Source: a virus (taxonomy: Duplodnaviria; Heunggongvirae; Uroviricota; Caudoviricetes). Taken from it: DNA of 64,000 bases. Shown in pieces: positions 1-64,000 of the stretch. The notes below the pieces were generated by a model. The model worked only from the letters and a program-made list of their open reading frames with translations. It was not told where the DNA came from and made no database searches. The DNA is taken from the IMG/VR virus record IMGVR_UViG_3300025162_001855. One strand, written 5' to 3'. Made by a program: the position numbers and the translations under genes. Positions within the stretch are counted from its first letter, which is position 1. Each line of letters opens with the position of its first letter.

Positions 1-363
1 ATGTTCTACAAGGTTTCCTACACAAATTGGATTGTTCCGAACGGATACAACGGCATCACTTTGGGCTGCTTTATTTTCCTTCGTCCGGAAACAAAAATGG
101 ACCCAGCTATTCTTCCACATGAATGTACCCACGTGGCACAATTTTGGAATAACCCATTCATGCCAATTTGGTATCTATTGAACAGTAAGTACAGATTGAA
201 ATGTGAAGCAGAAGCATATAAGGTTGGTTTTTCTCACAGCAACAATCCCAACAATTTGCGTATCTTCTCTGGATATTTGGCACACGACTACAATGTCAAC
301 ATTACCGAGGAAGCCGCAAAGCAAATGATTCTAAACGCTAAACCGCCGACGTTTACAATGTAA
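1..363 (+). CDS. HExxH-motif metallopeptidase-like protein, 5' truncated at the window edge
   Basis: ORF track; motif HECTH (HExxH) in the translation; one of the few plus-strand genes. Confidence 0.35.
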   Translation: MFYKVSYTNWIVPNGYNGITLGCFIFLRPETKMDPAILPHECTHVAQFWNNPFMPIWYLLNSKYRLKCEAEAYKVGFSHSNNPNNLRIFSGYLAHDYNVNITEEAAKQMILNAKPPTFTM

Positions 364-900
364 TAAACAGGAACGAAACGTTTATGCCGGCTGTTCTACC
401 ACTGAACTATGAGCCGATAACGGTCCAACGGGAATTGAACCCGTGCTTGCTGGTCGAGTATGTTGTATGCTGTACTCGTTCCTAAATCAATATATCAAGT
501 CCATAGCCGAGATTCTGTTCTATGCAACCATTTGTCTATGCACCAACCCGTCCGTTACGTTGAGACTTCACTGGGACTGTTTGGCTTGCTGACCCCTTTC
601 CGTATTCAGTAGTAAAACGATAACATAGCCACCAGATTATGGGGTTAGTATTTGAGTAGCCATTCCTTGCTACACTAGGTTATCTCCTACCAGTCTCGGG
701 TCAGTCTCGAACTTCCTCCATTATACTAAGTTATTACTGAACCCAGTATAACAGCGATTGCTTGACTTGATATAAAATTGGTGGGGCGTGAGAGAATTGA
801 ACTCTCGAGTGGCCGCGCGTGCCAGGACCATCCCAGACCCATAGTTGGTGGATCTGTTGGGATTCGAACCCAATAACTCCCATTTACGCCCCGATAAATT

Positions 901-977
901 TGGTGCCCACGGGCGGAGTCGAACCGCCAACAACGAGCTTCTGAGACTCGCTCCTCTGCCAATTGGGATACGGGGGC
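901..977 (-). tRNA. tRNA with anticodon CAG (a Leu anticodon) in a class-I short-variable-arm body
   Basis: Cloverleaf folded by hand: acceptor GCCCCCG/CGTGGGC, T-arm GGCGG-TTCGACT-CCGCC, anticodon arm CGAGT-CTCAGAA-GCTCG, 5-nt variable loop, A73 and encoded CCA. Confidence 0.5.
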
Positions 978-1257
978 TAAACTATTATGACCAAGGATGG
1001 CCGGCTGTTGGACTTGCTGTACCCGATTCTGTTGTAATTGTACCATCAACATATGCCGAATGCGTTCCAACAATGGTATGTAATGTGCGATATCCCGGGG
1101 TACCAACGGCTGCGCGTTCAGTAGTGGCCAATGCGAGCTTGTCGGTTCTACGCTTTAATCTAGTAGCAATCGGATCCACGTTTGGTCCCGACATTACTAC
1201 TTCTGTTGAAATACCATTTGCTGCCATGTTACTGTCCTCTAATGGTATTTAGCAATT

Positions 1258-1347
1258 TGGCGGAAGGTGTAGGATTTGAACCTACGTGGCTGTTACACCC
1301 ATCTCGTTTCGAGCGAGCGCCGATAGACCGGACTCTGGCAACCTTCC
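1258..1347 (-). tRNA. tRNA-Ser(CGA), class II
   Basis: Acceptor GGAAGGT/ACCTTCC, long variable arm, anticodon loop CTCGAAA, T-loop TTCAAAT, encoded CCA. Confidence 0.55.
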
Positions 1348-1355
1348 ATAAACTG

Positions 1356-1440
1356 TGGCGGAAGACATCGGAATCGAACCGACACCCCTAAGAGTGGACC
1401 ACCTTTCCAAGATGGTTTGTACCCAGTACACTATCTTCCT
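1356..1440 (-). tRNA. tRNA-Ser(GGA), class II
   Basis: Acceptor GGAAGAT/GTCTTCC, anticodon arm CCATC-TTGGAAA-GGTGG, long variable arm, T-loop TTCGATT, encoded CCA. Confidence 0.6.
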
Positions 1441-1742
1441 CGTATAAATCAATAAAGTTTTTTCCGTAAACGTTTACGACACTTCTATTTATGTGAATCA
1501 AGGTGCGCCAATAGACCACTCTGGCAACTCTCCATAAAACTGTTTCTACTAGGATTCGAACCTAGACATTGCGCCGATCAATATAATCGGTGCTAAGTAT
1601 ACCAATTCCTCACGTTATGCAAACATAGAAACAAAAATAAGCCCGTGTTTCGCCGGCTGTCTACAGCCACCACTTGGGAGGATCACGGTATCCTATTCTT
1701 CAGATTGTCCTTTTACTTGCGGCTGTTGCCCCACAAGGGATT

Positions 1743-1830
1743 TGGCGGAAGGTGTAGGATTCGAACCCACGTGCCCCTAAGGACCATCTCGGTTCAAGCG
1801 AGCGCCATTTGACCTCTCTGGCAACCTTCC
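1743..1830 (-). tRNA. tRNA-Ser(TGA), class II
   Basis: Acceptor GGAAGGT/ACCTTCC, anticodon loop CTTGAAC, long variable arm, T-loop TTCGAAT, encoded CCA. Confidence 0.55.
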
Positions 1831-1834
1831 AAAA

Positions 1835-2302
1835 TCATAAATTTTCTCTCTTTAATTTATCAATATACCAACCCACTCTAGTTGAACGTAATGTAGTTGT
1901 GTCGTTATTGTAATTGTATCTCAAATCCGGTTGTAACTTCTGCAAATTAAGAAAGTACACACCATTTGGATCAAATTCGGGATCATTAAATGCAATGACC
2001 ACATGAGTATTATGCTTTGCAGCGATATTCATATAGCTCGTATAGAATTGAAGATCAAATCCAAACGATCGTTTCCCTTTATATTCATAAGCCTTTCGTA
2101 CCTTGGCATCCACAAAGAAAAAGGTTTTGGAACTTCGATTATATAGTTCGAAATCCGGATATTGATCCCCGTCTACGCGGCACTTGTCCGATGTGTCTTT
2201 AATAATCCATGCTTGGCCCAAAGTCATATCAAGCCATGTGTGTAGCTTCTTTTCAAATGCTTTACCAATGGCATTACTAGTATCGAAACTTTTATAGCTC
2301 AT
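1835..2302 (-). CDS. PD-(D/E)xK nuclease-like protein
   Basis: ORF track; D...VDAKVRK arrangement resembles a D-(D/E)xK catalytic core. Confidence 0.35.
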   Translation of the reverse strand: MSYKSFDTSNAIGKAFEKKLHTWLDMTLGQAWIIKDTSDKCRVDGDQYPDFELYNRSSKTFFFVDAKVRKAYEYKGKRSFGFDLQFYTSYMNIAAKHNTHVVIAFNDPEFDPNGVYFLNLQKLQPDLRYNYNNDTTTLRSTRVGWYIDKLKRENL

Positions 2303-2721
2303 AAAACATTCCGTGTCATCTCGGCTAACACCCTATAGTTATTCGGATGAATACCATCTTCGGTTAATATGGATTTTGGAATATCAATTACGTTGTCATC
2401 ATTCTTTTTAGCAATCGCAAGAACAATCTTTCTTTGCTGTGGACGCAATACCTTATTGGGCAATATCCAAATAACTGAATCGGCATCAATGCTATTGCGC
2501 AGTGCGGCAATTTCAAGTTCGGAATTTACGCCCGGATAATCATTTGTCCCAATCGAAATAATTACTCTATCGGCTTGACGGAGTCTAAATCCGAAATGTT
2601 GCATATATGTTTGGCTATTAATGCCGACTTCTGCTTCGACTGTGCATTCGGGCCTATATTGGCCAATACCAACAGCAATCGAATCACCGAGAATGTAACA
2701 AGCAATCATCTCCAATAACAT
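2299..2721 (-). CDS. SGNH/GDSL-family hydrolase
   Basis: N-terminal ILGDSIA (GDS block), GTND block and DGIHPN (DxxH) in the translation. Confidence 0.5.
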   Translation of the reverse strand: MLLEMIACYILGDSIAVGIGQYRPECTVEAEVGINSQTYMQHFGFRLRQADRVIISIGTNDYPGVNSELEIAALRNSIDADSVIWILPNKVLRPQQRKIVLAIAKKNDDNVIDIPKSILTEDGIHPNNYRVLAEMTRNVL

Positions 2722-2737
2722 ATATCACCTTTAAAGT

Positions 2738-2812
2738 TGGCTGGGTGGCTAGGAGTCGAACCTAGATTAACGGAGTCAGAGTCCGTTGTCCTACCAATTA
2801 GACGACCTCCCA
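2738..2812 (-). tRNA. tRNA-Gln(CTG)
   Basis: U1:A72 acceptor TGGGAGG/CCACCCA, anticodon arm ACGGA-CTCTGAC-TCCGT, T-loop TTCGACT, G73 and encoded CCA; E. coli tRNA-Gln-like. Confidence 0.6.
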
Positions 2813-3027
2813 ATAAATCAAAACAGGATTCGCTTTTTACTTACAATAGTATTTAATTGCTGCAAGAATCCTTAACCTTTATAGCCGGTGTAGTTACATT
2901 AAGGACATCACTCCTCTACCGCTACTCCGTTAAACCAATAATCGAGCCTACACACAAATTGATGTGATTTGTGTCTCGGCTCAATCCAGTTCCCGCTTCC
3001 TGCTACGGTCTGCTCCTACTATATTCT

Positions 3028-3501
3028 TTATTGAGCCTTGACGTACTTATTGTACGCAGCAACCCAATCTGTTGCAATCTCTTTTTGTGCCGTTGCCATA
3101 TCAATTTGGCCGGCGCAAATCATTTTGTGCAACTTGTTTTCCAATGCATCCTTTAAATGGGCATTGTATGGTGTCGTTGTGTACGACTGGGGCCATAAGT
3201 TCTTAATGTCATTCATGCCCCCAAGTTCAAGCGAGATTAAATGGTCAATCTCGAACTTATCGGCACTCGGATCAATGTTGTATTCTTTGAACGCAGCCTT
3301 CTTAAGTGAATCGGGCACGTTGCGTACCTTGTTACCCTGTGCATCCTTTCCGGCTGTGTAGTTTGGAACGCAAACTATTTCCTTTGTGGCCGCTGGGTTA
3401 ACCATCCCCGGTGTCAACGTTGGATCCGGCTTCTGTGGGAAGTCTACTGCCATCGCCGGCAAAGTTACGAATAATAATACTAAGGTGTATAAGTGTTTCA
3501 T
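3028..3501 (-). CDS. HNH-motif nuclease-like protein with an N-terminal signal peptide
   Basis: Signal peptide MKHLYTLVLLFVTLPAMA; HNH-like block EIDHLISLELGGMNDIKN. Confidence 0.4.
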   Translation of the reverse strand: MKHLYTLVLLFVTLPAMAVDFPQKPDPTLTPGMVNPAATKEIVCVPNYTAGKDAQGNKVRNVPDSLKKAAFKEYNIDPSADKFEIDHLISLELGGMNDIKNLWPQSYTTTPYNAHLKDALENKLHKMICAGQIDMATAQKEIATDWVAAYNKYVKAQ

Positions 3502-3505
3502 GCAC

Positions 3506-3781
3506 TTATTTACCCGATAAATGGAAAAAGCCCTGCATCGAACCTTGCGTATCGTTCATCAGCTCGGACATGTTCACATGACTCAATCCCCACAAGGCAA
3601 AGATTAATCCGAGTAGCCAAGGAACAAACTTGGATATGTCCTTGCCATATGTCTCGGATATCTTTCGAACCATAAGGGAAATGAGATACCCGGCGCAAAA
3701 CGAAACCAGCACAACATTCCATAAATGCTGCGCCGAGATCAAGTCAAATATCTTCTGGGTTGGGTCGATAGTATGTGCCAT
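3506..3781 (-). CDS. small membrane protein
   Basis: ORF track; two hydrophobic helices. Confidence 0.35.
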   Translation of the reverse strand: MAHTIDPTQKIFDLISAQHLWNVVLVSFCAGYLISLMVRKISETYGKDISKFVPWLLGLIFALWGLSHVNMSELMNDTQGSMQGFFHLSGK

Positions 3782-3819
3782 ATAATCCTTTATGTGGACT
3801 ATACTTATTTATCCAAATT

Positions 3820-3895
3820 TGGTGCCCATTGTCGGATTCGAACTGACGACCTTTGACTTACGAAGTCACTGCTCTACCAACTGAGCTAAACGGGC
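3820..3895 (-). tRNA. tRNA-Thr(CGT)
   Basis: Acceptor GCCCGTT/AATGGGC, D-arm GCTC-AGTTGGTA-GAGC, anticodon loop TTCGTAA, T-loop TTCGAAT, encoded CCA. Confidence 0.6.
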
Positions 3896-3996
3896 ATAAG
3901 GCACATTCCACTTCCTGTCCGCGAGATAAACTCCATCCTAGGGCGGAATACTTAGTGCGTTGCCCTAGGTCGATGTTACGGCAGGTCTCTACCAAC

Positions 3997-4302
3997 CTAT
4001 TTCTTAAACCAATCCTCTGGTTTGTCTTCTTTGAACCACGAGTCAATTTGGTCTTTTGTTGGAGTTGATATTTCAACATCCTCAAAAGCCGGCTTCTCTA
4101 ATATAATGGTATCGATATAGTCACCAACATCACGTGGATGAAAATCGACTATGTCGTGCTCCATTGGAGAGAACTCAGTTACTTTGTTTCCGTATCGCTT
4201 GTCATATGGATTAAAGCCACCCCAAGTTGACTTGTGCGGAAGTCTCTTGGGGAATGCTTTTGGTTTTTCGGGCTTGCTAAACAACCTATCGAATAGTCCC
4301 AT
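3997..4302 (-). CDS. hypothetical protein
   Basis: ORF track; start moved to the internal Met so the gene sits between tRNA-Thr and tRNA-Gly. Confidence 0.35.
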   Translation of the reverse strand: MGLFDRLFSKPEKPKAFPKRLPHKSTWGGFNPYDKRYGNKVTEFSPMEHDIVDFHPRDVGDYIDTIILEKPAFEDVEISTPTKDQIDSWFKEDKPEDWFKK

Positions 4303-4317
4303 ATGGCACCTATAAAT

Positions 4318-4392
4318 TGGAGCGGAAGACGAGATTCGAACTCGCGACATTCAGGTTGGCAACTTGACGCTCTACCACTGAGCTACATCCGC
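4318..4392 (-). tRNA. tRNA-Gly(GCC)
   Basis: Acceptor GCGGATG/CTTCCGC, anticodon loop TTGCCAA, T-loop TTCGAAT, encoded CCA. Confidence 0.6.
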
Positions 4393-4402
4393 ATTACTAC
4401 TA

Positions 4403-5515
4403 TTACTTATGACCTCTACCATGTCTAACTGGTGGATCTCGGAACATACGTGTCCATATCTTACAAGATTCATCGTTATACTCAATCAATCCATTTACTG
4501 CAATTTGGGCCTTACGCCAGAAACGATAGCCCCACATCACATCGCACATCTTATCACAAATCTCATCGGAATTTGTAACCTCGTCAACTGTAAAATGTTC
4601 GGGTAACCATTCTACTTCTTTTGAAGTAACCACCGGAACACCCTGTGAGACAAAATCGGCTGTTACAATGTTGAAACTTTCCGTAAAGCTACACTGTAAT
4701 CCAATATCCATTGAGTTGGCCAAATCTAAGAAATCATCGTGATTCAACCAACCATGTTCCACAAGTTCGTACTGTTTTGGATCTAAATTATCAAATACGC
4801 CGTGTATTGCCTTAAGGACATTGTTACCGGCATCTTCTAATCGGGCTACATTGATATGGAAGCGAAGTTTTTTCTTACGCTTATCGGCAAACTTAATTGC
4901 TGCAATGGCCTGCACAAGATGATTCTTAAGTGGGCGTATTGCCCCAAAGCACCCAACGTTTACAAAATCACCAACTAGTGTACGGGGAGAAATTTCTTTC
5001 TGTATCTTATAGAAGTTTGGTAAGAATATCACCTTCTCATTGGCCACTGCCTCACCATATGCCGCAGTTGCGATACTCAGTGTATCTGTGAATGTTTGAC
5101 GGCTGTTTGGAGCCAGGAACACATTTGGATATGTGAGATATTTCATGCTCCAATCCATTGCAATCCCCTCGTTGGCCAGGAATGGGAATTCACTGTGATT
5201 ACGAACAATCCATTTAACCCCGGGATGCAGTTTGTTAAGAATTGTGAACTTCTCGGGCACAACCCAAAATGCTTCGATGATAACGTGGGTTGGTTTGTAT
5301 GCTGTAACTTCTCTATCAATACAATTGTTATCGACTACTTCAACTAATTTGGCTTCTATGTCATTATCATTGAGCATGTCAACAACAAACATTGCCGAAT
5401 TGCGAAGCCCAGAGGACAAGCAATAGGTAAAATTTGGCTTGTACTCTTTATGAAGAGCACCATATTCGTCGGACGTCATCGAGCGACGCTTTAATATAAA
5501 GAGCATTCTTGTCAT
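4403..5515 (-). CDS. glycosyltransferase, GT-B fold (group-1-like)
   Basis: C-terminal GT-B-like region in a 370-aa ORF; start trimmed to Met-35 to clear the adjacent tRNA. Confidence 0.45.
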   Translation of the reverse strand: MTRMLFILKRRSMTSDEYGALHKEYKPNFTYCLSSGLRNSAMFVVDMLNDNDIEAKLVEVVDNNCIDREVTAYKPTHVIIEAFWVVPEKFTILNKLHPGVKWIVRNHSEFPFLANEGIAMDWSMKYLTYPNVFLAPNSRQTFTDTLSIATAAYGEAVANEKVIFLPNFYKIQKEISPRTLVGDFVNVGCFGAIRPLKNHLVQAIAAIKFADKRKKKLRFHINVARLEDAGNNVLKAIHGVFDNLDPKQYELVEHGWLNHDDFLDLANSMDIGLQCSFTESFNIVTADFVSQGVPVVTSKEVEWLPEHFTVDEVTNSDEICDKMCDVMWGYRFWRKAQIAVNGLIEYNDESCKIWTRMFRDPPVRHGRGHK

Positions 5516-5581
5516 TGGTGGATTCCTAGTTGGCTGTGTATTTATACACAACCTGCAATACCATACAAGAAACACAATAAT

Positions 5582-5660
5582 TGGCGCGCCAGAGAGGACT
5601 CGAACCTCCAACCTCACCGGTAGGAACGGTGAGCTCTATCCTATATTGAGCTACTGACGC
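5582..5660 (-). tRNA. tRNA-Arg(CCT)
   Basis: Acceptor GCGTCAG/CTGGCGC, anticodon arm CACCG-TTCCTAC-CGGTG, T-loop TTCGAGT, G73 and encoded CCA. Confidence 0.6.
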
Positions 5661-5678
5661 ATGGTGCGATTGGTGGGA

Positions 5679-5763
5679 TGGTGCGCTTGGCGAGACTCGA
5701 ACTCGCATGTCTTTCGACGATAGCACCTCAAGCTATTGGGTCTACCAACTCCCCCACAAGCGC
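5679..5763 (-). tRNA. tRNA-Leu(GAG), class II
   Basis: Acceptor GCGCTTG/CAAGCGC, anticodon arm ATAGC-TTGAGGT-GCTAT, 13-nt variable arm, T-loop TTCGAGT, A73 and encoded CCA. Confidence 0.6.
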
Positions 5764-6393
5764 GTTATCCCAAACCTTTATATCTTCTAATAGTTGTTCC
5801 AATGTTATTTCACACTTCTTAGTCTTTCTAGCGTTATCGCGGTGACTAATGAATCTACAATTTGCCGGGTGAGAAATGATCTTAGGGTCGATGTTGTTCT
5901 TATACCCATAGTCTATAGATATACGATGATCTCGTACTACTCCATCTAAGTTCTTTCCTCTCGAGTACATTCCAGACTGTTTCAATAAATCGAACCCGGG
6001 TATGCGTTCAATACAACCCGCTAGGTTGAACTCACATTGTTCTCGATATATGATCTTGTGTAGTCGCTCTTCATTTGTTGTACGCCGCCTACCAGTAACC
6101 GTGCTAGCCTGCTTTGCTATGCTCGGGTGTGTGCTTTTGGTGTGCCCCTTGGCCCACGCCATTTTGTCTTTGGTATCTTGCGACAGGCTCTTATATCTAT
6201 CGGAATAGTCTCTACCACAGGTTTTCAGTCCGTTACTGTTTTTTGCTCTTATTGCCGGGCAACTATTCGGAAATGGCTTACACAAAAACTTGCCAGATCG
6301 ATTTTGATATCTGGCAACAGTACCGCATCCGCACTCACATAGCGCGTCGGTTACTACTTCTTTTGCTGGTCTTGGTCCACTTTTGTTTGGCAT
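5728..6393 (-). CDS. HNH homing-type endonuclease
   Basis: HNH block DHRISIDYGYKNN...HPANCRFISHRDNARK plus Cys-rich N-terminus; the 3' end overlaps the 5' end of tRNA-Leu(GAG). Confidence 0.55.
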   Translation of the reverse strand: MPNKSGPRPAKEVVTDALCECGCGTVARYQNRSGKFLCKPFPNSCPAIRAKNSNGLKTCGRDYSDRYKSLSQDTKDKMAWAKGHTKSTHPSIAKQASTVTGRRRTTNEERLHKIIYREQCEFNLAGCIERIPGFDLLKQSGMYSRGKNLDGVVRDHRISIDYGYKNNIDPKIISHPANCRFISHRDNARKTKKCEITLEQLLEDIKVWDNALVGELVDPIA

Positions 6394-6595
6394 ACACGTA
6401 TTTATGCGCCATTACAAATTTCTACCAATTCCGCCACAATCGCAAAAACTATTGATTCAAGATGTATGGCACCAATTTGATCTTGGATATGATCCATATG
6501 CCAACTACTATCACCGCAACAAAACATGCTGTGGCTTTTAACATTACTTTTTCTTCTTCGTGCAACTTCATAATAACTCCAATGAACAGTATTTA

Positions 6596-6670
6596 TTGGT
6601 GCCCCCACCGAGAATCGAACTCAGATTTCTGACTTACCAAGTCAATGTACTAACCGTTGTACTATAGGGG
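6596..6670 (-). tRNA. tRNA-Thr(GGT)
   Basis: Acceptor GCCCCTA/TGGGGGC, anticodon arm TTGAC-TTGGTAA-GTCAG, T-loop TTCGATT, encoded CCA. Confidence 0.6.
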
Positions 6671-6673
6671 CAA

Positions 6674-6749
6674 ATGGTGCGCGATGAAGGGATCGAACCT
6701 TCGACATCTACAATGTCAATGTAGCGCTCATACCGCTGAGCTAATCGCG
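6674..6749 (-). tRNA. tRNA-Val(GAC)
   Basis: Acceptor GCGCGAT/ATCGCGC, anticodon arm CTACA-TTGACAT-TGTAG, T-loop TTCGATC, encoded CCA. Confidence 0.65.
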
Positions 6750-6899
6750 CAAATAAGGCGCGGGGGGTGGCTCATCACCACTCTTCATAAAAACAGTTGC
6801 AACTGTTTCAGATGGGCGGCTTTTTCAGGACCGTTGCATACCCCACCAGACTACTTACGCCCTTTGCAAATTACGGCGACTCCCCCGCATATAGAAACT

Positions 6900-6975
6900 T
6901 GGTCAAGGTAAGGAGACTCGAACTCCTAGCCTCGTCGCCCCGAACGACGCGCTCTACCAATTGAGCTATACCCTG
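6900..6975 (-). tRNA. tRNA-Pro(CGG)
   Basis: Acceptor CAGGGTA/TACCTTG, anticodon arm CGTCG-TTCGGGG-CGACG, T-loop TTCGAGT, encoded CCA. Confidence 0.6.
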
Positions 6976-7503
6976 TTAATAAAAAAATGTCGATACAATA
7001 TGTATCACTCCGGCCATAAGCAACATAGCCAAGAACGGCAAATGAAACATACGCCAATGTTCAAACCATTGATCAAATTTAGCAAGATGTTTTCTGTTGT
7101 ATAGGTATCGACCAATAAGGCCGCTAATAACAGTCACCCACATACTGCACATGGCTATTCTTGCATTGCCCGCCCCAAGATGAAATCCGGTGTGATACAG
7201 GATAGCAATGGGACCAAATATACCAAGTAATGGATGCCACCAAAACCAATTGTACTCCGATCGAGGAAAGGCACGGGGCCAACGCTTCTTGGCCGAATAA
7301 AGGAATAGCAAGGCTAGCATACTTGCCCCGGTAATCCCGAGCGCATATCCTAGTCCATTTTTTGGAGTAATGTATTGGTCCGGATGATAAGCATAGCCGG
7401 CAATAATCAATGCCGCCGCAATTATACCTACCGCTCTTGGTCCGGCTTTACCCAATTCATAACTCCTCTTTAAAGCTGGTGCTGGTGTTTGGAATCGAAC
7501 CAA
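6976..7503 (-). CDS. integral membrane protein (multi-pass)
   Basis: ORF track; about five hydrophobic helices. Confidence 0.4.
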   Translation of the reverse strand: MVRFQTPAPALKRSYELGKAGPRAVGIIAAALIIAGYAYHPDQYITPKNGLGYALGITGASMLALLFLYSAKKRWPRAFPRSEYNWFWWHPLLGIFGPIAILYHTGFHLGAGNARIAMCSMWVTVISGLIGRYLYNRKHLAKFDQWFEHWRMFHLPFLAMLLMAGVIHIVSTFFY

Positions 7504-7552
7504 ATATCACTCGCTTATCAGGCGAGGCCCGCAGCCGTCTGGACCCACCAGC
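7478..7552 (-). tRNA. tRNA-Ile(GAT)
   Basis: Acceptor GCTGGTG/CACCAGC, anticodon arm CTCGC-CTGATAA-GCGAG, T-loop TTCGATT, encoded CCA. Confidence 0.6.
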
Positions 7553-8163
7553 ACTTGTATAAACTCTTTAGTCAATTGTTGTTCTTCCAATACAACAACA
7601 CGAACATGATTTTGTTGGCTGACATGTTCTATCTTTTCTTTATCCAATCTTGCCTTATACGAATTCTTAGGATCTAAATAGATATTGTAATCCACCAAAA
7701 GAAAATCCGGAAAATATTTCTTACCATCATACTTTAGGTGGCCAGGGCGAATCCATCGTATCCCCAATTCGTTTAATATTTTAGAGCACCGCAACTCATA
7801 TGAGGATTGCAAACACACCTGGTTACCAAATGAATCGCATACATTAAATTTTTTGCTTCTTCCGGCACGTTCTCTATAACCACCAAACCCTTGTGACTTG
7901 GCCGCAGCCGATAGTTTCGCTCGTCGGGCAGTCTCCATTACCGGATCTGTACACCGACCCATTTGCTTAGTGGTGTGTCTAAGAGATTCGGCATTCTTAG
8001 CCACTCGTTCATCTGTTTTAGCCGACAGTCCTTTATTCCACGCTGGGTGACCTAACGTGTGAGACACATAAATGCGGTCAGTATTCTTTGGGCATAACCG
8101 TTCATGGTTCCTGGTTGAGTTTGGATTTTTACATTCCTTACCACAATGTTTGCAAGTATTCAT
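7507..8163 (-). CDS. C2HC zinc-finger homing-type endonuclease (paralog 1 of 3)
   Basis: N-terminal CKHCGKECKNPNSTRNHERLC (C-x2-C-x12-H-x3-C); C-terminal nuclease-like block YFPDFLLVDYNIYLDPK; 3' end overlaps tRNA-Ile. Confidence 0.5.
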   Translation of the reverse strand: MNTCKHCGKECKNPNSTRNHERLCPKNTDRIYVSHTLGHPAWNKGLSAKTDERVAKNAESLRHTTKQMGRCTDPVMETARRAKLSAAAKSQGFGGYRERAGRSKKFNVCDSFGNQVCLQSSYELRCSKILNELGIRWIRPGHLKYDGKKYFPDFLLVDYNIYLDPKNSYKARLDKEKIEHVSQQNHVRVVVLEEQQLTKEFIQVLVGPDGCGPRLISE

Positions 8164-8224
8164 ATGTATTATTTAGCCTGGACAGCTCAAAAGTGTGCTC
8201 TACCACTGAGCTATAGGCCAATAA

Positions 8225-8881
8225 TCAAAATATCTGTGTAAACTCTGTCGGGGTGATAAGTCCCAAGTTTGTCTTGCGATCCTTACGCATCTCTCCAAAC
8301 TCAAAGAATGGATTGGTATGCGGAATAGTCCCATCACTTGGCATTCCATATGCCAAGATACCCACGCCATGGTCGGTATCAACTGTGACAATCTTCTTGT
8401 TGAGCAATGTGCGGAGATAGTAAATTGCCTTCCAGCAACTACCGTTGAGCGCACCAATTGCCTCCTTACCACCCTCGTTATAGAACCAATCCATGTCGTC
8501 ATTGGCCATAATCCAATCGGGCGGATTACAATCATGGAACACAATAAATCCATTATCGGACAAATGTGCCATCGAGTTGGCTGCATCCTTAAGTGTTTGG
8601 CCGGCTGTATGTAGTCCATCAATGAACACAACATCCCATTTATGGTCCACGGGAAAGCGAGTTTGGCCTTGCTCAAGGATCTTAAAGAATTCATCGGATG
8701 TCAGTTGGAATTCAACTGGATTACTCGGATTCAACAATCCCGGATCGACACCAACCTTGTGTGCCGCTGCAATATTATCAAAGCATTCGCGGGGATCATC
8801 AACACCAATCTCCAGATACTTACAACCCTGTGGAAAGTATTTTGAAATTAGGTAATTGAGAATGTTAATCCGGTTCATCAT
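8225..8881 (-). CDS. class I SAM-dependent methyltransferase (TylF/MycF-like)
   Basis: YLEIGV motif I-like and VVFIDGLH block in the translation. Confidence 0.5.
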   Translation of the reverse strand: MMNRINILNYLISKYFPQGCKYLEIGVDDPRECFDNIAAAHKVGVDPGLLNPSNPVEFQLTSDEFFKILEQGQTRFPVDHKWDVVFIDGLHTAGQTLKDAANSMAHLSDNGFIVFHDCNPPDWIMANDDMDWFYNEGGKEAIGALNGSCWKAIYYLRTLLNKKIVTVDTDHGVGILAYGMPSDGTIPHTNPFFEFGEMRKDRKTNLGLITPTEFTQIF

Positions 8882-8920
8882 AACAGAGTATCCTTGTAGT
8901 TCAGTATTTACCGTAAAAAG

Positions 8921-8996
8921 TGGTACCCCGTGTCAGACTCGAACTGACATAATTCTGCGTGTAAAGCAGATGCTTGAACCTCTCAGCTACCGGGGC
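8921..8996 (-). tRNA. tRNA-Val(TAC)
   Basis: Anticodon arm TCTGC-TTTACAC-GCAGA, T-arm GTCAG-TTCGAGT-CTGAC, A73 and encoded CCA. Confidence 0.55.
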
Positions 8997-9001
8997 AAAT
9001 T

Positions 9002-9076
9002 TGGCAGACCCTACGGGTATCGATCCCGTTACTCTACCTTGAAAGGGTAGTGATATAGCCAGTTATCTAAGGGTCC
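9002..9076 (-). tRNA. tRNA-Glu(TTC)
   Basis: Acceptor GGACCCT/AGGGTCT, anticodon arm CTACC-CTTTCAA-GGTAG, atypical T-loop ATCGATA, G73 and encoded CCA. Confidence 0.55.
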
Positions 9077-9085
9077 AAAACCGTT

Positions 9086-9168
9086 TGGTGCTGGCAGTAA
9101 GACTCGAACTTACGTAGGTTTCCCGACGGCTTACAAAACCGTTGCAATTGCCACTATGCGATGCCAGC
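9086..9168 (-). tRNA. tRNA-Thr(TGT), 83 nt with an extended variable region
   Basis: Acceptor GCTGGCA/TGCCAGC, anticodon arm ACGGT-TTTGTAA-GCCGT, T-arm GTAAG-TTCGAGT-CTTAC, encoded CCA. Confidence 0.45.
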
Positions 9169-9280
9169 GTTGATCTATTTATACTGTATGGTGGTGACGG
9201 CTGGATTCGAACCAGCGGGTTGCAACCTTATGAGGGTTGTGTGATGGGCCTCTCTGCCAAGTGGGCATTGAAAAACTTAA

Positions 9281-9532
9281 TTATCTATTTGGATCGTATT
9301 CAATAGAATTTAGAACAGGACCAAATGTTATCTGTGCTGTTGTGGCTTTAGATTTTCCACTTTGCTTTAGTAGCATCAGCACTTCTTTAATACACCATAC
9401 TAGATCTTCATGTCTGCTTTTAAATACAAACACAATCGTGCCGCTCTTTGTTTCAACAATAGAACCGATAGTTTCGGCTGCGGAAGTATTTTGTGATTTG
9501 CTTGATCGTAAGCGTCGTAATAATTCAGACAT
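9281..9532 (-). CDS. small hypothetical protein
   Basis: ORF track; start moved to the internal Met because the annotated 5' end overlaps tRNA-Met. Confidence 0.3.
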   Translation of the reverse strand: MSELLRRLRSSKSQNTSAAETIGSIVETKSGTIVFVFKSRHEDLVWCIKEVLMLLKQSGKSKATTAQITFGPVLNSIEYDPNR

Positions 9533-9566
9533 TGTATAAATCCCTAATTGTCTACTATTTATACCT

Positions 9567-9644
9567 TGGTGGCTGAGGTGAGGATCGAACTCACGCCATT
9601 CTACTTTATGAAAGTAGCGCACATACCTTCTATGCTACTCAGCC
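9567..9644 (-). tRNA. tRNA-Met(CAT)
   Basis: Acceptor GGCTGAG/CTCAGCC, anticodon arm CTACT-TTCATAA-AGTAG, T-arm GTGAG-TTCGATC-CTCAC, A73 and encoded CCA. Confidence 0.6.
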
Positions 9645-9780
9645 GAAATGAATTTGAACAGGGTTGGAGTCGAACCAACATTAGTTAGCCGTACATCAAC
9701 ACGATGACACAGCGGTTTTGGATACAGTTGATGCTGCCCGTAACCCCCGGCTTTGCCATTTTGCCTACCTGAACAAAACT

Positions 9781-9855
9781 TGGTGGGTCCGGAGAATTTC
9801 GAAATCTCGACTTGCCGCTTAAGAGGCGGCTACTCTGCCTCTGAGTTACGAACCC
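9781..9855 (-). tRNA. tRNA-Lys(CTT)
   Basis: Acceptor GGGTTCG/CGGACCC, anticodon arm GCCGC-CTCTTAA-GCGGC, encoded CCA. Confidence 0.55.
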
Positions 9856-10486
9856 AATTAATCTTATCACTATTAAATTTGTCTTGAAGATTATATTTTT
9901 CAACCACAGCCTTCAATCGACTGTATCCAGCTCCCCGAGTCTGCAATTTCAATAACCGTAATGCTCCCGATATTGATGTTGCCTGAAGTAGTGCATCGTA
10001 GTATCGTTGTTCGGTAATTTCTTTTTGCTTTTGTCGTTTATCTCGTTTTGGACGGATTCTACGTGCGCATCTGCCCACTAGCCAACCTTGTGGTTGTTCT
10101 CCGCATTTAAACTTTCCTGCCTTACTAGACACCGGATCATAATACCATGGCTTGCCAAAACTTCCATTTTTGTCACCAACCCGCTGTTTGGCTACTAGTT
10201 GATGCTTCTTCCTGATCCAACCATATATTTTGTTGTTCGATCGCTGTCCATTGTGCAACCCGATCATCTGTATAGCAGCCCAAACTAATCCGTTATGTTT
10301 AGGATACATTTTCATCAATAGCTGATGAGCAACATAGTGCTCTTCGGCAGTTAAGTTTACTAAGTTTTCTGGCAAATCTGTCCCACCGAGGCAACGTGGA
10401 ACAATATGGTGCCGTTCGATATAACCAGTTATCTTTCTACCTTTAGCCCGAGCTATTAGTAGTTCATAGTGTTGTGTATAGTTCAT
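9830..10486 (-). CDS. HNH homing-type endonuclease
   Basis: HNH block HHIVPRCLGGTDLPENLVNLTAEEHYVAH; 3' end overlaps tRNA-Lys(CTT). Confidence 0.6.
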   Translation of the reverse strand: MNYTQHYELLIARAKGRKITGYIERHHIVPRCLGGTDLPENLVNLTAEEHYVAHQLLMKMYPKHNGLVWAAIQMIGLHNGQRSNNKIYGWIRKKHQLVAKQRVGDKNGSFGKPWYYDPVSSKAGKFKCGEQPQGWLVGRCARRIRPKRDKRQKQKEITEQRYYDALLQATSISGALRLLKLQTRGAGYSRLKAVVEKYNLQDKFNSDKINWVRNSEAE

Positions 10487-10529
10487 AACTATATTTATCC
10501 GCGAACACTATATTCTTAGATTAAGAAGT

Positions 10530-10603
10530 TGGCACCCCGGGAGAGATTCGAACTCCCATTAACGGTTTTGGAGACCGTAGTCCTGCCATTGAACGACCGG
10601 GGT
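10530..10603 (-). tRNA. tRNA-Trp(CCA)
   Basis: Acceptor ACCCCGG/CCGGGGT, anticodon arm ACGGT-CTCCAAA-ACCGT, T-loop TTCGAAT, G73 and encoded CCA. Confidence 0.65.
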
Positions 10604-10609
10604 ATAAAA

Positions 10610-11581
10610 CTATTTGGCTTTACGAGATGGGAACTGGTTGAACAGTTTGCCATACTTGGAACGATTAAGTATCATCTGTGAGTTCCAAACTTGCTGTTCA
10701 CCATCATTTGTGGTCACTGTAATAGTGGACTTGGCCCACGGGTCACCACTCATTGTTGCCTTAGTAACAGGCTTACCAATCTTCTCGACCATCTTGTGAA
10801 CCCAAGCCATATATGCATCATGTGAATCTTGCTTGGCGTTGTCAATGTACCGCTTACGGAGCTCTGGGCTTTCCTTGCGGTGTGCATCCTTGCCGTCGGC
10901 CGATACTGTAATGCTTTGAAAAAACGAACGCTTGTGTTCCTTTCTGCGATAATCTTCGGTGCGGTCCGTGCTCTTTGCTCTTGGGGCAATAACATCTAGA
11001 TCCCATCCAGCAGCAGACATCATACCCATCCAGGTCTTGAACTGGCTTTTTGACAATTCTTCGGCACGCGCAACATATTCGTCAATGTGCTTTGTGAGTA
11101 CGTTGACTAATGTTGATGCATCGGAAAACTTCTTGGCAGTTGCTGTTGCCGCAACGGCCTTGGCCTGGGCTCTCTTAACCGAAGTCTTAACAACCTTGTC
11201 CTTTAAGGATTCGGTAATGTCCAGGTACGGCTTGAGTTGCTGATATGCATCGATGAACGCCTTGATCACCGGACTGTCCTTGGCCGCAACCTTCTTGAGC
11301 TTATTCGGTAGGCTCTTAAATGCCTGCGTACCAAAACCCAGAGCCCATACAAAATCTTGTACGTCTTGTGGGAGGTCCTTGTACTTGCCGGCGTAAGTAT
11401 ATTCGGCAAGAATGCTCTCGCGTACTGCATCACATAAACGCGATACTAAACTCTTCCATTCTGCAAACTTTGGGAGAATAATCTCACCAGCTGCCTCGGC
11501 ATCCTTCATGTCATTATACATGGCTTGGGTACGCTCTAAATAGCGTTGGGCTTCGGGTTTAAGTAGATCTGTGATGTTCAT
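10610..11581 (-). CDS. hypothetical protein (324 aa after start correction)
   Basis: ORF track; the annotated N-terminus overlaps tRNA-Arg(TCG), so the start is moved to MNITDLL at 11581. Confidence 0.45.
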   Translation of the reverse strand: MNITDLLKPEAQRYLERTQAMYNDMKDAEAAGEIILPKFAEWKSLVSRLCDAVRESILAEYTYAGKYKDLPQDVQDFVWALGFGTQAFKSLPNKLKKVAAKDSPVIKAFIDAYQQLKPYLDITESLKDKVVKTSVKRAQAKAVAATATAKKFSDASTLVNVLTKHIDEYVARAEELSKSQFKTWMGMMSAAGWDLDVIAPRAKSTDRTEDYRRKEHKRSFFQSITVSADGKDAHRKESPELRKRYIDNAKQDSHDAYMAWVHKMVEKIGKPVTKATMSGDPWAKSTITVTTNDGEQQVWNSQMILNRSKYGKLFNQFPSRKAK

Positions 11582-11620
11582 AGTATAGTATTTATACGCC
11601 CTGCTATTACAGATGTCAAT

Positions 11621-11697
11621 TGGCGCCCTCGGAGAGACTCGAACTCCCGACTTCTTCGTTCGAAGCGAAGCACTCTGATCCACTGAGTTACGAGGGC
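11621..11697 (-). tRNA. tRNA-Arg(TCG)
   Basis: Acceptor GCCCTCG/CGAGGGC, anticodon arm CTTCG-CTTCGAA-CGAAG, T-loop TTCGAGT, G73 and encoded CCA. Confidence 0.65.
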
Positions 11698-11769
11698 AAA
11701 AACTCTCGGGGTGCTGTATTCACCCCTTCCCGCAATAGACAATGATACAGTATCTATTGCGGAGTACTC

Positions 11770-11846
11770 TGGCGCGCCCGGAGAGATTCGAACTCCCAAC
11801 CCCAAGCTTCGTAGGCTTGTGCTCTATCCAGTTGAGCTACGGGCGC
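11770..11846 (-). tRNA. tRNA-Arg(ACG)
   Basis: Acceptor GCGCCCG/CGGGCGC, anticodon arm CAAGC-CTACGAA-GCTTG, T-loop TTCGAAT, G73 and encoded CCA. Confidence 0.65.
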
Positions 11847-11858
11847 AAAACTAAAATC

Positions 11859-11933
11859 TGGTGGGCCCACTAGGATTTGAACCTAGACTCGACGGTTTAT
11901 GAAACCGCTGCTTTGACCCTTAAGCTATAGGCC
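11859..11933 (-). tRNA. tRNA-Met(CAT), second CAT isoacceptor
   Basis: Acceptor GGGCCTA/TGGGCCC, anticodon arm GCGGT-TTCATAA-ACCGT, T-loop TTCAAAT, A73 and encoded CCA. Confidence 0.6.
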
Positions 11934-12548
11934 CGAAAATGTTCCTTTGCGAATCGCGTAAATATCTTGTTCGCGTATTATACGAAGTTTTCCAGGAAAA
12001 TGCAACCACTTGGCGCGATCTCTGTCGGTTTCATATCCCTTCACTTCAACGTACAGGTCCATAGATTCAATATAAAAATCTGGAAAGTATGTTCTGGTAC
12101 CATTCCATTCATATTCGAATCCGGTAGTTGCCCGATGTGGTTGTAATCCAACATTCTGGGCCCATCTATAAAATTCTAATTCCCACTTGCCCTGAAACTT
12201 TATACCATCTTCGATGATTTGTTTCGTTCTACCTCTATTAGAAGAAGTATACGCATCTGGATTGTTAGCAACCGCCAACTTCATCGATTCTGATGTTTTC
12301 TTTCTACTCTCCGCAGAACGTGCAAGTGTACCATTTTTTATTTTGGTAGCTAGTATCTTCTGTGTTGTTTCTTTTGCAACGACAGGCTTTGTCAATCCAT
12401 CGCGTGCCGCTTTTGTAAACTGGTTTGCACCTTTCTTACCGAGCATACCGTTTCGGTAGACTCTATTCTGGTTTTTGGGACAGCATCGTTCATGATTCTT
12501 GAGAGAATTTACGTTCTTACATAACCGATCACAGTATACACATTCCAT
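11925..12548 (-). CDS. C2HC zinc-finger plus PD-(D/E)xK homing-type endonuclease (paralog 2 of 3)
   Basis: N-terminal CVYCDRLCKNVNSLKNHERCC; C-terminal FPDFYIESMDLYVEVKG (D...EVK); 3' end overlaps tRNA-Met. Confidence 0.55.
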   Translation of the reverse strand: MECVYCDRLCKNVNSLKNHERCCPKNQNRVYRNGMLGKKGANQFTKAARDGLTKPVVAKETTQKILATKIKNGTLARSAESRKKTSESMKLAVANNPDAYTSSNRGRTKQIIEDGIKFQGKWELEFYRWAQNVGLQPHRATTGFEYEWNGTRTYFPDFYIESMDLYVEVKGYETDRDRAKWLHFPGKLRIIREQDIYAIRKGTFSGL

Positions 12549-12586
12549 ACTGTATTTAGCACAGAGTTCCCTGCTCTACCATAATC

Positions 12587-13372
12587 TCATTTAGGCTCAA
12601 ACTTCTTGAAGCAATCCAAAAATTCTTGTGGTAGCAGTCCCGGCGGTGTATCGATAAAGGTCATATCGTCCCTACCATACAAATCCCCGCCCGATGCCAT
12701 TGTTGATTTGATGTGCTCAATGTTTGTGAACTCGGGCTTATTGAACTCCTGATCGGCAAAGTTAAAAATCTTGTTTTGAACTTGCTCGGGTGTCCCCCAA
12801 TAACTTAGATGCCACCCACCTTGGTGTATGCACATGAAATCGAATCGATTAATCCTAAACCAACTTGGACCCATCTCCTTGAATCGACCAACTGTGGTCA
12901 ATACCGGGCCATGCCAAATGGTTGTCATTGCTCTTTTGAGATTGAAGTAAAACAAAATCTGACCAAGCAGGATGTTCTTGTATCCAACAACTAGTTCTTT
13001 AGCGAACTGTTGATTGAATTTAGTCCTATCCGGAATCTCATCGACATCACTAATCATAATGTATGCGTCATCGGGTGCAACATGAAGCACTGTTGCAATT
13101 TGATCGCGTTGAGCATTGGCAAGGTCCGCTGGGAATGATGCCTTGGTAGCATCGAACTTTGATAGGTCAACCACATATGGAATATAGATAATCTTGTTTA
13201 GGTATTTGCCAAACCGATCCCAATGTTGAGGCAGGTTAAATGGTTTCTTCTTACCACTGTGCGTTGTATCAGCTTCGACAATAATGAAATAGTCAACATG
13301 CTCGGCCAAATATTCTAAACGCCCCTCCAATAGGTCATATTCATCAAAAAAGATAAAGCTATCAATAATCAC
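12587..13372 (-). CDS. GT17-like glycosyltransferase (paralog 1)
   Basis: N-terminal MIIDSFIFFDEYDLLEGRLEYL and a WHLSYWG block; paralogous to 13369-14172 and 57416-58213. Confidence 0.55.
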   Translation of the reverse strand: MIIDSFIFFDEYDLLEGRLEYLAEHVDYFIIVEADTTHSGKKKPFNLPQHWDRFGKYLNKIIYIPYVVDLSKFDATKASFPADLANAQRDQIATVLHVAPDDAYIMISDVDEIPDRTKFNQQFAKELVVGYKNILLGQILFYFNLKRAMTTIWHGPVLTTVGRFKEMGPSWFRINRFDFMCIHQGGWHLSYWGTPEQVQNKIFNFADQEFNKPEFTNIEHIKSTMASGGDLYGRDDMTFIDTPPGLLPQEFLDCFKKFEPK

Positions 13373-14172
13373 AGTGTCACCTCAAATTTACCAAAGCATT
13401 CTAAAAAATCTTTGGGTAGAGTAGTAGCATCCACGCGGACGAATTTCAAGTCTCGTCCATATAAATCTTTGCCTTCGGATACAACCTGTTTGATGTAATC
13501 GATATCGGTGTATCGGGCATTGTTATATTCTTGATGGGCCGAATTAATTATCTTGGCTTGGATGAATGCCGGATCCCCCCAATAGCTTAGGTGCCAACCC
13601 GAATCCAACACCCCGCGTAATTTAAACCTGTTATCACGAAACCATTGTGCGCCATTGGACTGTACATATTTGTTGAATGTTATTACAGTGCCGCGCCATT
13701 GATCAAGCTCCTTATGCTGGAGATTGAAATAGAACATGTCTTGAAAAGATACCACAGCCCCAACATCGGGCGTCAAGTGCTTCTTGGTAATGTCAATTAA
13801 ATTGCGAGATGGAATCTCGTCTAAGTCCGAGATAACAACTAGTGCATCATCGGGATAATCCTTTAGAGCTTCCGTGATTGCACCACGTTGGTCATTTTCA
13901 AAGCGCCAGTATCCACTACTGTAATCAAACTCTGTCAATTTCTTATCGAAGTCATACTTGGTTCGATCTGGAGTAAATTTAACGTATTGTATCTTATCAC
14001 TGTATGCAACAAGGCGTTCTTGATTTTCTAAATAGTTAAACGGTTTTGTCTTACCACTGAAGGTAAGGTTGGATTCGACAATGACAAACTTGTCAATCCT
14101 ATCATACAAATATTGCAATCTGCCTTCTAGGATATCTAGTTCATTGGCAAACATAAAGCAATCAATGATCAT
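13369..14172 (-). CDS. GT17-like glycosyltransferase (paralog 2, tandem)
   Basis: N-terminal MIIDCFMFANELDILEGRLQYL and a WHLSYWG block; overlaps its upstream paralog in an ATGA start/stop arrangement. Confidence 0.55.
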   Translation of the reverse strand: MIIDCFMFANELDILEGRLQYLYDRIDKFVIVESNLTFSGKTKPFNYLENQERLVAYSDKIQYVKFTPDRTKYDFDKKLTEFDYSSGYWRFENDQRGAITEALKDYPDDALVVISDLDEIPSRNLIDITKKHLTPDVGAVVSFQDMFYFNLQHKELDQWRGTVITFNKYVQSNGAQWFRDNRFKLRGVLDSGWHLSYWGDPAFIQAKIINSAHQEYNNARYTDIDYIKQVVSEGKDLYGRDLKFVRVDATTLPKDFLECFGKFEVTL

Positions 14173-14225
14173 GCGCAGTCCTTGTAAACTATTAGTTATC
14201 GTCGCTTTACAGCATTACCGATAAT

Positions 14226-14302
14226 TGGCGCCCCCGGAGAGACTCGAACTCCCGACCTGACGGGTAGAAACCGTATGCTCTAATCCACTGAGCTACGAGG
14301 GC
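14226..14302 (-). tRNA. tRNA-Arg(TCT)
   Basis: Acceptor GCCCTCG/CGGGGGC, anticodon arm TACGG-TTTCTAC-CCGTC, T-loop TTCGAGT, G73 and encoded CCA. Confidence 0.6.
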
Positions 14303-14307
14303 AAGAT

Positions 14308-14382
14308 TGGGGTGACTAGAGGGAATCGAACCCTCATTGAAGGAATCACAATCCTTGATCCTACCATTGAACGATAGCCACC
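14308..14382 (-). tRNA. tRNA-His(GTG) with an encoded G-1
   Basis: Extra 5' G pairing with C73, acceptor GTGGCTA/TAGTCAC, anticodon arm AAGGA-TTGTGAT-TCCTT, T-loop TTCGATT, encoded CCA. Confidence 0.6.
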
Positions 14383-14468
14383 ATCGAAATAAACAGGATC
14401 GTTTCCACTCCCGAAGAAGTGTCTTTGGGTTTGAACCAACATCTATTTATACAAAAATGATTCTAGAG

Positions 14469-14541
14469 CGCTCCTACGGGAACTCGAATCCCGATTCTCA
14501 CCTTGAGAGGGTGGTATCCTAACCTGTTAGATGATAGGAGC
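14469..14541 (-). tRNA. tRNA-Glu(CTC); CCA not encoded
   Basis: Acceptor GCTCCTA/TAGGAGC, T-arm CGGGA-TTCGAGT-TCCCG, anticodon loop CTCTCAA with one stem mismatch, 3' end G then CTC. Confidence 0.5.
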
Positions 14542-14551
14542 ATTTATAAAA

Positions 14552-14628
14552 TGGTGCTCGTGATAGGAGTCGAACCTACAACATCATGATCCTAAATCAT
14601 GCGCGTCTGCCAGTTGCGCCACACGAGC
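14552..14628 (-). tRNA. tRNA with anticodon TAG (a Leu anticodon) in a class-I body
   Basis: Acceptor GCTCGTG/CACGAGC, anticodon arm CATGA-TTTAGGA-TCATG, 6-nt variable loop, T-loop TTCGACT, A73 and encoded CCA. Confidence 0.45.
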
Positions 14629-14633
14629 AAAGT

Positions 14634-14707
14634 TGGAGCGGAATACGAGACTCGAACTCGTTTAGTCAGCTTGGAAGGCTGAAGCACAACCCATATGCCA
14701 ATTCCGC
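14634..14707 (-). tRNA. tRNA-Gly(TCC)
   Basis: Acceptor GCGGAAT/ATTCCGC, anticodon arm TCAGC-CTTCCAA-GCTGA, T-arm ACGAG-TTCGAGT-CTCGT, encoded CCA. Confidence 0.6.
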
Positions 14708-14778
14708 GTAATCTAAAAACAGGATGCCTTTTGTTTCATTTCGATTGAAATTTTTAATTTGCAGCACGCATCCTAAAC

Positions 14779-15237
14779 CTAATTCTTTTTCAGAGCTTCC
14801 GAAATTTTCCGTTTGTGTTCTTTGGATTTCGGTTTACCCTTGTTACCTGCTGCATTCGTGTTGCCCACCATCTTACGTGAATTCATACGACATGCTGCGT
14901 CATAACCATGTTTGGCTACCATATGGTACCATGCACCCTTATGGACCCCACTCTCTACTGCATCGATACCGATATTCTCTTTGTCGGTACCCCAATACAA
15001 GTGGCGTGGATTAGAACACTTTGCGTTATGACAGGCATGGCACAATATAATTCTACCGGATGGTATTGTTGTATTGAGATACTGAGCCAACACACCTTTA
15101 TGGTTTGTAGAGTTACCACCACGCTCACAACAGGTTTCATCTAATGCCAAATGACTACGTCGTTCTTCACGACTTCGTTTAATAAATTCAAGTATGTTTT
15201 CCATACTTCTATTTATACAAGTAAACACACTAGACAC
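14779..15237 (-). CDS. HNH endonuclease
   Basis: HNH-like block CHACHNAKCSNPRHLYWGTDKEN in the translation. Confidence 0.5.
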   Translation of the reverse strand: MSSVFTCINRSMENILEFIKRSREERRSHLALDETCCERGGNSTNHKGVLAQYLNTTIPSGRIILCHACHNAKCSNPRHLYWGTDKENIGIDAVESGVHKGAWYHMVAKHGYDAACRMNSRKMVGNTNAAGNKGKPKSKEHKRKISEALKKN

Positions 15238-15258
15238 AATTATCTAGTGTGTTTAAGT

Positions 15259-15336
15259 TGGTACGGAAGAAGGGATTCGAACCCATACTGTAGAGATTTT
15301 AAGTCTCTTGTCTCCTGCCAATTGGACTACTTCCGC
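15259..15336 (-). tRNA. tRNA with anticodon TAA (a Leu anticodon) in a class-I body
   Basis: Acceptor GCGGAAG/CTTCCGT, anticodon arm AGAGA-CTTAAAA-TCTCT (perfect stem), 5-nt variable loop ACAGT, T-loop TTCGAAT, A73 and encoded CCA. Confidence 0.5.
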
Positions 15337-15520
15337 GCAAATCAATTATAGCTTGGCCTTGGCCGAGTCAGTTTGCTTCTTGACCCAGTTAAACACGGCA
15401 GGTACTAGAACAGTAACTACTGCACCGGCTACAAATCCAAAGAAAAAATCGACTGTTAATCCGAACATAATAAACTCCTTGATAGGGATAAATTCCTATC
15501 ATATGTATTTATCACAAAAT

Positions 15521-15597
15521 TGGTCGGGATTGAAGGACTCAAACCTTCGACCTTCTGCGCCCAAGGCAGACGCTCTATCAAGCTGAGCTAAACCCCG
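15521..15597 (-). tRNA. tRNA-Pro(TGG)
   Basis: Acceptor CGGGGTT/AATCCCG, anticodon arm TCTGC-CTTGGGC-GCAGA, T-arm GAAGG-TTTGAGT-CCTTC, encoded CCA. Confidence 0.6.
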
Positions 15598-15668
15598 ATA
15601 TAAACCTTTTAAAAGATTCGGGGCGCATTGCACGCCCCAAACGTTTCTTCTTCTTTTTTACTTATGAC

Positions 15669-16229
15669 TTAGAAAGTGTACTTGTAAAATACACCTTCTC
15701 TATGGTTAGCAGCCGATGTGCCGCTGTATACATAGAACGCTGCACCAACTGCATGGTGCTTATTAACGTCTAATGTCAAACCGATCTTCTCACGGTTTTC
15801 GTGGGTATTTGCCCCATTGAACGCATGACGGAAGCGGTATTCTGCATCAACACTTAATGGGCCGTATACAGGCTTGTTAACCTTTACACCCGCACCATAC
15901 AAGCCTTGATCCTCTATGCCGGTCTTCAATACATCAACAACTTGGACAAATGGTGTTACACCATATCCTTGTACCTTGAACTTGTAACCAACTCCGGCAG
16001 CAAACAATTCAGACACTGGACCATCGCCCTTGGTCTGGGTTGTTTCAGCTTCACCAATGAGCTTGAAATTACCAATTGTATTGGTTGCTTCAACCTTGTA
16101 TTGATTGGTGTTATACTGGATGCTGTACGCCACTCGGCAGCAATATCACCTGCCATTGCACTTGCGCAAACTAAAGTTGCCGAAACAGCAATCAAACCTA
16201 GAATAACCTTCTTCATAATGTCTCCTTGA
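15669..16229 (-). pseudogene. Lom/Ail/OmpX-like outer-membrane beta-barrel gene with a frameshift
   Basis: Signal-peptide ORF (MKKVILGLIAVSATLVCASAMAG, about 16229-16140) and a beta-barrel ORF (15669-16133, ending ...GVFYKYTF) are in different frames overlapping near 16130, with a stop in the barrel frame just upstream. Confidence 0.4.
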
Positions 16230-16315
16230 TATAATAAACCACCCTGTTGGGGTGGCTCAGTATTTACCGGGAGACTACGTGGTATCCGTATTTTGCGGTG
16301 CAAATGCCCTAAATT

Positions 16316-16409
16316 TGGCGGAAAGGGTGGGATTCGAACCCACGGAGCCCGGTTTAAAGGCTCGCTCAGTTAGCAACCGAGTGCTTTAGGCCAGCTCAGC
16401 CACCTTTCC
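16316..16409 (-). tRNA. tRNA-Ser(GCT), class II
   Basis: Acceptor GGAAAGG/CCTTTCC, anticodon arm CTCGG-TTGCTAA-CTGAG, about 21-nt variable arm, T-arm GTGGG-TTCGAAT-CCCAC, encoded CCA. Confidence 0.6.
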
Positions 16410-16423
16410 ATATTCTACCGGTT

Positions 16424-16519
16424 CGATAAATTGGTCCTCGCCCACGGGAATGATCCGTGCCGTTGCAGCCAGTCCAGCCACTCTCGCAGGTTTATAAAAC
16501 CTACCCGCACACCAGTGCT
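16424..16519 (-). other. atypical tRNA-like element (about 96 nt)
   Basis: 7-bp terminal stem CCTCGTC/GGCGAGG followed by ACCA, T-arm-like CACGG-ATCATTC-CCGTG and hairpin TAGGT-TTTATAA-ACCTG, but a roughly 27-nt extra insert; not a canonical cloverleaf. Confidence 0.25.
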
Positions 16520-16527
16520 GACGAGGA

Positions 16528-16719
16528 TTAATCTTTCTTGTTGAGCAAGTCTGCTAGGTCCATCACCTTCTCTTTTTCAATAAGGTCAATGATGAAATTA
16601 GTCAGTTCGACTTCTTTTGAGATGAAGAATAATTTTATTCTCAGCTCTTCCAACTTCTTTTGGTAGAACTTTAGTTCTTTTTCTTTTTCTTCTCGGAGTT
16701 TGTAAACATCCGAAAGCAT
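16528..16719 (-). CDS. small coiled-coil protein
   Basis: ORF track; start at internal Met (MLSDVYKLREEKEKELKFYQKKLEEL...). Confidence 0.3.
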   Translation of the reverse strand: MLSDVYKLREEKEKELKFYQKKLEELRIKLFFISKEVELTNFIIDLIEKEKVMDLADLLNKKD

Positions 16720-16896
16720 GATTAGTTTGCCCACACAGTATTTAGCGAGCAAGCACCGGCCTTGAACCGGAAAGGGTACCACGCCCTCGAAGAAGCCAAA
16801 TCTTCTCGGTACTAGTTTTGAATACGCCTCCCAATGTGGTACGAGAATTGTAAACTACTCCGTTCCCTATCTTCTACCTGCAAGTTTGGTTGAGGG

Positions 16897-16972
16897 ACTA
16901 GGAATCGAACCTAGAGTCTTCCGATCCAAAGTCGGAGGTTTTGCCAATTAAACTATCCCTCAATAATAAGTG
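16897..16972 (-). tRNA. tRNA-Gln(TTG)
   Basis: U1:A72 acceptor TGAGGGA/TCCCTCA, anticodon arm TCCGA-CTTTGGA-TCGGA, T-arm CTAGG-TTCGATT-CCTAG, encoded CCA. Confidence 0.65.
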
Positions 16973-17167
16973 TTGATTAGTCGGCGGAAGTCTCTAATCT
17001 AGCCACATTGGGCATAACATATGACCTCAGTGCAACAATATGTCTGCTACCTTGCGGTCGACTAATCAACTGTACCGGAACCTTTGGTTATTCCTTCTCC
17101 GGGAAGGAACCAACTTGCGTTGGATGGTTGATAAGACTCTCGCCGGCTTTTGTCTTGTCTATTAGTT

Positions 17168-17242
17168 TGGTGGGACTGCAGGGATTCGAACCCTGGACCA
17201 ATCGGTTAAAAGCCGATTGCTCTACCGCTGAGCTACAATCCC
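17168..17242 (-). tRNA. tRNA-Lys(TTT)
   Basis: Acceptor GGGATTG/CAGTCCC, anticodon arm ATCGG-CTTTTAA-CCGAT, T-arm CAGGG-TTCGAAT-CCCTG, encoded CCA. Confidence 0.65.
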
Positions 17243-17733
17243 AAAATTGATCGACGGGCGCAGCACGCCCAAGGCACTTTCAACAGCAGCCTTTCCATCT
17301 GTGAGCTTACGCTCGATCACTGAGCCGAAATTTAAATGGTAGCGGGGGGACGATTTGCACATCCGAACCTTTTCAGGACTGGATTATGAGCCCAGTTTCG
17401 TTGACTACTTGAATACCCCGCAACAAACATTTCTATGTGGCCGGTGGGGTATCTTGGTACTCTGTACCATGCCCATCCTCCGTTTACTTTCCTTACCACA
17501 TAAAATCAAAACTAGACGACCTTTTGCCGCTGGGATAAAACCAGCACCACTTATCGGGAAGGCGGCCGAACCTTATTTGGTGGAGTATGTCGGCATCGAA
17601 CCGACCTGCATATTCTCGGTGCAAGCGAGACGTCCACTCCAAGCAGACCCATACCCCAAATTTAGTAGGATTCTCTCACCCTTGTCAAGTCTGATTCGCC
17701 CGACTTTCTCTAGCCATCTTTTCAATGGCAATT

Positions 17734-17809
17734 TGGTGGAGGTGACAAGGATCGAACTTGCGACATTTTGGTTGCAAACCAAACGCTCTACCAACTGAGC
17801 TACACCCCC
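17734..17809 (-). tRNA. tRNA-Ala(TGC)
   Basis: Acceptor GGGGGTG/CACCTCC with the G3:U70 pair, anticodon arm TTTGG-TTTGCAA-CCAAA, T-loop TTCGATC, encoded CCA. Confidence 0.65.
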
Positions 17810-17816
17810 AATAAAC

Positions 17817-18011
17817 TTACTTAGCTGCCTTGATCTGTTCGCCAAAAGTCTTTGTGACGTTGGCACCAAATGCAAGCAAGCTCTTTGTATACGCAGCCTG
17901 TGCTTCCGCGAGCTTTACTAGTTCACGACGTGTTTCAACGTGTGGAACATGATCCGCAAAACTCTTGAACGAAGCCAAACCATCATCTACCATTGTGTCG
18001 AAATTAAACAT
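17817..18011 (-). CDS. small hypothetical protein
   Basis: ORF track only. Confidence 0.3.
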   Translation of the reverse strand: MFNFDTMVDDGLASFKSFADHVPHVETRRELVKLAEAQAAYTKSLLAFGANVTKTFGEQIKAAK

Positions 18012-18065
18012 TGTAGTGTCTCCTGTACTGACATAGTATTTATGTCTGCTCGCTGCACTGCAACA

Positions 18066-18656
18066 TTATTCTCTGTTAGAGTAAAATCTCTCTACTATCG
18101 GATTTATTCTCTGTTTAATCTTTAGAGATGGTATGAGCAACTTATTCTCCGTGAACGTCGTGGTAGTTACTAATACTAAAGTGTCATCTTCATCAGAGTA
18201 ATAATTCTGATACGCATCTTTAGCATCACGCGATACGATCTCACCAGTTGATGTATCCATGACTGCCAAATTGAATGCTTTTGACAACGTAGACCATAGT
18301 TTCTTACCATCTAGTGTTTGTCTATGACCACTCATTAGATTTACATGTTCATTGTGTGAAATCGAATGATACATTCGAATCCCCAACTCTTGTCCTCGAT
18401 ACCTAGGTGCGACCTGAACACCATTAGTTTGAAAATACGTTGTACTATGTATTTTGGTTGGAGTGCATAATGTACCAGCTATAACCTTGTCGTTATCTAA
18501 TAGGTAGTAAACAAACGAGTTTACTCCAAATCTATTTTTCTTCATCGGGTAACCGTTGATTTCGTGATTAAACCCAAAATCAACTTCATCATCGCGAGGT
18601 ACCCTGGATAACTCCAGTCCGCCTTCGTGGGCGATTGTAATCTCTTTAATTTGCAT
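18066..18656 (-). CDS. hypothetical protein (196 aa)
   Basis: ORF track; no recognisable motif. Confidence 0.4.
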   Translation of the reverse strand: MQIKEITIAHEGGLELSRVPRDDEVDFGFNHEINGYPMKKNRFGVNSFVYYLLDNDKVIAGTLCTPTKIHSTTYFQTNGVQVAPRYRGQELGIRMYHSISHNEHVNLMSGHRQTLDGKKLWSTLSKAFNLAVMDTSTGEIVSRDAKDAYQNYYSDEDDTLVLVTTTTFTENKLLIPSLKIKQRINPIVERFYSNRE

Positions 18657-18688
18657 AACAGTATTTATTGTCCTACTTGTTACACGGT

Positions 18689-19000
18689 CTAATTATGCTT
18701 TATGTACTCTTTCTTCATGTACGAATCTAAAGCATCAACAATCTTCTTTACTCTATCGAGCTGGTTAGGACCAGTTCGATGCAATGTATTCTGGTGTAGA
18801 TTCTGCAACTCTAGTACGAGTTGATCCTCTGTGATATCTTGGTTTCTGATTTGCTCTAGCACAACCTTGTATTTGGTTGCGCACTCTGCAACACCAGCCG
18901 CATACGGAAAGCCGCTTGCGCAAGCACCTTTGTTCTCCAACGCTTCAATCAACATTTCGACATGTGGTTGAAGATCATCATACTTGAAAGCCATACACAC
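18689..19000 (-). CDS. hypothetical protein (103 aa)
   Basis: ORF track only. Confidence 0.35.
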   Translation of the reverse strand: MCMAFKYDDLQPHVEMLIEALENKGACASGFPYAAGVAECATKYKVVLEQIRNQDITEDQLVLELQNLHQNTLHRTGPNQLDRVKKIVDALDSYMKKEYIKHN

Positions 19001-19103
19001 CTCGTTACCATTACAAAGTCAGAATTGAAACCCCCCATCACGGCTACCACACCTTACGATGTCCTGTGACCGCACTACAGGTTACATGGCGTGCTTCAAA
19101 ATT

Positions 19104-19179
19104 TGGTGCCGCCCCCCGGGATCGAACCGGGCACACTACGCTCTTCAGGCGTATGCTCTACCAACTGAGCTAGAGCGGC
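19104..19179 (-). tRNA. tRNA-Phe(GAA)
   Basis: Acceptor GCCGCTC/GGGCGGC, D-arm GCTC-AGTTGGTA-GAGC, anticodon arm TACGC-CTGAAGA-GCGTA, T-loop TTCGATC, encoded CCA. Confidence 0.65.
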
Positions 19180-19377
19180 ATAATAAGATGCTGATGGTGT
19201 TTACCTACGTTTCAGTCCCCGAGTTAAACACAACCCTCGGACTTACTCTGCTAGGAAGTAGGGCGGGTCTTAACCGCACATCAGCATTGTTTGGCGACCG
19301 ACAGGGGTAACGATCCCCTCTGAATATCTTGCGTGACAGGCAAGCGACCACTCCATGCAGTCCCGTCGGCCATAAAT

Positions 19378-19466
19378 TGGCTGGTGGAGTTGGATTCGAA
19401 CCAACGATGAGGAATTAACCTGACAGATTAACAGTCTGTTCTCTGCTACCACTCGAGTACCCACCA
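19378..19466 (-). tRNA. tRNA with anticodon GTT (Asn) in a Tyr-like class-II body, 89 nt
   Basis: Acceptor TGGTGGG/TCCACCA, anticodon arm ACAGA-CTGTTAA-TCTGT, 17-nt variable arm with AGG/CCT hairpin, T-loop TTCGAAT, G73 and encoded CCA; body resembles E. coli tRNA-Tyr except GTA changed to GTT. Confidence 0.5.
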
Positions 19467-19470
19467 AAAA

Positions 19471-20100
19471 CTACTCGTGAATGAATTGTTTCGCTATACC
19501 AATATAAGTCTTGGTATCTTTAAACATTTTCTTCCACTCTATTCTTAACACTTTCCAACCGGCTTCGGCTAGAACTTGGTCTTTTCTTTTATCGCGCGCC
19601 TTAACTTCGTCAAAGCGTTGATGCTGCTCGCCATCAATCTCTATGGCCAATTTTTTATCAGGCCACGCAAAGTCAATTGCATAAATGCCAACAGGATATT
19701 CCCTGCTGTAATTCTTATCTTCAAATTCGTTTTCGATAACTTGTATGAAGAATTTTTCTGGCCAGGATGGCTCGTTATTCCAACGACTTTTTCCTATGTT
19801 CCACGCAGTACCGTTATCGTGCCGGGCTTTCATCTTAGCAGCAAGTTTTGCTTTTGTTTCGAGAGTATGCCGTCGCTTAGATGATCTAGCTGATAACTTT
19901 TGTCGTGTCTCCTTCGATATTACCGGAGGAGGTAAACCCAACTTTTTCGCCTTTATGAATTGATTTGAATTTGATACTTTGTCTCGGTTGTTTTTCATCC
20001 ATGTAACTTGTTTATTGGGGTTGTTATTGCACAACCGCTCATGATTTAACAAGCTATTTTGGCTCTTACACATTCGATCACAAAACTTACAATTGGACAT
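19471..20100 (-). CDS. C2HC zinc-finger plus Vsr/DUF559-like homing-type endonuclease (paralog 3 of 3)
   Basis: N-terminal CKFCDRMCKSQNSLLNHERLC; C-terminal IDFAWPDKKLAIEIDGEQH...RDKRKDQVLAEAGWKVLRI. Confidence 0.6.
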   Translation of the reverse strand: MSNCKFCDRMCKSQNSLLNHERLCNNNPNKQVTWMKNNRDKVSNSNQFIKAKKLGLPPPVISKETRQKLSARSSKRRHTLETKAKLAAKMKARHDNGTAWNIGKSRWNNEPSWPEKFFIQVIENEFEDKNYSREYPVGIYAIDFAWPDKKLAIEIDGEQHQRFDEVKARDKRKDQVLAEAGWKVLRIEWKKMFKDTKTYIGIAKQFIHE

Positions 20101-21236
20101 TTGGTAGTGCTCCTGTCTATGTATTTAGCTGCTCTACCGCTGAGCTACTTACCAATAAACTCTAATAACGGTGCCACCCAGTCCGCCGTTTGCAGACCAT
20201 ATTCCGTTATTCTGACTGTGCCCTTTCTTTCGTCTACAGAGTTTTGTTAATGCACAGTCCCCAAACTCAATCTACCAAATGGATTATCGCCCTCTTCTGA
20301 CGGCCCGAGTTTACGGACTGGACGCAAGGCTTCAAAAGCCCCGACTTACACCACAAGAAAAAGTGACTGCGTCCCCACCTTATATATTTACGCAATCTAG
20401 TTGCACGCCGATAGAAAGTGTAGACGGTATGTTCAATGTCTGTGCAACCGCCACCGTAGTACACTAGGGATATATCGGAGCCCCCTCTCGGCGTATTTTC
20501 AACGCTGGTCCACGGCGCCGTTGATCAGGCGACGACGGTTAGCTATTTTTATGTGATAGTTTACCGACCAAATTCAAAATATAATACAAGGCCACCATCC
20601 TGTATTGTGATCGTACTCCTTAATATTGGTTGCTGCAACTCACCTCAGTACGATCACCAGTTGCCACGCCAGGGGTCTGGCTTGACTGAGCCCCCTCTCG
20701 GTAGAGACGCTATCCTCTCTACTAGACTTCCAAAAGTATTAGTGGGCCGACCATCCACCAATTGATGTTGTGTCCTATCGTTTGTACCAGGGCCTTGCTT
20801 ATAGATATGTGGTGTAATGCCACATGACTCACAACCTCCCGCCCACGCATACAGAGCATGTATCGTATAGCCCAACTACGGTTGACGATCATCAACAAGG
20901 ACTTAGTTTAACACCAAGCAACACCTTGCGGTATTCTTCACGCCTTTATAGTGGGCCTCTTGTCCCCACGCACATCGCCGATTCTCACGGCCGGCTCCTT
21001 TGTTCCATCTCAGGGCATACAAGTATGCGGGATGGAGGTTTGCTTCACTGAATTTGACGAACAAGGACTCGAACCTTGTATTAACCCCTTTGGAATCGAA
21101 CCGTTCGGTGCCGCCGCGCCGCCTCACCAGAGGAATCGTCAAAATTTGAATGTCCCAACGGTTTTGAACCGTCTACCGGGCCACAAGGACCCTGCTGTGA
21201 CCAACACCGAGCGTGGCCTACGCCCCGGGACAAAAT

Positions 21237-21314
21237 TGGAGCACCGAGTCAGATTTGAACTGACGATGGTTTCGTTTTGCAGACGAATGCGTTGGACCAC
21301 TCCGCCACCGGTGC
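21237..21314 (-). tRNA. tRNA-Cys(GCA)
   Basis: Acceptor GCACCGG/TCGGTGC, anticodon arm TTCGT-CTGCAAA-ACGAA, T-arm GTCAG-TTCAAAT-CTGAC, U73 and encoded CCA. Confidence 0.6.
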
Positions 21315-21450
21315 ATTATATAGTTGGGGCAATGACGGACCGGTGATTAGCCGGAATCCTTAGCTTATCAGGCTTAGTCATTGCCCTCATGTAGTGCGGC
21401 GGGTTTGGGTTTACCGCCAACCCCAAGTCATTTGTATGGACTTGGACATT

Positions 21451-21535
21451 TGGTGGGCCAGGTAGGGTTCGAACCTACACCCCGATGGGGACTTCCGCTT
21501 TACAGGCGGATGCACTTCCACTTATGCGTCTGACC
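21451..21535 (-). tRNA. tRNA-Tyr(GTA), class II
   Basis: Acceptor GGGTCAG/CTGGCCC, anticodon arm TCCGC-CTGTAAA-GCGGA, long variable arm, T-arm GTAGG-TTCGAAC-CCTAC, A73 and encoded CCA. Confidence 0.6.
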
Positions 21536-21984
21536 CAAATAAAACGTGCGTTTGAAAGGAACACTGACCTTTCTCGACGCACAGCGGCATAAAATAGGGG
21601 CGGAATATCGGATCCGCCAAACGATGAGAGTTGCACTCACAGGTAGGTTGATAGGAACTAGTATACCTCGTACCTTCTGCTTGAATTCACGCACCTTTTT
21701 TCGTGATACGTCTGGACAGCTTGCCAGCTTTGACCGCCACTTGCTCTCGCCCCCTGTTACCCGTTGCAACGGTTGGCAGCAGGTCCGAGTAGATCGGTAC
21801 GGGCTCGTTGTGACTCGCGATTGCTCAGCGTAGTCGAATGGGAAGGGATGACACGGGTTTTCACCGCAAACGGACAAGTCACTCCGTATTTTATTTCGCA
21901 TCCAGCAGAACTCGGGAACTACCCCTTTACCACCAGTGCGTATTTGTCGGACTCGATCACCGACCCATCATCCCATTGAAACAG

Positions 21985-22069
21985 TGGTGCCCGAAGAGGG
22001 ACTCGAACCCCCACACCTTTCGGCGCCTGATTTTGAGTCAGGTGTGACTACCAATTCCACCATTCGGGC
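21985..22069 (-). tRNA. tRNA-Leu(CAA), class II
   Basis: Acceptor GCCCGAA/TTCGGGC, anticodon arm CCTGA-CTCAAAA-TCAGG, 13-nt variable arm, T-arm GGGGG-TTCGAGT-CCCTC, A73 and encoded CCA. Confidence 0.6.
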
Positions 22070-22639
22070 AAAAATAAGATCCGCTTTTCGTTGCAGAGTT
22101 GCAACTTGGCCACTTTATGCGTGGCTACCTCATTGAGGCGGTGCGGATTAACCCAAGAATATTAGCGACGGGGCGCAGCCATTTGAAATTTGCTTTCTGT
22201 CGTTTAAGACTTGGAGCAGGCATGATGATGCCCGCAAGTCCCCCGTGCTCATCAAAATTGAATTTCACATTTGCAGCAATCGAAAGTTACTGCGAACCAC
22301 CGTCGTATATTTGGGTGGGGGCTGTGAAAGTGCCCAGTTGCCGTGCATTTTACTCCCCGCGTTTCCACCACGGGTTTCATCCGACGTCCGCCCATATGAG
22401 CTTTGTTTAGTGTGGCGCTCGCAGTCACGTTCCGCGTTACCACATAATGAAAAACCCTGGGATCTTTCGATGCCAGGGTCTAGTTTAACAGATTTGTACT
22501 GTTGGGACTAGACCCCTAGCTTATCTCCCATATTCACTGTTCTAGGTAGAATGGTAAACTGGGAGAACCCGAGTTGCGACCAATAGGTTGCCAAGGCACC
22601 TTTGGCTGCTAATTTACTCTTTTCTATATGCATTCTTCC

Positions 22640-22880
22640 TTTTTCCATTACGTTACTTACATTATATATAGTCTGCTTCGCGTTGTCAACCACTATTTTT
22701 TCGTTAGCAATCAACAACCTATCTACGGACTATTATACACACTTTTCATAGTGCTGTCAACAGATATTTATACTCACTCTGTCAACTACACTATTTATGA
22801 TCGAATTATAGCACCTTTTTGGATACTGTCAAGTTTATTTAGCCTGACAAAAAGTATAAATATCAATAACGTACCAGTGG
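22640..22880. repeat. AT-rich control region with four or five direct repeats of CTGTCAAC / TGTCAA-N-ATTT
   Basis: cgcgTTGTCAACcactattt, tgcTGTCAACagatattt, ctcTGTCAACtacactattt, actGTCAAGtttattt and CTGACAAaaagtataaat, immediately upstream of the plus-strand gene at 22891 and at the strand-switch point. Confidence 0.4.
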
Positions 22881-22890
22881 ACCCAAAATA

Positions 22891-24099
22891 ATGTTGTTGA
22901 ATGACCTATTTGAAGCAGCACCCAAAAAAGCAGAGTTGAGATCCGGCGAGCGGAGGGACCTTGCTATAAAGTTGAAATACACCACCGAACTAATACGTCG
23001 GTTGGAAAGATTGCGCAGCACATTGAGCAGTTTGAATATGACCCGGGATACTGGTGTTATTAAATTGGATCGACAGATTGAGGCCTTACGTGCAAGAATT
23101 GGTACCGAACAGAAGAAGTTGGCCCAGACAATCGACAAACATCGCTCTATTGTTCCAGCAAAGGTTCAACAGTTATTCGCCAAGATGAAAGTGGAGTGCA
23201 GTGACTTTATAAAGACATTACACCTCACTGGACCAAGTTACTATTTGTATCGAGGCATCAAGGGTTTTGATAAGCCGGCATTTGTTGCCCAGAGTCGAAG
23301 CGATCGAAAAGCTAAGGATAGCAGCCCGGCAGTGGCCAAAATGTTCGATAAGATGTTAAGCGAGCTTGGTTACAAGGCATTGCGTAGCAACAGTATCTTT
23401 GTTACTTCCAGCGACAGCTCGGCAGGTTCGTACGGTACGGTATACATGATCTTTCCGCGAAATGGATTCAACTATACCTACACCAAGCATCGCGATTTGA
23501 TCCTTGACAACAATTCGATGAGTGATGTTGTTGATAAAGACGAGATGCAGAAATTCCTTAAGGAGTTCCAAGACTGGGTTGCAACACCAGTTGGTCAGGA
23601 ACAATTAACATTGGCCAAGGCATATGAAGGATTTGGTACACACAGCAGTGATCCAAATTCAGGATCCCTTCTCCTTCTATACAACATTATGATGGCCGCT
23701 GCCACAGACAATGCCACCAAACTAATCTATAAATTGAACGACGCTGCATCTTATACCAGCCCTAGCATACTCAACTATGTCTTTAAAGGTATGCCGGACA
23801 AATTTAGAAAAGTGGATATGAGTAGTCTTATATCACAAAAGAGCTTCCAGCAATACTTTGACCCACATTCAACGGATCTAGCTCAGGCAATTATGGATCG
23901 TGTGGAGATTTATATTTCGGGTACATATTATGCTTTACGATCAGATGTGTTCTCCGATTGGGTCTACGATGGCTTGCTAGCCGATTCCGATCCACACAAG
24001 CCTTGGGGTCCAACATACGCAAAAGAAAATCCTCCGGATTGGGAACCGGAGGATAATAAGTTTAGCTCGTATGATCCCGATAAGGATGATCCGTTTTAA
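22891..24099 (+). CDS. large member (402 aa) of a five-copy paralogous family of unknown function
   Basis: Shares YRG...RSNSIFVTSSDS...GTVYMIFPRNGFNYTYT core with the four tandem ORFs at 60047-63320; about 200-aa coiled-coil-rich N-terminal extension; only long plus-strand gene in the region. Confidence 0.6.
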   Translation: MLLNDLFEAAPKKAELRSGERRDLAIKLKYTTELIRRLERLRSTLSSLNMTRDTGVIKLDRQIEALRARIGTEQKKLAQTIDKHRSIVPAKVQQLFAKMKVECSDFIKTLHLTGPSYYLYRGIKGFDKPAFVAQSRSDRKAKDSSPAVAKMFDKMLSELGYKALRSNSIFVTSSDSSAGSYGTVYMIFPRNGFNYTYTKHRDLILDNNSMSDVVDKDEMQKFLKEFQDWVATPVGQEQLTLAKAYEGFGTHSSDPNSGSLLLLYNIMMAAATDNATKLIYKLNDAASYTSPSILNYVFKGMPDKFRKVDMSSLISQKSFQQYFDPHSTDLAQAIMDRVEIYISGTYYALRSDVFSDWVYDGLLADSDPHKPWGPTYAKENPPDWEPEDNKFSSYDPDKDDPF

Positions 24100-25148
24100 T
24101 CCTTCTCTGCTAGAAGGTATTGGTTCGAGATCACCTTAAACGAGAAGTTTGGATCTTCAATGCATCGCCAAACTACACCCTCTCGTACTTGGGCGTGAAG
24201 GGATGGACCATCGGCTGCTATCAACATCTTGGGCAATGAATCCAACGGCCGGAATGTTCCAAGTGATGGCACAAGTCGGCATAGCGTTGTATCAAGTCCT
24301 TCATACCGCAACTTCTCATAGAACAACTCTACAGCTCGAGTAGTATAGAAACTTTGACTATCGATGTCGTAAATGTCAAAGATGAACAAGGTGTGACAAC
24401 CAAGCCCTTCTCGGTTACCTTGCACGCCGGGACCCATTAGCTCGCCTTGGATAGCAATGTTCAACCCAAACTTGGCCAGGCAAATAGCCAACTTTGATTC
24501 GGTGGCAGTCTTGATAAACGAGTTATCCTTGTTCTCTTCGGAGATAATCAATTCTAGATTGCGACTGCAAACACCAACATCGCCATCCTTGTAATACACA
24601 GTGCAGGAACTTCCATCGAGCTTAATCGATACCTTAAAGTCCTTGCGTGAAAACTTCTCCATGACCTTGTCGTAGATGTTTTGAATACGCTCCTGGTCGG
24701 TCTTTGGAATGAAGGATGGGAAGTTACCCTTCATCTTGCCGGCAAGTTGAGCCGGGATTGGTGCCTCCCACTTTTGAATACCCAAATGGTAAGCAAGATC
24801 CACACCCTCGGCAAACTTGAGCCACGGAGAACCAGTTACAGTCTCAACAATGTCTGTTGGCAATAGCAAACCCTGGCTCACTTGTCCGCGTAGCTTAATT
24901 GTACGGAGCCGGTTACCTTCGACATTGTTGTACACCTTTGGTGCCAAACCCTTTGAAAGGAACGGAGCCATTGTGTGCGGGACCCAAGAGTCAACCTCCA
25001 AATAGAGTACCATGTCGCCAACATTGTAACGACCAACTTGATCCACAACCCACCAACCATCTACGCGATATGCGCAAATCTTGTCGGCGTTTGGGATTGC
25101 AGCGACTTCGGCAATTTGCCGGATCGTTGCTAACTTACGCTCACTCAC
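24096..25148 (-). CDS. ATP-dependent polynucleotide (RNA/DNA) ligase, nucleotidyltransferase superfamily
   Basis: KLDGSS motif I (KxDG) in a 350-aa ORF with an N-terminal extension. Confidence 0.55.
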   Translation of the reverse strand: MSERKLATIRQIAEVAAIPNADKICAYRVDGWWVVDQVGRYNVGDMVLYLEVDSWVPHTMAPFLSKGLAPKVYNNVEGNRLRTIKLRGQVSQGLLLPTDIVETVTGSPWLKFAEGVDLAYHLGIQKWEAPIPAQLAGKMKGNFPSFIPKTDQERIQNIYDKVMEKFSRKDFKVSIKLDGSSCTVYYKDGDVGVCSRNLELIISEENKDNSFIKTATESKLAICLAKFGLNIAIQGELMGPGVQGNREGLGCHTLFIFDIYDIDSQSFYTTRAVELFYEKLRYEGLDTTLCRLVPSLGTFRPLDSLPKMLIAADGPSLHAQVREGVVWRCIEDPNFSFKVISNQYLLAEKD

Positions 25149-25506
25149 TGTCTCGCTCCTCTATATCAATGTCAATTGCTCTTAGAACATAATCGGGAAA
25201 GTTATACCCAATCGCTCTAAGAGTCAATAGCATGTCTTTAAACTGTTCCAACGTCCTAAGGTAAAACGATTCACCGGCGTGCGGGAGTGTGATGTCCTCC
25301 CGTACGGCAACTTCCATTGCTGCTTCCCATGCTGATCGCTGTTTACAAAACTCATCCCAGTTTGTATCCGCGAGCTTCCAATCGGTCTCAAACGGCATCT
25401 CGCTAACAATCCTGTTACCGGCAACGTGGATAACATAGCTAGTATCGCTTTCGTAGCAATACAAATCACACCTGAAATTGTCTGTGGACCAGCGACAGTA
25501 TGCCAT
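25141..25506 (-). CDS. hypothetical protein (121 aa)
   Basis: ORF track only. Confidence 0.35.
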   Translation of the reverse strand: MAYCRWSTDNFRCDLYCYESDTSYVIHVAGNRIVSEMPFETDWKLADTNWDEFCKQRSAWEAAMEVAVREDITLPHAGESFYLRTLEQFKDMLLTLRAIGYNFPDYVLRAIDIDIEERDSE

Positions 25507-25511
25507 GTGAG

Positions 25512-26318
25512 TTACTTCGCAGGAACCGAAATAATACCCTTGAAGTCATAAGGAACAACAATTGATGTTACCTTACCGGTCTTCACACCCTCGGCAATAT
25601 CCTGCAATGCCTTGGCATGCATATACTCAATCGACTGTGGGTTACCCGCCAGTTCCTTGAGTCGCTGTGCTTCGGCAACCGCAGTCTGCACTTCAACCTG
25701 CTTGGCACGCAATGCGTTCTGCTGAGTAATCACAGCATTGGCACTTTCGATGATGCTTGCAGCCGGCTGAATGTTACGCACCTGAACCTGACTCACAATG
25801 ATATCGGTATCGAGCTTCTCATTATGTAGAGCCTCGACCATAAAGTTCTTGATGTCCGATTCAATCTCACTGCGATGGTTTGTGGTCTGTAGTGCTTCAT
25901 ACTTGGCAATTGACTTGTATGCCGCGCTATTCGCTACCGTGCTCAGGTAATTGTACATCAGATATGTATTACCGGTTTTCTCGTCGGTGCCATGCAGACC
26001 GTGACTCTTTGTGGTATACAGGTCATACGCGGCACTTGGGTTTACCGAGTAGATTACTGTGATATCGAGGTCGGCCAGCGTACTCTTGTCCAACGTCTGG
26101 GGCATGAGATGATCCAGATGCAGGGCAATCTCCTTCACAGGGAAGAGCAGCACTTCACCAACCATAGTCTGGTTAAACGAACCCGGCTGGAGTTCGGTCT
26201 TCTGGACCTGCTTGTCAAAGCCAACACGCAGACCAATCTCACCGGTCTCCACTCGAGCACAACCCACTGCGAAACTCGCAAGGGCAATAACAATACCAAT
26301 CTTCATAAACTTACTCAT
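25512..26318 (-). CDS. SPFH/band-7 (prohibitin-like) membrane protein
   Basis: N-terminal signal-anchor, central SPFH-like region and coiled-coil tail (QQNALRAKQVEVQTAVAEAQRLKE). Confidence 0.55.
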   Translation of the reverse strand: MSKFMKIGIVIALASFAVGCARVETGEIGLRVGFDKQVQKTELQPGSFNQTMVGEVLLFPVKEIALHLDHLMPQTLDKSTLADLDITVIYSVNPSAAYDLYTTKSHGLHGTDEKTGNTYLMYNYLSTVANSAAYKSIAKYEALQTTNHRSEIESDIKNFMVEALHNEKLDTDIIVSQVQVRNIQPAASIIESANAVITQQNALRAKQVEVQTAVAEAQRLKELAGNPQSIEYMHAKALQDIAEGVKTGKVTSIVVPYDFKGIISVPAK

Positions 26319-26501
26319 AGATACCTCTTACTTTAGAACAACCAAATAATAAAACCAAGCGCGCCGATTGCCATGCCCGCACACATTACAGAGTACGCAA
26401 CAGTAATAGCAACGTCGAACTTCTCTCTTCCGGTCAAATGCCGGACTGCACGAATACCCACGTAAAAGAACGCAGTAATCGCAAGAAACAATAATACAGT
26501 C

Positions 26502-26927
26502 TTAAACATTCTTCTTCCCCTTCTTAGTCGATGACTTCTTCTTGGGCGGGCCTTTGATAACTACCACCGGTTCTGTGGACTTGGTCTTAACCTGCGGCGT
26601 CCTCCCGGAAAGGATTGCTGCTACCCGAGCATCTTCCTTAGCATCCCGCCGCGCTTCCATTGCATCCATAGCAGCAAAGAGCTTTTCATTCTGGTGCGCT
26701 TGAATAAGCTCAACCTGTTCTCGGTTTACTGCAATGAGCTTTTCAAACTGTCGAAACAGTTTGTCAAACTTGAGCTGATACAGCTCATGCAGCCCGAGCA
26801 CAAGGTTGGCCATTCGATCCTTGGTCATGTCCTCGCCCTCACAGCAGGCTTCGAACACAATGTCAAGATCGTCGACCACATGCCAGCAGTCCAGAATACT
26901 CTGTTCAACGTTATTAAGGTGTTCCAT
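26502..26927 (-). CDS. hypothetical protein with a basic C-terminus
   Basis: ORF track; Lys-rich tail KKKSSTKKGKKNV. Confidence 0.35.
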   Translation of the reverse strand: MEHLNNVEQSILDCWHVVDDLDIVFEACCEGEDMTKDRMANLVLGLHELYQLKFDKLFRQFEKLIAVNREQVELIQAHQNEKLFAAMDAMEARRDAKEDARVAAILSGRTPQVKTKSTEPVVVIKGPPKKKSSTKKGKKNV

Positions 26928-27017
26928 GTTACTTACCTACCCCTAGTGCAATAGTCACTAGAATCATTGCCACTAGAATGCCGGCACCAATAACCTTATC
27001 AATCCAATCTGATTCTA

Positions 27018-27260
27018 TCATCTTACTTCTCCACACTTGACGCCGTGACCAAACTCGTCCATAACCTGATTGGCGTTACCTCGGTTACCGACTACAAACT
27101 TGTACCCACCAACGCAACGTGTCTCCACGTAGCCGTTGATACCGAATGATGTATCGCTGCCCTTGTTAGATCCAACAGCACCAATTACAATGGATGCCAG
27201 GATGCCAACAATAGCGATAACAATCAACAGTTCAATCAATGTAAATCCTCGAGTCTTCAT
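27018..27260 (-). CDS. type IV pilin/pseudopilin-like protein
   Basis: Start corrected to MKTRG|FTLIELLIVIAIVGILASIV, a class III signal peptide with Gly-1, Phe+1 and Glu+5; GGAG ribosome-binding site 6 nt upstream. Confidence 0.5.
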   Translation of the reverse strand: MKTRGFTLIELLIVIAIVGILASIVIGAVGSNKGSDTSFGINGYVETRCVGGYKFVVGNRGNANQVMDEFGHGVKCGEVR

Positions 27261-27360
27261 ATCTATCTCCGTTCGTCTAAGTATAAGCCCAATAGAATTA
27301 ATCCAATTATCCAATGTCCCGTGATAAAGCAGACAACTACTATGGCAAGAATAAGAAACA

Positions 27361-27957
27361 TTACTCGTCATCCTTGTTGTCATGATGCGTCCGAATTGGG
27401 CGCTTGGACATGATACGATTAATCTGTGCAAACTCCCACAGGCTCATCGGACCGTATGCTTGCACCTCACCATCTGGGCGACCATCGATGCCGGCATCCA
27501 TCATGCGGCCCCTGGTAACCAGTGGGCTGGCGCAATGGTCACCGTGTACGTGCCCGTACAGATGGAACGCACCATGATGCATATGATTCCACTCCAGCAT
27601 TGGGAAGTGGAACATGATGATCTTCTGCCCACCAACCCGAATCTCCTTGTAGTCCTGTACGCTGACAAACATGTCGCGCAGGTCCTTATTGGAATGGATA
27701 ACTTTATCATGGTTGCCAAAGATCAGATGCTTCTGTCCAGGCAGGCGGTTCATAATGCTACGGGCACGCACTGCATCACAGAAGAACACATCGCCCAGCA
27801 GGTAGACATGATCGTTCTGACCAACCTGACGCTGCCAGTTGGCAATCTGAATCTCGTCGTGCTCGGCAGCATCCTTGCCCATGCGGGTTTCTGGGCAGAA
27901 CTTCAGAATGTTCTTGTGCCCAAAATGATTATCACTCGTAAACCAAACCTTTTCCAT
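27361..27957 (-). CDS. Ser/Thr protein phosphatase-family metallophosphoesterase
   Basis: DNHFGH, GDxx and GNHD-like blocks (FGNHDKVIH) in the translation. Confidence 0.6.
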   Translation of the reverse strand: MEKVWFTSDNHFGHKNILKFCPETRMGKDAAEHDEIQIANWQRQVGQNDHVYLLGDVFFCDAVRARSIMNRLPGQKHLIFGNHDKVIHSNKDLRDMFVSVQDYKEIRVGGQKIIMFHFPMLEWNHMHHGAFHLYGHVHGDHCASPLVTRGRMMDAGIDGRPDGEVQAYGPMSLWEFAQINRIMSKRPIRTHHDNKDDE

Positions 27958-27971
27958 TTTCTTCCTATCCC

Positions 27972-28166
27972 TTATTCTTCATTGGACCACGGTCCATCCC
28001 AACAAAGCGTGTCGCATTGTGCTTGCTCCATTGCCTTGTACAGCGGTGCGTTGGTCTCGTACATCATCTTTACGTTATCGCAACAGACGCCAGAGAACCA
28101 CGGTTCTTTGCCGTAGAGGGCAACTACGCTCTCAACTACAGCAGCTCTATATTCGGCGAATGTCAT
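27972..28166 (-). CDS. small hypothetical protein
   Basis: ORF track only. Confidence 0.3.
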   Translation of the reverse strand: MTFAEYRAAVVESVVALYGKEPWFSGVCCDNVKMMYETNAPLYKAMEQAQCDTLCWDGPWSNEE

Positions 28167-28177
28167 ACTTATCTTCC

Positions 28178-28432
28178 TTACTCGCGCCCGCCGGACTTAA
28201 TTGCCAGCAGCGCAACCCTAACAACTTCGACAAGTTCCCGAGATTCATTTAGTACAGTGAGGAGTGCATCTGTTACTGCAACAACAATCCCACGACCAAA
28301 TTCGAGCAATCCATCACACACGATACCAAGTACCGCTAGCGGGACAGATATCAGCAGCCCCAACGAAACCACCGTGCGGAACCGCCACTTACTCTTCCCT
28401 GACCAAACACCAATATCTGACCATCTGCTCAT
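28178..28432 (-). CDS. small membrane protein
   Basis: ORF track; hydrophobic helices. Confidence 0.3.
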   Translation of the reverse strand: MSRWSDIGVWSGKSKWRFRTVVSLGLLISVPLAVLGIVCDGLLEFGRGIVVAVTDALLTVLNESRELVEVVRVALLAIKSGGRE

Positions 28433-28444
28433 TGCACTGTTTCC

Positions 28445-28714
28445 TTAAAACGGAATCTCATCAAAATCGGGTTCGGGGTCGTACACCTGCTGCCATTCAG
28501 GCTTGTCGGCCTCGGGAGCCAGATCGTACTCGTCTTCAATTCCGTCACCGGGATACGGCTGGGGCGGGCCCTTGTAATGCGGGTTCTGCTCGCAGGTATC
28601 GTAATCCGACCAAAGCCACTGTCGATCGGGATAATCCTGTCCCACGTTCCAAACCCATTCGCGGACTGCTTCTGCAACAGTGGCCACGCGATCCTCTTCG
28701 TGCCAACCGTACAT
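28445..28714 (-). CDS. small acidic protein
   Basis: ORF track; Asp/Glu-rich. Confidence 0.35.
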   Translation of the reverse strand: MYGWHEEDRVATVAEAVREWVWNVGQDYPDRQWLWSDYDTCEQNPHYKGPPQPYPGDGIEDEYDLAPEADKPEWQQVYDPEPDFDEIPF

Positions 28715-29046
28715 TACAGCACCTCCTCAAAGCCACAACCCGCGACGCGGAACGTGCGACCATCAACTTCCATCAGGTCACCCACCATCGACGAGCGCAG
28801 TCCGTAAACCACACCACGATGCACGGGTAGTTCCGCAACCACTTCAAGAAAGTCCCGGTCGTCGGGGTTGCCATCCTTGCGTGACCACGAACCCATAATG
28901 TTCTGGGTTGCAACCCACGCAATCTCAAGCATCGGGTCGACCATGTTGGGCAGCGTCTTGACCGTAACGTTGGCCACATGGGTCTTTTCCATGCCCGAAC
29001 CATCTTCGAGCGGATCCATGTGGAAAACCTTAATAACAGTGTTCAT
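28714..29046 (-). CDS. hypothetical protein; first gene downstream of the conserved promoter cassette (copy 1)
   Basis: ORF track; sigma70-like promoter about 32 nt upstream of the ATG. Confidence 0.4.
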   Translation of the reverse strand: MNTVIKVFHMDPLEDGSGMEKTHVANVTVKTLPNMVDPMLEIAWVATQNIMGSWSRKDGNPDDRDFLEVVAELPVHRGVVYGLRSSMVGDLMEVDGRTFRVAGCGFEEVL

Positions 29047-29077
29047 CGTTGCGTCCTTTTCCTTACCCTATGTTCGT

Positions 29078-29152
29078 ATGATACGGGATTTGGATCCAAT
29101 TTGCAACATCTAAATTCCCAATGATTTCAACAACTTATAAGTCATTGATTTT
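29078..29152 (-). promoter_or_regulatory. conserved promoter cassette, copy 1
   Basis: TTGCAA, 17-nt spacer, TATCAT, preceded by the conserved upstream element AATCAATGACTTATAAGTTGTTGAAATCATTG. Confidence 0.5.
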
Positions 29153-30029
29153 CAAGGAAACTTCGTATCACTGTAATTCGTCCCTGTTCGGACAACTTTG
29201 CAAACTCGCCCTTCCAGGGTTCAATCCAATCTAACAGCGGGTAATATTCCTCGTCAATCGTCTTGCGAAAATCCGGAGTCTGTATACGTTCGAGGAACTT
29301 CTCTTCCTTCATGCGCCCCAGGAACTTGGTCACCAAATAATATGGCGACTTGATCTTGAGTGCAATGTCCTTGCCGTATGCAACAAACCCTTCGTGCTTG
29401 CAAGTCTTGGCCTCCTGCACTACATCGGAGAAGCGACATACCTTCCACTCGGGGCGCAGGTATCCTTGCGCCTTGGCCACAGCGTCTAGAATTTCTTCAC
29501 TGAGCATCTTGCCAGTAGAAATTACTCGGGCTCCGATCAAATACGCTCCTAAGTTTTCCTTGATGATGTGTGGATCCGATTCGTCGCAGATCTCAAACAA
29601 CCAAGTCGTCGGAAATCCAAAGTGATGGGCTGGTACGAAACACTTGAGGTGCTTCTCAACCATTACAGCAAAATCCGAATCCAATGAACCAGTTGTCGAA
29701 TAAATGATATCATCTCGGGTACGGTCCCAAGTAATGGCACCCATGAACCCATTTACCTTCCGTACAGCAATAACCATTTCGTCACGCGGGATATCAACAC
29801 CGCGCTCAAAGCGATTGTATATCTTCTGGAATGGACGCACTACTACGTTCCAATCCGCGTCCACAACCAATCCACGACATTCTTCAAGAAGGTCGTTCCA
29901 CAGTGCATCGTAGAATACCTTGCGGGTATACTTGATGACATACAATCCCGGATACTTTGTTGACTCGCGACGAGTTATCAACTTTGGGTTGGCATCAATA
30001 AATTCGCGTAACTGTGCGATGTCAATCAT
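29142..30029 (-). CDS. T4 RnlA-like RNA ligase 1
   Basis: N-terminal similarity to the recalled T4 Rnl1 sequence (LEECRGLVVD...RPFQKIYN versus ALECRGIMFE...RPMEKFFN); candidate nucleotidylation lysine in RKVNGF; directly upstream of and overlapping the kinase gene. Confidence 0.5.
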   Translation of the reverse strand: MIDIAQLREFIDANPKLITRRESTKYPGLYVIKYTRKVFYDALWNDLLEECRGLVVDADWNVVVRPFQKIYNRFERGVDIPRDEMVIAVRKVNGFMGAITWDRTRDDIIYSTTGSLDSDFAVMVEKHLKCFVPAHHFGFPTTWLFEICDESDPHIIKENLGAYLIGARVISTGKMLSEEILDAVAKAQGYLRPEWKVCRFSDVVQEAKTCKHEGFVAYGKDIALKIKSPYYLVTKFLGRMKEEKFLERIQTPDFRKTIDEEYYPLLDWIEPWKGEFAKLSEQGRITVIRSFLENQ

Positions 30030-30466
30030 GGATGATACTCGAAGTGAATGTTTTCATCTGGTGTGTACTTTGTTGCGATGGTCGAGTTATCCTCGAACCG
30101 ATCCCTCATCTGATCCAGCTTATCCTGTGGCACGTTGTGAACGTTGTCCCACTTGCCGTTGCACTGTATCACTCGAATATTATAGTCGTTACAGAAGGCC
30201 TTGAGAATGTAATTCTGCATCTCCCAGAGCTTAGTGAAGGTGTTGGAGACAACTACATCTTCTCCACGGTTAATGCATTGTGCCACGGTCTCAAAGCACC
30301 ACCGGTGCGCTGCGCCGAGCTGCTTCGGATCAAAGTGGTATTCGTTGCTCTTCATAAAATACATATCGGCTTCGACATGCTCTATTCCGGCAACATGTGC
30401 AATCTTGCGAGCAACCGTGCTCTTGCCCGAGCCCGGCAGTCCACGAATGATAAAAAGTGTCGGCAT
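30026..30466 (-). CDS. P-loop polynucleotide 5'-kinase-like protein (kinase domain only)
   Basis: Walker A GLPGSGKST in a 146-aa ORF adjacent to the RnlA-like gene; no HAD phosphatase domain. Confidence 0.5.
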   Translation of the reverse strand: MPTLFIIRGLPGSGKSTVARKIAHVAGIEHVEADMYFMKSNEYHFDPKQLGAAHRWCFETVAQCINRGEDVVVSNTFTKLWEMQNYILKAFCNDYNIRVIQCNGKWDNVHNVPQDKLDQMRDRFEDNSTIATKYTPDENIHFEYHP

Positions 30467-30468
30467 AA

Positions 30469-30780
30469 TTATTTCCAGTAGAGTGAATATTTTGTTGCTA
30501 GTGCCGGTGTCGACTGATATGAGCCAACCGGACGGGGTCCTAAATAGATCACCTTGATGCCGAAGGGCCGCACAGCCTTTCGCACGCGATCAACTGTATC
30601 CATTGGGAGCCACTTGGCAATCGAGTTCTCATTGTCCGGAGACTTGTGCTTCAATAGAAGATCATAAATCTCGGGATCCGAAACCCAAATGGACCACAGC
30701 TCGCCCATGCGCTGATCAATTGTTTTGTCTTTCCAACCCATATCAATAGTATAGCAAATCACAGAGCAAAAAGCAAGCAC
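30469..30780 (-). CDS. hypothetical protein
   Basis: ORF track only. Confidence 0.35.
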   Translation of the reverse strand: MLAFCSVICYTIDMGWKDKTIDQRMGELWSIWVSDPEIYDLLLKHKSPDNENSIAKWLPMDTVDRVRKAVRPFGIKVIYLGPRPVGSYQSTPALATKYSLYWK

Positions 30781-30804
30781 AATTTACCCAATCAAATCAA
30801 TGGG

Positions 30805-30996
30805 CTACAAACGAATTACATCCTCTTTATTGGCGTAAAAATTTGTATTTTGGAAGCGGAAATGTAGTTGATCTCCCTCGTATCCAACCAGTTGAGCTTT
30901 GTCGAAGCTCAGGTAATCCGGAACGGTAACAGTTGAGTACCGGTTGGCATTTTGGATTGTGATCCTTGTGCCAGGCTGAATGGAATACAATGTCAT
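30805..30996 (-). CDS. small hypothetical protein
   Basis: ORF track only. Confidence 0.3.
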   Translation of the reverse strand: MTLYSIQPGTRITIQNANRYSTVTVPDYLSFDKAQLVGYEGDQLHFRFQNTNFYANKEDVIRL

Positions 30997-31004
30997 ACAG
31001 TCTC

Positions 31005-32015
31005 CTATTCTTCGAGGTATTGAATAAACTCCTTGGCGGCATTCTGCCAGGTGATATCCTTCACTGTACTATATACCTTCTCCCGCGATAAAGACATACA
31101 ATTTATGACAGAAGACAGTAGATTCGAGCCCGTGTACCCATTTACCCCGTTTTTGATTTGATCTATGGGTCCAGTTACGGGATATGCTGCAACTGGGGTT
31201 CCACAAGCCATAGCTTCCAAAATAACAATCCCATATGTATCTGTGCGGCTCGGGAATACAAAGACATCGGCTTGTCTATATTGTTCCGCTAGTAATTCTC
31301 CAAATTTGTAACCCACAAAATGCACGTCGGGATATTTCTTCTTTAGACGCTTTCTATCAGGCCCGTCACCAACCACCACCTTATTAATGTTGGGTAAGTA
31401 TATGCGGCAGAAGTCCTCAATGTTCTTCTCTTTACTCACTCGCCCGACATACAGCAACGTTTTGACTTTATTCTTTTGGTGTGGCTTTAATGGATCCGGC
31501 CGGAAGTGATCATCGTAGCCCTTACCCATAACTCTAGTGTTCCAATTCGGGTGTTCTCGAGCAGTGGAGTTTGACGAAACAATAACTGTTTTGGCACTAC
31601 GATGAAACCAATCAAAATACCAACTGGTATACTTTACTGGGATCTTAGTAATGTGTTCGATAAATTCCGGAAACTTGGTATGATACGCAGTGGTATACTT
31701 GATGTGCATTGCATCTAGCACTCGCTTGGCTTTATAACCAATTGGTCCTTCTGTAGCAATATGGAAGCGGCAAACAGGAGCCTCATCTAAATTGCGTTTG
31801 ATGATTTCCTTGATACGGTTGCGAGTAACAATCGACAGCCCAATTTCTTTATAGAATGGAAGTTTGATGGTCGTAAACATACTTGGTTCAATAATCTCGA
31901 CCTCGTGCCTCTCATGGTCGATATGTTGAATGGTGTTGATGTATGTTGTGACTACACCGTTTACTTGTGGATACCAAGCATCGGTGAATATTACGATTCG
32001 CTTTTTGTTAACCAA
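31005..32015 (-). CDS. GT4-family (group 1) glycosyltransferase
   Basis: GT-B C-terminal block VFVFPSRTDTYGIVILEAMACGTPV (E-x7-E-like) in a 336-aa ORF. Confidence 0.6.
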   Translation of the reverse strand: MVNKKRIVIFTDAWYPQVNGVVTTYINTIQHIDHERHEVEIIEPSMFTTIKLPFYKEIGLSIVTRNRIKEIIKRNLDEAPVCRFHIATEGPIGYKAKRVLDAMHIKYTTAYHTKFPEFIEHITKIPVKYTSWYFDWFHRSAKTVIVSSNSTAREHPNWNTRVMGKGYDDHFRPDPLKPHQKNKVKTLLYVGRVSKEKNIEDFCRIYLPNINKVVVGDGPDRKRLKKKYPDVHFVGYKFGELLAEQYRQADVFVFPSRTDTYGIVILEAMACGTPVAAYPVTGPIDQIKNGVNGYTGSNLLSSVINCMSLSREKVYSTVKDITWQNAAKEFIQYLEE

Positions 32016-32749
32016 TGTACAATCTCCCAGGTTCCATCATGATTCTCAACGAGTGCTGTGCAACTTTCTACCCAGTCACCGTCATTCATATATTCAACAC
32101 TACCAATAGTCTTGATCGTTGCGTGGTGGACATGTCCACAAATGATCCCATCTGCCTTTTTATTCTCGCAATATTCTACGATTAGCTCTTCGAAATCCGA
32201 TAGATAAGCGAGCGCCTCTTTGGTCTTATTTTTGAGATAGGCACTCAAGCTCCAGTGCTTCATTCCAAACCGTTGACGAATCTTGGCCAGGATCGAATTC
32301 AATCGCAATAATAGATCGTAGAAGAAATCGCCCACGCCATACAACCATTTGAGTTTGTTTTTCAGCACAGTGTCAAACAAGTCACCGTGAATTATAAGAT
32401 AGGTTTTTCCGTTTACTCCGCGGTAACGACAATAATCAACCATCTCAATGTTTCCAAAATGGATATCAAATGGGATCAATGTACGAAACAGGTCGTCATG
32501 ATTGCCCGGGAGGTAAACAACTTTGGTATTGCGTTTGGCCGCTGTTAATATTCTTCGCACCACGTTAGTGTGCGATTGTGGCCAATAGAAGCGGCGTTTG
32601 AGGCGCCATCCATCTACTATGTCACCGACCAAAAATAGATTTTCGGCTGTGTTATGTTTGAGGAAATCGCAAAGCTCATCGGCTTTACAGCCGCGTGAAC
32701 CTAAGTGTATGTCCGAAATAAATATTGCACGGTATTTCTTTTGGTCCAC
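31991..32749 (-). CDS. LpxH-like calcineurin-family metallophosphoesterase
   Basis: ISDIHLG, GDIVDGW, GNHDD and HGDLFD blocks matching the LpxH metallophosphoesterase pattern. Confidence 0.55.
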   Translation of the reverse strand: MDQKKYRAIFISDIHLGSRGCKADELCDFLKHNTAENLFLVGDIVDGWRLKRRFYWPQSHTNVVRRILTAAKRNTKVVYLPGNHDDLFRTLIPFDIHFGNIEMVDYCRYRGVNGKTYLIIHGDLFDTVLKNKLKWLYGVGDFFYDLLLRLNSILAKIRQRFGMKHWSLSAYLKNKTKEALAYLSDFEELIVEYCENKKADGIICGHVHHATIKTIGSVEYMNDGDWVESCTALVENHDGTWEIVHWLTKSES

Positions 32750-32774
32750 AGTATATCCTTATTGCGGCAGTTAT

Positions 32775-33008
32775 TTAGTCGGTCCGTGTTTCCGGATCAA
32801 AACTAAGTTCCATTACTCGAACTTTAACACCATGCGGCCATTCGCCATGATGCATTCTGTATTGCAAGGCGCAGCGAACGCATCTCGGGGTTCCATATTC
32901 ATTGAAATATTCATTGCCAACCAACTGCCCTTCAATGCAGGAAGTTCTTGTATGTTGGGGGGCGAGCTCGTCCACCAGTCCCCCGGTGAATAGTTTTTCA
33001 AAAATCAT
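32775..33008 (-). CDS. small hypothetical protein
   Basis: ORF track only. Confidence 0.3.
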   Translation of the reverse strand: MIFEKLFTGGLVDELAPQHTRTSCIEGQLVGNEYFNEYGTPRCVRCALQYRMHHGEWPHGVKVRVMELSFDPETRTD

Positions 33009-33017
33009 GTTTGCTCC

Positions 33018-33230
33018 TTATCGGTTTCGACGGGCCTTGCTTAATGCAGCCTTATAGCGCAATGCCAAAGCCACTAATTCAAGATAATCGTCGGCGTGGA
33101 CAACATTAATGAGCTGTCCGGATACTGTATCGATAGCCATGAATGGTTGGGCCACCTGATACTTTTGCGCACCTGTTTCGGTTCGGAATGCTTGAATTCC
33201 TTTGAGAGTTGGTAATTCATCTGTAGTCAT
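33018..33230 (-). CDS. small hypothetical protein
   Basis: ORF track only. Confidence 0.3.
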   Translation of the reverse strand: MTTDELPTLKGIQAFRTETGAQKYQVAQPFMAIDTVSGQLINVVHADDYLELVALALRYKAALSKARRNR

Positions 33231-33255
33231 ACTCTCATATTTAGCGTATTTTTAC

Positions 33256-33729
33256 TCAGAACCAATCCGGCACGGGCGCGTTCCGCCACCGTGCAATAGA
33301 CGCCTTGTGTACGCGATAATAGTTACGATATGCCTCAACGGTGTCGCCGGGAACCTTGCAATCATCGGGCATACATTGTGGTGGATCTGTCCATTCGGTG
33401 AGTGGTATATTATTCGGTACCTGAATTAATACATCCCACAAACGCTCCGATGCATGAAATTTGCCATACCGTGCAGTGTATTCCTTTAGAAGATACGCAT
33501 AATGGGCATATGCCCACCTATATGCATAAGGTGACGAACGCACCCAAACAGCACAAGGATGATTCTTATGGGTTTCTTTATAAATGCCCAGTGGCGCATT
33601 GGGTCCATCGAGTACATGATGCGCCGTTGAAAGTAACTGTGCAGTTTCAACAATCATCTTGACGACATGCTTATCACACATCATCCTAGCAGCTTGCTCG
33701 GCATCACCACTGAGGTAAAAGATGTTCAC
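33256..33729 (-). CDS. hypothetical protein (157 aa)
   Basis: ORF track; conserved-looking MMCDKHVVKMIVETAQLLSTAHH block, family not recognised. Confidence 0.4.
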   Translation of the reverse strand: MNIFYLSGDAEQAARMMCDKHVVKMIVETAQLLSTAHHVLDGPNAPLGIYKETHKNHPCAVWVRSSPYAYRWAYAHYAYLLKEYTARYGKFHASERLWDVLIQVPNNIPLTEWTDPPQCMPDDCKVPGDTVEAYRNYYRVHKASIARWRNAPVPDWF

Positions 33730-34001
33730 GCCTTGTAAACGTCCCCGTTCTCCTTGGCCTTAATGTCCTCGTATGGAGCAGCAACTCGACGGTAGTATTC
33801 CTGCTTCACGCATTCAAGAACACCCATTGCCTCATTCATTTGTGTATAGCGGCGACCATACAATTGGTCAATCAATCGTGTGATTGCATAATTGAGGTTA
33901 CCGTCTTTCTCTTCGTCGAGTGACACAAAGTCAATTGTTCGTGCGAGGGCATCAATATCGGCATCGAGTTGCTCGCGCTTGTATGGCTTGATGTATGGCA
34001 T
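33726..34001 (-). CDS. hypothetical protein
   Basis: ORF track only. Confidence 0.35.
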   Translation of the reverse strand: MPYIKPYKREQLDADIDALARTIDFVSLDEEKDGNLNYAITRLIDQLYGRRYTQMNEAMGVLECVKQEYYRRVAAPYEDIKAKENGDVYKA

Positions 34002-34217
34002 TTAAATATACTCCACGTTAAATTTAAGTTCATCGGCAATCTCCGAAAGAACTGTTGGTGCCTCGATTAATGGACCATCACATTGCATAATAGTCTCACC
34101 ATCGAACGCTTCGTGTTCTAGAAAGAACTCCATAACCTTTGCAACAATCATTTTTTTGGCAGCGGCATCTAGGTTGACACTCACCTTCGAGCCATTTTTC
34201 AAGGTGTATTCATTCAT
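34002..34217 (-). CDS. small hypothetical protein
   Basis: ORF track only. Confidence 0.3.
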   Translation of the reverse strand: MNEYTLKNGSKVSVNLDAAAKKMIVAKVMEFFLEHEAFDGETIMQCDGPLIEAPTVLSEIADELKFNVEYI

Positions 34218-34218
34218 T

Positions 34219-34914
34219 TTATTCTCCTAATACCTTTGAAATAAAATCATATCGATCGGCGTGCTTTTCGCGTGTTGTGGCAACAACATCGACACATGGC
34301 AAGCAATATGGCCGTGACACCTTTGATACGTAATGGTGCTTCGACTTTAAAAAGACATCACCACACAACGAGCACAAATAATAATTGCCCGAGCTGTGGT
34401 TACCATATCGGTCATCCTTTAGAATACCATGTGGCAATTCCTTAAGGTATGCATACAGTTCCTGAAATCCAGCATCGGTACCATTCTGATAAAAGATGCG
34501 AGTCGATAATGCCTTGAGCCAGGATGGAACATGCTGGAACTCGGACACAATAAACAACGGCTTCTCGTTGTCGTAGGTACACTGGCATTCGGCAAACGAG
34601 CCAGCACCATCCTTAAAGGATTGGTCGTAATATGCAATCACTGCATCGGCATCGTCGATGATAAGTCGCATGTCGGTATAGATGAACTGGTGCCTAATAT
34701 TGGATTTGTTCTGAAGTGGGTTGGCTGTTGGGTCAGTTGTCATTACCGGACCATGCACCTCGGTGTACAGCACATCGAGCGCCGTAATGTCAATGGGCCT
34801 GTAATCCATATCTAAAAGGCGATTGGAACAAACTGTGCGCCATGCAGCGCCCAGGTTCACAGCCTTCTCCATTCCACCACTCAGGTATATCTTTCCTCGA
34901 TGTTCTCTTGTCAT
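34219..34914 (-). CDS. hypothetical protein with a C-terminal Cys-rich zinc-ribbon
   Basis: ORF track; CSLCGD...CLPC cysteine cluster at the C-terminus. Confidence 0.4.
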   Translation of the reverse strand: MTREHRGKIYLSGGMEKAVNLGAAWRTVCSNRLLDMDYRPIDITALDVLYTEVHGPVMTTDPTANPLQNKSNIRHQFIYTDMRLIIDDADAVIAYYDQSFKDGAGSFAECQCTYDNEKPLFIVSEFQHVPSWLKALSTRIFYQNGTDAGFQELYAYLKELPHGILKDDRYGNHSSGNYYLCSLCGDVFLKSKHHYVSKVSRPYCLPCVDVVATTREKHADRYDFISKVLGE

Positions 34915-35354
34915 TTCAACCTCGCCTTGATCTCAGTATAGAACTGATGATATTTCGCCATACGGGTAATGTCCTTTTCGGAAATTCCCTTTAACCGTCG
35001 GATGTCGGTATTGTGTCTTAGATCTGAAAGTTTAACGCGCATGGCATCTTCATTGGCAAAAATGCGCTCTTTGTACTCGTCAAGTGTTTCGCCGGGCACT
35101 TTGGTAAGCGCCCTAATGCCGTTGATGACTCGTTCGGTTGCACCAATTACCCGAAGGTCGGCATATGTGGTTTTGGTATCTTCAATCACGTCGTGTCCGA
35201 GTGCAATAGCTTGCAGCTCTTCATCGTCGGATTTGAGATAGTGCATTACCTTGAGGGGATGCAAAATGTATGGGGCACCACCGCGATCAAATTGACCACT
35301 GTGTGCGTTGGTCACAAGTACCAACATCTTCCCAAGCAACTCACCGCGTTTCAC
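34911..35354 (-). CDS. small alarmone hydrolase; HD domain of the RelA/SpoT (p)ppGpp-hydrolase type
   Basis: AHSGQFDRGGAPYILHP and HDVIEDT blocks match the SpoT/Mesh1 hydrolase signature in a 147-aa standalone protein. Confidence 0.55.
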   Translation of the reverse strand: MKRGELLGKMLVLVTNAHSGQFDRGGAPYILHPLKVMHYLKSDDEELQAIALGHDVIEDTKTTYADLRVIGATERVINGIRALTKVPGETLDEYKERIFANEDAMRVKLSDLRHNTDIRRLKGISEKDITRMAKYHQFYTEIKARLK

Positions 35355-35563
35355 TCATCGTCTCCACGAAAGAGATCATTCTTATTGAACTTCTTTCGAT
35401 TGTACGAACGATCCGATTCCACCAAACGTGGACGGAATTCTGGATCCTGCCGTAGTCGCTTCGCAACCGGGTTGCGACCAACTGAACGCATAAGCCAATT
35501 CGGATTGTCCACTCGCTTCGTCATCATCTTACTCTCCAATTTCCTGAAAGGGTTTCTTACCAT
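35351..35563 (-). CDS. small hypothetical protein
   Basis: ORF track only. Confidence 0.3.
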   Translation of the reverse strand: MVRNPFRKLESKMMTKRVDNPNWLMRSVGRNPVAKRLRQDPEFRPRLVESDRSYNRKKFNKNDLFRGDDE

Positions 35564-35762
35564 CTAACATGCCCAATTGGGCCAACCAATAAATCTTCTC
35601 GGCCTTTTCCTTTACATCAAAAAGAGATTGGCCCATGTCCTCGATTCGCCATGCGCCCCGGCTCGTCTTGTACTCTAGCAACCACCTGGTGGAAGCATAC
35701 AGTGACGGCATCGGTCGAATACGGAGACGATCTCCAACTCGTGTAATCTTCGGCTCGGGCAT
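35529..35762 (-). CDS. small hypothetical protein
   Basis: ORF track only. Confidence 0.3.
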   Translation of the reverse strand: MPEPKITRVGDRLRIRPMPSLYASTRWLLEYKTSRGAWRIEDMGQSLFDVKEKAEKIYWLAQLGMLDGKKPFQEIGE

Positions 35763-35993
35763 TTACTCGTCCACTCCAGCAGCATATTCATACTGCGCCC
35801 TGTACACCTTGTTGTCAAAGTCTTCGGCGTGCGTCCGCCCAAACGTTTGGTGAACTACACCATCTTCGTCAACAAGCATATCAAGGTACCCATGCCGTTC
35901 CCAATGGCAATTACCCGTAAATGGATACTGCCCGTTAATTCGTTGCTTCAATCTGTCCATATCGTACCTCCTATATACATAGTGTAGCATCAA
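35763..35993 (-). CDS. small hypothetical protein
   Basis: ORF track only. Confidence 0.3.
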   Translation of the reverse strand: MMLHYVYRRYDMDRLKQRINGQYPFTGNCHWERHGYLDMLVDEDGVVHQTFGRTHAEDFDNKVYRAQYEYAAGVDE

Positions 35994-36125
35994 AACAGAA
36001 AAAATGCAACTGCTAAGTCCGTTTATGAATCAACATGTTGCGTACTTTTATCCTCTAGTCAATTATATAGCAGTTGACCCCGTATCACAACCGTTTTTCA
36101 TAAATAATTGGACAGGAGATCCCAC

Positions 36126-36476
36126 ATGAGCCTTTTATCTATTCTTAACTATTTTTGGATTGGGGTGGGTATCTTTACACTGCTATCAATTATTGCCGGG
36201 GTGTTCTCCAGTGACCGCACCTGGATGAAATTGTTTGCAGTTGGTTTCGATGTGTTCATCAACATCATTACCGGTGGCACCTTTGATATTACCATTTCGG
36301 CTCGTGCTGGTATGGCAGAGATTGATGGTAAGAAGTGGGGCAAATACATGTCGTACTGGTTGGGCAAATGCGAAAAGAATCATTGCCAACTTGCCATACA
36401 GGCCGACATAGACAGGGCTAAGTTGGTTATTGCCCAACTTAGCCCATACGATGCTAGAAACAAACCTGTTGCTTAA
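36126..36476 (+). CDS. small membrane protein, plus strand
   Basis: AGGAG 7 nt before the ATG at 36126; two transmembrane helices; convergent with the NAMPT gene. Confidence 0.35.
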   Translation: MSLLSILNYFWIGVGIFTLLSIIAGVFSSDRTWMKLFAVGFDVFINIITGGTFDITISARAGMAEIDGKKWGKYMSYWLGKCEKNHCQLAIQADIDRAKLVIAQLSPYDARNKPVA

Positions 36477-37853
36477 TTACTGAGCCTTAACGCGCTCTCG
36501 AATCAAGCTCAGGCTTTCCTCGCGTACCAGCTTACCATCTTCGTACACTACTTCAAGCACTGGATTGTGGACATGGTCACTACCTTCAATATCGGTGTGG
36601 TATGTATTGTTGATGTGATTGTAGTAGAGTTCCAAGCGACCCTTCTTTGACTTCTTGCCAAAATCCGTAACGGGATCCTTAAACACATCGCGCCATACGC
36701 CGTTCACCTTGACTGCGCTTGCCTTCATTGCAAACTTTTGCGTGTCCCGGTTCATGTGCTGGAGCAACGCACCACCCATACCAAACGCCACGTTATCCGC
36801 ACTGTAGCCCATCATCCAAAGCCTTGCGAGAATGTCCTTAATGCTCTGCTCGTTGATGCCGTCACCTTGGATGACACGAACATTGTTGAGTAGCTTGTAC
36901 CCATCTTTGGTTAGTGTGTGACCAAACTTCTTGTCCAGCAGTACCACCGAATGTGCAACAATGTCTGTTGGGTTACCCGAGTCCGGACGAACGACAAGCG
37001 TAGCACCACTGTCGATCACTTGCTGGCGTAGTGTACCACCCCAGATGTTCTCAATGGCGTTGAACAGATCGTAGCTGTCGGAAACTACTGCAACTAGCGC
37101 ACCGGGCTTGGCGAACTGCTTCAGCATATTTGCGTAAGCATCTTCCTCATGCTCCTTGCCCCAGCTGGTAATAGTGCTGTGTTCCGCTGCCGGAATACTA
37201 AAGCCCGCCATGTGCTCGTTGTAATACTTGCGGGCGAACATTAGCGCCGGAACGTTGTCGGTACCCTTGAAGTTTACAAGATGTGCAGCACCACCAATAG
37301 CCGCACTCTCCAGCGAACTTACGCCACGCGCACCAAAGTCGTGCAGCTTGAAGTCAAGACCATCGAGGTTGTTGGCACTGGTATCCAGTCGCTCCTTGAT
37401 GATCTGGCGAATGCTATGACTGATCGTTGCCACTGTGGTGGGATACCATACCGCACGAAGCAGGGCAGTCTCAACGTAGCTCGTCAACCAGGGCACTTCT
37501 GGGTCTGTGTTCTCCACCGTGACCAAAACGTTATGCGTTGGGACAATCGTTCCTTCGCGCACTGCCTTGATCTTGATTGGCAGAAAGCCATTATGCTGGA
37601 GAAGAATGTGCTTCCACCCTGCCTCATTGAAGGGCACACCGTGTAGCGCATACACTTCCTTCGCCTCCGCGATATCCTCGTATGTGATCGGCTTCAGCAG
37701 GTATTCCTTGATAAATGCCTGCAGGCCGAAAAATAGCGTGTGATCATATTCGCCCCCGCGTGACTCGATGTAACTGAATACATTGGTTGTACCTTCTGGG
37801 TACTGCGCGAAATGCGAAACCTTGTACGAATCGGTATTTAGAATCATGTTCAT
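36477..37853 (-). CDS. nadV: nicotinamide phosphoribosyltransferase (NAMPT, NadV-like)
   Basis: 458-aa ORF with conserved NAMPT blocks (DSYD, DGLDFKLHDFGARG, RPDSGNP). Confidence 0.8.
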   Translation of the reverse strand: MNMILNTDSYKVSHFAQYPEGTTNVFSYIESRGGEYDHTLFFGLQAFIKEYLLKPITYEDIAEAKEVYALHGVPFNEAGWKHILLQHNGFLPIKIKAVREGTIVPTHNVLVTVENTDPEVPWLTSYVETALLRAVWYPTTVATISHSIRQIIKERLDTSANNLDGLDFKLHDFGARGVSSLESAAIGGAAHLVNFKGTDNVPALMFARKYYNEHMAGFSIPAAEHSTITSWGKEHEEDAYANMLKQFAKPGALVAVVSDSYDLFNAIENIWGGTLRQQVIDSGATLVVRPDSGNPTDIVAHSVVLLDKKFGHTLTKDGYKLLNNVRVIQGDGINEQSIKDILARLWMMGYSADNVAFGMGGALLQHMNRDTQKFAMKASAVKVNGVWRDVFKDPVTDFGKKSKKGRLELYYNHINNTYHTDIEGSDHVHNPVLEVVYEDGKLVREESLSLIRERVKAQ

Positions 37854-37899
37854 TTGGATCTACTCCTTAGTTAAAAAACGTGCCGGTCTACCCTGCACT

Positions 37900-38163
37900 T
37901 TACCATTCAACAATCGTATACATATCGACAAACTGCCTTTCTTCGTAATAAAACGAAACCTTGAATCCGAGCTTTTCAAGTTTGGCCACTCCTTGTTTCC
38001 AATCATCCGATTTACTATATCCACCATTAACCCAAAACGGATCATGCAATGCCACCTTACGCTTCTTGGCCTTGGCGGCTTCTTCAATCACCTTACCAGC
38101 ATCTTCAACTCTCTCATCAATTGTGGGACCTGCAAGGTTGCGTGCTTCATTTGCTGTAATCAT
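37900..38163 (-). CDS. small hypothetical protein inserted between nadV and natV
   Basis: ORF track; 87 aa. Confidence 0.35.
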   Translation of the reverse strand: MITANEARNLAGPTIDERVEDAGKVIEEAAKAKKRKVALHDPFWVNGGYSKSDDWKQGVAKLEKLGFKVSFYYEERQFVDMYTIVEW

Positions 38164-38173
38164 GTTGCTCTCC

Positions 38174-39253
38174 TTACGCCCTGTTAATCATCTTAGATGC
38201 AATCGAGTAGTGGTCCTCGTACATCTCTGCGGTCATTGTGTAAAACTTAGAAAGTGGAACCCACTTGGCGCGTTCAGCATCATCACTTCCGCGTACCTTT
38301 GGTAGGTTGCGCTCGTGTAGCACAATCAGATATGCGTGTGTAATCGTGCGTCCGCGTTCACTGCGGTTGGGATGATCAAATACTTGTGAACCTTTGATGC
38401 TGGCACGCAGCACATCTCCATGTATCCGAATGCGAGTCTCTTCTTCGAGTTCACGAAGCATAGAATCTTCAATCCTCTCATTTGGACCGAGGAAGCCACC
38501 GGGCAATGCCCACAACCCCTTACCCGGCGCCATACGACGCTTGATGAGTAGAATGTGCCCATTGCAAATGACCACAGCGTCCGTTGTCACAAACACTGGT
38601 TGGAATGGTGCATTGGACCACATCTGCTTATAGTCCTTAAGGAACTTGTGTTCTTCACAGAGTGCGTTATTAAGGGCGGGGTTATTCTGGCGCCACGTAT
38701 CGATGAAATTCTTTACGCGCTCGGGCATAACATCTGCCGGTACCATCTTGTTACCAAACAGAATGTCACGGATGGTAGTCGAGTCCAGTGTATCGAAGTT
38801 TGGAACCTCAACAACTTCGTAATTTGGAAACATATCGAGATAGTAAGACGAATCGTCTTTGTGGTGGCCAATGATACAAACAGACTTGCCAACTGCCGTA
38901 TCATAAATGTTATCTAATTCGTTTTCGATTTCTTGCTGCACCATAGCAACCCACTGTTGGTCATTGTAGAGATCGTCTACAAGTGGTGCCGATATTGTGC
39001 CCGGGGGTAACATTGCAGCCCGTTCGTCATAAGTGAACGGGTTCTTAATGTTGCGTGCAATAAAGGAACTGCCGATGAGCACCAGGACGTTGTCCGAATG
39101 CTTTTTGGCTTCCTCAATCAACTTTTCGTGGGCATTATGGAATGGCTGAAAGCGCCCGATGATCACTGCTAGATCATAGCGCCTGGGTGTGATGGCCTTA
39201 TCGGACCATCCCATTGGGGACTTGTGTATATGAGCTGTTGTATTCATTACCAT
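38174..39253 (-). CDS. natV: bifunctional NMN adenylyltransferase / Nudix hydrolase (NatV-like)
   Basis: N-terminal nucleotidyltransferase motif GRFQPFHNAH and C-terminal Nudix box GGFLGPNERIEDSMLRELEEETRI. Confidence 0.75.
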   Translation of the reverse strand: MVMNTTAHIHKSPMGWSDKAITPRRYDLAVIIGRFQPFHNAHEKLIEEAKKHSDNVLVLIGSSFIARNIKNPFTYDERAAMLPPGTISAPLVDDLYNDQQWVAMVQQEIENELDNIYDTAVGKSVCIIGHHKDDSSYYLDMFPNYEVVEVPNFDTLDSTTIRDILFGNKMVPADVMPERVKNFIDTWRQNNPALNNALCEEHKFLKDYKQMWSNAPFQPVFVTTDAVVICNGHILLIKRRMAPGKGLWALPGGFLGPNERIEDSMLRELEEETRIRIHGDVLRASIKGSQVFDHPNRSERGRTITHAYLIVLHERNLPKVRGSDDAERAKWVPLSKFYTMTAEMYEDHYSIASKMINRA

Positions 39254-39312
39254 GTGGATCTACTCCTTGTTAAAAATGCAACTGGTCTACCCTGTTGCAA
39301 AAGTATTTAGCC

Positions 39313-39531
39313 TTAACCGTCTAAAAGTCCAAAATCTACAATCCATCTCATCCTATCGGCATATGCGTGCGCTTCGTCTCGTGTCCTAAAGCGTTCAAGT
39401 GGTTGCCATCTAAAGAACCAAACATTTGGGTTGTATATCTCAACCTGCCACCGAACCATTTCGGGACCAAATTTAACTCCGGTTTTAATTACCCGAATTT
39501 GACTTATTGGCTTTCGCAGTTTCGATAACAC
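39313..39531 (-). CDS. small hypothetical protein
   Basis: ORF track only. Confidence 0.3.
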   Translation of the reverse strand: MLSKLRKPISQIRVIKTGVKFGPEMVRWQVEIYNPNVWFFRWQPLERFRTRDEAHAYADRMRWIVDFGLLDG

Positions 39532-39826
39532 TTACTAACCCCGCAACACGAGAAAGCAACTCGGAATTCAATGCGACCATGTTGTTCAGCAATTCCGTCG
39601 ATGCTCGCCTAAACATATTATAAAAGATTCCATTTACAAAATCAAGCCCGCACCACATAACCACACCCAGTGCCCAAAATGCAGCAACATCATTATTGGC
39701 ATTGTGCAGTTTGATTGCCGATGCTGCGGCAAAAACCATTACCACAACATGAATACCAACCTGAATGAAATCCCTTATCTTTTCATCTCTAGTCGATACT
39801 ACTTCTTTTGGAGTTGCTTCAGCCAT
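39485..39826 (-). CDS. small membrane protein
   Basis: ORF track; hydrophobic helices. Confidence 0.3.
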   Translation of the reverse strand: MAEATPKEVVSTRDEKIRDFIQVGIHVVVMVFAAASAIKLHNANNDVAAFWALGVVMWCGLDFVNGIFYNMFRRASTELLNNMVALNSELLSRVAGLVSVIETAKANKSNSGN

Positions 39827-40756
39827 TCTCTTTCATCCTCTGTGTCGGTGATTCGATATTCCGTAACTTCAATGCCATCTAGACTATATGGAATATGTGG
39901 ATACTGTACCGGTTCGGGTATTTTTACCGATTTCGGCACTTCCTTCTTTTTAGTCCGTTCAACGTTATAGTCAAAATAATTCATTAACGCCTTATAGATT
40001 AGCAATATCACCAATCTTGTAATAAAACATTGTGAGTCCGCGCTGGCGAGCAATGTATTCGGCTACTGCCGAGGTTGCCGAAAGTCGACCCTTATCAAAG
40101 GTTGGATAACTCAAAACAAATGCCTTGGCTTGTTTATGAATCTCTGTGGCCTGTTCGGCTGTTGCTGCAATCAATGTACTCATCGTTCGGTATCCTCGTT
40201 GTCTTCCTGGAGAGATCTAATAAACCTATTAGCGTGGGCAAGTTCCTGTTCAAGATACTTTGCCCGCTCGGTCAATCGTTTGATTGTACCTTTGTTTGAT
40301 TCAAGATGGAATTCTAATTCTGCAATCCGATCATCAATCTGCTTTTTCGACATTCTCATTTTGGTTCCAATCCTGCAATACGGGATTCTAAATTGTTAAT
40401 TCGGTGTAGCAGCAAGGCAATCATAATGTATGGCCCCATCGTTTCACCGTACCTGTTCAATTCTCCAGCATTCCAATCGTTCATAAGTTTTAGAATCTCT
40501 GGATGACTGGCGCATACTTTTAGCTCGCCGGCTGGAGTAATCTCCAACATCTTTGTCGGGGCACTCTGCGAAATTGTAAGTTCCATTAATTCACCAATGA
40601 GTAGATTGTTGAAGTCGATGTACACATTATACAGATAAAAACGGATAATGTAAGCCCAACAGGGCAAACACCACACTTAAAAACAACTTTTCATTTGGTG
40701 ACTTCAGTGCGCCAAAAACACCAGCAGCAATAGTTGCCACTACAATTACCGCAACA

Positions 40757-41092
40757 TCAACGACCTCGGGTCGAATCATTATTCTTCTCCAAAGCAACCA
40801 TGCCCATATTACTGATACCAAGATACTGTTTGCCGGTAACAATATCGGTAATAAGATACACACCGCGGTATCCAGTTGTGGACATATTATCCTTCAGTAC
40901 ATCAATCCTTTCAACCTTAAACCTTAATACATCAATTGATGGAATTATGGTTGGGTGCTGTGTTTGCTCGACCTGTCCTTGCAATCCTTTAAGGTGTTGG
41001 ATTGAGAGTTGGCGATCATCAGCATCGGGTTCTTCATGCGGAGATGAACAGCCAGATAGTAACAGTGCAGTGAGCAGAATGGATTTGTACAT
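40757..41092 (-). CDS. lipoprotein
   Basis: Signal peptide with lipobox LLSGC in MYKSILLTALLLSGCSS. Confidence 0.45.
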   Translation of the reverse strand: MYKSILLTALLLSGCSSPHEEPDADDRQLSIQHLKGLQGQVEQTQHPTIIPSIDVLRFKVERIDVLKDNMSTTGYRGVYLITDIVTGKQYLGISNMGMVALEKNNDSTRGR

Positions 41093-41890
41093 ATCCTGTA
41101 TTTAGTATCTCACGCGCACCGAAGCTGACGTTCTACGGATGCAATATCGCAATGCTCAAGTGGAATGACCACATTGACTCCGTTGATTGCCTTGATGACA
41201 ATGTATTCGGTAAGGCTCCGACCAAGGAGGAAGGATACCACCTGAGATGGTGTGGAAAGGGTACGTGATCGTGTGGGCCATTTCTTGTCAAAGACGTGAT
41301 ACATCATTAGCTCCATGGGCTCAAAAATTGAAGGTGGGCAGCGTCGTAAACAAGAGCGCCGCGTGCAAACCCAACGCGCCATCGTCGCGGGCTAATCTGT
41401 CGAATGACACCCGACCCCCATTCGGGCCACCAACGGTCGTAAACTAGAGTTCCCGACTTTATCTTATTCATGCTACTCATCCTTTGGTAGTTCCGGCAAC
41501 GGCATCCAGTGTGTAATCATATTATGCAACGGATTACTCCGTGATAGCAAGGACCATTGCGGACCATCATCTAGAACCCAGTACCATTGGACATTCATTG
41601 TGCAAGGTGGGGTAAACGTTAGCACCAGTGAATCGTGTTCCGGTTGATAATCTTTCATGCTGACCCACTTGCTCATAGTTTCTTTCCTTCACGGAGTACG
41701 GCGTAAACCAACTCCTGTACATCACTCGGACCTTCTTCACCGTAATACAGCCAACCATCGTCGGCTATTGCTTGCAGTGCCGTTGTCAGCCTTGCAACCT
41801 TTGCGTCATAATCGCAGGCAAGGACATATTCGCCGCGTTCGGCCTCTTCCATACCACCCGTAGTACAATTATATCGCTTCGTATCCATCA

Positions 41891-42091
41891 TTATCTCCCA
41901 CTAGATCCTGGAGTAGTGAACCAACCCCGAATTTCTTTATTACAGCATTGACAGCGCATCTTTTGATCGGTGTACCCACCATCTCCAAATCCCATGAATT
42001 CCCAACGGTGAATCCCTATCCTGCAACGTAGTCTCATAGCCTTCATTTCCCGTACTCCTGTCCGGCAAGGGTGGTGCGCTTCAAATTCCAT
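41891..42091 (-). CDS. small zinc-ribbon protein
   Basis: CRTG...CRIG...CQCC cysteine pairs. Confidence 0.3.
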   Translation of the reverse strand: MEFEAHHPCRTGVREMKAMRLRCRIGIHRWEFMGFGDGGYTDQKMRCQCCNKEIRGWFTTPGSSGR

Positions 42092-42445
42092 TCGTCCACA
42101 CCAATGTAGATGCGTCCCGGCAGCGGCTCACGAAAGCACCACGGGTCGTAGCAGGAACATGCAACCGGCTCCAGATCAGAAGCCCGTACCGGGAACACCA
42201 TGCGATCCTCACAGCGGACGAGAATATTTGCGGGATTCTGAAATGCGTTCATTTTCCTCCCTCCATCTGCACCGTGCAGCGTGGGCATTCTAAAACCATT
42301 GTGGTGTTCAATTGAAGCCCGTAACGCTCCGGCACGGCGTGTAGCTTAGTTCCGCAACTGTTGCAATGCGTTGGCGTCGGTGGCGCTGTTGCGACCAGCC
42401 ACGAGACACCTCCTAGAAGCGCCACAATCAGGCAAAGTAATGCGA

Positions 42446-42820
42446 TCATGATTTCGGCCCCGCCTCGGGCGCTTCGTCACAGCCGCACGGCCCTACTGGC
42501 AGCGCCGGGGCGTTATGCGTCGCGCAGTCGGATGCGTGACCATCACCGAGCGCAGCGGCGGCGGGCGGCAGGGGGATCAGGAAGTCCGAAAGCTGTTCGT
42601 TGGCGTCCCTATTGTGTAGGCATACGTACTCCACGAAATCGTTATGCGCCTCTATCGCGGCGCGGAGGGCGTCGCGGTCGGCAACGGCCCGCATAGCCTC
42701 AAGGATCTGGCGGTCGCACTGGCGCGTGATTACCTCCAACTCCGCCCGCGCTTCGTCGAGTTGGGAGCGGAGAAGATTCACCTCTCGTACGAGAGCCTCT
42801 ACGAATTGGTCACTCATTAT
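42446..42820 (-). CDS. coiled-coil protein inside the GC-rich island
   Basis: Start at MSDQFVEALVREVNLLRSQLDEARAELEV; the gene is GC-rich. Confidence 0.35.
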   Translation of the reverse strand: MMSDQFVEALVREVNLLRSQLDEARAELEVITRQCDRQILEAMRAVADRDALRAAIEAHNDFVEYVCLHNRDANEQLSDFLIPLPPAAAALGDGHASDCATHNAPALPVGPCGCDEAPEAGPKS

Positions 42821-43230
42821 GCGGCCTCCATTACCTTCTTCGGCACAAAAACGTACAGTCCACCAAAGCAAGTCAAGTCACCAACGTAGGTATCGAGCTC
42901 TTCGGTGAACTGGGACTGGGCCGTAGTGATGCGGTACACTGGTGTCCGACCAGTCTGACGCAGTGCATCCTTAAAGGAGTCGCCAACAATGATGTACTCG
43001 ACATCCGGGAGCGCCTCACGGGCCAGAAAGGACTGCGCGTTGAAACGGCACACGGTCCGATTCTTCTTGTACCGACCAGCAGTGCCGGTCAACTTTGCCG
43101 GAATCCAAACGTCGGTATCGCCATCGGGCATCCAATTGTTTCCGAGCTTGTACGCAAAAGCAAATCGACCGATCTGCTTCCCATCCACGTGAATCGAATC
43201 CTTGCGCATGGTGTACTGGTAAATGCCCAT
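42817..43230 (-). CDS. hypothetical protein (138 aa after start correction)
   Basis: Start at MGIYQY with a GGAG ribosome-binding site; the upstream 50 codons of the ORF look non-coding. Confidence 0.4.
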   Translation of the reverse strand: MGIYQYTMRKDSIHVDGKQIGRFAFAYKLGNNWMPDGDTDVWIPAKLTGTAGRYKKNRTVCRFNAQSFLAREALPDVEYIIVGDSFKDALRQTGRTPVYRITTAQSQFTEELDTYVGDLTCFGGLYVFVPKKVMEAA

Positions 43231-43231
43231 C

Positions 43232-43585
43232 TTACTTCTCCGAGAGATACTTAACAATGAACTTGGCTGCACCAAGGTAGTCGTTGTACTTGAAGAGGTT
43301 CCGATCCTGCCAAGCCCGCTCATTCGGCACGTTGGTGTTGAATTCGAACTCGCCCTTGTCGCCAGTGTACACAACGATGTCATCGCTGTTCCGGTTCTCG
43401 GAGAACGCTACCTTCTTGCCCTTCAGGCCATCAAACGACTTCTGGAGCGAAAAGCCCTGCTCACGGCAGTTAACGTACACGCGAAGATCGAGATCTTCGT
43501 CGTTCTTGGAACGCTTGGCCACCTTGCGGATCTCGGCGAGAACCTTCTTGGCCTTGGTGTTGTTGATGCAGTTGTAAACGCGCAT
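43232..43585 (-). CDS. hypothetical protein (117 aa)
   Basis: ORF track only. Confidence 0.4.
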   Translation of the reverse strand: MRVYNCINNTKAKKVLAEIRKVAKRSKNDEDLDLRVYVNCREQGFSLQKSFDGLKGKKVAFSENRNSDDIVVYTGDKGEFEFNTNVPNERAWQDRNLFKYNDYLGAAKFIVKYLSEK

Positions 43586-43595
43586 GGTGTTCTCC

Positions 43596-43847
43596 TTAGA
43601 CCACAGTCAGCTGGATTTGGAACGCGCCGTACGTGCGTCCGGTGCCGACAGTTTCGGCAATGTCCTTCGCGAGACGGGACAGTGTCCGGTCATCGTCGAG
43701 GCTTTCAATTGCGCTGCGCAGCGAAAGGTTCAGGGGCGCAAAGTCGCCAGCATTGCCGTCGCGTAGTGCCTTGGCAGTCGTGTAAAACGACACCGTGCCA
43801 TTAACGCGGACCAGCATCTTCTGGGACCCTTTGAGCTTTCTGTTCAT
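43596..43847 (-). CDS. hypothetical protein; first gene downstream of the promoter cassette (copy 2)
   Basis: ORF track; promoter and GGAG ribosome-binding site upstream. Confidence 0.4.
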   Translation of the reverse strand: MNRKLKGSQKMLVRVNGTVSFYTTAKALRDGNAGDFAPLNLSLRSAIESLDDDRTLSRLAKDIAETVGTGRTYGAFQIQLTVV

Positions 43848-43876
43848 TTGACCAATCTCCAGTTACCTTATGCTCG

Positions 43877-43955
43877 TATAATACGAGAATTTGGATCCAG
43901 TTGCAACAACTAAATCGTCAATGTTTTCAATGACTTGTAAGTCTTTGATTTGTAT
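43877..43955 (-). promoter_or_regulatory. conserved promoter cassette, copy 2
   Basis: TTGCAA, 17-nt spacer, TATTAT, preceded by AATCAAAGACTTACAAGTCATTGAAAACATTGACGATTTAGTTG. Confidence 0.5.
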
Positions 43956-43962
43956 AGAGATT

Positions 43963-44223
43963 CTACCAAACGCACTGCACTAGATCTTCTAGAATCTTTC
44001 GAAGCTCTTCGAGGTTCGATTCCAAAAAACGAATCGTTATAGAGAAGTGAACATCGGGTGCTCGACCTCCCCACCTTGCTGATTCATCTTCGGCGTCGCG
44101 ATTCTTCTTGAGATCCGCCAATAGCATTTCCTTGCCGGCAATGGTATTCCGGAGATTGGCAATTACTGTTTGGACATCCATCAGAAGTTTTCCAGTGCAA
44201 TGAACTTCTTGGGCATGTTCCAT
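43963..44223 (-). CDS. hypothetical protein
   Basis: ORF track only. Confidence 0.35.
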   Translation of the reverse strand: MEHAQEVHCTGKLLMDVQTVIANLRNTIAGKEMLLADLKKNRDAEDESARWGGRAPDVHFSITIRFLESNLEELRKILEDLVQCVW

Positions 44224-44411
44224 TCCTTCGGATAGTCGCCACGCTTTACCTTTTCGAGTCCAGCAGACGAGATAGCATACACCGAATGATCGTTTGGTTC
44301 GATCATTAGCACATCGAGATCACCATGTTCAGCGAGCTGTTCGGTAAGGGCCTTGATAAGTTCGGACGTTTTCATTTCAGGTACTCCAATATGCTTCGCG
44401 GCTTTGATCAC
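44181..44411 (-). CDS. hypothetical protein
   Basis: ORF track only. Confidence 0.35.
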   Translation of the reverse strand: MIKAAKHIGVPEMKTSELIKALTEQLAEHGDLDVLMIEPNDHSVYAISSAGLEKVKRGDYPKEWNMPKKFIALENF

Positions 44412-44604
44412 AGCAACCCGGTGCGGGTTGCTTTGGCAGGTCTACAAGGGCAACCGCAGCCCATGTATTGACCCCACGATAATTGCGCTTGTTTAGCGCA
44501 ACTGCACCACGTCGGGCGCCAACTAGCGTCTCGTAACGCTTGGCACCGAGGCTGTTGCCCTTGTAAGCAAAACCTGTGAGCGGATTGTAAACGGCGTACA
44601 TCAT
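44377..44604 (-). CDS. small hypothetical protein
   Basis: Start at internal Met (MMYAVYNPLTGF...); the upstream part of the ORF is a GC-rich alternative-frame artefact. Confidence 0.3.
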   Translation of the reverse strand: MMYAVYNPLTGFAYKGNSLGAKRYETLVGARRGAVALNKRNYRGVNTWAAVALVDLPKQPAPGCCDQSREAYWST

Positions 44605-45068
44605 GCTACCTCGTACTTGTCGTATAAGAACGACTCGTAATCGTCCTTGGCCTTGTCGGCCTTCTGCTCCTCGGTCAGCACCTGCTGCTCGAGGTAGTAT
44701 TCGTACGAGCACTCGTATTCTTCGCGAGCACGACGCGCATCGCGATCGACCTTGGAAGCCGCTGCCGCAGCAATGTACGCGGGGTCGGTCTCTTCGACAA
44801 CCCAACCTTCTTCGCGCATCTCTTCGCGGCCTTCGAACGTGCTCTTGCGCTGCTCGATGTCGGCGTGCAACTGCTCAACCGCAGCACGAAGCTGGGCCAG
44901 CGCCGCACGGAGGTCGGACACGCAGGTGAAGCCATCGGCGCAACCAACAATCCAACGCGGGCGGAAGCCATTCACATCCTTGTGGAAGTCGCTGTAGTAG
45001 CTGGCCACCGAGTTGTACTCGGCCGACAATTCCGGCTCCCCGGGAAAATTAAATTCGGTGTCGAACAT
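44601..45068 (-). CDS. acidic hypothetical protein (155 aa); downstream of promoter cassette copy 3
   Basis: Start corrected to Met-19 (MFDTEFNF) because the annotated start at 45122 lies inside the -35/-10 of the conserved promoter. Confidence 0.4.
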   Translation of the reverse strand: MFDTEFNFPGEPELSAEYNSVASYYSDFHKDVNGFRPRWIVGCADGFTCVSDLRAALAQLRAAVEQLHADIEQRKSTFEGREEMREEGWVVEETDPAYIAAAAASKVDRDARRAREEYECSYEYYLEQQVLTEEQKADKAKDDYESFLYDKYEVA

Positions 45069-45100
45069 TTGTTTGTCCTGCTTCCTTATCCTGTAAACGT

Positions 45101-45175
45101 ATATTACCTGATTTGGATCCAAATTGCAACAACTAAATCTTCAATGTTTTCAATGACTTGTAGGTCGTTGATTTA
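45101..45175 (-). promoter_or_regulatory. conserved promoter cassette, copy 3
   Basis: TTGCAA, 17-nt spacer, TAATAT, preceded by AATCAACGACCTACAAGTCATTGAAAACATTGAAGATTTAGTTG. Confidence 0.5.
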
Positions 45176-45466
45176 CTTGGAGTTTTTAAGTATATACATT
45201 AAAATGTCCGGAGAGTCAACCACAATCACATCCTCCGGAACACGAAGCGTCTCCCGCCAAAATCCGTCTGTTACCCATTTACGGGTGTTAGTATCCCATC
45301 CGTGGCCTTGGTTGTGGATTCGAAGGCGGACATATTTTGGTGTGCTGTTTACTACCACGCCAACACGGAGAGCATTTCGGTAATGTGTCACCACCGATGC
45401 TTGCATTGCAATAGGATTACCCATCAAGTCTAAATGTACTGGAGGAGGGGCTTTTACCTTGGCCAT
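45173..45466 (-). CDS. hypothetical protein; paralog of 52971-53318
   Basis: Shared blocks VVTHYRNALRVG and SPDILMYILKNS with the ORF at 52971. Confidence 0.4.
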   Translation of the reverse strand: MAKVKAPPPVHLDLMGNPIAMQASVVTHYRNALRVGVVVNSTPKYVRLRIHNQGHGWDTNTRKWVTDGFWRETLRVPEDVIVVDSPDILMYILKNSK

Positions 45467-45469
45467 AAA

Positions 45470-45670
45470 TTATCGATTATTTTTCTCGGCTTCGTACCTT
45501 GCTTTGAGATCCTGTTCAAGTTCGTAAAACAATTCCCCGAGCGTTTGCAATCCCGGAATTGGTGTGGGCTCGATTGTTTGATTGGGATAAGTGATGCTGA
45601 CCACCTTGGCCTTCTTCTTGGTTGCTAGTTTCTTCTTGCGGTGTTCGTCAAAGTTAACTACGTTACTCAT
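45470..45670 (-). CDS. small hypothetical protein
   Basis: ORF track only. Confidence 0.3.
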   Translation of the reverse strand: MSNVVNFDEHRKKKLATKKKAKVVSITYPNQTIEPTPIPGLQTLGELFYELEQDLKARYEAEKNNR

Positions 45671-45987
45671 AGACTCGATCCTACTGCTGATTCGGCCTTG
45701 GATTTAATGAGAATGCGGGCCGACTTGTATTGCTCATAAAGATCCTTGAGCATTGGATGAGTTTCTGCTTCTTCCTCTTCTTTCATCTTACGCTGGATCC
45801 AGGCGAAAATCTTGGGGTCCATTGTTACTGTAAGCAACCCTGGAGTGATTGGCGTAACCTCGGCATTGAAGCCCATGACTTCAAATCGTTGAGCCGAGCT
45901 GTTCCACTTTACTATTCCGGACTGATAACAACTACCAGTGGAAATTGTTGCTTGAATACCGTTTTGGCCGAATCCCGATCCAATCAT
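45667..45987 (-). CDS. hypothetical protein
   Basis: ORF track only. Confidence 0.35.
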   Translation of the reverse strand: MIGSGFGQNGIQATISTGSCYQSGIVKWNSSAQRFEVMGFNAEVTPITPGLLTVTMDPKIFAWIQRKMKEEEEAETHPMLKDLYEQYKSARILIKSKAESAVGSSL

Positions 45988-46319
45988 TTGGCTTCCCCTT
46001 CCTTCTTAATTTCTTCAAGTTCTTGTGCAGTGTAAATCGAATTGTGAATTTCTAAATAGCCGGCCATTTGTGCTGCGGTATATGCTTCCATCCCAAACCC
46101 AAATACATCATAGAGCACATAGCGGTATGAGCCACGGAGTTCAATATCACCCTTGTGAATACGGCGAACTACTGCACAAAATGCTTGGAGTTGCTGTTCC
46201 TTGGTCAAAGAGTTCCAATATTCTTCGCTGAGATCTTCTTCTTGGGCCATGACAGAATTAAACACTTCGCTAAAGTCCTGGAGTGCATCCACAAGCGATT
46301 TCTTTTTATCTTCTTCCAT
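45984..46319 (-). CDS. hypothetical protein
   Basis: ORF track only. Confidence 0.35.
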   Translation of the reverse strand: MEEDKKKSLVDALQDFSEVFNSVMAQEEDLSEEYWNSLTKEQQLQAFCAVVRRIHKGDIELRGSYRYVLYDVFGFGMEAYTAAQMAGYLEIHNSIYTAQELEEIKKEGEAK

Positions 46320-46322
46320 ATG

Positions 46323-46574
46323 TCACCACTTCTTGTTGTTCATGTAATGTTCGAGTTTCTTAATTCTTCGATCACCGGCAAGCATCAGCTCTTCACCATC
46401 AACATAACCTTCTTCGGTGAGTAGCTTTACCAGTGCCAACAATCCGCCAAACTCATCTGTGAGCTTATCCATGGTTTCTTGGGATTTTCCAAAGCGGTGA
46501 ATCTTGGCAACTTCTTGCACAATATCCCCGCATGTTCCCTGCAATAGCACCATCAATTCTTGTTCTCTGTTCAT
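46323..46574 (-). CDS. small hypothetical protein
   Basis: ORF track only. Confidence 0.3.
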   Translation of the reverse strand: MNREQELMVLLQGTCGDIVQEVAKIHRFGKSQETMDKLTDEFGGLLALVKLLTEEGYVDGEELMLAGDRRIKKLEHYMNNKKW

Positions 46575-46575
46575 T

Positions 46576-56232: not shown

Positions 56233-56652
56233 TTACGCCACCACCTCGTACGGCTTGTCCCACTTGCCCACGTGGAGGTCAACGTACCAGCCCACATCAA
56301 AGTAATCGATCTCCGACCGACTGTTGTCGTGGTTGCCGTCGTTCAGCGCAGCAAACGCCTCGCGCAAGAACTCCTTGGCCTTGCCATTGAAGTGGTCCTG
56401 GTACCAATACTTGTTGACGTCCAAGTACCGAAGTCCGGCCATATCCTTCATTGTCTGCGACTCACCAACCGTATTGCGGTAGTTGCCGATAAAGTCGATT
56501 GGGCCCGACTTGAGTGTCAAGCAAAGCGTCATGCGGTTGCGCACTGCAATAGTGCCCTTCACGCCGTACTTCTTGAGCACCGCCTTAATCTGGGGTGCGA
56601 GGCGTGCCTTGAGATCCTGACTAACGTATGCCATCTTCATGCCCTCCGGCAA
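56233..56652 (-). CDS. hypothetical protein
   Basis: ORF track only. Confidence 0.4.
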   Translation of the reverse strand: MPEGMKMAYVSQDLKARLAPQIKAVLKKYGVKGTIAVRNRMTLCLTLKSGPIDFIGNYRNTVGESQTMKDMAGLRYLDVNKYWYQDHFNGKAKEFLREAFAALNDGNHDNSRSEIDYFDVGWYVDLHVGKWDKPYEVVA

Positions 56653-56831
56653 TCATCATAACCAGCAACGCGAACCACATACGACTTCTGCTCCGTCTTA
56701 CAAAACGGGCAGTCGAAAGTCACATGGTCCGCACCATTCATCGCTTCTTCAACATTCTTGATCTTGAAGTCCGCAGTATGCACGGGCTCGCTGCAAGTCT
56801 CGCACCAAGCCTCATAGTGTCCAGTACCCAT
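56637..56831 (-). CDS. small zinc-ribbon protein
   Basis: Start at MGTGHYEAWCETC; CxxC...CPFC pairs. Confidence 0.3.
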   Translation of the reverse strand: MGTGHYEAWCETCSEPVHTADFKIKNVEEAMNGADHVTFDCPFCKTEQKSYVVRVAGYDDCRRA

Positions 56832-57415
56832 CTTACTTCGCCTCCAGCGCGTCGTTGGCAATATTGTAAATGTCCGCATACGTGTCCGTGTCCGAACCAC
56901 AGAGCTCGTATGGCATATCCTTGATCTTCTGGAGTGCAGCGCGAAGCCGGGCAATTTCTTCCTTCTGCGTTTGGATCGTGTCCATCGTCTTTTCCTTACT
57001 GTCCATGCTCGTAGTATACCCGATTTGGACAAAGAAATCAACTACTAAATGTTCAAAAGAATCAACGACTTATTTGGATTCTACGGTTGTTTTGGCAGCG
57101 TTTCTACGCAATTCTTCAATTGCAGCATGGAATTTGGCCAGGGTATCTTCCCCAACTTGTACACCGGCTCGCGGATCGGTCGAATCAATTGTCAAAGTGG
57201 GCTCTTTACTAGATCCCGTCTTTGGCTTGGCGTGATAGTCATAATATGTGCTCATGCAAAATCTCTCAAAATAAACAGGATGGCTGAGTTTTACTGACTC
57301 AGCAACAGATTCGGTTACTGCCGACCAGTGTTGACGATATAGCCTGTCTCGCGACAGTCGTCACATCAACGCGTCAGTATTTGGTTTGCTGAACTCATCC
57401 TTAGTTTTTTACTTA

Positions 57416-58213
57416 TCAACTATTCATCCACAATCCAAATATTGACCAGAAATCTTTTGGATAGCTTCTGAAACTAACATTGTCGACATCCAATAATGCA
57501 CCCGAGTATAAATCAATCTTGTTCGCTCTGCGGAAATCAATTGTAGTCGGATTTTTGTTTTCCGGCACATTCAATTCCTGGTGGGCAAAACTTTCAATTT
57601 TACTAATCGTATCCCCGGCAATACCAAAGTTCGAAAGGTGCCACCCACTGTTTAGTAACTGTTCTCTAGAATCCCATGTATGACGCAAATTGGTCAACGT
57701 CATGTACCTTAGATCCTGCACCCTTGCTGCAAATGGTCCGTTCCAAGCATTCTTGCCGGCCCATAGAAGATTGTAGTGCAGCAATACCATCGACAAGGAA
57801 ATAGGGATTCCCATAGTCTTGAGTTTGGAGATTATATCCCTGTTTGGAATTTCATCGAGATCCGAACATATCACAATATCGCTATCTTCGAAGAACTTGA
57901 GTGTCTCCATGGCAAAGTTGCGCTGGTCGTATTCCAACTGCCAATATGGCGACTGTGGATCGTACCCCGAACAAACATATCCATCGAACTGATATTGGTG
58001 CTGCTGAACAATGTATGGCGTATAGATAATCTTGTCTCTATACGGTTCAAACATCTTGTAGTTTGCCAGATAGTTCAATTGCTTTACTTTACCCGAAAAG
58101 GTATAGTTACTCTCTACGATTACGAATTTGTCAACGTAATCGTAGAGGTATTTGAGCCGCTTTTCTAAAAGAACTAACTCGTTATTGAGTAGTGTGCAAT
58201 CAATAACACTCAT
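57416..58213 (-). CDS. GT17-like glycosyltransferase (paralog 3)
   Basis: Start at MSVIDCTLLNNELVLLEKRLKYLYD, homologous to the N-termini of 12587 and 13369; WHLSNFG block. Confidence 0.5.
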   Translation of the reverse strand: MSVIDCTLLNNELVLLEKRLKYLYDYVDKFVIVESNYTFSGKVKQLNYLANYKMFEPYRDKIIYTPYIVQQHQYQFDGYVCSGYDPQSPYWQLEYDQRNFAMETLKFFEDSDIVICSDLDEIPNRDIISKLKTMGIPISLSMVLLHYNLLWAGKNAWNGPFAARVQDLRYMTLTNLRHTWDSREQLLNSGWHLSNFGIAGDTISKIESFAHQELNVPENKNPTTIDFRRANKIDLYSGALLDVDNVSFRSYPKDFWSIFGLWMNS

Positions 58214-58512
58214 TCTTCCACCGGAACGTACACTTCGCGGCATTCGCGACGAACGTGTTCGTAGCCATTGTAGTCATAAAACACTACATCGCGGCATTCC
58301 ATTACACGACGCATCGGTGGCTGATATTCCCGACTGCGCTCGGATTCGTGTACAATGATGCCACCAAGGATAGCACCACCAATTAGCCAGCCGAGATCGT
58401 GTCCATGACGTTCACCATGAAACTCCCTGTGCTCGCCACGATGTTCGTCGGCTTTCACCACACCCGAAAATGTGAATGCTGCCAACATAACCGCAAGTAA
58501 AATTTTCTTCAT
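58210..58512 (-). CDS. secreted His/Glu-rich small protein
   Basis: Signal peptide MKKILLAVMLAAFTFSGVVKA followed by DEHRGEHREFHGERHGHD. Confidence 0.4.
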   Translation of the reverse strand: MKKILLAVMLAAFTFSGVVKADEHRGEHREFHGERHGHDLGWLIGGAILGGIIVHESERSREYQPPMRRVMECRDVVFYDYNGYEHVRRECREVYVPVEE

Positions 58513-58520
58513 AAAAACTC

Positions 58521-59354
58521 CTATACTGTAAATGTAAACGCCGGCTCAAACGTCTCGTTGACTTGATATCCAGCGTATCCGCGTGGATTGCACATCACCC
58601 TGCAATCTCCAATCGGGTAGTCCATACTGTCATGAACATGCCCATGCACCCAATGCGTAATCTGCTTGTGGTTTAGAATAAATTCCGACAACTCGGTGAT
58701 GTACGCATAGTTGGTCAAATTTTCACCCTTACCCCAAACTGGATGACTTGATTCCATTGATGGCGCGTGGTGCGACATCACAATGAATTGATCGTCGGCG
58801 TGTTGATGCAACGCATCCGTTAGCCGCGCCATAGCAGCACGATGGAACCCAACCGTATCCAATGGTGTCATTCGACGCTTGCGTGACCCATATGGTCCGT
58901 TTAGCGCCGCAAGATCCGGATACCGTTCGATAACGTGAAAATCACTCATGTAGTTGTCCACGGCCTTTTTAACGAACCAATCATCGTTTCGGAGATCGGT
59001 CCACATTGTGGCACCAAACACACGAAGCCCGGGACGCAATACAGCATCCTGACTTTGCAGCAAGGTGACATTTGTACCTTTGAGGAAGTCCCTAAGAATT
59101 GTCTCACAATCCTCATAGTACCCGTGATAGTATTCGTGGTTGCCGGGCGTGTAGAAAACGCGCTCATACTTGTCGCATTCCTCAAAGAAGAATTGCTTGC
59201 ATACTCGCTGGTGGTTACGCGCTTCTGCATCGGTGCGAAGTGGTCGTAGAAAGTCTGCAACGCAAATGTCACCTGCGAGCAGTAAAGTTTCACCACCCGG
59301 AAGTTCAATTGGTTCGAACTCAAGATGGAGATCATCCAAAAGCGAAATGTTCAT
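58521..59354 (-). CDS. calcineurin-like metallophosphoesterase
   Basis: LLLAGDI, GNHEYY and HHAP...HGHVHD blocks in the translation. Confidence 0.55.
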   Translation of the reverse strand: MNISLLDDLHLEFEPIELPGGETLLLAGDICVADFLRPLRTDAEARNHQRVCKQFFFEECDKYERVFYTPGNHEYYHGYYEDCETILRDFLKGTNVTLLQSQDAVLRPGLRVFGATMWTDLRNDDWFVKKAVDNYMSDFHVIERYPDLAALNGPYGSRKRRMTPLDTVGFHRAAMARLTDALHQHADDQFIVMSHHAPSMESSHPVWGKGENLTNYAYITELSEFILNHKQITHWVHGHVHDSMDYPIGDCRVMCNPRGYAGYQVNETFEPAFTFTV

Positions 59355-59415
59355 GCGATTCCCAAAGTATTATCAACAGCACATTATATAACACTTTGAC
59401 ACAGGGTGTCAAGTA

Positions 59416-60069
59416 TTACTTGCTGATGTTGCGCCTTGCCTTTTGGTCGGCTATCCATTTTGTAGCAGCCGGACGATTTGGGGGCGTGCGGACAAACTTG
59501 TCCAATTCTTTTCCGTAATAAGACAGATCTGGATACTCCTCACCGCTGTTGTCCACGATGAGTAGCTTGTTGCCAAATATGCGCTGAAGATCGCCCAAGT
59601 TGTCATTGACCTCTTGGTGCATCTGTTTCACCAAACTCGGATCAACTCTTCTGGTGCGGAGCTCGTTGCGGGTGATTGCGGTCTTGAGGTCGGTGTTAAC
59701 GAAAATGGCCATTGTCTCATAACCCAAATCTTCGAGTAATTTTTTGGTTTGCTTCAAACGATCGATCTTGCGACCGGTACCATCGATAATCATACCCAAT
59801 CGATGTTGTAAAAAGAGTTCAAATCTCTTGTCGGTTTTGTTACCGGCGTGCCAATATAGTTCCTTGGCGTAGTTACCGGTGATACCGGCTTTGGACATGA
59901 GTAGGGTATAGAAACGATCAATATCAACTGTACGCAACCCGGTGCCACCAAGTAGCTTATTGGCTATGGTTGTCTTACCCGATCCCGGACCACCAAGAGT
60001 AAACACGGCCTTGAATATGCCCGGATCATTTATACCTTCGATTAAGTTAGCCCCAGTCATCATAGTCAT
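59416..60069 (-). CDS. P-loop kinase (zeta-toxin/Pnk-like NTPase fold)
   Basis: Walker A GGPGSGKTT and IIDGTG block; start chosen at an internal Met to limit overlap with the upstream gene. Confidence 0.45.
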   Translation of the reverse strand: MTMMTGANLIEGINDPGIFKAVFTLGGPGSGKTTIANKLLGGTGLRTVDIDRFYTLLMSKAGITGNYAKELYWHAGNKTDKRFELFLQHRLGMIIDGTGRKIDRLKQTKKLLEDLGYETMAIFVNTDLKTAITRNELRTRRVDPSLVKQMHQEVNDNLGDLQRIFGNKLLIVDNSGEEYPDLSYYGKELDKFVRTPPNRPAATKWIADQKARRNISK

Positions 60070-60967
60070 CCATCCAGTCAATAAAATTTGCGTCCGGTTT
60101 CCCACCATTAAGCATTGGAATAATCATATCGTCGTACATAGAATCGTCAATGTATATAGCCGAATTGCACTGAATCATAATTTCGTGCCCGGATTTAATT
60201 GCCTTAGGCAAACCCATATCAACCAAGATGTACTTCTTAACTGCTGGCACACTAAAGAATTCTTCGCCGGGCAACTTGCGCATCTTGGCGGCTTCTCTTC
60301 TATAATATAGTTGTCGGGTATCTAACCATCTTCTCTTATTGGCTTGTTTGGAAAAATTCTTGAGTTCCTGGAAATATTTTTTGGCATTGGGATCTTTTTC
60401 CCGTCGGGCTTTTGTGGCCTTGTCGTCGAGCTTGTCAATTAACGCCATATACTCGTCGCGTGCCGCGCGGAAATCATCGTCGGCCTTTAGATACACTTTG
60501 GCAATTTTTGAATTTAAGAAATAGTTCCAGGCACCCATCTCGGTTGAATCATTGGTCCAATCGCGCCACCGTGTGTTCCATGTGTAATGGAACTTACCCT
60601 GTGGGATTACTACCCATGTTTTCCCAAATGTTTCTGCTAGAGATTCGTCGCCGGTAACAAACATTGAATTGTTTCTATTGGCAATACCCCCAGCAACTGC
60701 AATCAGTTTATTGAACATTTCGTGCTGTGAGGCATCGGAATCTTTTGGCCTACGATTGTCACGAACTGCACGAATATATGCATAGTTATTATCACCAGCA
60801 TCCGAACCGCGATACACTCCTATCTTTCCATTATCTGTTTGATTCAACCATGGACGGGCAGTTTTTTTGATCAACGCAACAAGTTTGGATGCGGCTTCGT
60901 GAGCTTTCTTTTTTGTAAGGCCACCAATAACCTTCTGCGGAGCGTAGCTGATTTCGTTGAGCTTCAT
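60047..60967 (-). CDS. member A of the tandem paralogous family (306 aa)
   Basis: VYRGSDAGD...RNNSMFVTGDESLAETFGKTWVVIPQGKFHYTWNT core shared with 60972, 61694, 62439 and 22891. Confidence 0.5.
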   Translation of the reverse strand: MKLNEISYAPQKVIGGLTKKKAHEAASKLVALIKKTARPWLNQTDNGKIGVYRGSDAGDNNYAYIRAVRDNRRPKDSDASQHEMFNKLIAVAGGIANRNNSMFVTGDESLAETFGKTWVVIPQGKFHYTWNTRWRDWTNDSTEMGAWNYFLNSKIAKVYLKADDDFRAARDEYMALIDKLDDKATKARREKDPNAKKYFQELKNFSKQANKRRWLDTRQLYYRREAAKMRKLPGEEFFSVPAVKKYILVDMGLPKAIKSGHEIMIQCNSAIYIDDSMYDDMIIPMLNGGKPDANFIDWMDDYDDWG

Positions 60968-60971
60968 GTTA

Positions 60972-61697
60972 TTATTTAGCTTTACCCGTCAACAACGGTT
61001 GCACATAGTCTTTGTAAAAATATGCATTGATGAACAGCGTTTTTTCACACTTCACCATAATTTCGGTGCCCTTCTTAAGAGCAACAGATAGTCCAGTGTC
61101 GGCCTGTATTACCTTGGGGACTTTCTTTGGATCATAATTCTTGGCCTGTAATGTTAGTTTCTCTAACATTGCCGATAATTCGAACGGACCCAATGGTTTT
61201 TTATAAATTGTCTTTACAATTGCCGGGTTCAAAAAACTAATCAACTTATCGTACTTCAGTTTGTTCGTCCAATCCTTTGCTACTGGGGACCAAGTATAAT
61301 TGTATGCACCCAAAGGAATTACCACAAATATATTTCCGTAGAATCCAGCCATTGTGTGATCCGAGGTAAGAAATATACTGTTTGATCTATTGGCTATACC
61401 ACCACCGGCGGCAATCAAAGCATTAAATGCCTTATGTCTAAATGATCCAGTATCCCGGGGTTTACGGTCGAGTCGTGTTTTTCGAACAAATGCCACCGGG
61501 ACCTCGTCATTAAAGTGTACGCCACGGTACACGCGCACCCCCTTAGTAGCCTCGAACCAAATGCTACCTTGCTTTAAAATTTGGGCTGCAATGAGTTCGG
61601 CCTTGCGTTCTATATCTTCGTGTTTAAGGGGGTTTGTTACTTGTTTTAGGCCATATGGACCCTTGGCAGTTGTTGGTGATATTTCATTAATTTTCAT
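60972..61697 (-). CDS. member B of the tandem paralogous family (241 aa)
   Basis: VYRGVHFND...RSNSIFLTSDHTMAGFYGNIFVVIPLGAYNYTWSP core. Confidence 0.5.
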   Translation of the reverse strand: MKINEISPTTAKGPYGLKQVTNPLKHEDIERKAELIAAQILKQGSIWFEATKGVRVYRGVHFNDEVPVAFVRKTRLDRKPRDTGSFRHKAFNALIAAGGGIANRSNSIFLTSDHTMAGFYGNIFVVIPLGAYNYTWSPVAKDWTNKLKYDKLISFLNPAIVKTIYKKPLGPFELSAMLEKLTLQAKNYDPKKVPKVIQADTGLSVALKKGTEIMVKCEKTLFINAYFYKDYVQPLLTGKAK

Positions 61698-62442
61698 ACT
61701 GCGGACCTTCGTAATTCGGCTTGCACCCCGGCGGTTTTATACATTTCTTCGGAGACATACACCGCAGCATCACACTTGATCATTACTTCGTGATTGGTGT
61801 GTAAAGCATTTTGCAGGCCGGTGTTAATATCAAAAAGGTTTTTAACTTTAGCCAGGTCATATGTCTTTGGATCGTCAAGTGGGGCCAAATATATGTAGCC
61901 ACCATGACTGTGCTTCTCGACAAAACGCTTCTTTGTATACCTTGCAAGCTCGTCGGCTTTCAACATGAGAAGATCTTCATATGGTGGGCTCCACGCATAT
62001 TCAAAATTACCAATTGGGAAGATGGCATACCTATCACCGTAATAACCAGCGGAGCCATAGTCACCAACAAATATGCTATTCGACCGAGTAACTGGCGATT
62101 TGATTAACGATAGCATTGCATTAAAGGCATTGTGCATTTCCATCGATGATCCAAGTGGCAGTCTATCCGGTCTAGTCTTTCTGACAAAGACATGACCAGT
62201 TGGCCTTGTGTATTAATACCACGCCATGCAGTAACACCGCCGCTGCCGCCGTTACCGGTTAATTTGATCCAACGTGCGCAATGTGTTCGCAAATAATGTA
62301 CCACCAAACCAGCATAGTGACTCAATGGCAGTGAGGGATCAAAATCTATTTCTGGAACGGACTGTGGCTTATATGGTGTGGAGTCTGTGGCCTTCTTGGC
62401 TCTCTCGATTGGGCCGTCTTCAAATAGTTCCATTATCTTCAC
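61694..62442 (-). pseudogene. member C of the paralogous family, frameshifted
   Basis: ORF 62104-62442 carries the N-terminal AWRG...ERLDRID region and ORF 61694-62143 carries the HNAFNAML...RSNSIFVGDYGS...FPIGNFEYAWSP core in another frame; together they span the length of member B. Confidence 0.45.
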
Positions 62443-63320
62443 AGTATCAAATCTCTTACATATTGACCATAAAAGGTTTTGTTGATGTACAAAATATCCG
62501 ATCCGGAAATCATAACCTCGTGCCTACTCTGAATAGCATCGGCAAGGTAACGGTCGACAATAATGGATTGCTTGAGTTTATCCAAGTCATATACTTCGGG
62601 CTTTAAAATGTTCGGCGAATCATAATTCAAACTTGCCATTGCCCTAGCAATTTCGACACCCCTTGGTCCTTTAAGGTTCTCGATATCTTTCTTAAGATTG
62701 TTAATGCGGTTTATCGACGGGCCGCCGGCGTACTGTATGCGCTCTAATTCCCTAGAATATTTTGCAATCTCGATTTCAATCCATTCTTGCACCTCTTCAT
62801 CGCTCATCTCTTTATATTCTGGTTTCATCAGATGTCGCATCTGAGTATTCTTGAAGTTAATGGTCCAGTCATCAAAATATGGACTCCATGTATAATGGAA
62901 ATTGCCAATTGGGAATACTGTGAACGTATCACCATATTCGGTTGTTGATACTGTGCTGCTGGTGCAAAATGCCGCGTTGGATCTGTTGGCTGTACCACCG
63001 GCTAGCTTGATGAGCATGTTGAATGCATTGTGTCTGAATTTTTCAGTATCGCGGGGTTCACGATCTGTTCTAACATCCCGAATGAACGCAACTGCACCAC
63101 CAGTGTGTCGCACACCACGATATAGTGTTTGATCATGCGGATTGACATCGGCGAGATATGGTTTGCAATTTTTGTTAATGAATGCTGCAAGGCCCGCTGC
63201 TACCTTCTGGGCATCTTCGAAGTGCATAAGGCGGTTAATGCCGACAAGCAAGTCGTCGGCAAACGGGACTCCGGGTACAGCCTTGTTTTCGGCTTCTATT
63301 AAGAATTCCGAGGCTCTCAT
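62439..63320 (-). CDS. member D of the tandem paralogous family (293 aa)
   Basis: LYRGVRHTG...RSNAAFCTSSTVSTTEYGDTFTVFPIGNFHYTWSP core. Confidence 0.5.
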   Translation of the reverse strand: MRASEFLIEAENKAVPGVPFADDLLVGINRLMHFEDAQKVAAGLAAFINKNCKPYLADVNPHDQTLYRGVRHTGGAVAFIRDVRTDREPRDTEKFRHNAFNMLIKLAGGTANRSNAAFCTSSTVSTTEYGDTFTVFPIGNFHYTWSPYFDDWTINFKNTQMRHLMKPEYKEMSDEEVQEWIEIEIAKYSRELERIQYAGGPSINRINNLKKDIENLKGPRGVEIARAMASLNYDSPNILKPEVYDLDKLKQSIIVDRYLADAIQSRHEVMISGSDILYINKTFYGQYVRDLIL

Positions 63321-63335
63321 TCAAGAACCCCAAAA

Positions 63336-63659
63336 TTAGCGGCGGCGCTTCCTTGTGGGTCCAACTGCCCAAAATTGGCGGGATCCTGCACTGCGCGACA
63401 TTGGATCTCTTGTGAGTTTGATACCTGCATCATTCTTTATCTCAGTTCTTTTATTTACCACTTTCTTCTTCTTGAACTGTGCTAAAGACTTTGCTTCCGC
63501 GAGCGTTTTGATCGGGTGATTGTTGAGGTAAACTTCCCCAAGCACCATGCCCCATTGTCCGTGCAATGTTTCAACACTCCAGCCAGTGAAATTGAATACC
63601 TCAATTTTGGCTGCTTCGAGCATTGCCCGCAAATCAACGAGACAGTTGATTCCCTTCAT
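63336..63659 (-). CDS. hypothetical protein
   Basis: ORF track only. Confidence 0.35.
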   Translation of the reverse strand: MKGINCLVDLRAMLEAAKIEVFNFTGWSVETLHGQWGMVLGEVYLNNHPIKTLAEAKSLAQFKKKKVVNKRTEIKNDAGIKLTRDPMSRSAGSRQFWAVGPTRKRRR

Positions 63660-63661
63660 AG

Positions 63662-63883
63662 CTAGATATTTCTATCCTTGTTGAGATAGTAGTTGAGCAG
63701 CATATCACGGCACATTGTTGCTGCCGAAGCATATGGCTGCATCACAATAAATGGGCACGGTTCGCCCCATCCACCGGAAGTAAGAAAGAACTTGACCTTC
63801 CTTCGATGTTCCTTGTTGTTCGGGTCAAACATAACCGTGTTCGTGGCTCTATACATATGAAATGGTTTCAACACTGCGTTCAT
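63662..63883 (-). CDS. small hypothetical protein
   Basis: ORF track only. Confidence 0.3.
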   Translation of the reverse strand: MNAVLKPFHMYRATNTVMFDPNNKEHRRKVKFFLTSGGWGEPCPFIVMQPYASAATMCRDMLLNYYLNKDRNI

Positions 63884-64000
63884 TGGACATTGTATCCGTA
63901 TTGCTTAACACTTTCGTACTATAGCAGGAAAATTGGATACTGTCAATGAATTCGGTTCATCAACCGGGCAAGCGCCAATTCTCCCTGAATTTCGTTGTCC

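Follow-up and report, generated by a model that had tools for sequence, protein, structure and literature searches.

In the window, the 64,000-nt stretch of phage DNA analysed here, a block of tRNA genes has at its end a reduced RNA that is homologous to RNase P RNA, the ribozyme that processes precursor tRNAs, and conserves its structure (RPR; Table 1). The region is likely to be a phage tRNA production module that ends in this phage-encoded RNA and operates through a mechanism of four steps. No earlier description of an RNase P RNA encoded by a phage was found in the literature searched. Whatever the selective pressure behind it, such an RNA suggests that the phage is self-sufficient in producing tRNAs. 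The source is an uncultivated phage of large size (about 270-330 kb), and its host is probably a Gram-negative bacterium.

The conserved regions CR-I, CR-III, CR-IV and CR-V, along with a P4 helix containing the bulged U, are legible directly in the RPR of the window. P1 is formed by 773-764 and 501-492, P3 is a 15-bp hairpin at about 754-718, and P4 combines the CR-I strand GGAGGAAGUUCGAGA (719-705) with the CR-V strand AACAGAAUCUCGGCUA (519-504). The P4 region departs from the universal consensus, reading AGU-U-C rather than AAG-U-C, and the specificity domain is much reduced, at 52-122 nt including the P5 pairs compared with an estimated 165 nt or so in Escherichia coli. In the model-fitted alignment, the single helix proposed for this domain shows no more than 66% pairing. 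With the Rfam RNase P models, the RPR of the window and 12 other copies score below the gathering score; the former has a full-length match to RNaseP_arch at 21.3 bits, against a gathering score of 84. A covariance model built solely from phage copies (R1) gives 122.5 bits for the RPR of the window and 63-108 bits for held-out phage copies, and it also yields a full-length match to the annotated rnpB of E. coli at 36.7 bits (E about 1e-10).

The structure is further borne out by covariation. A pattern search of IMG/VR that left four variable P4 pairs free returned 46 contigs, all 46 of which are complementary at these four pairs. A control pattern that carried the canonical CR-I, with the spacing unchanged, gave no viral match. 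Across 31 divergent phage copies, P4, P5, P15 and P16 are paired in 93-97% of cases compared with 27-42% in slid controls; in one computation of pairing, 96.9% of cells are paired compared with 27-40% for slid partners. Sliding also lowers the covariation score from 0.734 to at most 0.127, none of 500 shuffles reached 0.734, and the model-fitted alignment agrees. Of the 19 pairs that RNAalifold predicts, 15 show compensatory changes. In most members P1/P2 forms between the 3' tail and the 5' flank, with differing sequences, and the GGU of L15 is invariant among the phage copies.

The RPR family is almost confined to same-strand phage tRNA islands. A set of 31 distinct viral loci holds 342 tRNAs on the same strand and none on the opposite strand, and 61 high-scoring metagenome loci hold 531 and one, respectively, at 1.46 tRNAs per kb, for a pooled count of 873 to one. 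Copies with scores of 22-47 bits, such as those in DPANN archaeal genome bins, have 0.04 tRNAs per kb around them. Among cultured phages, Stenotrophomonas phage DLP6 carries an unannotated copy (128.9 bits) directly upstream of a tRNA-Arg gene.

The original prediction described a very large minus-strand island of at least 38 tRNA genes, which is real and was undercounted. ARAGORN identifies 42 tRNA genes between 901 and 22069, every one of them on the minus strand; the block spans 21 kb. The Rfam model RF00005 gives 35 of these at its gathering score with default filters and, once Ser-CGA and Ile-GAU are recovered with permissive filters, 37 of 42. The hand tally agrees exactly once Asp-GUC, Ile-UAU, a third CAU and a second Ala tRNA are added; the tRNA-Asp said to be missing is present, with G73, anticodon GUC and C38. 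The five tRNAs found by ARAGORN only (Ser-GGA, Ile-UAU, the third CAU, the second Ala-UGC and Asp-GUC) all have a 7-bp acceptor stem and an encoded CCA, and CCA is encoded in 41 of the 42 genes, the exception being Glu-CUC. The island had been placed from position 380 onward; the tRNAs begin at 901, and the stretch before them holds tRNA-like elements and the RPR, the most informative element within the coordinates first given, which had been overlooked.

All 20 amino acids are represented, Asp included, and by standard wobble rules, with anticodons read by hand, the set decodes all 61 sense codons. Codon usage of the phage is fairly even in the codon table, so the set does more than supplement a handful of rare codons. 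As to a possible link with tRNA-targeting host defences, the one anticodon loop compared, that of Lys-UUU (CUUUUAA), is identical to its E. coli counterpart and thus gives no sign of escape through loop mutation. As a tRNA island alone the locus is ordinary, since homing endonucleases inside phage tRNA clusters have already been published, as have phages with 56 and 67 tRNAs. The count does exceed what is usual in T4-like phages, as first claimed, but 42 is no record: the 56 are those of phage XacN1 (PMC5852040), and the 67 are the maximum in huge phages (PMC7162821).

The RPR is flanked on both sides by tRNA-like elements. Directly upstream is a nested double element, the outer part of which has the acceptor GGGGCGU/ACGCCCC-ACCA and the T arm GAGAG-UUCAAUU-CUCUC, while the inner part is permuted, running from a T arm through CAGAUCC-ACCA and a 5-nt loop to GGGUCUG, with a G3:U70 pair. 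This element has a fold z-score of -2.6 and a weak tmRNA_permuted match at 827-873 (28.5 bits, under the gathering score of 47), and a search for homologues elsewhere found none. The module downstream, with a T arm, closed acceptor and D arm, resembles the YrlA tRNA-like domain, with a weak match to RF02553 (24.1 bits compared with a gathering score of 69).

In the proposed mechanism, polycistronic precursors would first be transcribed from the island, the tight packing of tRNA genes and short ORFs being suggestive of long multi-gene transcripts. The phage RNA, predicted to be catalytic and to act with a protein partner, would then cut the 5' leader of each tRNA, probably with host RnpA; a weak search with an approximate E. 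coli query found no RnpA homologue either in the window or among related loci totalling 576 kb. In this step the invariant GGU of L15 may pair with the encoded CCA ends of the precursors. One RPR-bearing island (L033) encodes CCA in none of its 24 tRNAs, so this pairing argument is not general. Thirdly, the flanking tRNA-like elements would release the ribozyme itself from its precursor. Finally, the mature tRNAs would sustain phage translation when host tRNAs or tRNA processing are limiting or attacked, the presumed selective reason for the module, and would be backed up by the products of neighbouring ligase, kinase and phosphatase genes.

Pfam confirms the RNA repair genes noted downstream, namely ligases of the Rnl1 and Rnl2 types together with kinases and phosphatases. 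The Rnl1-type ligase and the P-loop kinase that precedes it resemble the T4 Rnl1/Pnk repair pair. The Rnl2-type ligase lies about 2 kb from the island.

Eight HNH or C2HC nuclease genes had been reported between the tRNAs; six of these ORFs have profile support, while two rest on motifs read by eye (3028-3501 and 1835-2302, neither with a Pfam or PHROG match). Their interleaving with tRNA genes holds. The three C2HC proteins, however, are not HNH enzymes, because the nuclease domain joined to their N-terminal zinc finger is of the Vsr/DUF559 type by Pfam in 19471-20100 and of an 'endonuclease' type by PHROG in 7507-8163 and 11925-12548. The stop codons of ORFs 5728-6393, 7507-8163, 9830-10486 and 11925-12548 fall 36, 42, 26 and 10 nt within tRNA-Leu(GAG), tRNA-Ile(GAU), tRNA-Lys(CUU) and a tRNA(CAU), respectively, and ORFs 19471-20100 and 1835-2302 each stop 4 nt ahead of a tRNA gene (Asn and Ser(UGA)). 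These free-standing genes are probably selfish elements of the homing type that have settled where tRNA genes have their 5' edges. The island also holds a methyltransferase gene and two glycosyltransferase genes, homologues of which also lie within tRNA islands of two related phage contigs (L001 and L002).

Several of the tRNAs are themselves unusual. The three atypical Leu tRNAs of the original prediction proved real (CAG, UAG and UAA), at 74-75 nt excluding CCA and with no long variable arm. The third CAU tRNA, with a U1:U72 mismatch, a G-rich anticodon stem and an odd T loop, is possibly initiator-like, a reading held with low confidence. The second Ala-UGC tRNA has G3:U70, its D and variable loops are enlarged, and as read from the sequence it shares a scaffold with Asp-GUC, with one compensatory D-stem change. 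The long-arm tRNA(UAU) is a recurrent phage type: six of the loci retrieved (L001, L010, L018, L026, L031 and L041) have similar UAU tRNAs of 89-93 nt, and that of phage DLP6 is 92 nt and annotated as tRNA-Ile-TAT.

Table 1. Features of the window, with positions, strand and supporting evidence (Rfam bits for tRNAs refer to RF00005).
Feature	Position	Strand	Evidence
Permuted tRNA-like module	393-445	-	downstream of RPR
Reduced RNase P RNA (RPR), 282 nt	492-773	-	phage-only covariance model, covariation, conserved motifs
Nested double tRNA-like element	779-892	-	read from sequence
tRNA-Leu(CAG), short form, A73, CCA encoded	901-977	-	ARAGORN; Rfam 47.6 bits; structure
tRNA-Ser(CGA)	1258-1347	-	ARAGORN; Rfam 36.8 bits (permissive filters)
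tRNA-Ser(GGA), atypical	1356-1439	-	ARAGORN only
tRNA-Ser(UGA)	1743-1830	-	ARAGORN; Rfam 42.3 bits
ORF, possible PD-(D/E)xK motif	1835-2302	-	motif by eye
tRNA-Gln(CUG)	2738-2812	-	ARAGORN; Rfam 59.0 bits
ORF, signal-peptide-like N terminus, HNH-like motif	3028-3501	-	motif by eye
tRNA-Thr(CGU)	3820-3895	-	ARAGORN; Rfam 64.0 bits
tRNA-Gly(GCC)	4318-4392	-	ARAGORN; Rfam 65.8 bits
tRNA-Arg(CCU)	5582-5660	-	ARAGORN; Rfam 56.8 bits
tRNA-Leu(GAG), long-arm form	5679-5763	-	ARAGORN; Rfam 53.3 bits
HNH-motif nuclease ORF	5728-6393	-	phrog_23051, E 1.6e-20, function unknown; HNH motif by eye
tRNA-Thr(GGU)	6597-6671	-	ARAGORN; Rfam 64.2 bits
tRNA-Val(GAC)	6675-6750	-	ARAGORN; Rfam 66.6 bits
tRNA-Pro(CGG)	6900-6975	-	ARAGORN; Rfam 61.4 bits
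tRNA-Ile(GAU)	7477-7548	-	ARAGORN; Rfam 40.3 bits at 7480-7552 (permissive filters)
Zinc-finger + endonuclease ORF	7507-8163	-	phrog_15137 'endonuclease' 2e-6; phrog_9019 8e-6
Methyltransferase (Methyltransf_24)	8225-8881	-	Pfam 3.9e-9
tRNA-Val(UAC)	8921-8996	-	ARAGORN; Rfam 55.4 bits
tRNA-Glu(UUC)	9002-9076	-	ARAGORN; Rfam 53.4 bits
tRNA-Thr(UGU), variable region enlarged	9086-9168	-	ARAGORN; Rfam 55.7 bits
tRNA(CAU), elongator Met or Ile2	9567-9644	-	ARAGORN; Rfam 58.3 bits
tRNA-Lys(CUU)	9781-9855	-	ARAGORN; Rfam 54.6 bits
HNH homing endonuclease ORF	9830-10486	-	phrog_655 'homing endonuclease' 1.1e-43; weak Pfam HNH
tRNA-Trp(CCA)	10530-10603	-	ARAGORN; Rfam 58.1 bits
tRNA-Arg(UCG)	11621-11697	-	ARAGORN; Rfam 66.0 bits
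tRNA-Arg(ACG)	11770-11846	-	ARAGORN; Rfam 65.7 bits
tRNA(CAU), elongator-type	11859-11934	-	ARAGORN; Rfam 70.1 bits
Zinc-finger + endonuclease ORF	11925-12548	-	phrog_15137 'endonuclease' 5.6e-24
Two tandem family-17 glycosyltransferase genes	12587-14172	-	Pfam PF04724, 2e-18 and 1.5e-28
tRNA-Arg(UCU)	14226-14302	-	ARAGORN; Rfam 61.2 bits
tRNA-His(GUG)	14308-14381	-	ARAGORN; Rfam 55.4 bits
tRNA-Glu(CUC)	14468-14541	-	ARAGORN; Rfam 52.3 bits
tRNA-Leu(UAG), short form	14552-14628	-	ARAGORN; Rfam 58.4 bits; structure
tRNA-Gly(UCC)	14634-14707	-	ARAGORN; Rfam 56.3 bits
HNH_3/His-Me-type endonuclease ORF	14779-15237	-	phrog_6254 'HNH endonuclease' 1.8e-7; weak Pfam HNH_3
tRNA-Leu(UAA), short form	15259-15336	-	ARAGORN; Rfam 56.7 bits; structure
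tRNA-Pro(UGG)	15521-15597	-	ARAGORN; Rfam 62.8 bits
tRNA-Ser(GCU)	16316-16409	-	ARAGORN; Rfam 54.3 bits
tRNA(UAU), 'Ile', 95 nt, long variable arm	16432-16526	-	ARAGORN only in window
tRNA-Gln(UUG)	16887-16962	-	ARAGORN; Rfam 68.5 bits
tRNA-Lys(UUU)	17168-17242	-	ARAGORN; Rfam 76.1 bits
tRNA(CAU), third, atypical, 86 nt	17337-17422	-	ARAGORN only
tRNA-Ala(UGC), second, atypical, 80 nt	17578-17657	-	ARAGORN only
tRNA-Ala(UGC), canonical	17734-17809	-	ARAGORN; Rfam 72.1 bits
tRNA-Phe(GAA)	19104-19179	-	ARAGORN; Rfam 60.4 bits
tRNA-Asp(GUC), atypical, 80 nt	19292-19371	-	ARAGORN only
tRNA-Asn(GUU), long variable arm	19378-19466	-	ARAGORN; Rfam 49.5 bits; structure
Zinc-finger + DUF559/Vsr-like endonuclease ORF	19471-20100	-	Pfam DUF559 2.2e-13, MTES_1575 1.4e-11
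tRNA-Cys(GCA)	21237-21314	-	ARAGORN; Rfam 58.3 bits
tRNA-Tyr(GUA), bacterial long-arm type	21451-21536	-	ARAGORN; Rfam 52.3 bits
tRNA-Leu(CAA), long-arm form	21985-22069	-	ARAGORN; Rfam 57.3 bits
RNA ligase, Rnl2/PHA02142 type	24096-25148	-	Pfam PHA02142 9e-24, RNA_ligase 2e-22
Rnl1-type RNA ligase	29142-30029	-	Pfam RNA_lig_T4_1 4.7e-8
P-loop kinase	30026-30466	-	AAA_33 1.1e-13
SpoU-family RNA 2'-O-methyltransferase	48212-48820	-	Pfam SpoU_methylase 5.6e-18
HAD phosphatase, polynucleotide-kinase 3'-phosphatase-like	50123-50638	-	Pfam HAD_2 7e-11, PNK3P 2.9e-9

RNase P RNA is, to our knowledge, among the few RNAs thought to be strictly cellular. Between position 380, where the original prediction began the tRNA island, and position 901, where the last tRNA ends, a permissive Rfam scan gave three weak matches on the tRNA strand. 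One of these, to the archaeal RNase P model (RNaseP_arch, 492-749), spans the full length of the model at 21.3 bits against a gathering score of 84; the other two are listed in the table. The element found here, a reduced RNase P RNA (RPR) of 282 nt (492-773, minus strand), carries on reading of its sequence the hallmark motifs of RNase P in the correct order, with GGAGGAAGUUCGAGAC, GUCAGCAAGCCAAACAG, CGGGUUGGUGC, UAGACAAAUG and AACAGAAUCUCGGCUAU as the counterparts of E. coli GAGGAAAGUCCGGGC, GGAGCAAGGCCAAAUAG, CCGGGUAGGCUGC, UAGAUGAAUG and ACAGAACCCGGCUUAU, respectively. The terminal helix, a perfect 10-bp pairing of 773-764 with 501-492, constitutes P1, P3 is a hairpin of 15 bp, and P4, composed of the strands AG[U]UCGAGA and UCUCGGCU, contains the bulged U. 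The phage CR-I reads GAGGAAGUUC instead of the GAGGAAAGUCC of E. coli M1 RNA, a variant of one base, and a P18-like hairpin, carried by many phage members, is missing from the window copy. The Rfam gathering thresholds for RNase P are reached neither by this copy nor by 12 other copies, and because current Rfam models miss it, the phage RPR provides a new annotation marker.

A pattern composed of GAGGAAGTTC, a gap of 175-205 nt and AACAGAANNNNGGCTA, with nothing else fixed, was matched by 46 IMG/VR contigs of 17-365 kb. In all 46 contigs, complementarity to NNNN is seen for the four unconstrained bases that follow GAGGAAGTTC (GATG/CATC, GCGG/CCGC, AAGG/CCTT and AGAA/TTCT are examples of the resulting P4), and the canonical CR-I GAGGAAAGTC, placed in the same pattern at the same reduced spacing, returned 0 viral matches. 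Each of the 31 distinct sequences shares only about 50-59% identity with the window copy. From a plain MAFFT alignment, RNAalifold recovered P4, P5, P15 and P16; of its 19 pairs, 15 show compensatory changes. Across the 31 sequences, 96.9% of the cells are paired, as against 27-40% when the partners are slid by 1-3 columns, with a covariation score of 0.734 (at most 0.127 in the slid controls) and 168 double-change cells (at most 32). None of 500 shuffles attained the observed pairing or covariation values, and a model-fitted alignment led to the same outcome as pair counting on the plain alignment.

The eight pairs of P4 are 99.6% paired in the 31 sequences, with compensatory changes at all four variable pairs. 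P5 (99.2%), P15 (93.5-98.9%) and P16 (91.9-96%) show double changes at every pair and follow in canonical order, together with the CR-III and CR-IV motifs; the conserved AGCAAGCCAAACAG and UAGAUAAAUG align with the same motifs of rnpB, the gene for E. coli M1 RNA. The 3' tail, 0-2 nt after GGCUA, finds its best duplex in its own 5' flank in most of the 31 members, as P1/P2, and these duplexes differ in sequence from member to member, with a mean energy of -15.6 kcal/mol versus -10.6 for mismatched partners. The GGU of L15, situated within CGGGUUGGUGC, is invariant (31/31) and aligns with GGGUAGGCUGC of rnpB, where the GGU residues are numbered G292-U294. The pairing partner of this GGU in type-A RNase P is the 3' RCCA of the tRNA.

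A covariance model built from phage copies only (R1; 25 phage cores for training, six phage copies held out) assigned 63-108 bits to the six held-out copies and recovered the annotated rnpB gene of E. coli from end to end at 36.7 bits (E about 1e-10; 8.5e-10 in 200 kb). CR-I, P5, CR-III, P15/P16, CR-IV and CR-V correspond motif for motif in this alignment, with the specificity domain of E. coli accommodated as a large insertion. Accordingly, the phage RNA has in common with M1 RNA (RF00010, clan CL00002) the P1/P2 and P3 helices, J3/4 with CR-I, the P4 pseudoknot with its bulged U, P5, the P15 internal loop with GGU, P16, an optional P18-like hairpin, CR-IV and CR-V. It differs in size (about 250-290 nt versus 377 nt) and in a specificity domain composed of one junction and a hairpin, where P7-P10, P13 and P14 are not recognisable. 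In RNase P RNA, the T and D loops of the tRNA are read by a CR-II/CR-III (P10-P12) module of the specificity domain. With the P5 pairs counted in, the phage specificity domains measure 52-122 nt, and their core is GAGA-hairpin-CGUUAnnA within a short putative P11-like helix (xUGG/CCAx); many compensatory variants of this helix were seen by eye (GUAG/CUAC, GAAG/CUUC, GCGG/CCGC and AUCG/CGAU), but its columns are only 66% paired in the model-fitted alignment. The type T RNase P RNA of the Thermoproteaceae, which keeps its activity although most of the S-domain is missing (summarised in PMC7191817), is likewise naturally shrunken with its catalytic domain kept. Type T is without CR-II, CR-III and P12, whereas the phage RNAs keep an ACCAC/CGUUA module, usually with its hairpin. 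The phage RPRs represent a natural set of minimised, highly diverse RNAs for probing the need for a specificity domain.

Whereas rnpB is a lone cellular gene, the phage RPR lies inside tRNA gene arrays. The 31 distinct viral loci contain 342 tRNAs on the RPR strand and 0 on the other, with CCA encoded by 78% of the 342, and an Rfam scan of 12 loci returned dense tRNA arrays, with a tmRNA as well in one. Among metagenome contigs, the pattern was matched at 119 places or more, of which 80 were fetched. For 61 of the 80, comprising 52 distinct cores, R1 gave 63-169 bits, and these loci hold 531 same-strand tRNAs and 1 on the opposite strand (1.46 per kb); a further 13 scored 22-47 bits, with 3 tRNAs in 73 kb. 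When viral and metagenome loci are pooled, 873 of the 874 tRNAs lie on the RPR strand. More than 80 distinct copies are present in public viral and metagenome data, to which that of phage DLP6 is added. In seven viral loci, the upstream tRNA ends 35-47 nt before CR-I, with space for P1-P3 only, and in eight the next tRNA begins 18-24 nt past the motif. The window copy is preceded by a tRNA-like element whose ACCA end is separated from P1 by 5 nt, and a promoter and terminator scan of 1-2500 gave nothing above shuffles.

The phage RPRs are homologous to RNase P RNA, keep the conserved core structure and reside nearly exclusively in same-strand phage tRNA arrays. Judged from sequence comparison, it is probable that phages encode their own catalytic RNase P RNA, a size-reduced 'phage type' that combines a type-A-like catalytic domain with a minimal specificity domain and the GAGGAAGUUC variant of P4, and which from within the tRNA arrays would be excised by the very processing it catalyses and would free tRNA 5' maturation from the host ribozyme. 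The RNA would be co-transcribed with the tRNAs of the island, set free when the tRNA or tRNA-like structures on either side are processed, and would then cleave phage pre-tRNAs, probably with host RnpA (C5), the bacterial RNase P protein. The host protein is suggested as the partner because no phage RnpA was found, by a weak test: an approximate E. coli query of low sensitivity gave none in the window (tblastn), which is 64 kb of a roughly 270-kb genome, or in 576 kb of related loci (phmmer). Candidate reasons for a phage to need such an RNA are capacity to process 42 tRNAs in a burst, a way round a host enzyme that is shut off or degraded, or a defence context. If true, this would be the first functional virus-encoded RNase P, and phages would bring a tRNA-maturing ribozyme besides the tRNA genes with their CCA ends, the repair enzymes and the synthetases that other phages carry. 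A phage that brings the processing enzyme would be prepared for a cell whose tRNA pipeline is saturated, shut off or attacked, which bears on why phages keep tRNAs.

With no phage RnpA found, the RPR must act alone or take the host protein, and this, along with the strongly reduced specificity domain, would also suit a decoy that binds host RnpA or host pre-tRNAs and shuts down host tRNA maturation in the phage's favour. The only earlier viral RNase P-like RNA, that of camelpox virus, has partial structural similarity to RNase P RNA and is inactive in vitro, with no pre-tRNA cleavage (PMC3001073). In contrast to the camelpox RNA, the conserved core is complete and covaries in the phage family, and a model built from this family matches rnpB. 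A decoy, however, would need neither invariant catalytic-core motifs nor a bulged-U P4 nor the substrate-binding L15 GGU, all of which persist among copies that are ~50-60% identical overall. The same-strand place in phage tRNA transcripts (873/874) better fits processing of those transcripts, and the CR-I variant is common to the presumably cellular RNase P RNAs of DPANN archaea and hence compatible with an essential enzyme. A decoy is accordingly considered unlikely.

Those archaeal RNAs were encountered in a search of 185,579 species-representative genomes, in which the pattern matched 12 DPANN archaeal genome bins. The DPANN copies score 20-45 bits with R1, lie outside tRNA arrays and presumably represent the RNase P RNAs of the cells themselves, which carry the same CR-I variant. 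Fetched copies from Micrarchaeota, Aenigmatarchaeota and related bins (L052-L066) are compact RNAs with the GAGGAAGUUC CR-I and the short CR-I-to-CR-V spacing of the phage family, a resemblance that may reflect convergent reduction or an old relationship; they differ from the phage RNAs in their low R1 scores and lack of tRNA arrays. These matches, and the archaeal identity of the best Rfam model for the window copy, would be expected if the RPR contigs came from cells with small genomes (DPANN archaea or similar) and had wrongly been filed as viral, the RPR being their cellular RNase P RNA. Such a misfiling is very improbable: the archaeal copies reach 20-45 bits versus 63-175 for the phage group and have almost no nearby tRNAs, the window proteins match phage families (PHROGs), bacterial traits are seen in the window (a Tyr tRNA with a long arm, encoded CCA, a porin-like ORF and an SLT transglycosylase), and the copy in cultured DLP6 effectively refutes it. 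The phage group is distinguished from cellular copies by its R1 scores and its tRNA-array setting. The genome search also matched one 203-kb contig filed under a Cellvibrionaceae genome bin; its copy scores 113.5 bits and lies in an array of 14 tRNAs, and the contig most likely belongs to a phage. The window itself is assigned to a large phage on its PHROG matches and because its proteins recur on metagenome contigs of 270-333 kb, the only place where they were found; a megablast search with 47 kb of the window among 50,697 GenBank phage records found no close relative.

Stenotrophomonas phage DLP6 (KU682439.2), a cultured, plaque-forming phage (PMC5349666), was found by blastn. Its RPR scores 128.9 bits with R1 at about 105,810-106,008, in an unannotated gap directly upstream of tRNA-Arg(CCG), and sits in a 30-tRNA island near the NAMPT gene. 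The same blastn, too insensitive for such an RNA, returned no further cultured phages beyond DLP6. RNase P is not mentioned in the DLP6 paper (PMC5349666), and no RNase P RNA is reported in the published accounts of large tRNA repertoires, the term being absent from both PMC5349666 and PMC7162821, yet the DLP6 island has an RPR. RNase P likewise goes unmentioned in jumbo-phage reviews and in the huge-phage paper, and no mention of a phage-encoded RNase P was found in the literature open to searching without subscription. As far as can be determined, the reduced phage RNase P RNA is undescribed, forms a widespread phage family and is experimentally tractable. With both DLP6 and its Stenotrophomonas host in culture, an immediately testable system is at hand.

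The tRNA island is real, larger than claimed and of a known kind. At least 38 minus-strand tRNAs, with none for Asp, had been counted in the original prediction. ARAGORN found 42, all on the minus strand (901-22069), which is exactly the 38 and four more. The covariance-model scan bore this out, with the gathering score of the Rfam tRNA model (RF00005) reached by 37 of the 42: 35 by default filters, and Ser-CGA and Ile-GAU added with permissive filters. The five genes found by ARAGORN only, Ser-GGA, Ile-UAU (95 nt), a third CAU (86 nt), a second Ala-UGC (80 nt) and Asp-GUC (80 nt), all have a 7-bp acceptor stem and an encoded CCA. This CCA is present in 41 of the 42 genes, for a chance of 1/64 at a fixed position. 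The Asp tRNA, thought missing, has anticodon GUC, G73 and C38, so that 20/20 amino acids are covered. A G3:U70 pair is found in the 80-nt Ala tRNA; G3:U70 and G73/GUC/C38 are identity elements for AlaRS and AspRS, respectively. The two 80-nt tRNAs have a common unusual scaffold, with a compensatory D-stem change between them, and their odd D arm occurs in no other locus examined. As far as anticodons indicate, every sense codon should be readable by standard wobble rules. Codon usage is fairly even (~13,600 codons of likely genes). The anticodon loop of Lys-UUU equals that of E. coli, a comparison that would be informative on escape only if made with the host.

Larger sets of tRNAs are on record, with 56 in XacN1 (PMC5852040) and up to 67 in huge phages (PMC7162821), next to the 33 of S-CRM01 and the 30 of DLP6, and large phage clusters cover all or most amino acids (PMC5852040, PMC7162821, PMC5349666). 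The island alone would be one more large phage set in this list; the RPR changes the picture. In the classical account of phage tRNAs (review PMC10264068), the island would mainly be codon compensation for codons that the phage uses more than its host, the RPR would be extra processing capacity, and there would be no defence role. The growth of tRNA number with phage genome size (PMC7162821) is in keeping with this account, and a window GC of 42-55%, along with a relative's contig in the Cellvibrionaceae bin, makes a compositional mismatch with the host possible. The set is, however, complete and unselective, with every codon box served, common codons included, and a phage codon usage that is nearly flat; moreover, Leu x5, Ser x4 and Arg x4 isoacceptors, a processing ribozyme and repair enzymes exceed a top-up. 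Codon compensation as the main role is therefore a tentative reading, and a somewhat doubtful one. The defence hypothesis of the original prediction appears compatible with the data. That phage tRNAs replace cleaved host tRNAs is a published idea (PMC10264068, PMC11464382, PMC11555353), and the evasion of anticodon nucleases by phage tRNAs described for T5, PARIS and retron/PtuAB would be linked to the window by analogy only.

The RNA repair genes foreseen downstream of the island were found as ligases, a kinase and phosphatases predicted from sequence. Resembling the Pnk/Rnl1 repair of T4, the window has a predicted Rnl1-type ligase with an adjacent kinase, and in addition a predicted Rnl2-type ligase and phosphatases. 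Genes for NAD+ salvage lie near this region, and in DLP6 too the NAMPT gene adjoins the tRNA island (L067:1-889). NAD+ salvage in large phages has already been published.

The eight HNH or C2HC nuclease genes previously proposed among the tRNAs fared unevenly, as six have profile support and two (3028-3501 and 1835-2302) are recognised by motifs only. The genes called C2HC do contain the zinc finger, but the nuclease domain fused to it is non-HNH (Vsr/DUF559-like in one, PHROG 'endonuclease' in two). Four nuclease ORFs run 10-42 nt into the tRNA gene that follows before reaching their stop codon and two others end 4 nt short of it, with no tRNA overlap among 14 other ORFs. ORF ends at or inside tRNA genes fit a homing-type insertion at tRNA edges, in which the conserved tRNA sequence would be the target. 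SegB cuts in the T4 tRNA region and drives the inheritance of that region (PMC2330249), it can amplify anti-defence tRNA loci (PMC13096335), and HNH genes are found in mycobacteriophage tRNA clusters (PMC6409571). The window likewise has free-standing homing-type nuclease genes among its tRNA genes, and homing would follow by likeness; SegB, however, is a GIY-YIG enzyme, whereas the window nucleases (six to eight) are HNH proteins and zinc-finger fusions to other endonuclease domains. All 24 contigs examined that have the neighbouring family-17 glycosyltransferase (GT17) gene show mostly the same neighbour genes, and no relative free of homing endonuclease genes and close enough for comparison was found. 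GT17 homologues are also located inside the tRNA islands of L001 and L002, two related phage contigs; the GT17 homologue of L001 is 45% identical.

Features of the window and of related RPR-bearing loci (L numbers)
Feature	Position	Strand	Match or remark
tmRNA_permuted	827-873	-	weak Rfam match, permissive scan
YrlA	393-445	-	weak Rfam match, permissive scan
Extra T-arm motifs, sub-threshold tRNA-like calls	9193-9260, 1540-1625, 16747-16831, 21148-21233, 9663-9679, 21062-21078	-	
Short Leu tRNAs	window 901-977, 14552-14628, 15259-15336		
Short Leu tRNAs elsewhere (25)	L001, L002, L007, L010, L017, L018, L026, L029, L031, L032, L033, L041, L042, L045, L061		
Long- or enlarged-arm tRNAs	window 16432-16526, 19378-19466, 9086-9168		
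Long- or enlarged-arm tRNAs elsewhere	L001:7290-7381, L010:11309-11404, L018:4727-4818, L026:1028-1122, L031:1691-1785, L067:4855-4946 (DLP6)		
Homing endonuclease ORF	9830-10486		phrog_655 'homing endonuclease', E 1e-43
Endonuclease ORFs	11925-12548, 7507-8163		phrog_15137 'endonuclease'
Nuclease ORF	19471-20100		DUF559/MTES_1575, E 1e-13
Nuclease ORF	14779-15237		HNH PHROGs
Nuclease ORF	5728-6393		function-unknown PHROG, HNH motif by eye
Family-17 glycosyltransferase genes (three)	12587-14172 (tandem pair, in island), 57416-58243	-	
Rnl2/PHA02142-type ligase	downstream of island		
Rnl1-type ligase	29142-30029		RNA_lig_T4_1; adjoins AAA_33 P-loop kinase (30026-30466)
PNK3P-like HAD phosphatase	50123-50638		
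Metallophosphoesterases; SpoU methyltransferase	downstream of island		
NAMPT and NMNAT-Nudix (NAD+ salvage)	36477-39253	-	near tRNA/RNA-repair region
DUF2828/DUF7788 proteins	50616-51701, 52356-52859	-	phrog_850 'RNA-binding protein', E 2e-108
GOLLD RNA with internal tRNA-Lys	L001:10423-10887		201.8 bits
Permuted tmRNA	L001:12760-13185		119 bits, tag ANDSVYALAA

Several tRNAs of these islands have unusual forms. Bacterial Leu tRNAs are normally all of the long-arm kind. In the RPR-bearing islands, 28 of the 52 distinct Leu-anticodon tRNAs are short, with no long variable arm (72-77 nt without CCA), and A73 is kept in every short Leu tRNA listed; the long arm is kept by 47/47 Ser and 10/10 Tyr tRNAs. 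The short form may be a shape change that escapes nucleases, or may be neutral for LeuRS. The tRNA(UAU) labelled 'Ile' has 89-93 nt without CCA and a long variable arm, with a GCGCCAGAUUAGCG-like core common to several; like it, a long-arm tRNA-Asn(GUU) of 85-92 nt and an enlarged tRNA-Thr(UGU) recur across unrelated phage islands. Four distinct tRNAs with a CUA anticodon, labelled Pyl by ARAGORN, were found in L019 and three other sequences of viral loci. These hint at amber suppressors and stop-codon recoding in some RPR-bearing phages.

The tRNA-like element next to the RPR (779-892, minus strand) is composed of an outer acceptor, T arm and ACCA around a circularly permuted Ala-type module, the latter with a G3:U70 acceptor, T arm, ACCA, 5-nt loop and 5' strand. 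This arrangement resembles a two-piece tmRNA reduced to its tRNA-like domain, with no tag-coding part. As a two-piece tmRNA proper it was rejected, with 28.5 bits versus 47, no tag frame with a stop and no tmRNA called by ARAGORN; a viral scan for the element gave one chance match, in a coding region. The element at 393-445 (minus strand) is a permuted tRNA mimic with a weak likeness (24 bits) to the YrlA tRNA-like domain. It might, with the DUF2828/DUF7788 proteins, represent a Ro60/Y-RNA-like pairing with RNA repair genes. The genes for these proteins adjoin the PNK3P-like phosphatase, and the DUF2828 protein (50616-51701) has no PDB sequence match.

Additional T-arm and tRNA-like pieces, such as a 5'-truncated CAU tRNA at about 9190 that ends in CGUCACC-ACCA, are probably decayed or rearranged tRNA genes, which agrees with recombination in the island. 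A stretch of 1.1 kb (20100-21236) contains no long ORF and falls in the 50% GC bin of the window (20001-22000). The permuted tmRNA of L001 lies in its tRNA island, and tmRNAs also occur in the loci L005 and L018. Such islands seem to carry large structured RNAs on a regular basis.

Follow-up and report, generated by a model that had tools for sequence, protein, structure and literature searches.

Three short-arm tRNAs with leucine anticodons in a phage tRNA array are most likely ordinary leucine tRNAs of a widespread type I family

Three tRNA genes of a phage that carry leucine anticodons on bodies without a long variable arm most likely encode ordinary working leucine tRNAs, because they belong to a widespread and conserved short-arm family found in phages and actinobacteria. 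We consider it very probable that they specify functional elongator tRNAs of this type I tRNA-Leu family, which the LeuRS of the host would leucylate. The genes lie in a window of 64,000 nucleotides, the whole stretch of phage DNA that was analyzed, in which ARAGORN identifies 42 tRNAs between positions 901 and 22069, all on the minus strand. The tRNA complement is near-complete, with 39 anticodons, and variable regions are expanded in the Thr, Asn, Met and Ile tRNAs of the same array. Leucine is represented by the three short-arm tRNAs together with two long-arm tRNAs, Leu(GAG) and Leu(CAA) (Table 1). A sequence-only reading of this DNA had described three tRNAs with short variable loops and leucine anticodons, and ARAGORN and Rfam agree on all three; the two class II tRNAs that it listed are also present, with 13-nt arms. 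It had not mentioned that the Leu tRNA genes are on the minus strand. Genes of an RNA-repair type are also present in the window, two for RNA ligases and one for a Ro/TROVE-like protein. The window encodes no LeuRS gene, and no close relative of the phage was found in GenBank.

Table 1. Leucine tRNA genes of the window, with the evidence for each.
Feature	Anticodon	Position	Strand	Evidence
Type I (short-arm) tRNA-Leu	CAG	901..977	-	ARAGORN; Rfam 47.6 bits; parse; leave-out family profile 51.8 bits
Type I (short-arm) tRNA-Leu	UAG	14552..14628	-	ARAGORN; Rfam 58.4 bits; parse; body classifier; leave-out family profile 52.8 bits
Type I (short-arm) tRNA-Leu	UAA	15259..15336	-	ARAGORN; Rfam 56.7 bits; parse; P-SSM7 identity; leave-out family profile 53.6 bits
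Class II (long-arm) tRNA-Leu	GAG	5679..5763	-	ARAGORN; Rfam 53.3 bits; parse
Class II (long-arm) tRNA-Leu	CAA	21985..22069	-	ARAGORN; Rfam 57.3 bits; parse

The short-arm tRNAs adopt a 7/5 cloverleaf, with a 7-bp acceptor stem and a 5-bp T stem, and with the encoded CCA they are 77 nt (CAG and UAG) and 78 nt (UAA) in length. The matches to Rfam RF00005 (gathering score 29 bits) cover model positions 1–71 of 71. The covariance-model alignments assign the anticodon position to CAG, UAG and UAA, with isolated mismatches only, i.e. C5·U68 in the acceptor stem of Leu(CAG) and U50·U64 in the T stem of Leu(UAA). Alternative folds yielding other anticodons had been named as what would speak against the assignment; none was found for any of the three. 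The z-scores of minimum free energy, from –0.8 to –1.8, do not stand out. The canonical class II arm exceeds 10 nt and forms a stem-loop, whereas the loops are TTGTT in Leu(CAG), ATGTT in Leu(UAG) and ACAGT in Leu(UAA). The earlier description of these loops as 5–6 nt was thus right as to their shortness, but all three are 5 nt in the parse and none is 6 nt.

The D arm of all three has a 3-bp stem, an unpaired 13·22 position (C13·A22) and a loop of the form AAYTGGCAG(G). In addition to C13·A22 the parse reveals A15:U48 and A73 common to the three, so that the claim of A73 throughout stands. The tRNAs differ in detail. Leu(CAG) has the D loop AATTGGCAG, A9 and A37, and the lowest Rfam score of the three; G37 is usual in Leu tRNAs that read CUN codons, and these points, with the C5·U68 mismatch, count against its assignment to leucine. 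Leu(UAG) has the D loop AACTGGCAG, G9 and G37, and its D arm is the nearest to the long-arm Leu type. Leu(UAA) has the D loop AATTGGCAGG, A9, A37 and a G1·U72 pair. Both long-arm tRNAs are 85 nt in length and have a variable arm of 13 nt, G9 and A73; Leu(GAG) has G13·A22, and Leu(CAA) has G13 and A15:U48. It is by their variable arm that the short-arm tRNAs stand out, and not by their anticodon loop; the suggestion in the sequence-only reading that they are adapted to evade anticodon nucleases finds no direct support here.

How general is this design? The signature family comprises at least 174 copies, spread over 120 viral loci, and in a viral sample that was not selected on Leu features ∼29% of Leu tRNAs have the short arm, compared with 1 of 34 Ser tRNAs. 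The combination of C13·A22, A15:U48 and A73, which was not fixed by the search pattern, is present in ∼90% of short Leu tRNAs (166 viral, 136 genomic); among other class I tRNAs C13·A22 occurs in 2% (n = 643). The variable loop is 5 nt in 142 of the 166 viral members. Beside the A9/C13 type there are short Leu tRNAs whose D arm resembles class II in having G9/G13. Single-copy chromosomal genes across the Actinomycetota share the short-arm design, the Streptomyces tRNA-Leu(CAA) type among them. It also occurs in phages of Vibrio, Pseudomonas, cyanobacteria, Enterococcus and Lactobacillus, and a cyanobacterium as well as Lachnospiraceae and Planctomycetota genomes have it in their tRNA arrays.

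Purifying selection acts on the fold of this family. Pairing is seen in 93.8% of cloverleaf cells across 104 non-redundant members, compared with 36–47% in slid controls. The stems contain 705 double-sided changes, with an observed score that was reached by none of 500 shuffles, and each of the four stems shows strong compensatory covariation. Of the 104 sequences 103 lack a pair at 13·22 and 103 have A:U at 15:48, while A14, G19, A20a and A73 are invariant. A profile of the family built without the window's own sequences gives the three short-arm tRNAs 51.8–53.6 bits. Within the window the runner-up is the long-arm Leu(CAA), which reaches 28.7 bits; no non-Leu tRNA exceeds 19.8 bits.

The elements expected for leucine identity are retained. 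The identity set of the Escherichia coli LeuRS consists of A73, A14, A15-U48, G18G19, A20a and tertiary pairs joining the D loop to the T loop (PMC9976931, PMC6614811). Bacterial LeuRS requires neither the long arm nor the anticodon, and variants of tRNA-Leu without the arm stay active, while SerRS depends on the long arm (PMC9976931). Every element of the E. coli-type set is present in the three short-arm tRNAs, all of which have U8, A14, A15:U48, G18G19, A20a, a UUCGANU T loop and A73.

The closest biochemical precedent is the type I tRNA-Leu(CAA) of Streptomyces coelicolor, which is leucylated in vitro and whose deletion was not achieved (Fan et al., Nucleic Acids Res 2019, PMC6614811). Like the tRNAs of the window it has a 5-nt variable loop, a length that is important for its charging (PMC6614811), and A73. 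The Streptomyces chromosomal tRNA-Leu(CAA) homologues at loci L149 and L184 align as one family with the phage tRNAs. They share the D-arm design GCCC-AATTGGCAG(C)-AGGC with C13·A22, and their variable loop ACAGT is that of Leu(UAA). There are differences. In S. coelicolor there is one chromosomal gene with the anticodon CAA in a high-GC actinobacterium, whereas here three isoacceptors (CAG, UAG and UAA) are encoded by a phage, in a setting of 42–50% GC. Moreover, A73 is reported to be unused by the S. coelicolor LeuRS, which has a particular leucine-specific domain, and the S. coelicolor tRNA is charged by the human mitochondrial LeuRS but not by that of E. coli (PMC6614811). Since the E. coli enzyme lacks activity on this tRNA, the competence of every bacterial LeuRS cannot be assumed. 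The same study, the one biochemical account of bacterial type I tRNA-Leu, calls the type rare, and the Streptomyces LeuRS the only prokaryotic one to leucylate both types (PMC6614811), yet the short-arm design is seen widely in the present analysis. This raises two testable questions: does ordinary bacterial LeuRS charge type I tRNA-Leu, and why do phages so often prefer the short form?

Members of the family are already annotated as tRNA-Leu in cultured phages. In Vibrio phage KVP40 the three genes annotated as tRNA-Leu (tRNA-Leu-1, -2 and -3; AY283928) all belong to it. They are 77–78 nt long, and share C13, A14, A15, G18G19, C20, A20a, G21, A22, U48 and A73 with the tRNAs of the window. The KVP40 region that was examined contains short Leu tRNAs only, in contrast to the three short and two long found here. 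Annotated tRNA-Leu genes of cyanophages P-SSM7, S-SKS1 and P-RSM6, and of Pseudomonas, Enterococcus, Lactobacillus, Streptomyces, Gordonia and Rhodococcus phages, are likewise among the closest known counterparts. Like the genes in the window those of KVP40 and the other phages lie in tRNA arrays, but their identity to the tRNAs of the window is only 75–92%; Leu(UAA) is 91.5% identical over 59 nt to an annotated tRNA-Leu of Prochlorococcus phage P-SSM7. Our literature search found no paper on the architecture of these annotated short genes.

The five leucine anticodons of the window are each present in one copy, three of them supplied by short-arm tRNAs. In 27 loci with both architectures an anticodon is shared by short and long Leu tRNAs in 3 cases, where 9.6 ± 2.3 are expected (P ∼0.003). 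Short and long Leu tRNAs within one array avoid duplicating anticodons. The cognate codons CUG, CUA and UUA account for 41.5% of the Leu codons (n = 1041) in the ORFs of the window. We suggest that the short-arm tRNAs would be transcribed with the rest of the minus-strand array, with their CCA already encoded, and charged with leucine by the host LeuRS. The enzyme would read A73 and the elbow formed by the D and T loops (A14, A15:U48, G18G19 and A20a), all of which are retained. In translation they would decode CUG, CUA, possibly other CUN codons, and UUA/UUG, and together with the long-arm GAG and CAA tRNAs they could provide the phage with one complete, non-redundant leucine set. On this basis tRNA-Leu is a suitable annotation for the three genes, and such a set can be ascribed to the phage. 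The proposal in the sequence-only reading that these might be Leu tRNAs of unusual architecture is therefore upheld as to leucine identity, by the LeuRS identity set, the covarying family, the leucylated S. coelicolor precedent and the non-duplicated anticodons. The word unusual calls for a qualification, since short-arm Leu tRNAs of this kind are common in the tRNA arrays of phages as well as in Actinomycetota.

Why the arm should have been lost is a separate matter. Phages might keep the short form as a recurrent counter-defence, escaping toxins of the host that recognize class II tRNAs through the long arm; candidates are nucleotidyltransferases of the MenT3/AbiEii type and Schlafen-type nucleases. 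Such evasion would add a selective reason to the leucine identity argued above and would not replace it. Among the synthetases of class II tRNAs it is LeuRS that can dispense with the long arm, so phages are able to strip it off, and if the idea is right leucine decoding by the phage would continue while the Leu tRNAs of the host are inactivated. The excess of short forms among viral Leu relative to Ser tRNAs is consistent with this. Arm length also varies between related phages, the UAG tRNA being short here and 84 nt in locus L242, where the UAA tRNA has an intermediate 7-nt loop. The occurrence of G9/G13 short tRNAs beside the A9/C13 type suggests repeated loss of the arm. AbiEii likely prefers long-arm class II tRNAs, as does MenT3 (2026 preprint), and the RNA-repair-type genes of the window count in the same direction. 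However, the data reveal no toxin that attacks tRNA-Leu through its arm in the hosts of such phages. Evasion is not an obvious explanation for the Actinomycetota, which hold the same architecture in their chromosomes, and the phage has retained two long-arm Leu tRNAs. Furthermore, the expanded variable regions of its Thr, Asn, Met and Ile tRNAs fit a relaxed constraint on arm length equally well. On balance we regard evasion as an unlikely cause.

Far less probable is that the three tRNAs bear leucine anticodons but are loaded with another amino acid, like the allo-tRNAs that are charged with serine. Leu-anticodon tRNAs with serine identity are known from bacteria and from phage tRNA clusters (PMC5389517), and allo-tRNAs resemble the three in placing a Leu anticodon on a non-standard body. 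But allo-tRNAs have 8/4 or 9/3 acceptor/T helices and a long arm (Mukai et al. 2017, PMC5389517), whereas these are 7/5 structures with 5-nt loops and Leu identity elements, without the long arm that SerRS needs (PMC9976931). The AlaRS determinant G3:U70 is found in none of ∼300 short Leu tRNAs.

We also compared whole tRNA bodies using a classifier that emulates the tRNAscan-SE isotype models, with the anticodon and variable region masked. Its Leu class was trained on long-arm Leu tRNAs only and its leave-one-out accuracy is 72%; within those limits it assigns Leu(UAG) to Leu by 12 bits and is ambiguous for the other two. Leu(CAG) gives a near-tie of Thr (–88.5), Leu (–88.8) and Arg (–89.2), and Leu(UAA) one of Glu (–84.4), Gly (–85.9) and Leu (–87.3). 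While this ambiguity counts against the leucine reading and might favour mischarging, the alternative classes are scattered over many isotypes with none singled out, and the synthetases of those isotypes read anticodon bases that the three Leu tRNAs do not have. A35 bars most anticodon-reading synthetases. With the cognate codons forming so large a fraction of phage Leu codons, mistranslation would strike the phage's own proteome, and the complementarity of the short and long anticodons also argues against it. The suggestion of mischarging or decoy tRNAs in the sequence-only reading finds no support.

Least credible of all is the view that these are pseudogenes, class II Leu tRNA genes that ceased to function on deletion of the arm: the C5·U68 and U50·U64 mismatches and the unremarkable z-scores might be taken in its favour, but against it there is compensatory covariation in four stems across the family, the bases of the tertiary interactions are invariant and CCA is encoded, the Rfam scores are 47–58 bits, the array has no redundant functional copy of any of the three anticodons, and homologues are kept in many cultured phages.

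Short-armed leucine tRNAs are found in two further settings. A tRNA-Leu(UAG) with a short variable loop is mentioned in passing in mycobacterial tRNA clusters (PMC6582537). Like those of the phage it is cluster-encoded, with a normal long-arm isoacceptor elsewhere in its genome (PMC6582537), but the cluster is chromosomal, and the likeness is drawn from the published description. Animal mitochondrial tRNA-Leu also lacks the long arm, with an identity that rests on A73 and A14 (PMC9976931). Mitochondrial tRNAs have degenerate, floppy cores and a LeuRS of their own, in contrast to the canonical bacterial elbow (G18G19 and UUCGANU) of the three phage tRNAs.

The three short-arm tRNAs of the window are most likely working leucine tRNAs, which would be charged with leucine and used in translation. 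They lie in an array of 42 tRNA genes that ARAGORN places at 901-22069, every one of them on the minus strand; 35 of these score above the gathering score of the Rfam tRNA model. The sequence-only reading had described short-arm tRNAs with leucine anticodons, and its coordinates prove exact. ARAGORN and the Rfam alignment agree on the anticodons, the anticodon position in covariance-model alignments being CAG, UAG and UAA, and a check for alternative folds with another anticodon found none for the three. On parsing, all three have A73, as had been claimed, together with a gene-encoded CCA. The variable loops had been put at 5-6 nt; they are indeed short, and each is 5 nt rather than 6 (TTGTT, ATGTT and ACAGT in the CAG, UAG and UAA tRNAs, respectively). 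The long-arm Leu tRNAs reported beside them are also present. The single-sequence minimum-free-energy z-scores of the three lie between -0.8 and -1.8, such folding being usually uninformative for tRNAs. The CCA end is missing from the gene in only one of the 42 tRNAs, Glu(CUC).

Features of the window and of the compared loci
Feature	Position	Strand	Character
tRNA-Leu(CAG), short arm	901-977	minus	ARAGORN; Rfam 47.6 bits
tRNA-Leu(UAG), short arm	14552-14628	minus	ARAGORN; Rfam 58.4 bits
tRNA-Leu(UAA), short arm	15259-15336	minus	ARAGORN; Rfam 56.7 bits
tRNA-Leu(GAG), long arm	5679-5763	minus	13-nt variable arm (parse)
tRNA-Leu(CAA), long arm	21985-22069	minus	13-nt variable arm (parse)
tRNA-Thr(UGU)	9086-9168	minus	83 nt, 12-nt variable region
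tRNA-Asn(GUU)	19378-19466	minus	89 nt, 3-bp variable stem
tRNA-Met(CAU)	17337-17422	minus	86 nt, U1·U72 mismatch, variable stem, TGCAAAT T loop
tRNA-Ile(UAU)	16432-16526	minus	95 nt, long variable arm, ATCATTC T loop
tRNA-Ala(UGC)	17578-17657	minus	80 nt, G8 not U8, 9-nt variable loop
tRNA-Asp(GUC)	19292-19371	minus	80 nt, G8 not U8, 9-nt variable loop
Second tRNA-Ala(UGC)	17734-17809		canonical
tRNA-Glu(CUC)	14468-14541	minus	
Short-Leu profile matches	9196-9264, 853-872, 9659-9684	minus	~10 bits, off any predicted tRNA
Homing-endonuclease-like ORFs	9856-10486, 14779-15237, 19471-20100	minus	among the tRNA genes
RNA-repair-type genes	24096-25148, 29142-30029, 31991-32749, 50616-51701	minus	downstream of the array
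Related phage L242, tRNA-Leu(UAG)	7204-7287		84 nt, long arm
Related phage L242, tRNA-Leu(UAA)	8330-8408		7-nt variable loop, class II-like G13
Distant relative L243, tRNA with anticodon CUA	9412-9485		ARAGORN label 'Pyl'
Cylindrospermum chromosome array, L195	2790-3266		five short Leu: UAG, GAG, CAG, UAA, CAA
Planctomycetota MAG, L123	3550-3794		three short Leu tRNAs in tandem
Lachnospiraceae MAG, L190	1345-1662		array with short Leu tRNAs

The D arm is alike in all three tRNAs, the D stem being 3 bp long, C13·A22 beyond it unpaired and the D loop A14-A15-Y-U-G18-G19-C20-A20a-G21. A15 faces U48, and the T loop is the standard UUCGANU. The long-arm Leu tRNAs of the window have the same D-loop register, but G13 replaces C13. 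The identity set of E. coli LeuRS consists of A73, A14, the A15-U48 Levitt pair, G18G19, A20a and the D/T-loop tertiary pairs; recognition requires neither the anticodon nor the long arm, and arm-less tRNA-Leu variants are still active (PMC9976931; PMC6614811). We propose that the host LeuRS would recognise A73 and the elbow of the three short tRNAs and so charge them. G3:U70 is absent from all the short Leu tRNAs, as is the long variable arm that SerRS requires (PMC9976931). Leu(CAG) has A37, which is the commoner base among CAG members of the family in the viral set (8 A versus 4 G). G37 is usual in CUN-reading Leu tRNAs and is the m1G37 site.

On a profile of the short-Leu family built without the window's sequences the three score 51.8-53.6 bits. 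The long-arm Leu(CAA) comes next among the window's hits, with 28.7 bits, and no non-Leu tRNA exceeds 19.8 bits. The weak matches lying off any predicted tRNA may be relics of tRNAs or may have arisen by chance. A whole-body naive-Bayes isotype classifier, the Leu class of which was trained on long-arm Leu tRNAs only, gives a clear Leu for the UAG tRNA and near-ties for CAG and UAA, and is counted as support for UAG only. Over all the short Leu tRNAs its top choices are spread across many isotypes, a scatter that we read as marking the family as a class of its own, and not as a sign of another identity. The AAUUGGYAR D loop that phage Gln tRNAs share prompted the idea that the short Leu tRNAs had arisen from tRNA-Gln when position 35 changed (CUG to CAG, UUG to UAG). 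It is rejected because in the Gln tRNAs here the first pair is U1-A72, the D stem has 4 bp and base 73 is mostly not A, and because they reach just 14.7-15.4 bits on the short-Leu profile.

Leucylation is directly known for a single type of member, the type I tRNA-Leu(CAA) of S. coelicolor, while the lines bearing on the window's own genes are indirect. The S. coelicolor tRNA is leucylated both by its own LeuRS and by human mitochondrial LeuRS, and deletion of its gene was not achieved (PMC6614811). Streptomyces homologues (loci L149 and L184) align with the window's three, having the same ACAGT loop as the UAA tRNA. The chief caveat on charging is that E. coli LeuRS fails with the Streptomyces type I tRNA (PMC6614811), and that no host of the window's phage emerges from its Ro/TROVE-like protein, which is at 44-48% identity to phages of many hosts. 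Phage T5 was considered as an E. coli example of type I. Its tRNA-Leu(UAG) is the 85-nt long form, and therefore gives no information on E. coli LeuRS with type I substrates.

Mischarging had also been suggested for the three. In the allo-tRNA form it is unlikely, because the helices of allo-tRNAs are 8/4 or 9/3 and their arms are long. The window lacks any aminoacyl-tRNA synthetase gene, and Pfam scans of the ORFs in and around the array revealed no synthetase or tRNA-specific enzyme that might account for special charging.

As working leucine tRNAs the three would decode CUG, CUA and UUA/UUG within a near-complete phage set, the array having 39 anticodons that cover all 20 amino acids. It contains five Leu anticodons in one copy each, and the codons cognate to the three short tRNAs (CUG, CUA and UUA) make up 41.5% of the 1041 Leu codons in the window's ORFs. 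Both architectures coexist at 27 loci, where a short and a long Leu tRNA have the same anticodon in only 3 cases, compared with 9.6 ± 2.3 expected (P ~0.003). Since anticodons are shared less than expected, the two forms behave as one isoacceptor set.

How general is the short arm? A degenerate search pattern, whose sole fixed elements were TGGCAG, the T loop and part of the anticodon loop, has matches in at least 120 contigs in each of the viral and genome sets. By ARAGORN, the matched viral loci contain at least 174 Leu tRNAs of 80 nt or less, with every Leu anticodon represented, versus at least 24 long ones. The matches at genome loci are short Leu tRNAs in which UAA predominates. Among the genome matches listed ~68 of 80 records are Actinomycetota, and at 98 of the 120 loci listed the tRNA is alone within 8 kb; the short Leu tRNA of these loci therefore looks like an ordinary chromosomal gene. 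Several short Leu tRNAs occur in tRNA arrays of cellular records (a Cylindrospermum genome, a Lachnospiraceae MAG and a Planctomycetota MAG), which may be integrated mobile tRNA arrays.

A second viral sample (loci L245-L363) was gathered by an unrelated generic D-arm motif, and is therefore unselected on Leu features. Short forms make up 14 of its 49 Leu tRNAs (29%), versus 1 of 34 Ser tRNAs. Three of its 15 Tyr tRNAs are also 80 nt or less, and lengths above 80 nt occur in several isotypes that are normally class I (Asn, His, Thr, Gln, Ile and others). The converse oddity is seen in the window, with expanded variable regions in normally class I isotypes (Thr, Asn, Met and Ile); the Met(CAU) and Ile(UAU) tRNAs are found by ARAGORN only and fall under the Rfam gathering score. 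So do the 80-nt Ala(UGC) and Asp(GUC), the D arms of which are very similar. On the whole, phage tRNA arrays seem tolerant of differences in variable-arm length.

The C13·A22, A15:U48 and A73 features were not set by the search pattern, and each is present in ~90% of the short Leu tRNAs at matched loci; the frequency of C13·A22 is 2% in 643 other class I tRNAs of the same loci. Across the alignment of 104 non-redundant family members, U8, A14, G19, A20a and A73 are invariant; 103 members leave 13·22 unpaired, and 103 have A:U at 15:48. Paired cloverleaf cells amount to 93.8% over the 104 members, versus 36-47% with slid partners. There are 705 double-sided changes, and the observed covariation is reached by none of 500 shuffles. 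To judge from this alignment, the short-Leu family is under selection. That the three genes are pseudogenes, the possibility the sequence-only reading had set against its own proposal, is unlikely because of this covariation and because the array has no redundant copies.

The length of the arm varies for the same anticodon between related phages, as is seen on comparing the UAG and UAA tRNAs of the window with those of L242, a relative of the window's phage in which the protein of an ORF within the array is 63% identical. The short Leu tRNAs form two groups, an A9/C13 type that occurs in Actinomycetota too and includes the window's CAG and UAA tRNAs, and a G9/G13 type that resembles a truncated class II tRNA. 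The existence of both types, with the window's UAG tRNA being G9/C13, suggests that the variable arm was lost more than once, which fits with a synthetase that does not need it. Loss of the arm might confer an advantage in immune evasion, given that AbiEii likely prefers long-arm tRNAs, like MenT3 (preprint report), but we consider this rather unlikely, and the same short-arm design is kept on actinobacterial chromosomes; the available portion of a paper on bacterial Schlafen defence places cleavage in the anticodon arm and states no preference for long arms. The more distant relative L243 (45% identity in an array ORF) has a tRNA of amber-suppressor type, which hints at stop-codon recoding in that lineage.

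Type I tRNA-Leu has already been published in bacteria (PMC6614811), with passing mention of a short-loop tRNA-Leu in a mycobacterial tRNA cluster (PMC6582537), and short tRNA-Leu genes are already annotated in the GenBank record of Vibrio phage KVP40 and many other phage records. The window's three therefore add members to a known kind of tRNA. All three tRNA-Leu genes of KVP40 are 77-78 nt, with every invariant base common to the window's three. Annotated tRNA-Leu homologues are also found in cyanophages P-SSM7 (91.5% identity to the window's UAA tRNA), S-SKS1, S-CREM1 and P-RSM6, and in phages of Pseudomonas, Enterococcus, Lactobacillus, Streptomyces, Gordonia and Rhodococcus. The interest lies in this wider phage occurrence and not in the window; the searchable literature contains no description of type I tRNA-Leu as a general phage trait, nor of its frequency, which leaves its undescribed status unproven.

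The window belongs to a large phage-like genome (source contig ~270 kb). Among its gene products are NAD-salvage enzymes, two RNA ligases, a Ro/TROVE-like protein and glycosyltransferases. A megablast search of GenBank phages with the 22.5-kb array found no close relative, the sole match (81%) covering one tRNA. The RNA-repair-type genes encode the two RNA ligases (one with a PHA02142 OB domain, one T4 Rnl1-like), a metallophosphoesterase and the Ro/TROVE-like RNA-binding protein (DUF2828/DUF7788), a repertoire associated with repair or handling of damaged tRNA. The homing-endonuclease-like ORFs have weak HNH matches or are DUF559/Vsr-like with a C2H2 zinc finger, and one of them separates the Leu(UAG)/Gly pair from Leu(UAA). 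Such ORFs are similarly interspersed in the tRNA region of T5.

Follow-up and report, generated by a model that had tools for sequence, protein, structure and literature searches.

Among homing enzymes, I-Ssp6803I has a PD-(D/E)XK fold, belongs to a group I intron, and has its site in the anticodon-loop region of a tRNA gene, cyanobacterial tRNA-fMet; I-Bth0305I is encoded by an intron within a protein-coding gene. In the T4 intron ORFs (I-TevI and similar), the start region is masked by a hairpin enclosing a late promoter, and I-TevI is autorepressed through an operator overlapping its own late promoter. Other mobile endonuclease ORFs supply a substitute for part of their target gene, the displaced piece becoming a pseudogene (e.g., the Allomyces mitochondrial atp6 element), and integrating elements with a tRNA 3' end of their own repair the tRNA gene into which they insert. 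T4 SegB is a homing endonuclease encoded in a tRNA cluster; according to excerpts from two published accounts, its recognition sequence is a T-arm motif of tRNA genes, the tRNA genes beside it are inherited together with it, and microhomology exists between a tRNA 5' end and the 3' end of the nuclease gene (PMC2330249; PMC13096335).

The window analysed here, a stretch of phage DNA 64,000 nt in length, resembles the SegB setting in having free-standing nuclease genes within the tRNA cluster of a large T4-like phage. Three of these (nucleases 1-3) lie between a tRNA-like fragment (F1-F3) and a complete tRNA gene:

8220-8187, minus strand: F1, tRNA 5' fragment, TGGCCTA-TA-GCTC-AGTGGTA-GAGC-A-CACTT-TTGA
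8177-8170, minus strand: GCTAAATA, 6 nt upstream of the nuclease 1 ATG
7507..8163, minus strand: nuclease 1, 218 aa, C2HC zinc finger and PD-(D/E)XK domain
7477..7552, minus strand: tRNA-Ile(GAU), 40.3 bits, non-canonical D arm, 9-bp acceptor helix
12581-12564, minus strand: F2, tRNA piece, TGGTAGAGCA-GGGAA-CTC
12560-12553, minus strand: GCTAAATA, 4 nt upstream of the nuclease 2 ATG
11925..12548, minus strand: nuclease 2, 207 aa, its TAG stop forming positions 8-10 of the next tRNA
11859..11934, minus strand: tRNA(CAU), D arm GCTT-AAGGGTCA-AAGC, 10-nt overlap with the nuclease 2 ORF
20154-20129, minus strand: F3, tRNA 5' fragment, TGGTAAG-TA-GCTC-AGCGGTA-GAGC-A-G
20129-20122, minus strand: GCTAAATA, 21 nt upstream of the nuclease 3 ATG, with AGGAG between
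19471..20100, minus strand: nuclease 3, 209 aa, C2HC zinc finger and DUF559/Vsr-like PD-(D/E)XK domain
19378..19466, minus strand: tRNA-Asn(GUU), 49.5 bits, odd D arm, 18-nt variable region

We consider it probable that the fragments are the remains of tRNA genes invaded by free-standing homing endonuclease genes that carried a replacement tRNA. A preliminary description of this DNA had reported tRNA acceptor plus D-arm fragments without T arms directly 5' of minus-strand start codons at 8163, 12548, and 20100. The strings it quoted and the ORF starts are indeed there, as are both motifs it called shared, GGTAGAGCA in F1-F3 and GCTAAATA after each; as it implied, no tRNA is intact at the F1, F2, or F3 position, neither ARAGORN nor Rfam calling one. 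The T arm and the 3' half are absent from all three fragments. Its anatomy fits F1 (acceptor strand, D arm, 5' strand of the anticodon stem, and loop up to ..TTGA) and F3 (acceptor strand TGGTAAG, complete D arm, A26, and G27, fused directly to the GCTAAATA element), but not F2, which lacks the acceptor strand and the 5' D-stem strand and comprises the D-loop and 3' D-stem strand, A26, the anticodon-stem strand GGGAA, and the loop CTC. The glycosyltransferase ORF upstream of F2 terminates at 12587.

In local alignments against tRNA 5' halves, F3 scores 20 and F1 19, far over control windows (9.6 +/- 1.5, 95th percentile 11.8), so that these two are clearly tRNA-derived; F2, at 12-13, is borderline when judged on its own. 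The motif GGTAGAGCA occurs six times where 0.36 would be expected, three times within true tRNAs and three times as the F1-F3 copies. It represents simply the D arm of the disrupted tRNAs, the stretch that varies least in any D arm of a class-I tRNA. The window fragments can be assigned to tRNA species only weakly: F1 is compatible with any GAN anticodon, for example Ile(GAU); F2 fits a tRNA with a CAU or CCA anticodon, the CAU case implying a break after C34; and F3 holds no anticodon information.

The window also contains a fourth case (6443-5679), overlooked in the preliminary description, with the same architecture of 5' fragment, promoter-like element, ORF, and overlapping tRNA, and a relic of similar composition:

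6421..6443, minus strand: tRNA-Leu 5' fragment, GCGATTG-TG-GCGG-AATTGGTAGA
6406-6399, minus strand: CATAAATA, between the tRNA-Leu fragment and the ATG at 6393
5728..6393, minus strand: 221-aa Cys-rich ORF, of a family other than that of nucleases 1-3, with an HNH-like motif by eye; the PHROGs it matches have no known function
5679-5763, minus strand: tRNA-Leu(GAG), overlapped 36 nt by the 221-aa ORF
1486..1533, minus strand: relic, a tRNA-Ser(UGA) 5' fragment ending ..CTTGA, CATAAATA following it and no ORF; tRNA-Ser(GGA) lies 47 nt further on

Further tRNA-like pieces lie away from nucleases 1-3, at 9272-9190, 21020-21140, 1533-1498, and 361-480.

The preliminary description had also likened GCTAAATA to the T4 late promoter, and this likeness holds up. 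The element occurs nine times against 1.9 expected, all nine on the minus strand, and many ORFs of the window are preceded at 4-25 nt by an element of this type; it appears to behave like a strand-biased T4-type late promoter variant just upstream of ORF starts, and would presumably be used as a promoter. The further proposal, that the cassettes carried a common leader, is not supported. The paralogs are only 25-29% identical, GGTAGAGCA is a D arm, and NNTAAATA is found before many unrelated ORFs of the window; in the three leaders, the sequences between GGTAGAGCA and GCTAAATA are unrelated. The two motifs together are not a cassette-specific leader.

The leaders also bear on the possibility, unlikely in our estimate although compatible with a scar origin, that the fragment is kept for regulating the nuclease gene. 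As RNA, it would be the 5' strand of a hairpin that masks the ribosome-binding region on transcripts reading through from upstream, the late promoter being enclosed by the hairpin as in the T4 intron ORFs; as DNA, it might be a non-cleavable half-site by the promoter through which the nuclease represses itself like I-TevI, an analogy that for the window nucleases is pure conjecture. At one related locus (L030), perfect pairing joins the D-arm strand TGGTAGTGC to GCACTACCA, immediately 5' of the AUG, and leaves the promoter-like element in the loop (z -3.5), and strong hairpins of this type but other sequence occur at L032 (z -4.6), L020 (z -4.1), L015 (z -4.4), and L052 (z -3.7). In the window, the acceptor and D-stem strands of F3 are able to pair with AGGAGCACUACCAA, and CUCUGUGCU of F2 with the AUG-containing AGUAUGGA; the D arm of F3 directly abuts the promoter-like element. 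However, the window sequences fold no better than shuffles (z +0.2 for F3, -1.6 for F1, -2.0 for F2), the F1 hairpin leaves the start region untouched, the sequestering hairpin in most related loci contains no tRNA-derived sequence, and the gap that separates D arm and promoter-like element ranges from 0 to 25 nt. A TATAAATA-type element directly before the ORF and, in related loci, strong start-codon-sequestering hairpins around it are features in common with the T4 intron ORFs, whereas the window hairpins are weak and the element is GCTAAATA, only 4-6 nt from the AUG of nucleases 1 and 2.

All three nuclease genes run up to or into a complete tRNA at their 3' end, a feature that the preliminary description missed: the nuclease 1 ORF overlaps the next tRNA by 46 nt, and tRNA-Asn(GUU) begins 4 nt past the nuclease 3 stop. 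With this downstream tRNA in view, the tRNA gene looks not destroyed but exchanged for a copy linked to the nuclease, and we propose that tRNA-Ile(GAU) is such a linked replacement allele. The fragments' acceptor strands fail to pair with the 3' ends of the tRNAs that follow, so these tRNAs are not just an old 3' half joined to a new 5' half. The same mismatch weighs against reading each fragment as exon 1 of a tRNA gene split by a self-splicing group I intron with a nuclease ORF, as for I-Ssp6803I. This arrangement would account for fragments that end in or near the anticodon loop, the site of bacterial tRNA introns, and for a nuclease fold shared with I-Ssp6803I; but each downstream tRNA is whole on its own, a search of positions 1-24000 gave no group I intron match at E <= 1, and the non-coding sequence amounts to 4-35 nt from the fragment to the ORF and to 0 beyond it, leaving no room for a ribozyme core. 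We regard an intron as extremely improbable and already contradicted. The host tRNA of I-Ssp6803I is rescued by RNA splicing, whereas in the window, with no ribozyme, a second complete gene copy supplies the tRNA.

The nucleases themselves have hallmarks of homing endonucleases, a conclusion supported by several lines of comparison. All three carry a C-x2-C-x12-H-x3-C finger and a conserved D...(D/E)xK region; nuclease 3 matches DUF559 (E 2e-13), and a profile built from the three matches Bax1-type PD-(D/E)XK nucleases. The top PDB match of the nuclease 1 AlphaFold model is the catalytic domain of the phage-borne I-Bth0305I (3r3p_B; E 1.5e-3, probability 1.00, TM 0.58 on target), of the EDxHD (Vsr-like PD-(D/E)XK) group, although sequence similarity to I-Bth0305I is undetectable by HMMER against PDB. 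Unlike I-Bth0305I, the window proteins are free-standing, have an N-terminal C2HC finger, and lie in tRNA arrays.

The family to which they belong (3602 cluster representatives) is large and specialised in phage tRNA arrays, with separate clades tied to separate tRNA species. Almost all of its 51 viral loci lie within co-oriented tRNA arrays, and in about 25 of 38 distinct loci the next tRNA begins -42 to +7 nt from the ORF end. In a neighbour-joining analysis, clades follow the species of the adjacent tRNA, which is Pro, CAU, Asn, Leu-UAG, Ser-UGA, or Tyr on the downstream side and Lys-UUU on the upstream side. Nuclease-adjacent tRNAs have lower tRNA-model scores (median 49.9 vs 57 bits; one-sided Mann-Whitney p 0.003), and all five distinct nuclease-adjacent tRNA-Asn lack a canonical D arm, odd D arms occurring in non-adjacent tRNAs too.

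Fragment distribution across the family bears on a simpler account: that the fragments are ordinary pseudo-tRNAs decaying by duplication and deletion in a fast-evolving array, near nucleases only because both occupy gaps between tRNAs. The tRNA-like pieces away from the window nucleases, and the 3 of 150 random windows that score high, speak for this account. But tRNA 5' fragments lie upstream of 11 of 39 family members, against those 3 of 150 windows (p 2e-6) and 3 of 95 starts of other ORFs within these arrays (p 7e-5), a four- to ten-fold enrichment over the two kinds of control, and one of the three fragment-bearing control ORFs is itself the window's putative nuclease ORF of another family. 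The fragments do not vary in orientation or in position, lying just ahead of the promoter-like element, and they mostly end in the anticodon loop. Where informative, they are in most loci of the same species as the downstream tRNA, similarity stopping at positions 33-36: Asn in L008, L014, and L027 (GACT|TAGA), Ile in L015, Ser-UGA in L046, CAU in L044, and Leu-UAG in L035 and L032. F1 (..TTGA beside Ile-GAU) and F2 (..CTC beside CAU) obey this rule. The L022 fragment is CAU-type, yet its nuclease has no adjoining downstream tRNA and a tRNA-Met(CAU) lies 53 nt upstream; the family members at L053, L051, L047, and L018 have no fragment whatever, which counts against a homing origin. Ordinary decay seems to us quite improbable.

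If the fragments are instead scars of homing, as we favour, the process may be envisaged as follows. During co-infection, the enzyme would cut the ordinary allele of its own tRNA gene, in or near the anticodon loop, and repair would copy from the nuclease-bearing genome a unit of promoter-like element, nuclease ORF, and 3'-fused complete tRNA. The tRNA of the unit would be of the same species but diverged in its 5' half, mainly the D arm; it would presumably not be cut, and would be too different for recombination that removes the nuclease gene. The 5' part of the old tRNA would remain upstream as a dead fragment, and this fragment and the 3' part of the new tRNA could provide the homology that admits the unit to the same tRNA gene of arrays otherwise unrelated to one another. 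The phage's general late-promoter-like element, GCTAAATA, would give the nuclease its own late transcript, nearly leaderless for nucleases 1 and 2. The logic is shared with the Allomyces atp6 element and the tRNA integrators, in that an invader brings a replacement and a dead original piece stays alongside; those cases concern protein-coding 3' ends or integrase insertion, whereas here it is the 5' part of a tRNA and a phage homing endonuclease. SegB differs in fold, being a GIY-YIG enzyme rather than a zinc finger joined to PD-(D/E)XK. As far as the excerpts go, its target is a T-arm motif common to many tRNAs, whereas each clade of the family keeps to one tRNA species and the footprint here points to the region from D arm to anticodon loop; the excerpts note neither upstream 5' fragments nor a fused replacement tRNA for SegB (PMC2330249, PMC13096335).

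Comparison of related loci points to insertion or replacement, in agreement with the preliminary suggestion that homing endonucleases had inserted into tRNA genes; that description stands as to genuine 5' fragments next to homing-type nucleases, though not as to the common leader. No nuclease-free relative of the window phage was found that would offer an empty site for any of the three window loci. Among L008, L014, and L027, a block of similarity spans from the fragment to the downstream tRNA, with identities of 80-84% in the leader, 72-75% in the ORF, and up to 88% in the tRNA stretch, and flanks at background (56-62% vs 59 +/- 2.4%). Conservation of the fragment roughly equals that of the leader, and the fragment may derive from each recipient or travel with the unit. 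In L008, similarity to tRNA-Asn picks up again beyond a mutated loop, which would allow a break near position 46. In a coliphage pair, LF82-7 has one tRNA-Arg(UCU) at a site where Mizar has a tRNA-Asn, a family member, and a very different tRNA-Arg(UCU), and near-identity between the two restarts exactly at the tRNA borders.

Short tRNA-like pieces stand directly 5' of the minus-strand ORFs of all three nucleases of the window, nuclease 1 (7507-8163), nuclease 2 (11925-12548) and nuclease 3 (19471-20100). The preliminary description had placed tRNA 5' pieces upstream of the ORF starts at 8163, 12548 and 20100, and the strings that it quoted are present; F2 is weak when taken alone. The pieces are listed here together with one tRNA-Leu and one tRNA-Ser piece from the same strand.

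8220-8187, minus: F1, upstream of nuclease 1, TGGCCTA-TA-GCTC-AGTGGTA-GAGC-A-CACTT-TTGA, comprising acceptor strand, full D arm, anticodon-stem strand and half a loop
12581-12564, minus: F2, upstream of nuclease 2, a shorter piece, TGGTAGAGCA-GGGAA-CTC
20154-20129, minus: F3, upstream of nuclease 3, acceptor strand and full D arm, with G27 fused to GCTAAATA
6443-6421, minus: tRNA-Leu 5' piece, followed by CATAAATA and then by a 221-aa ORF (5728-6393), the same architecture with a different protein family
1533-1486, minus: tRNA-Ser(UGA) 5' piece with CATAAATA and without an ORF, 47 nt before tRNA-Ser(GGA)

Neither ARAGORN nor Rfam calls F1, F2 or F3 as a tRNA, and against a library of tRNA 5' halves F3 scores 20, F1 19 and F2 12-13, with control windows at 9.6 +/- 1.5. 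The glycosyltransferase ORF upstream of F2 stops six bases before it. Behind F1 comes an imperfect inverted copy of the fragment's opening 14 nt (TGAGCTGTCCAGGCTA; window 8189-8174, minus strand), and the two form a -24 kcal/mol hairpin ending inside GCTAAATA that may be due to chance (z -1.6).

At its 3' end each nuclease gene abuts or overlaps a complete tRNA, hereafter its partner: tRNA-Ile(GAU) at 7477-7552, a CAU tRNA at 11859-11934 and tRNA-Asn(GUU) at 19378-19466. The first 46 nt of the tRNA-Ile(GAU) are also the last 15 codons and the stop codon of nuclease 1. Two of these minus-strand tRNAs have further peculiarities, the tRNA-Ile(GAU) a 9-bp acceptor helix (GTGCTGGTG/CACCAGCAC) and an unusual D region, and the tRNA-Asn an 18-nt variable region (CAGGTTAATTCCTCATCG) that is unusual for tRNA-Asn. 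The 221-aa Cys-rich ORF repeats the arrangement, overlapping tRNA-Leu(GAG) by 36 nt, so that the whole architecture spans 6443-5679 on the minus strand; it matches PHROGs of no known function, and an HNH-like motif can be made out by eye.

The window, at 45.8% G+C, has 42 tRNA genes; they form a minus-strand array that extends from 900 to 22070. The gene content is that of large T4-related phages; elsewhere the window encodes a nicotinamide phosphoribosyltransferase, a NadR-like cytidylyltransferase/NUDIX protein and two RNA ligases. Also embedded in the array, on the minus strand, are a methyltransferase (8225-8881) and two tandem family-17 glycosyltransferase paralogues (12587-14172).

All three nucleases begin with a C-x2-C-x12-H-x3-C finger and share a D...(D/E)xK region, with an identity to one another of only 25-29%. 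Their PHROG matches are endonucleases and resolvases, and nuclease 3 additionally matches DUF559 (E 2e-13) and REase_MTES_1575. A profile of the three gave only weak HMMER matches in the PDB, to Bax1-type PD-(D/E)XK nucleases. An AlphaFold model of nuclease 1, built on an alignment of three sequences only, is confident in the finger and in residues 103-205 (domain pLDDT 70-90), and its best PDB match by Foldseek is 3r3p_B, the catalytic domain of I-Bth0305I (E 1.5e-3, probability 1.00, 95 columns). Together with the DUF559 match of nuclease 3, the model indicates a Vsr-like PD-(D/E)XK catalytic fold. In the region of the EDxHD signature nuclease 3 has IEIDGEQH, a reading made at the level of the alignment, without residue superposition; nucleases 1 and 2 show the classical D...(D/E)xK pattern (PDF...LDPK and PDF...VEVK). 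The family is large: a profile search of 1.84 billion cluster representatives recovered 3602 relatives at E <= 1e-3 and 1068 at E <= 1e-10, the former amounting to about 3600 clusters at 50% identity.

An ORF enclosed between a tRNA 5' part and a tRNA invites comparison with a tRNA interrupted by a group I intron, or with a split tRNA, in which the nuclease is the intron-encoded ORF (the I-Ssp6803I type). Window positions 1-24000 contain no Intron_gpI match at E <= 1, however, and the noncoding space at the nuclease loci, only 4-35 nt, leaves no room for a ribozyme. Nor are the two tRNA parts halves of one molecule, as the partner tRNAs are complete, and the acceptor strands of the fragments have no complement downstream and do not pair with the 3' ends of the partners. 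Because there is no ribozyme, no space and a complete tRNA downstream, the group I intron is excluded, and the nuclease ORFs lie outside any intron, as free-standing genes between fragment and tRNA.

The association with tRNA genes extends well beyond the window. A scan of viral contigs for the nuclease family yielded 51 loci, nearly all of them tRNA arrays co-oriented with the nuclease gene, and homologues also occur in the tRNA regions of T4-like Escherichia, Klebsiella, Acinetobacter and Providencia phages and of Rhizobium phages. In about 25 of 38 distinct loci the ORF ends between 42 nt inside and 7 nt before the next tRNA, the stop codon often being made from tRNA positions 8-10 or 13-15. 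Groups in a neighbor-joining tree of the proteins follow the species of the adjacent tRNA, with clades for downstream Pro(UGG), CAU, Asn, Leu(UAG), Ser(UGA) and Tyr, and one linked to upstream Lys(UUU); the window partners are tRNA-Ile(GAU), tRNA(CAU) and tRNA-Asn, and nuclease 2 falls in the CAU clade. Nuclease-adjacent tRNAs also score lower against the Rfam tRNA model (median 49.9 versus 57 bits; one-sided Mann-Whitney p 0.003), three of them falling below the 29-bit Rfam threshold. The divergence is visible in the D arm: the TAGCTCAGT.GGTAGAGCA arm, present in most other tRNA-Asn of phages, is missing from all five distinct adjacent tRNA-Asn, and in the window GGTAGAGCA is absent from all three partner tRNAs and present in the fragments.

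Fragments like F1-F3 recur upstream of the family more often than at control positions. With a score of at least 14 within 100 nt upstream as the criterion, a tRNA 5' fragment precedes 11 of 39 distinct family members, compared with three of 150 random non-tRNA windows of the same loci (p 2e-6) and three of 95 other ORF starts in the same arrays (p 7e-5); one of these last three is the Cys-rich ORF at 5728-6393. The best matches to complete tRNAs end at positions 33-36, and the identity of the broken tRNA tends to be that of the neighbor. In three fragments (L008, L014 and L027) the alignment with tRNA-Asn begins at position 1 or 8 and reaches U33, after which TAGA takes the place of GTTAA; others end CTGAT beside tRNA-Ile(GAU) (L015), CTTGA beside tRNA-Ser(UGA) (L046), TCTT beside tRNA-Leu(UAG) (L035 and L032) and CTC beside a CAU tRNA (L044). 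The fragment at L022 likewise ends in CTC; there the nuclease has no adjoining tRNA on its downstream side, and the tRNA-Met(CAU) is found 53 nt upstream. F1 (..TTGA, beside Ile-GAU) and F2 (..CTC, beside CAU) fit this rule of break point and species, their ends being compatible with other anticodons as well, and F3 breaks off earlier. It might be supposed that such pieces are pseudo-tRNAs in random decay; random decay, however, does not explain the pattern, leaving the enrichment, the orientation, the break point and the species match unaccounted for. A hairpin of D-arm and anticodon-stem sequence seen at L015 was set aside, being the tRNA-Ile fragment itself.

The three tRNA-Asn loci L008, L014 and L027 delimit the unit that is shared. 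Their identity is 80-84% in the leader, 72-75% in the ORF and up to 88% in the downstream tRNA-Asn stretch, the tRNA-Asn of L008 and L027 being identical over the 76 nt compared. Outside it, in the 150 nt preceding the fragment and the 200 nt following the tRNA, identity is 56-62%, against a background of 59 +/- 2.4%; tRNA sequence thus delimits the shared block at either end, within arrays that are unrelated elsewhere. Conservation of the fragment is about equal to that of the leader, and it may therefore come from each recipient or travel with the unit. That these loci present the same junction on three different recipient tRNA-Asn alleles is accordingly no more than a possibility, the fragments being no more divergent than the leader.

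Presence and absence of a family member can be compared in two coliphages that are 95%-identical relatives. LF82-7 has a tRNA-Met and then a single tRNA-Arg(UCU), whereas Mizar has a tRNA-Met, a tRNA-Asn, the family member and a quite different tRNA-Arg(UCU) overlapping the end of the ORF, and near-identity resumes exactly after this tRNA. For the three window loci, the comparison with nuclease-free relatives that had been proposed found none in viral, metagenome or phage records. No viral contig with the neighboring methyltransferase or glycosyltransferase was a nuclease-free relative; unchanged copies of the methyltransferase occur on contigs as long as the 270-kb ENA ERZ1426660, and all 24 contigs read with the identical gene have the same gene neighborhood as the window. 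Metagenome contigs yielded a single methyltransferase match (1.1 kb, 46% identity) and no nuclease-free relative, a search with the L014/L027 junction pattern matched only nuclease-bearing contigs, and megablast of 7000-21000 found no DNA-level match among phage records.

The preliminary description had further seen in GGTAGAGCA and GCTAAATA a common leader carried by the cassettes. That part does not hold: between the two motifs the leaders of nucleases 1-3 have nothing in common, the proteins themselves are distant, and both motifs are general ones. No part of class-I tRNA genes is more conserved than GGTAGAGCA, of which there are six copies (0.36 expected), three of them within genuine tRNAs. 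GCTAAATA occurs nine times, always on the coding strand, against 1.9 expected. With the T4 late promoter TATAAATA, to which a resemblance had been noted, it agrees at six of eight positions; the true TATAAATA is also present, with seven copies on the coding strand of the window. TAAATA has 38 copies on the coding strand and 12 on the other, and 25 of the 38 lie at most 45 nt from an ATG opening an ORF of at least 45 codons. Twelve copies of NNTAAATA stand only 4-7 nt before the ATG of real-looking ORFs, several of which are not nucleases (minus strand, at 60980, 47953, 41106, 33245, 18669, 15217, 12560, 11596, 10499, 8177, 6406 and 3514). From the coding-strand copies, the TAAATA bias and the position before non-nuclease ORFs it therefore appears that GCTAAATA is a genome-wide element resembling a T4 late-promoter variant, with putative promoter activity, and not a leader specific to the nucleases.

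The T4 late promoter TATAAATA is recognized by gp55, with transcription starting about 6 nt downstream, and requires the phage late sigma factor. At nucleases 1 and 2 the gap between GCTAAATA and the ATG is too short for a Shine-Dalgarno sequence, and an mRNA beginning at this element would have almost no leader. The placement of NNTAAATA 4-7 nt before the ATG of the twelve ORFs likewise has no space for a Shine-Dalgarno sequence and suggests either leaderless or near-leaderless late mRNAs or a motif within the translation start region. That the fragments act as intrinsic terminators or sigma-70 promoters was considered and dropped, neither being found at the fragment sites nor in excess in the region.

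Many relatives have long hairpins that contain TATAAATA and hide the AUG (z -3.7 to -4.6), resembling the translational control of intron ORFs in T4. Those listed here pair the leader with the first zinc-finger codons or with the start.

L032: 2950-3025
L020: 2950-3030
L015: 2925-3030
L052 (Mizar): 2445-2515

The element TGCTCTA(A)CC, which stands before TATAAATA in L001, L012, L020, L032 and Mizar, had looked like a reversed D arm (GGTAGAGCA) and hence like an orientation-independent protein site. The hairpins account for it: in L032 and L020, TGCTCTACC is the outer 5' strand of the long hairpin, pairing with the zinc-finger codons TGT-GGT-A(A/G)A and hiding the AUG, and its pairing partner in Mizar is the start-codon region itself, so that the likeness to a D arm is coincidental. 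Nor is the element a MotA box, its spacing to any -10 hexamer being unfit by inspection. It is possible that a fragment, in addition to originating as a scar, regulates its nuclease gene; at L030 the D-arm strand pairs perfectly with sequence before the AUG (z -3.5), whereas the analogous structures that F3 and F2 could form are statistically unremarkable.

The feature is best read as a set of homing-endonuclease scars, and intronless homing into tRNA genes is the simplest account of it; in this the core of the preliminary description is upheld, the common leader not being a property of the cassettes. Intronless homing is recognized by cleavage of the nuclease-free allele near the insertion point, resistance of the nuclease's own allele and preferential inheritance together with flanking sequence; on cleavage and resistance, the diverged D arms and the lower tRNA-model scores of the downstream tRNAs bear only indirectly. 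The anatomy and the statistics are direct observations on sequence, from which we infer cleavage, resistance and promoter use. The enzyme would cut an ordinary allele of its tRNA gene in the region from D arm to anticodon loop, and repair would copy in the promoter-like element, the ORF and the fused, diverged tRNA of the same species, the 5' part of the old tRNA remaining upstream. The diverged D arm would block both re-cutting and loss of the nuclease gene by direct-repeat recombination. Homology arms could then be provided by the fragment on one side and the new tRNA's 3' part on the other, making entry independent of the wider genomic context.

More tentatively, and stopping short of calling it probable, we propose a zinc-finger PD-(D/E)XK homing family whose lineages, each specific to one tRNA species, spread intron-free as a unit of old tRNA 5' piece, promoter, nuclease and resistant tRNA, homing to the anticodon-loop region in any phage tRNA array. 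If so, the family would be one of the main forces that spread tRNA genes from phage to phage and that give many phage tRNAs their odd D arms, and the oddity of those arms would reflect an arms race with nucleases acting on the gene, not on the RNA.

To our knowledge, homing endonucleases of phage tRNA clusters are represented by one studied case, SegB of T4, which is an established precedent. SegB is described as recognizing a T-arm motif of tRNA genes and dragging neighboring tRNA genes along (PMC2330249; PMC13096335). Unlike SegB, the nucleases of the window and the 51 loci belong to a different and much larger family whose gene is fused to a particular tRNA, and which often leaves a tRNA 5' half behind. 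Keyword searches of the literature found no account of a family that combines clades linked to tRNA species, fusion of the ORF to a tRNA that scores low, and 5' halves that break off in the anticodon loop. Should the mechanism hold, it would explain pseudo-tRNA fragments and non-canonical D arms in phage arrays, offer a selfish gene a splicing-free route into an essential RNA gene, and supply candidate nucleases with specificities of roughly 20 bp centered on tRNA genes. For annotation, tRNA-like half-matches beside small Cys-rich ORFs should be regarded as scars, not as split tRNAs.

The window holds other tRNA-like pieces. The tRNA-Ser(UGA) piece at 1533-1486 ends in CTTGA, exactly after the anticodon, and is probably a relic, like a site whose nuclease gene was lost. 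At 9272-9190 (minus strand) a tRNA(CAU)-like anticodon arm, T arm, acceptor 3' strand and CCA occur without a matching 5' strand and without a call by ARAGORN or Rfam; this may be the opposite leftover, a 3' part. Uncalled tRNA-like pieces are also seen on the minus strand at 21020-21140, with two T-arm-like repeats, and at 361-480, with a D arm and a T arm.

Follow-up and report, generated by a model that had tools for sequence, protein, structure and literature searches.

A tRNA(GUU) gene with a long variable arm in the tRNA island of a tailed virus and its relatives in phiKZ-like and other phages

The tRNA(GUU) gene and its surroundings

The window, i.e., the whole stretch of 64,000 nt of viral DNA analysed here (Caudoviricetes; IMG/VR record IMGVR_UViG_3300025162_001855), harbors an extended island of tRNA genes (Table 1). 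Among its 42 tRNA genes a single one, designated tRNA(GUU) in the following, carries the anticodon GTT and represents the sole tRNA-Asn, in agreement with an earlier note on this DNA, which had found no other GTT tRNA. The separate tRNA-Tyr(GTA) gene described in the same note is indeed present, but at 21451-21536 and not at 21451-21535. Its identity to tRNA(GUU) amounts to 59%, and it is characterised by a D stem of 4 bp, a D loop of 8 nt, G1-C72, and A73. All four tRNA-Ser genes of the window have G1-C72.

Table 1. Positions of tRNA(GUU), its structural elements, and the surrounding tRNA genes in the window.
Feature	Position	Strand	Remarks
tRNA island, 42 genes	901..22069	all -	all 20 amino acids covered
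tRNA-Tyr(gta)	21451-21536	-	separate gene of the island
Whole tRNA(GUU) gene	19378..19466	-	89 nt including encoded CCA; ARAGORN and Rfam RF00005
Acceptor stem, 5' strand UGGUGGG	19460..19466	-	pairs with 19382-19388 (UCCACCA)
D arm CUC-GAGUGGUAGCA-GAG	19441..19457	-	3-bp stem, 11-nt loop, class II type
Anticodon arm ACAGA-CUGUUAA-UCUGU	19423..19439	-	ARAGORN and covariance model
Anticodon GUU	19430-19432	-	within the 7-nt loop CUGUUAA
Variable region C-AGG-UUAAUU-CCU-CAUC	19406..19422	-	17 nt: 1 base, hairpin, 4 unpaired bases
T arm GUUGG-UUCGAAU-CCAAC	19389..19405	-	ARAGORN, covariance model, subfamily covariation
Discriminator G73	19381	-	read from sequence
Encoded CCA	19378-19380	-	read from sequence

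Phage-like genes situated nearby encode NAMPT, an NMNAT/Nudix protein, two RNA ligases, a PNK-phosphatase-like protein, a Ro-like RNA-binding protein, and a SpoU methylase, and homing-endonuclease-like ORFs are located between the tRNA genes. Neither an aminoacyl-tRNA synthetase nor an amidotransferase was found in a Pfam scan of 40 window ORFs. Compared to four homologues, the AAY codons of the window NAMPT gene align with Asn in 46 of 104 cases, with Ser in 3 of 104, and with Tyr in 1 of 104. Hence, AAY stands for Asn in the window phage.

A close relative of this phage was found neither in INPHARED nor in IMG/VR. For the region 19000-22200, megablast against phage genomes yielded no match and distant-mode blastn only tRNA-sized matches. 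Phage matches to the NAMPT and Ro-like proteins are exclusively distant. A search with the window RNA ligase gave amino-acid identities not above 50%, and a long-armed tRNA-Asn is absent from all 15 loci inspected for this ligase.

ARAGORN assigned the gene as tRNA-Asn(gtt) with a length of 89 nt. Its RNA reads UGGUGGG UA CUC GAGUGGUAGCA GAG A ACAGA CUGUUAA UCUGU, followed by CAGGUUAAUUCCUCAUC GUUGG UUCGAAU CCAAC UCCACCA G CCA, and folds in the ARAGORN cloverleaf into an acceptor stem of 7 bp, a D stem of 3 bp, an anticodon stem of 5 bp with the loop CUGUUAA, a variable-arm hairpin of 3 bp, and a T stem of 5 bp. The acceptor/T architecture is the canonical 7/5, with U1-A72 as pair one, G2-C71 as pair two, and G7-U66 as the final pair. 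U1-A72 was absent from the earlier note. The D loop exceeds that of E. coli asnT by two bases.

The Rfam tRNA model (RF00005), i.e., the kind of covariance model by which the earlier note had proposed to check the gene, scores 49.5 bits compared to a gathering score of 29, with E-values of 5e-8 in a search of 24 kb and 4.6e-10 in a search of 221 bases. All 71 model positions (1-71) are covered, the posterior probability for GUU in the place of the anticodon is high, and the insertions relative to the model comprise 13 nt in the variable region and 2 nt in the D loop. ARAGORN and RF00005 hence both bear out that the anticodon is GTT instead of GTA. No alternative fold brings a different triplet into the anticodon loop. 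The single-sequence minimum-free-energy fold gave no clean cloverleaf and was not better than those of shuffled sequences (z = -0.98); such a fold is not informative in the case of a tRNA, and the assessment therefore relied on the covariance model and on covariation.

Relatives, covariation, and prevalence

Sensitive blastn revealed full-length matches of tRNA(GUU) to tRNA-Asn genes annotated in phiKZ as well as in about 20 Pseudomonas phages of the phiKZ-like type, so that the comparison with related phages suggested in the earlier note led to a tRNA-Asn of the same architecture. The phiKZ homologue, PHIKZ_t02, has an annotated length of 89 nt and has carried the tRNA-Asn annotation since deposition of the genome, and phiKZ phage tRNAs were detected during infection. 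Copies of the phiKZ-like phages (phiKZ, phiHQ, T2P, PA1C, OMKO1, and others) are 73-74% identical to the window copy. They share with it U1-A72, G73, the encoded CCA, U8-A9, the anticodon loop CUGUUAA, the T loop UUCGAAU, the 3-bp D stem and 11-nt D loop (D arm CCCGAGUGGYAGCAGGG in the phiKZ-like phages), as well as a variable region composed of 1 nt, a 3-bp hairpin, and 4 nt. By contrast, compensatory changes set them apart from it in the stems of the acceptor, the anticodon arm, the variable region, and the T arm; the hairpin, for instance, is AGG/CCU with a 6-nt loop in the window and GGC/GCC with a GAAA loop in phiKZ. In both phiKZ and the window, a homing-endonuclease-type gene adjoins the tRNA. 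No similarity of the flanking DNA between the window and the phiKZ-like phages was detectable by megablast and distant-mode blastn.

Long-armed genes, annotated as tRNA-Asn in most GenBank records, also occur in the T4-like Aeromonas phages Aeh1, phiAS5, PX29, 44RR2.8t, and 31. Similar to the window copy they have GUU and G73, and their variable region forms a hairpin; they differ from it by G1-C72 and the D arm GGCUCAAAGGUUGAGC and lie outside the phiKZ-type subfamily.

The phiKZ-type subfamily was represented by a set of 12 distinct sequences with the D-arm motif of the window copy, namely the window copy itself, three from phiKZ-like phages, seven from IMG/VR contigs, and one from a Thermoguttaceae MAG, with identities to the window copy of 64-74%. 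The motif YCGAG(U)UGGUAGCAGRG is kept in the 12 members, G73 and U1-A72 are each present in 12 of 12, and the variable region consists of 1 nt, the hairpin, and 4 nt (C-R-Y-Y) in every member examined. In the window copy U1-A72, G73, the D-arm motif, and this 1 + hairpin + 4 layout, which define the phiKZ type, occur together. Retained as well are features required for translation: the 7/5 architecture, U8, A14, G18G19, the loop CUGUUAA, the T loop UUCGAAU, G73, and CCA.

In the alignment of the 12 sequences, 98.6% of the cells contain standard pairs, and in 17 of 23 pairs both sides have changed, a value matched by none of 500 shuffles; sliding the partners by 1-3 columns reduced pairing to 32-55%. 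Covariation was observed in all five helices, including 6 of 7 pairs of the acceptor stem, 4 of 5 pairs of the anticodon stem, and all three pairs of the variable-arm stem. Since the helices covary, neither an error of sequencing nor a pseudogene nor a hairpin formed by chance can account for the gene, and judged from these alignments the extra arm of tRNA(GUU) is under selection. An error at the anticodon, which the earlier note had considered, is moreover excluded by the same GTT and architecture in the phiKZ-like phages and about 100 IMG/VR contigs.

To estimate the prevalence of long-armed GUU tRNAs, IMG/VR was scanned with a pattern in which an anticodon loop with GTT precedes the T arm by 20-32 nt. 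In the patterns used, CTGTTAA is prescribed as the loop and GGTTCRANTCC as the T arm, and all figures cover the matches listed. At least 120 matches were obtained, and among those listed ARAGORN predicted 96 tRNA(GTT) genes of at least 82 nt. A second scan of IMG/VR with short and long spacing listed 108 new loci, in which 95 tRNA(GTT) genes are ordinary and one is long, and 12 loci shared with the long-arm pattern, 9 of which carry a long-armed gene. According to these counts a long arm is present in approximately 10% of those phage tRNA(GTT) genes that have this T loop, among the matches listed. An ordinary tRNA-Asn is situated alongside the long-armed gene in 22 of 99 long-arm loci; most of the loci have no second tRNA-Asn within the stretch fetched.

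The long-arm pattern likewise gave at least 120 matches in 185,579 prokaryotic species genomes, and among those listed 11 long GTT tRNAs were identified. Eight of these are located in arrays of 10-36 tRNAs within 8 kb, e.g., in Mycobacterium, Verrucosispora, Thermoguttaceae, and Saprospiraceae, and two are single genes. Two long GTT tRNAs in archaeal contigs (loci L203 and L210) look like probable intron-containing genes. In case of the long-armed phage genes an intron was rejected, as their extra sequence falls within the variable region and forms a stem that covaries. From the ratio of true to chance matches among those listed (96:24 versus 11:109), long-armed GUU tRNAs are estimated to be approximately 40-fold denser in viral contigs than in cellular genomes, assuming a similar per-base rate of chance matches in both collections.

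Origin of the tRNA body and identity elements

In the earlier note the gene was described as an 89-nt tRNA with a Tyr-like class II body and the anticodon arm ACAGA-CUGUUAA-UCUGU, and this description holds: it is supported by the ARAGORN prediction, by the 3-bp D stem with G13/A22, and by an identity of 68% to E. coli tyrU, compared to 61.5% to asnT. Both E. coli genes were fetched by coordinates; blastn of tRNA(GUU) against all complete E. coli genomes gave no match. With tyrU the window copy shares the 3-bp D stem with G13/A22, the 11-nt D loop, the T loop UUCGAAU, and a variable arm whose short stem precedes several unpaired 3' bases, whereas tyrU differs in G1-C72, A73, GUA, and three instead of four unpaired bases after the hairpin. 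With asnT it has U1-A72, G73, U8-A9, and the loop CUGUUAA in common, whereas the 4-bp D stem, 8-nt D loop, and 5-nt variable loop of asnT deviate.

A similar picture emerges for the individual parts of the phiKZ copy. The D arm is 75% identical to tyrU and 52% to asnT, the T arm 88% and 59%, and the anticodon arm 76% (13 of 17) and 100% (17 of 17), respectively, and the acceptor end (U1-A72, G73) is of the asnT type. tRNA(GUU) is a mosaic in which an architecture of the Tyr type is combined with identity parts of the Asn type. When long-armed GUU tRNAs were compared after masking of the anticodon and removal of the arm, 60 of 114 had an ordinary tRNA-Asn as their nearest neighbour, 10 a Tyr tRNA, and 10 a Ser tRNA. 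Apart from its hairpin, which follows base one, the variable region has the 5 nt of a class I loop, a layout that fits insertion into a tRNA-Asn and an ancient descent from a tRNA-Tyr equally well. Since many long-armed GUU tRNAs outside the phiKZ-type subfamily keep the ordinary 4-bp D stem, what the long-armed GUU tRNAs have in common is the extra arm and not the D arm.

A recoded duplicate, in the sense of a recent copy of the tRNA-Tyr of the island, as the earlier note had proposed, was rejected on the basis of the 59% identity and the 4-bp D stem, 8-nt D loop, G1-C72, and A73 of that gene. Four other subfamily loci with a tRNA-Tyr in the stretch fetched likewise revealed no recent-duplicate relation. 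Because tRNA(GUU) is not a recent Tyr copy and the cores of long-armed GUU tRNAs as a group are closest to ordinary tRNA-Asn, the gene represents an old phage tRNA-Asn design, conserved and widely spread among phages, in place of the local tRNA diversification that the note had suggested.

The acceptor end was compared among phage tRNAs. In 113 unique long-armed GUU tRNAs, the pair 1-72 is U-A in 80 and G-C in 32, and G73 occurs in 106. Ordinary phage tRNA-Asn (n = 95) has U1-A72 in 65 and G73 in 91 cases. The corresponding values are G1-C72 in 40 and A73 in 48 of 48 phage Tyr tRNAs, G-C in 48, G-U in 37, and A73 in 100 of 106 Leu tRNAs, and G1-C72 in 57 and G73 in 59 of 75 Ser tRNAs. The acceptor-end signature of long-armed GUU tRNAs is that of ordinary phage tRNA-Asn and unlike those of phage Tyr, Leu, and Ser. 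Regarding the geometry of the arm, a stem of 3-4 bp with 3-4 unpaired 3' bases in long-armed Asn tRNAs is to be compared to about 3 bp and about 3 unpaired bases in phage Tyr (mode 3 bp, 3), 4-7 bp and 0-1 unpaired base in Ser, and 3-4 bp and 1-2 unpaired bases in Leu. Accordingly, the arms of long-armed Asn tRNAs resemble Tyr arms and not Ser arms.

Bacterial Asn identity is given by the anticodon and G73 (PMC9976931), so that the designation of G73 as an Asn identity element in the earlier note is correct with G at the discriminator position. U1-A72 is needed by bacterial GatCAB and typical of bacterial tRNA-Asn (PMC9976931, PMC2330236). tRNA(GUU) has the anticodon G34-U35-U36, G73, and U1-A72 and in these respects is a tRNA-Asn; it lacks the class I body with a variable loop of 4-5 nt, a 4-bp D stem, and no supernumerary D-loop base. 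Its body conforms to the class II tRNA-Tyr body, defined by a short arm stem and about 3 unpaired 3' bases (3 bp and 4 in the window copy), and it has G73, U1-A72, and GUU where tRNA-Tyr has A73, G1-C72, and GUA. From the Ser type with 4-7 bp and 0-1 unpaired 3' base it deviates in the arm, and from the Ser acceptor end G1-C72, G2-C71, and G73 in the pair 1-72, G2-C71 and G73 being present.

Amino acid acceptance and role of the extra arm

Considering these features, the gene probably encodes the phage's own Asn-accepting, translation-competent elongator tRNA in a class II shape. From the identity rules we infer that tRNA(GUU) would be charged with Asn, and the acceptor end, the similarity of the core, the arm geometry, and the AAY usage favour Asn acceptance over charging with Ser or Tyr. 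The tRNA would be transcribed within transcripts of the island and then matured, CCA already being encoded. Host AsnRS, or alternatively a non-discriminating AspRS, would charge it via GUU and G73; in the latter case GatCAB would read U1-A72 and turn Asp-tRNA(Asn) into Asn-tRNA(Asn). The charged tRNA would decode AAC and AAU.

Two features may interfere with this route. Synthetases of class II, among them AsnRS and AspRS, approach the tRNA on the variable-loop side, so that a long arm could clash with them. Furthermore, a supernumerary D-loop base leads to rejection by bacterial GatCAB (PMC2330236), and the phiKZ host P. aeruginosa, which has no AsnRS, makes Asn-tRNA by the indirect route only (PMC2330236). 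Since the two extra D-loop bases resemble this GatCAB antideterminant, amidation is not assured in such hosts. In a stranger variant, the enlarged D loop may block GatCAB in hosts lacking AsnRS and thereby place Asp or Ser at Asn codons.

Serine acceptance would turn the gene into a missense tRNA: SerRS ignores the anticodon, and Ser would be incorporated at Asn codons in the course of mistranslation or partial recoding. Analogues are known in the allo-tRNAs and in the nematode nev-tRNAs, which are charged with Leu. Both kinds combine, as the window tRNA does, a long arm with an anticodon of none of the isotypes Leu, Ser, and Tyr (described in PMC5389517 and cited in PMC7954030). The allo-tRNAs differ from it by their Ser or Ala identity and an 8/4 or 9/3 acceptor/T architecture (PMC5389517), neither of which is present in tRNA(GUU). 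While the charging of nev- and allo-tRNAs follows the identity elements in their bodies, in the window tRNA the acceptor end agrees with the anticodon (Asn), in a 7/5 architecture. A long variable arm along with G73, both present in tRNA(GUU), are the essential elements for SerRS (PMC5389517, PMC9976931, PMC7609411) and form the core of serine identity, and G2-C71 fits as well. Most bacterial tRNA-Ser, however, combine the long arm and G73 with conserved G1-C72 and G2-C71 (PMC9976931), and G1-C72 is also found in every tRNA-Ser of the window, whereas U1-A72 is fixed in the subfamily. SerRS is sensitive to arm geometry to the extent that one bulge abolishes charging (PMC7590224), and the arm of 3 bp with 4 unpaired bases departs from the 4-7 bp and 0-1 of phage tRNA-Ser. 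Since in addition AAY means Asn in the window phage, whose only Asn tRNA is this gene, and the acceptor-end statistics equal those of ordinary tRNA-Asn, serine acceptance is considered improbable. For tyrosine, a tRNA-Tyr body with A36 changed to U would be recognised by TyrRS via G34, U35, and the arm, and Tyr would be inserted at Asn codons. This would be in line with the Tyr-like D arm, T arm, and arm geometry and with the contribution of U35 and the long arm to Tyr identity (PMC9976931). Critical for Tyr, in contrast, is A73, together with G1-C72 in bacteria, and G73 acts as an antideterminant for both LeuRS and TyrRS (PMC9976931). The invariance of G73 and U1-A72 in the subfamily, A73 in each of the 48 phage tRNA-Tyr genes examined, and the single alignment of AAY with Tyr among 104 leave charging with Tyr hardly credible.

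A role outside decoding would be that of a tRNA-shaped decoy or regulator, e.g., a bait for a host anticodon nuclease or for some other defence protein that binds tRNA, or the gene might be a decaying copy. It has been proposed that phage tRNAs evade or counter host tRNA-targeting enzymes (PMC10264068), RNA-repair genes are situated in the window, and a normal tRNA-Asn is kept in 22 of the 99 long-arm loci, which might mean that the two tRNAs are perhaps not equivalent. Against this stand the conservation of every feature required for translation, the covariation in all helices, which excludes decay, and the lack of another tRNA-Asn in most of the long-arm stretches fetched and in the whole island of the window. 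A non-decoding role is therefore judged to be improbable to a similar degree as serine acceptance.

Returning to an Asn-accepting elongator tRNA, we infer that the extra arm has a useful function, a tolerated insertion without function being less likely due to the covariation of the arm. It is tempting to speculate, and this leading guess is held weakly, that the arm marks the phage tRNA as structurally unlike the host tRNA-Asn. Such a difference might allow escape from host tRNA-targeting enzymes or selective handling by phage enzymes. The RNA ligases, the PNK-like phosphatase, the Ro-like protein, and the SpoU methylase suggest, as circumstantial evidence, a phage engaged in tRNA damage and repair, and because of these RNA-repair genes and the published evasion proposal a structural disguise or handle is ranked first among the guesses, with low confidence. 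The approximately 40-fold viral enrichment is in line with the idea of an arms race. A functional tag by which the arm sets up a partly orthogonal set of phage tRNAs, either escaping immunity or chosen by phage enzymes, is a doubtful, though conceivable, extension.

Textbooks and recent reviews limit the long variable arm to Leu, Ser, and bacterial Tyr tRNAs, in addition to the selenocysteine tRNA (PMC7609411, PMC9976931). No description of a long-armed tRNA-Asn was found in a full-text literature search that covered few subscription journals. The gene is not categorically new, as homologues already exist in GenBank as tRNA-Asn; it is a further member of a widespread and so far uncommented phage tRNA-Asn variant. 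A conserved long-armed Asn tRNA, present in phiKZ, Aeh1, and 44RR2.8t, contradicts the usual rule on long-arm isotypes. Should it be charged with Asn, a class II body is tolerated by AsnRS, or by a non-discriminating AspRS together with GatCAB, and this tolerance would have a bearing on the rules of tRNA identity and on designing orthogonal tRNAs. In case the arm protects from host tRNA-targeting enzymes, it would represent a new structural counter-defence besides the proposed anticodon-loop mutations. phiKZ offers a tractable system for testing both charging and the role of the arm. In the same phages, long arms were also observed on Thr(UGU), Ile(UAU), and Met/Ile(CAU) tRNAs, with Asn as the commonest isotype.

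Variable regions of the other tRNAs in the island

Enlarged variable regions are not restricted to tRNA-Asn, the long-armed tRNA(GUU) of the window, but also occur in five further tRNAs of class I isotypes in the same island (threonine, isoleucine, methionine or Ile2, alanine, and aspartate; see table). Among the IMG/VR matches listed, long arms on isotypes other than asparagine were observed for 79 of 956 tRNAs at loci with a long-armed tRNA-Asn versus 17 of 562 at loci with an ordinary one (p = 3e-5). The clearest excess within the same matches is given by Thr(tgt), with a long arm in 14 out of 43 and 1 out of 45 cases, respectively.

The opposite case is represented in the island by three tRNA-Leu genes, which are class I shaped due to variable loops of only 4-5 nt. 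Such class I shaped genes account for approximately one third of the phage tRNA-Leu genes at the sampled loci, and for 21 out of 60 in an unbiased sample.

Features of the window and of three fetched contigs
Feature	Contig	Position	Strand	Remark
Leu(cag), Leu(tag), Leu(taa)	window	901-977, 14552-14628, 15259-15336	-	77-78 nt
Thr(tgt)	window	9086-9168	-	83 nt
Ile(tat)	window	16432-16526	-	95 nt
Met or Ile2(cat)	window	17337-17422	-	86 nt, with hairpin
Ala(tgc)	window	17578-17657	-	80 nt
Asp(gtc)	window	19292-19371	-	80 nt
Homing-endonuclease-like ORF	window	19471-20100	-
Second zinc finger ORF	window	11925-12548
Intervals inside the island	window	20100-21237, 21536-21985		~1.1 and ~0.45 kb
RNA repair and modification, six ORFs	window	24096-25148, 29142-30029, 48212-48820, 50123-50638, 50616-51701, 52356-52859
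Nicotinamide phosphoribosyltransferase; NMN adenylyltransferase/Nudix fusion	window	36477-37853, 38174-39253		NAD salvage pair
Glycosyltransferases, three family-17-like (GT17), one GT4	window	12587-13372, 13369-14172, 57416-58243, 31005-32015
phrog_11975 matches, three ORFs	window	22891-24099, 60047-60967, 62439-63320
Long-armed GUU tRNA	L140	5615-5700		G1-C72, G73; Limisphaerales MAG
Long-armed GUU tRNA	L227	2271-2358		G1-C72, G73
tmRNA gene	L366	3685-4125

Genomic context of tRNA-Asn and of long-armed GUU tRNAs elsewhere

A homing-endonuclease-like ORF, composed of a zinc finger and a DUF559/MTES_1575 nuclease fold, is located upstream of tRNA-Asn, with 4 nt between its end and the 5' end of the tRNA. 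In phiKZ, the homologous tRNA is closely followed by an HNH endonuclease gene. A second ORF of the window contains a zinc finger of the same type as the homing-endonuclease-like ORF. For the two intervals inside the tRNA island, neither an Rfam match at the gathering threshold nor a convincing ORF was obtained, the latter search yielding only short, mutually overlapping ones.

In two bacterial contigs, L140 and L227, retrieved by a scan of prokaryotic genomes, long-armed GUU tRNAs are located outside of tRNA arrays as single genes and possibly represent chromosomal bacterial examples. In the phage contig L366, which stems from the RNA ligase search, a tmRNA gene adjoins the tRNAs.

Further genes of the window

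Beside the tRNA island, the window encodes a toolkit for RNA repair and modification. It comprises two RNA ligases, one of the Rnl2/PHA02142 type and one of the T4 Rnl1 type, together with a methylase of the SpoU family and a HAD protein resembling a PNK 3'-phosphatase. A Ro/TROVE-like protein, apparently split over two ORFs, also belongs to this set. Two of the three GT17 genes are located within the island. Three paralogous ORFs match phrog_11975, a PHROG of unknown function. For the NAD salvage pair, the best phage match was observed in Ralstonia phage RsoM2USA, with 60% amino-acid identity.
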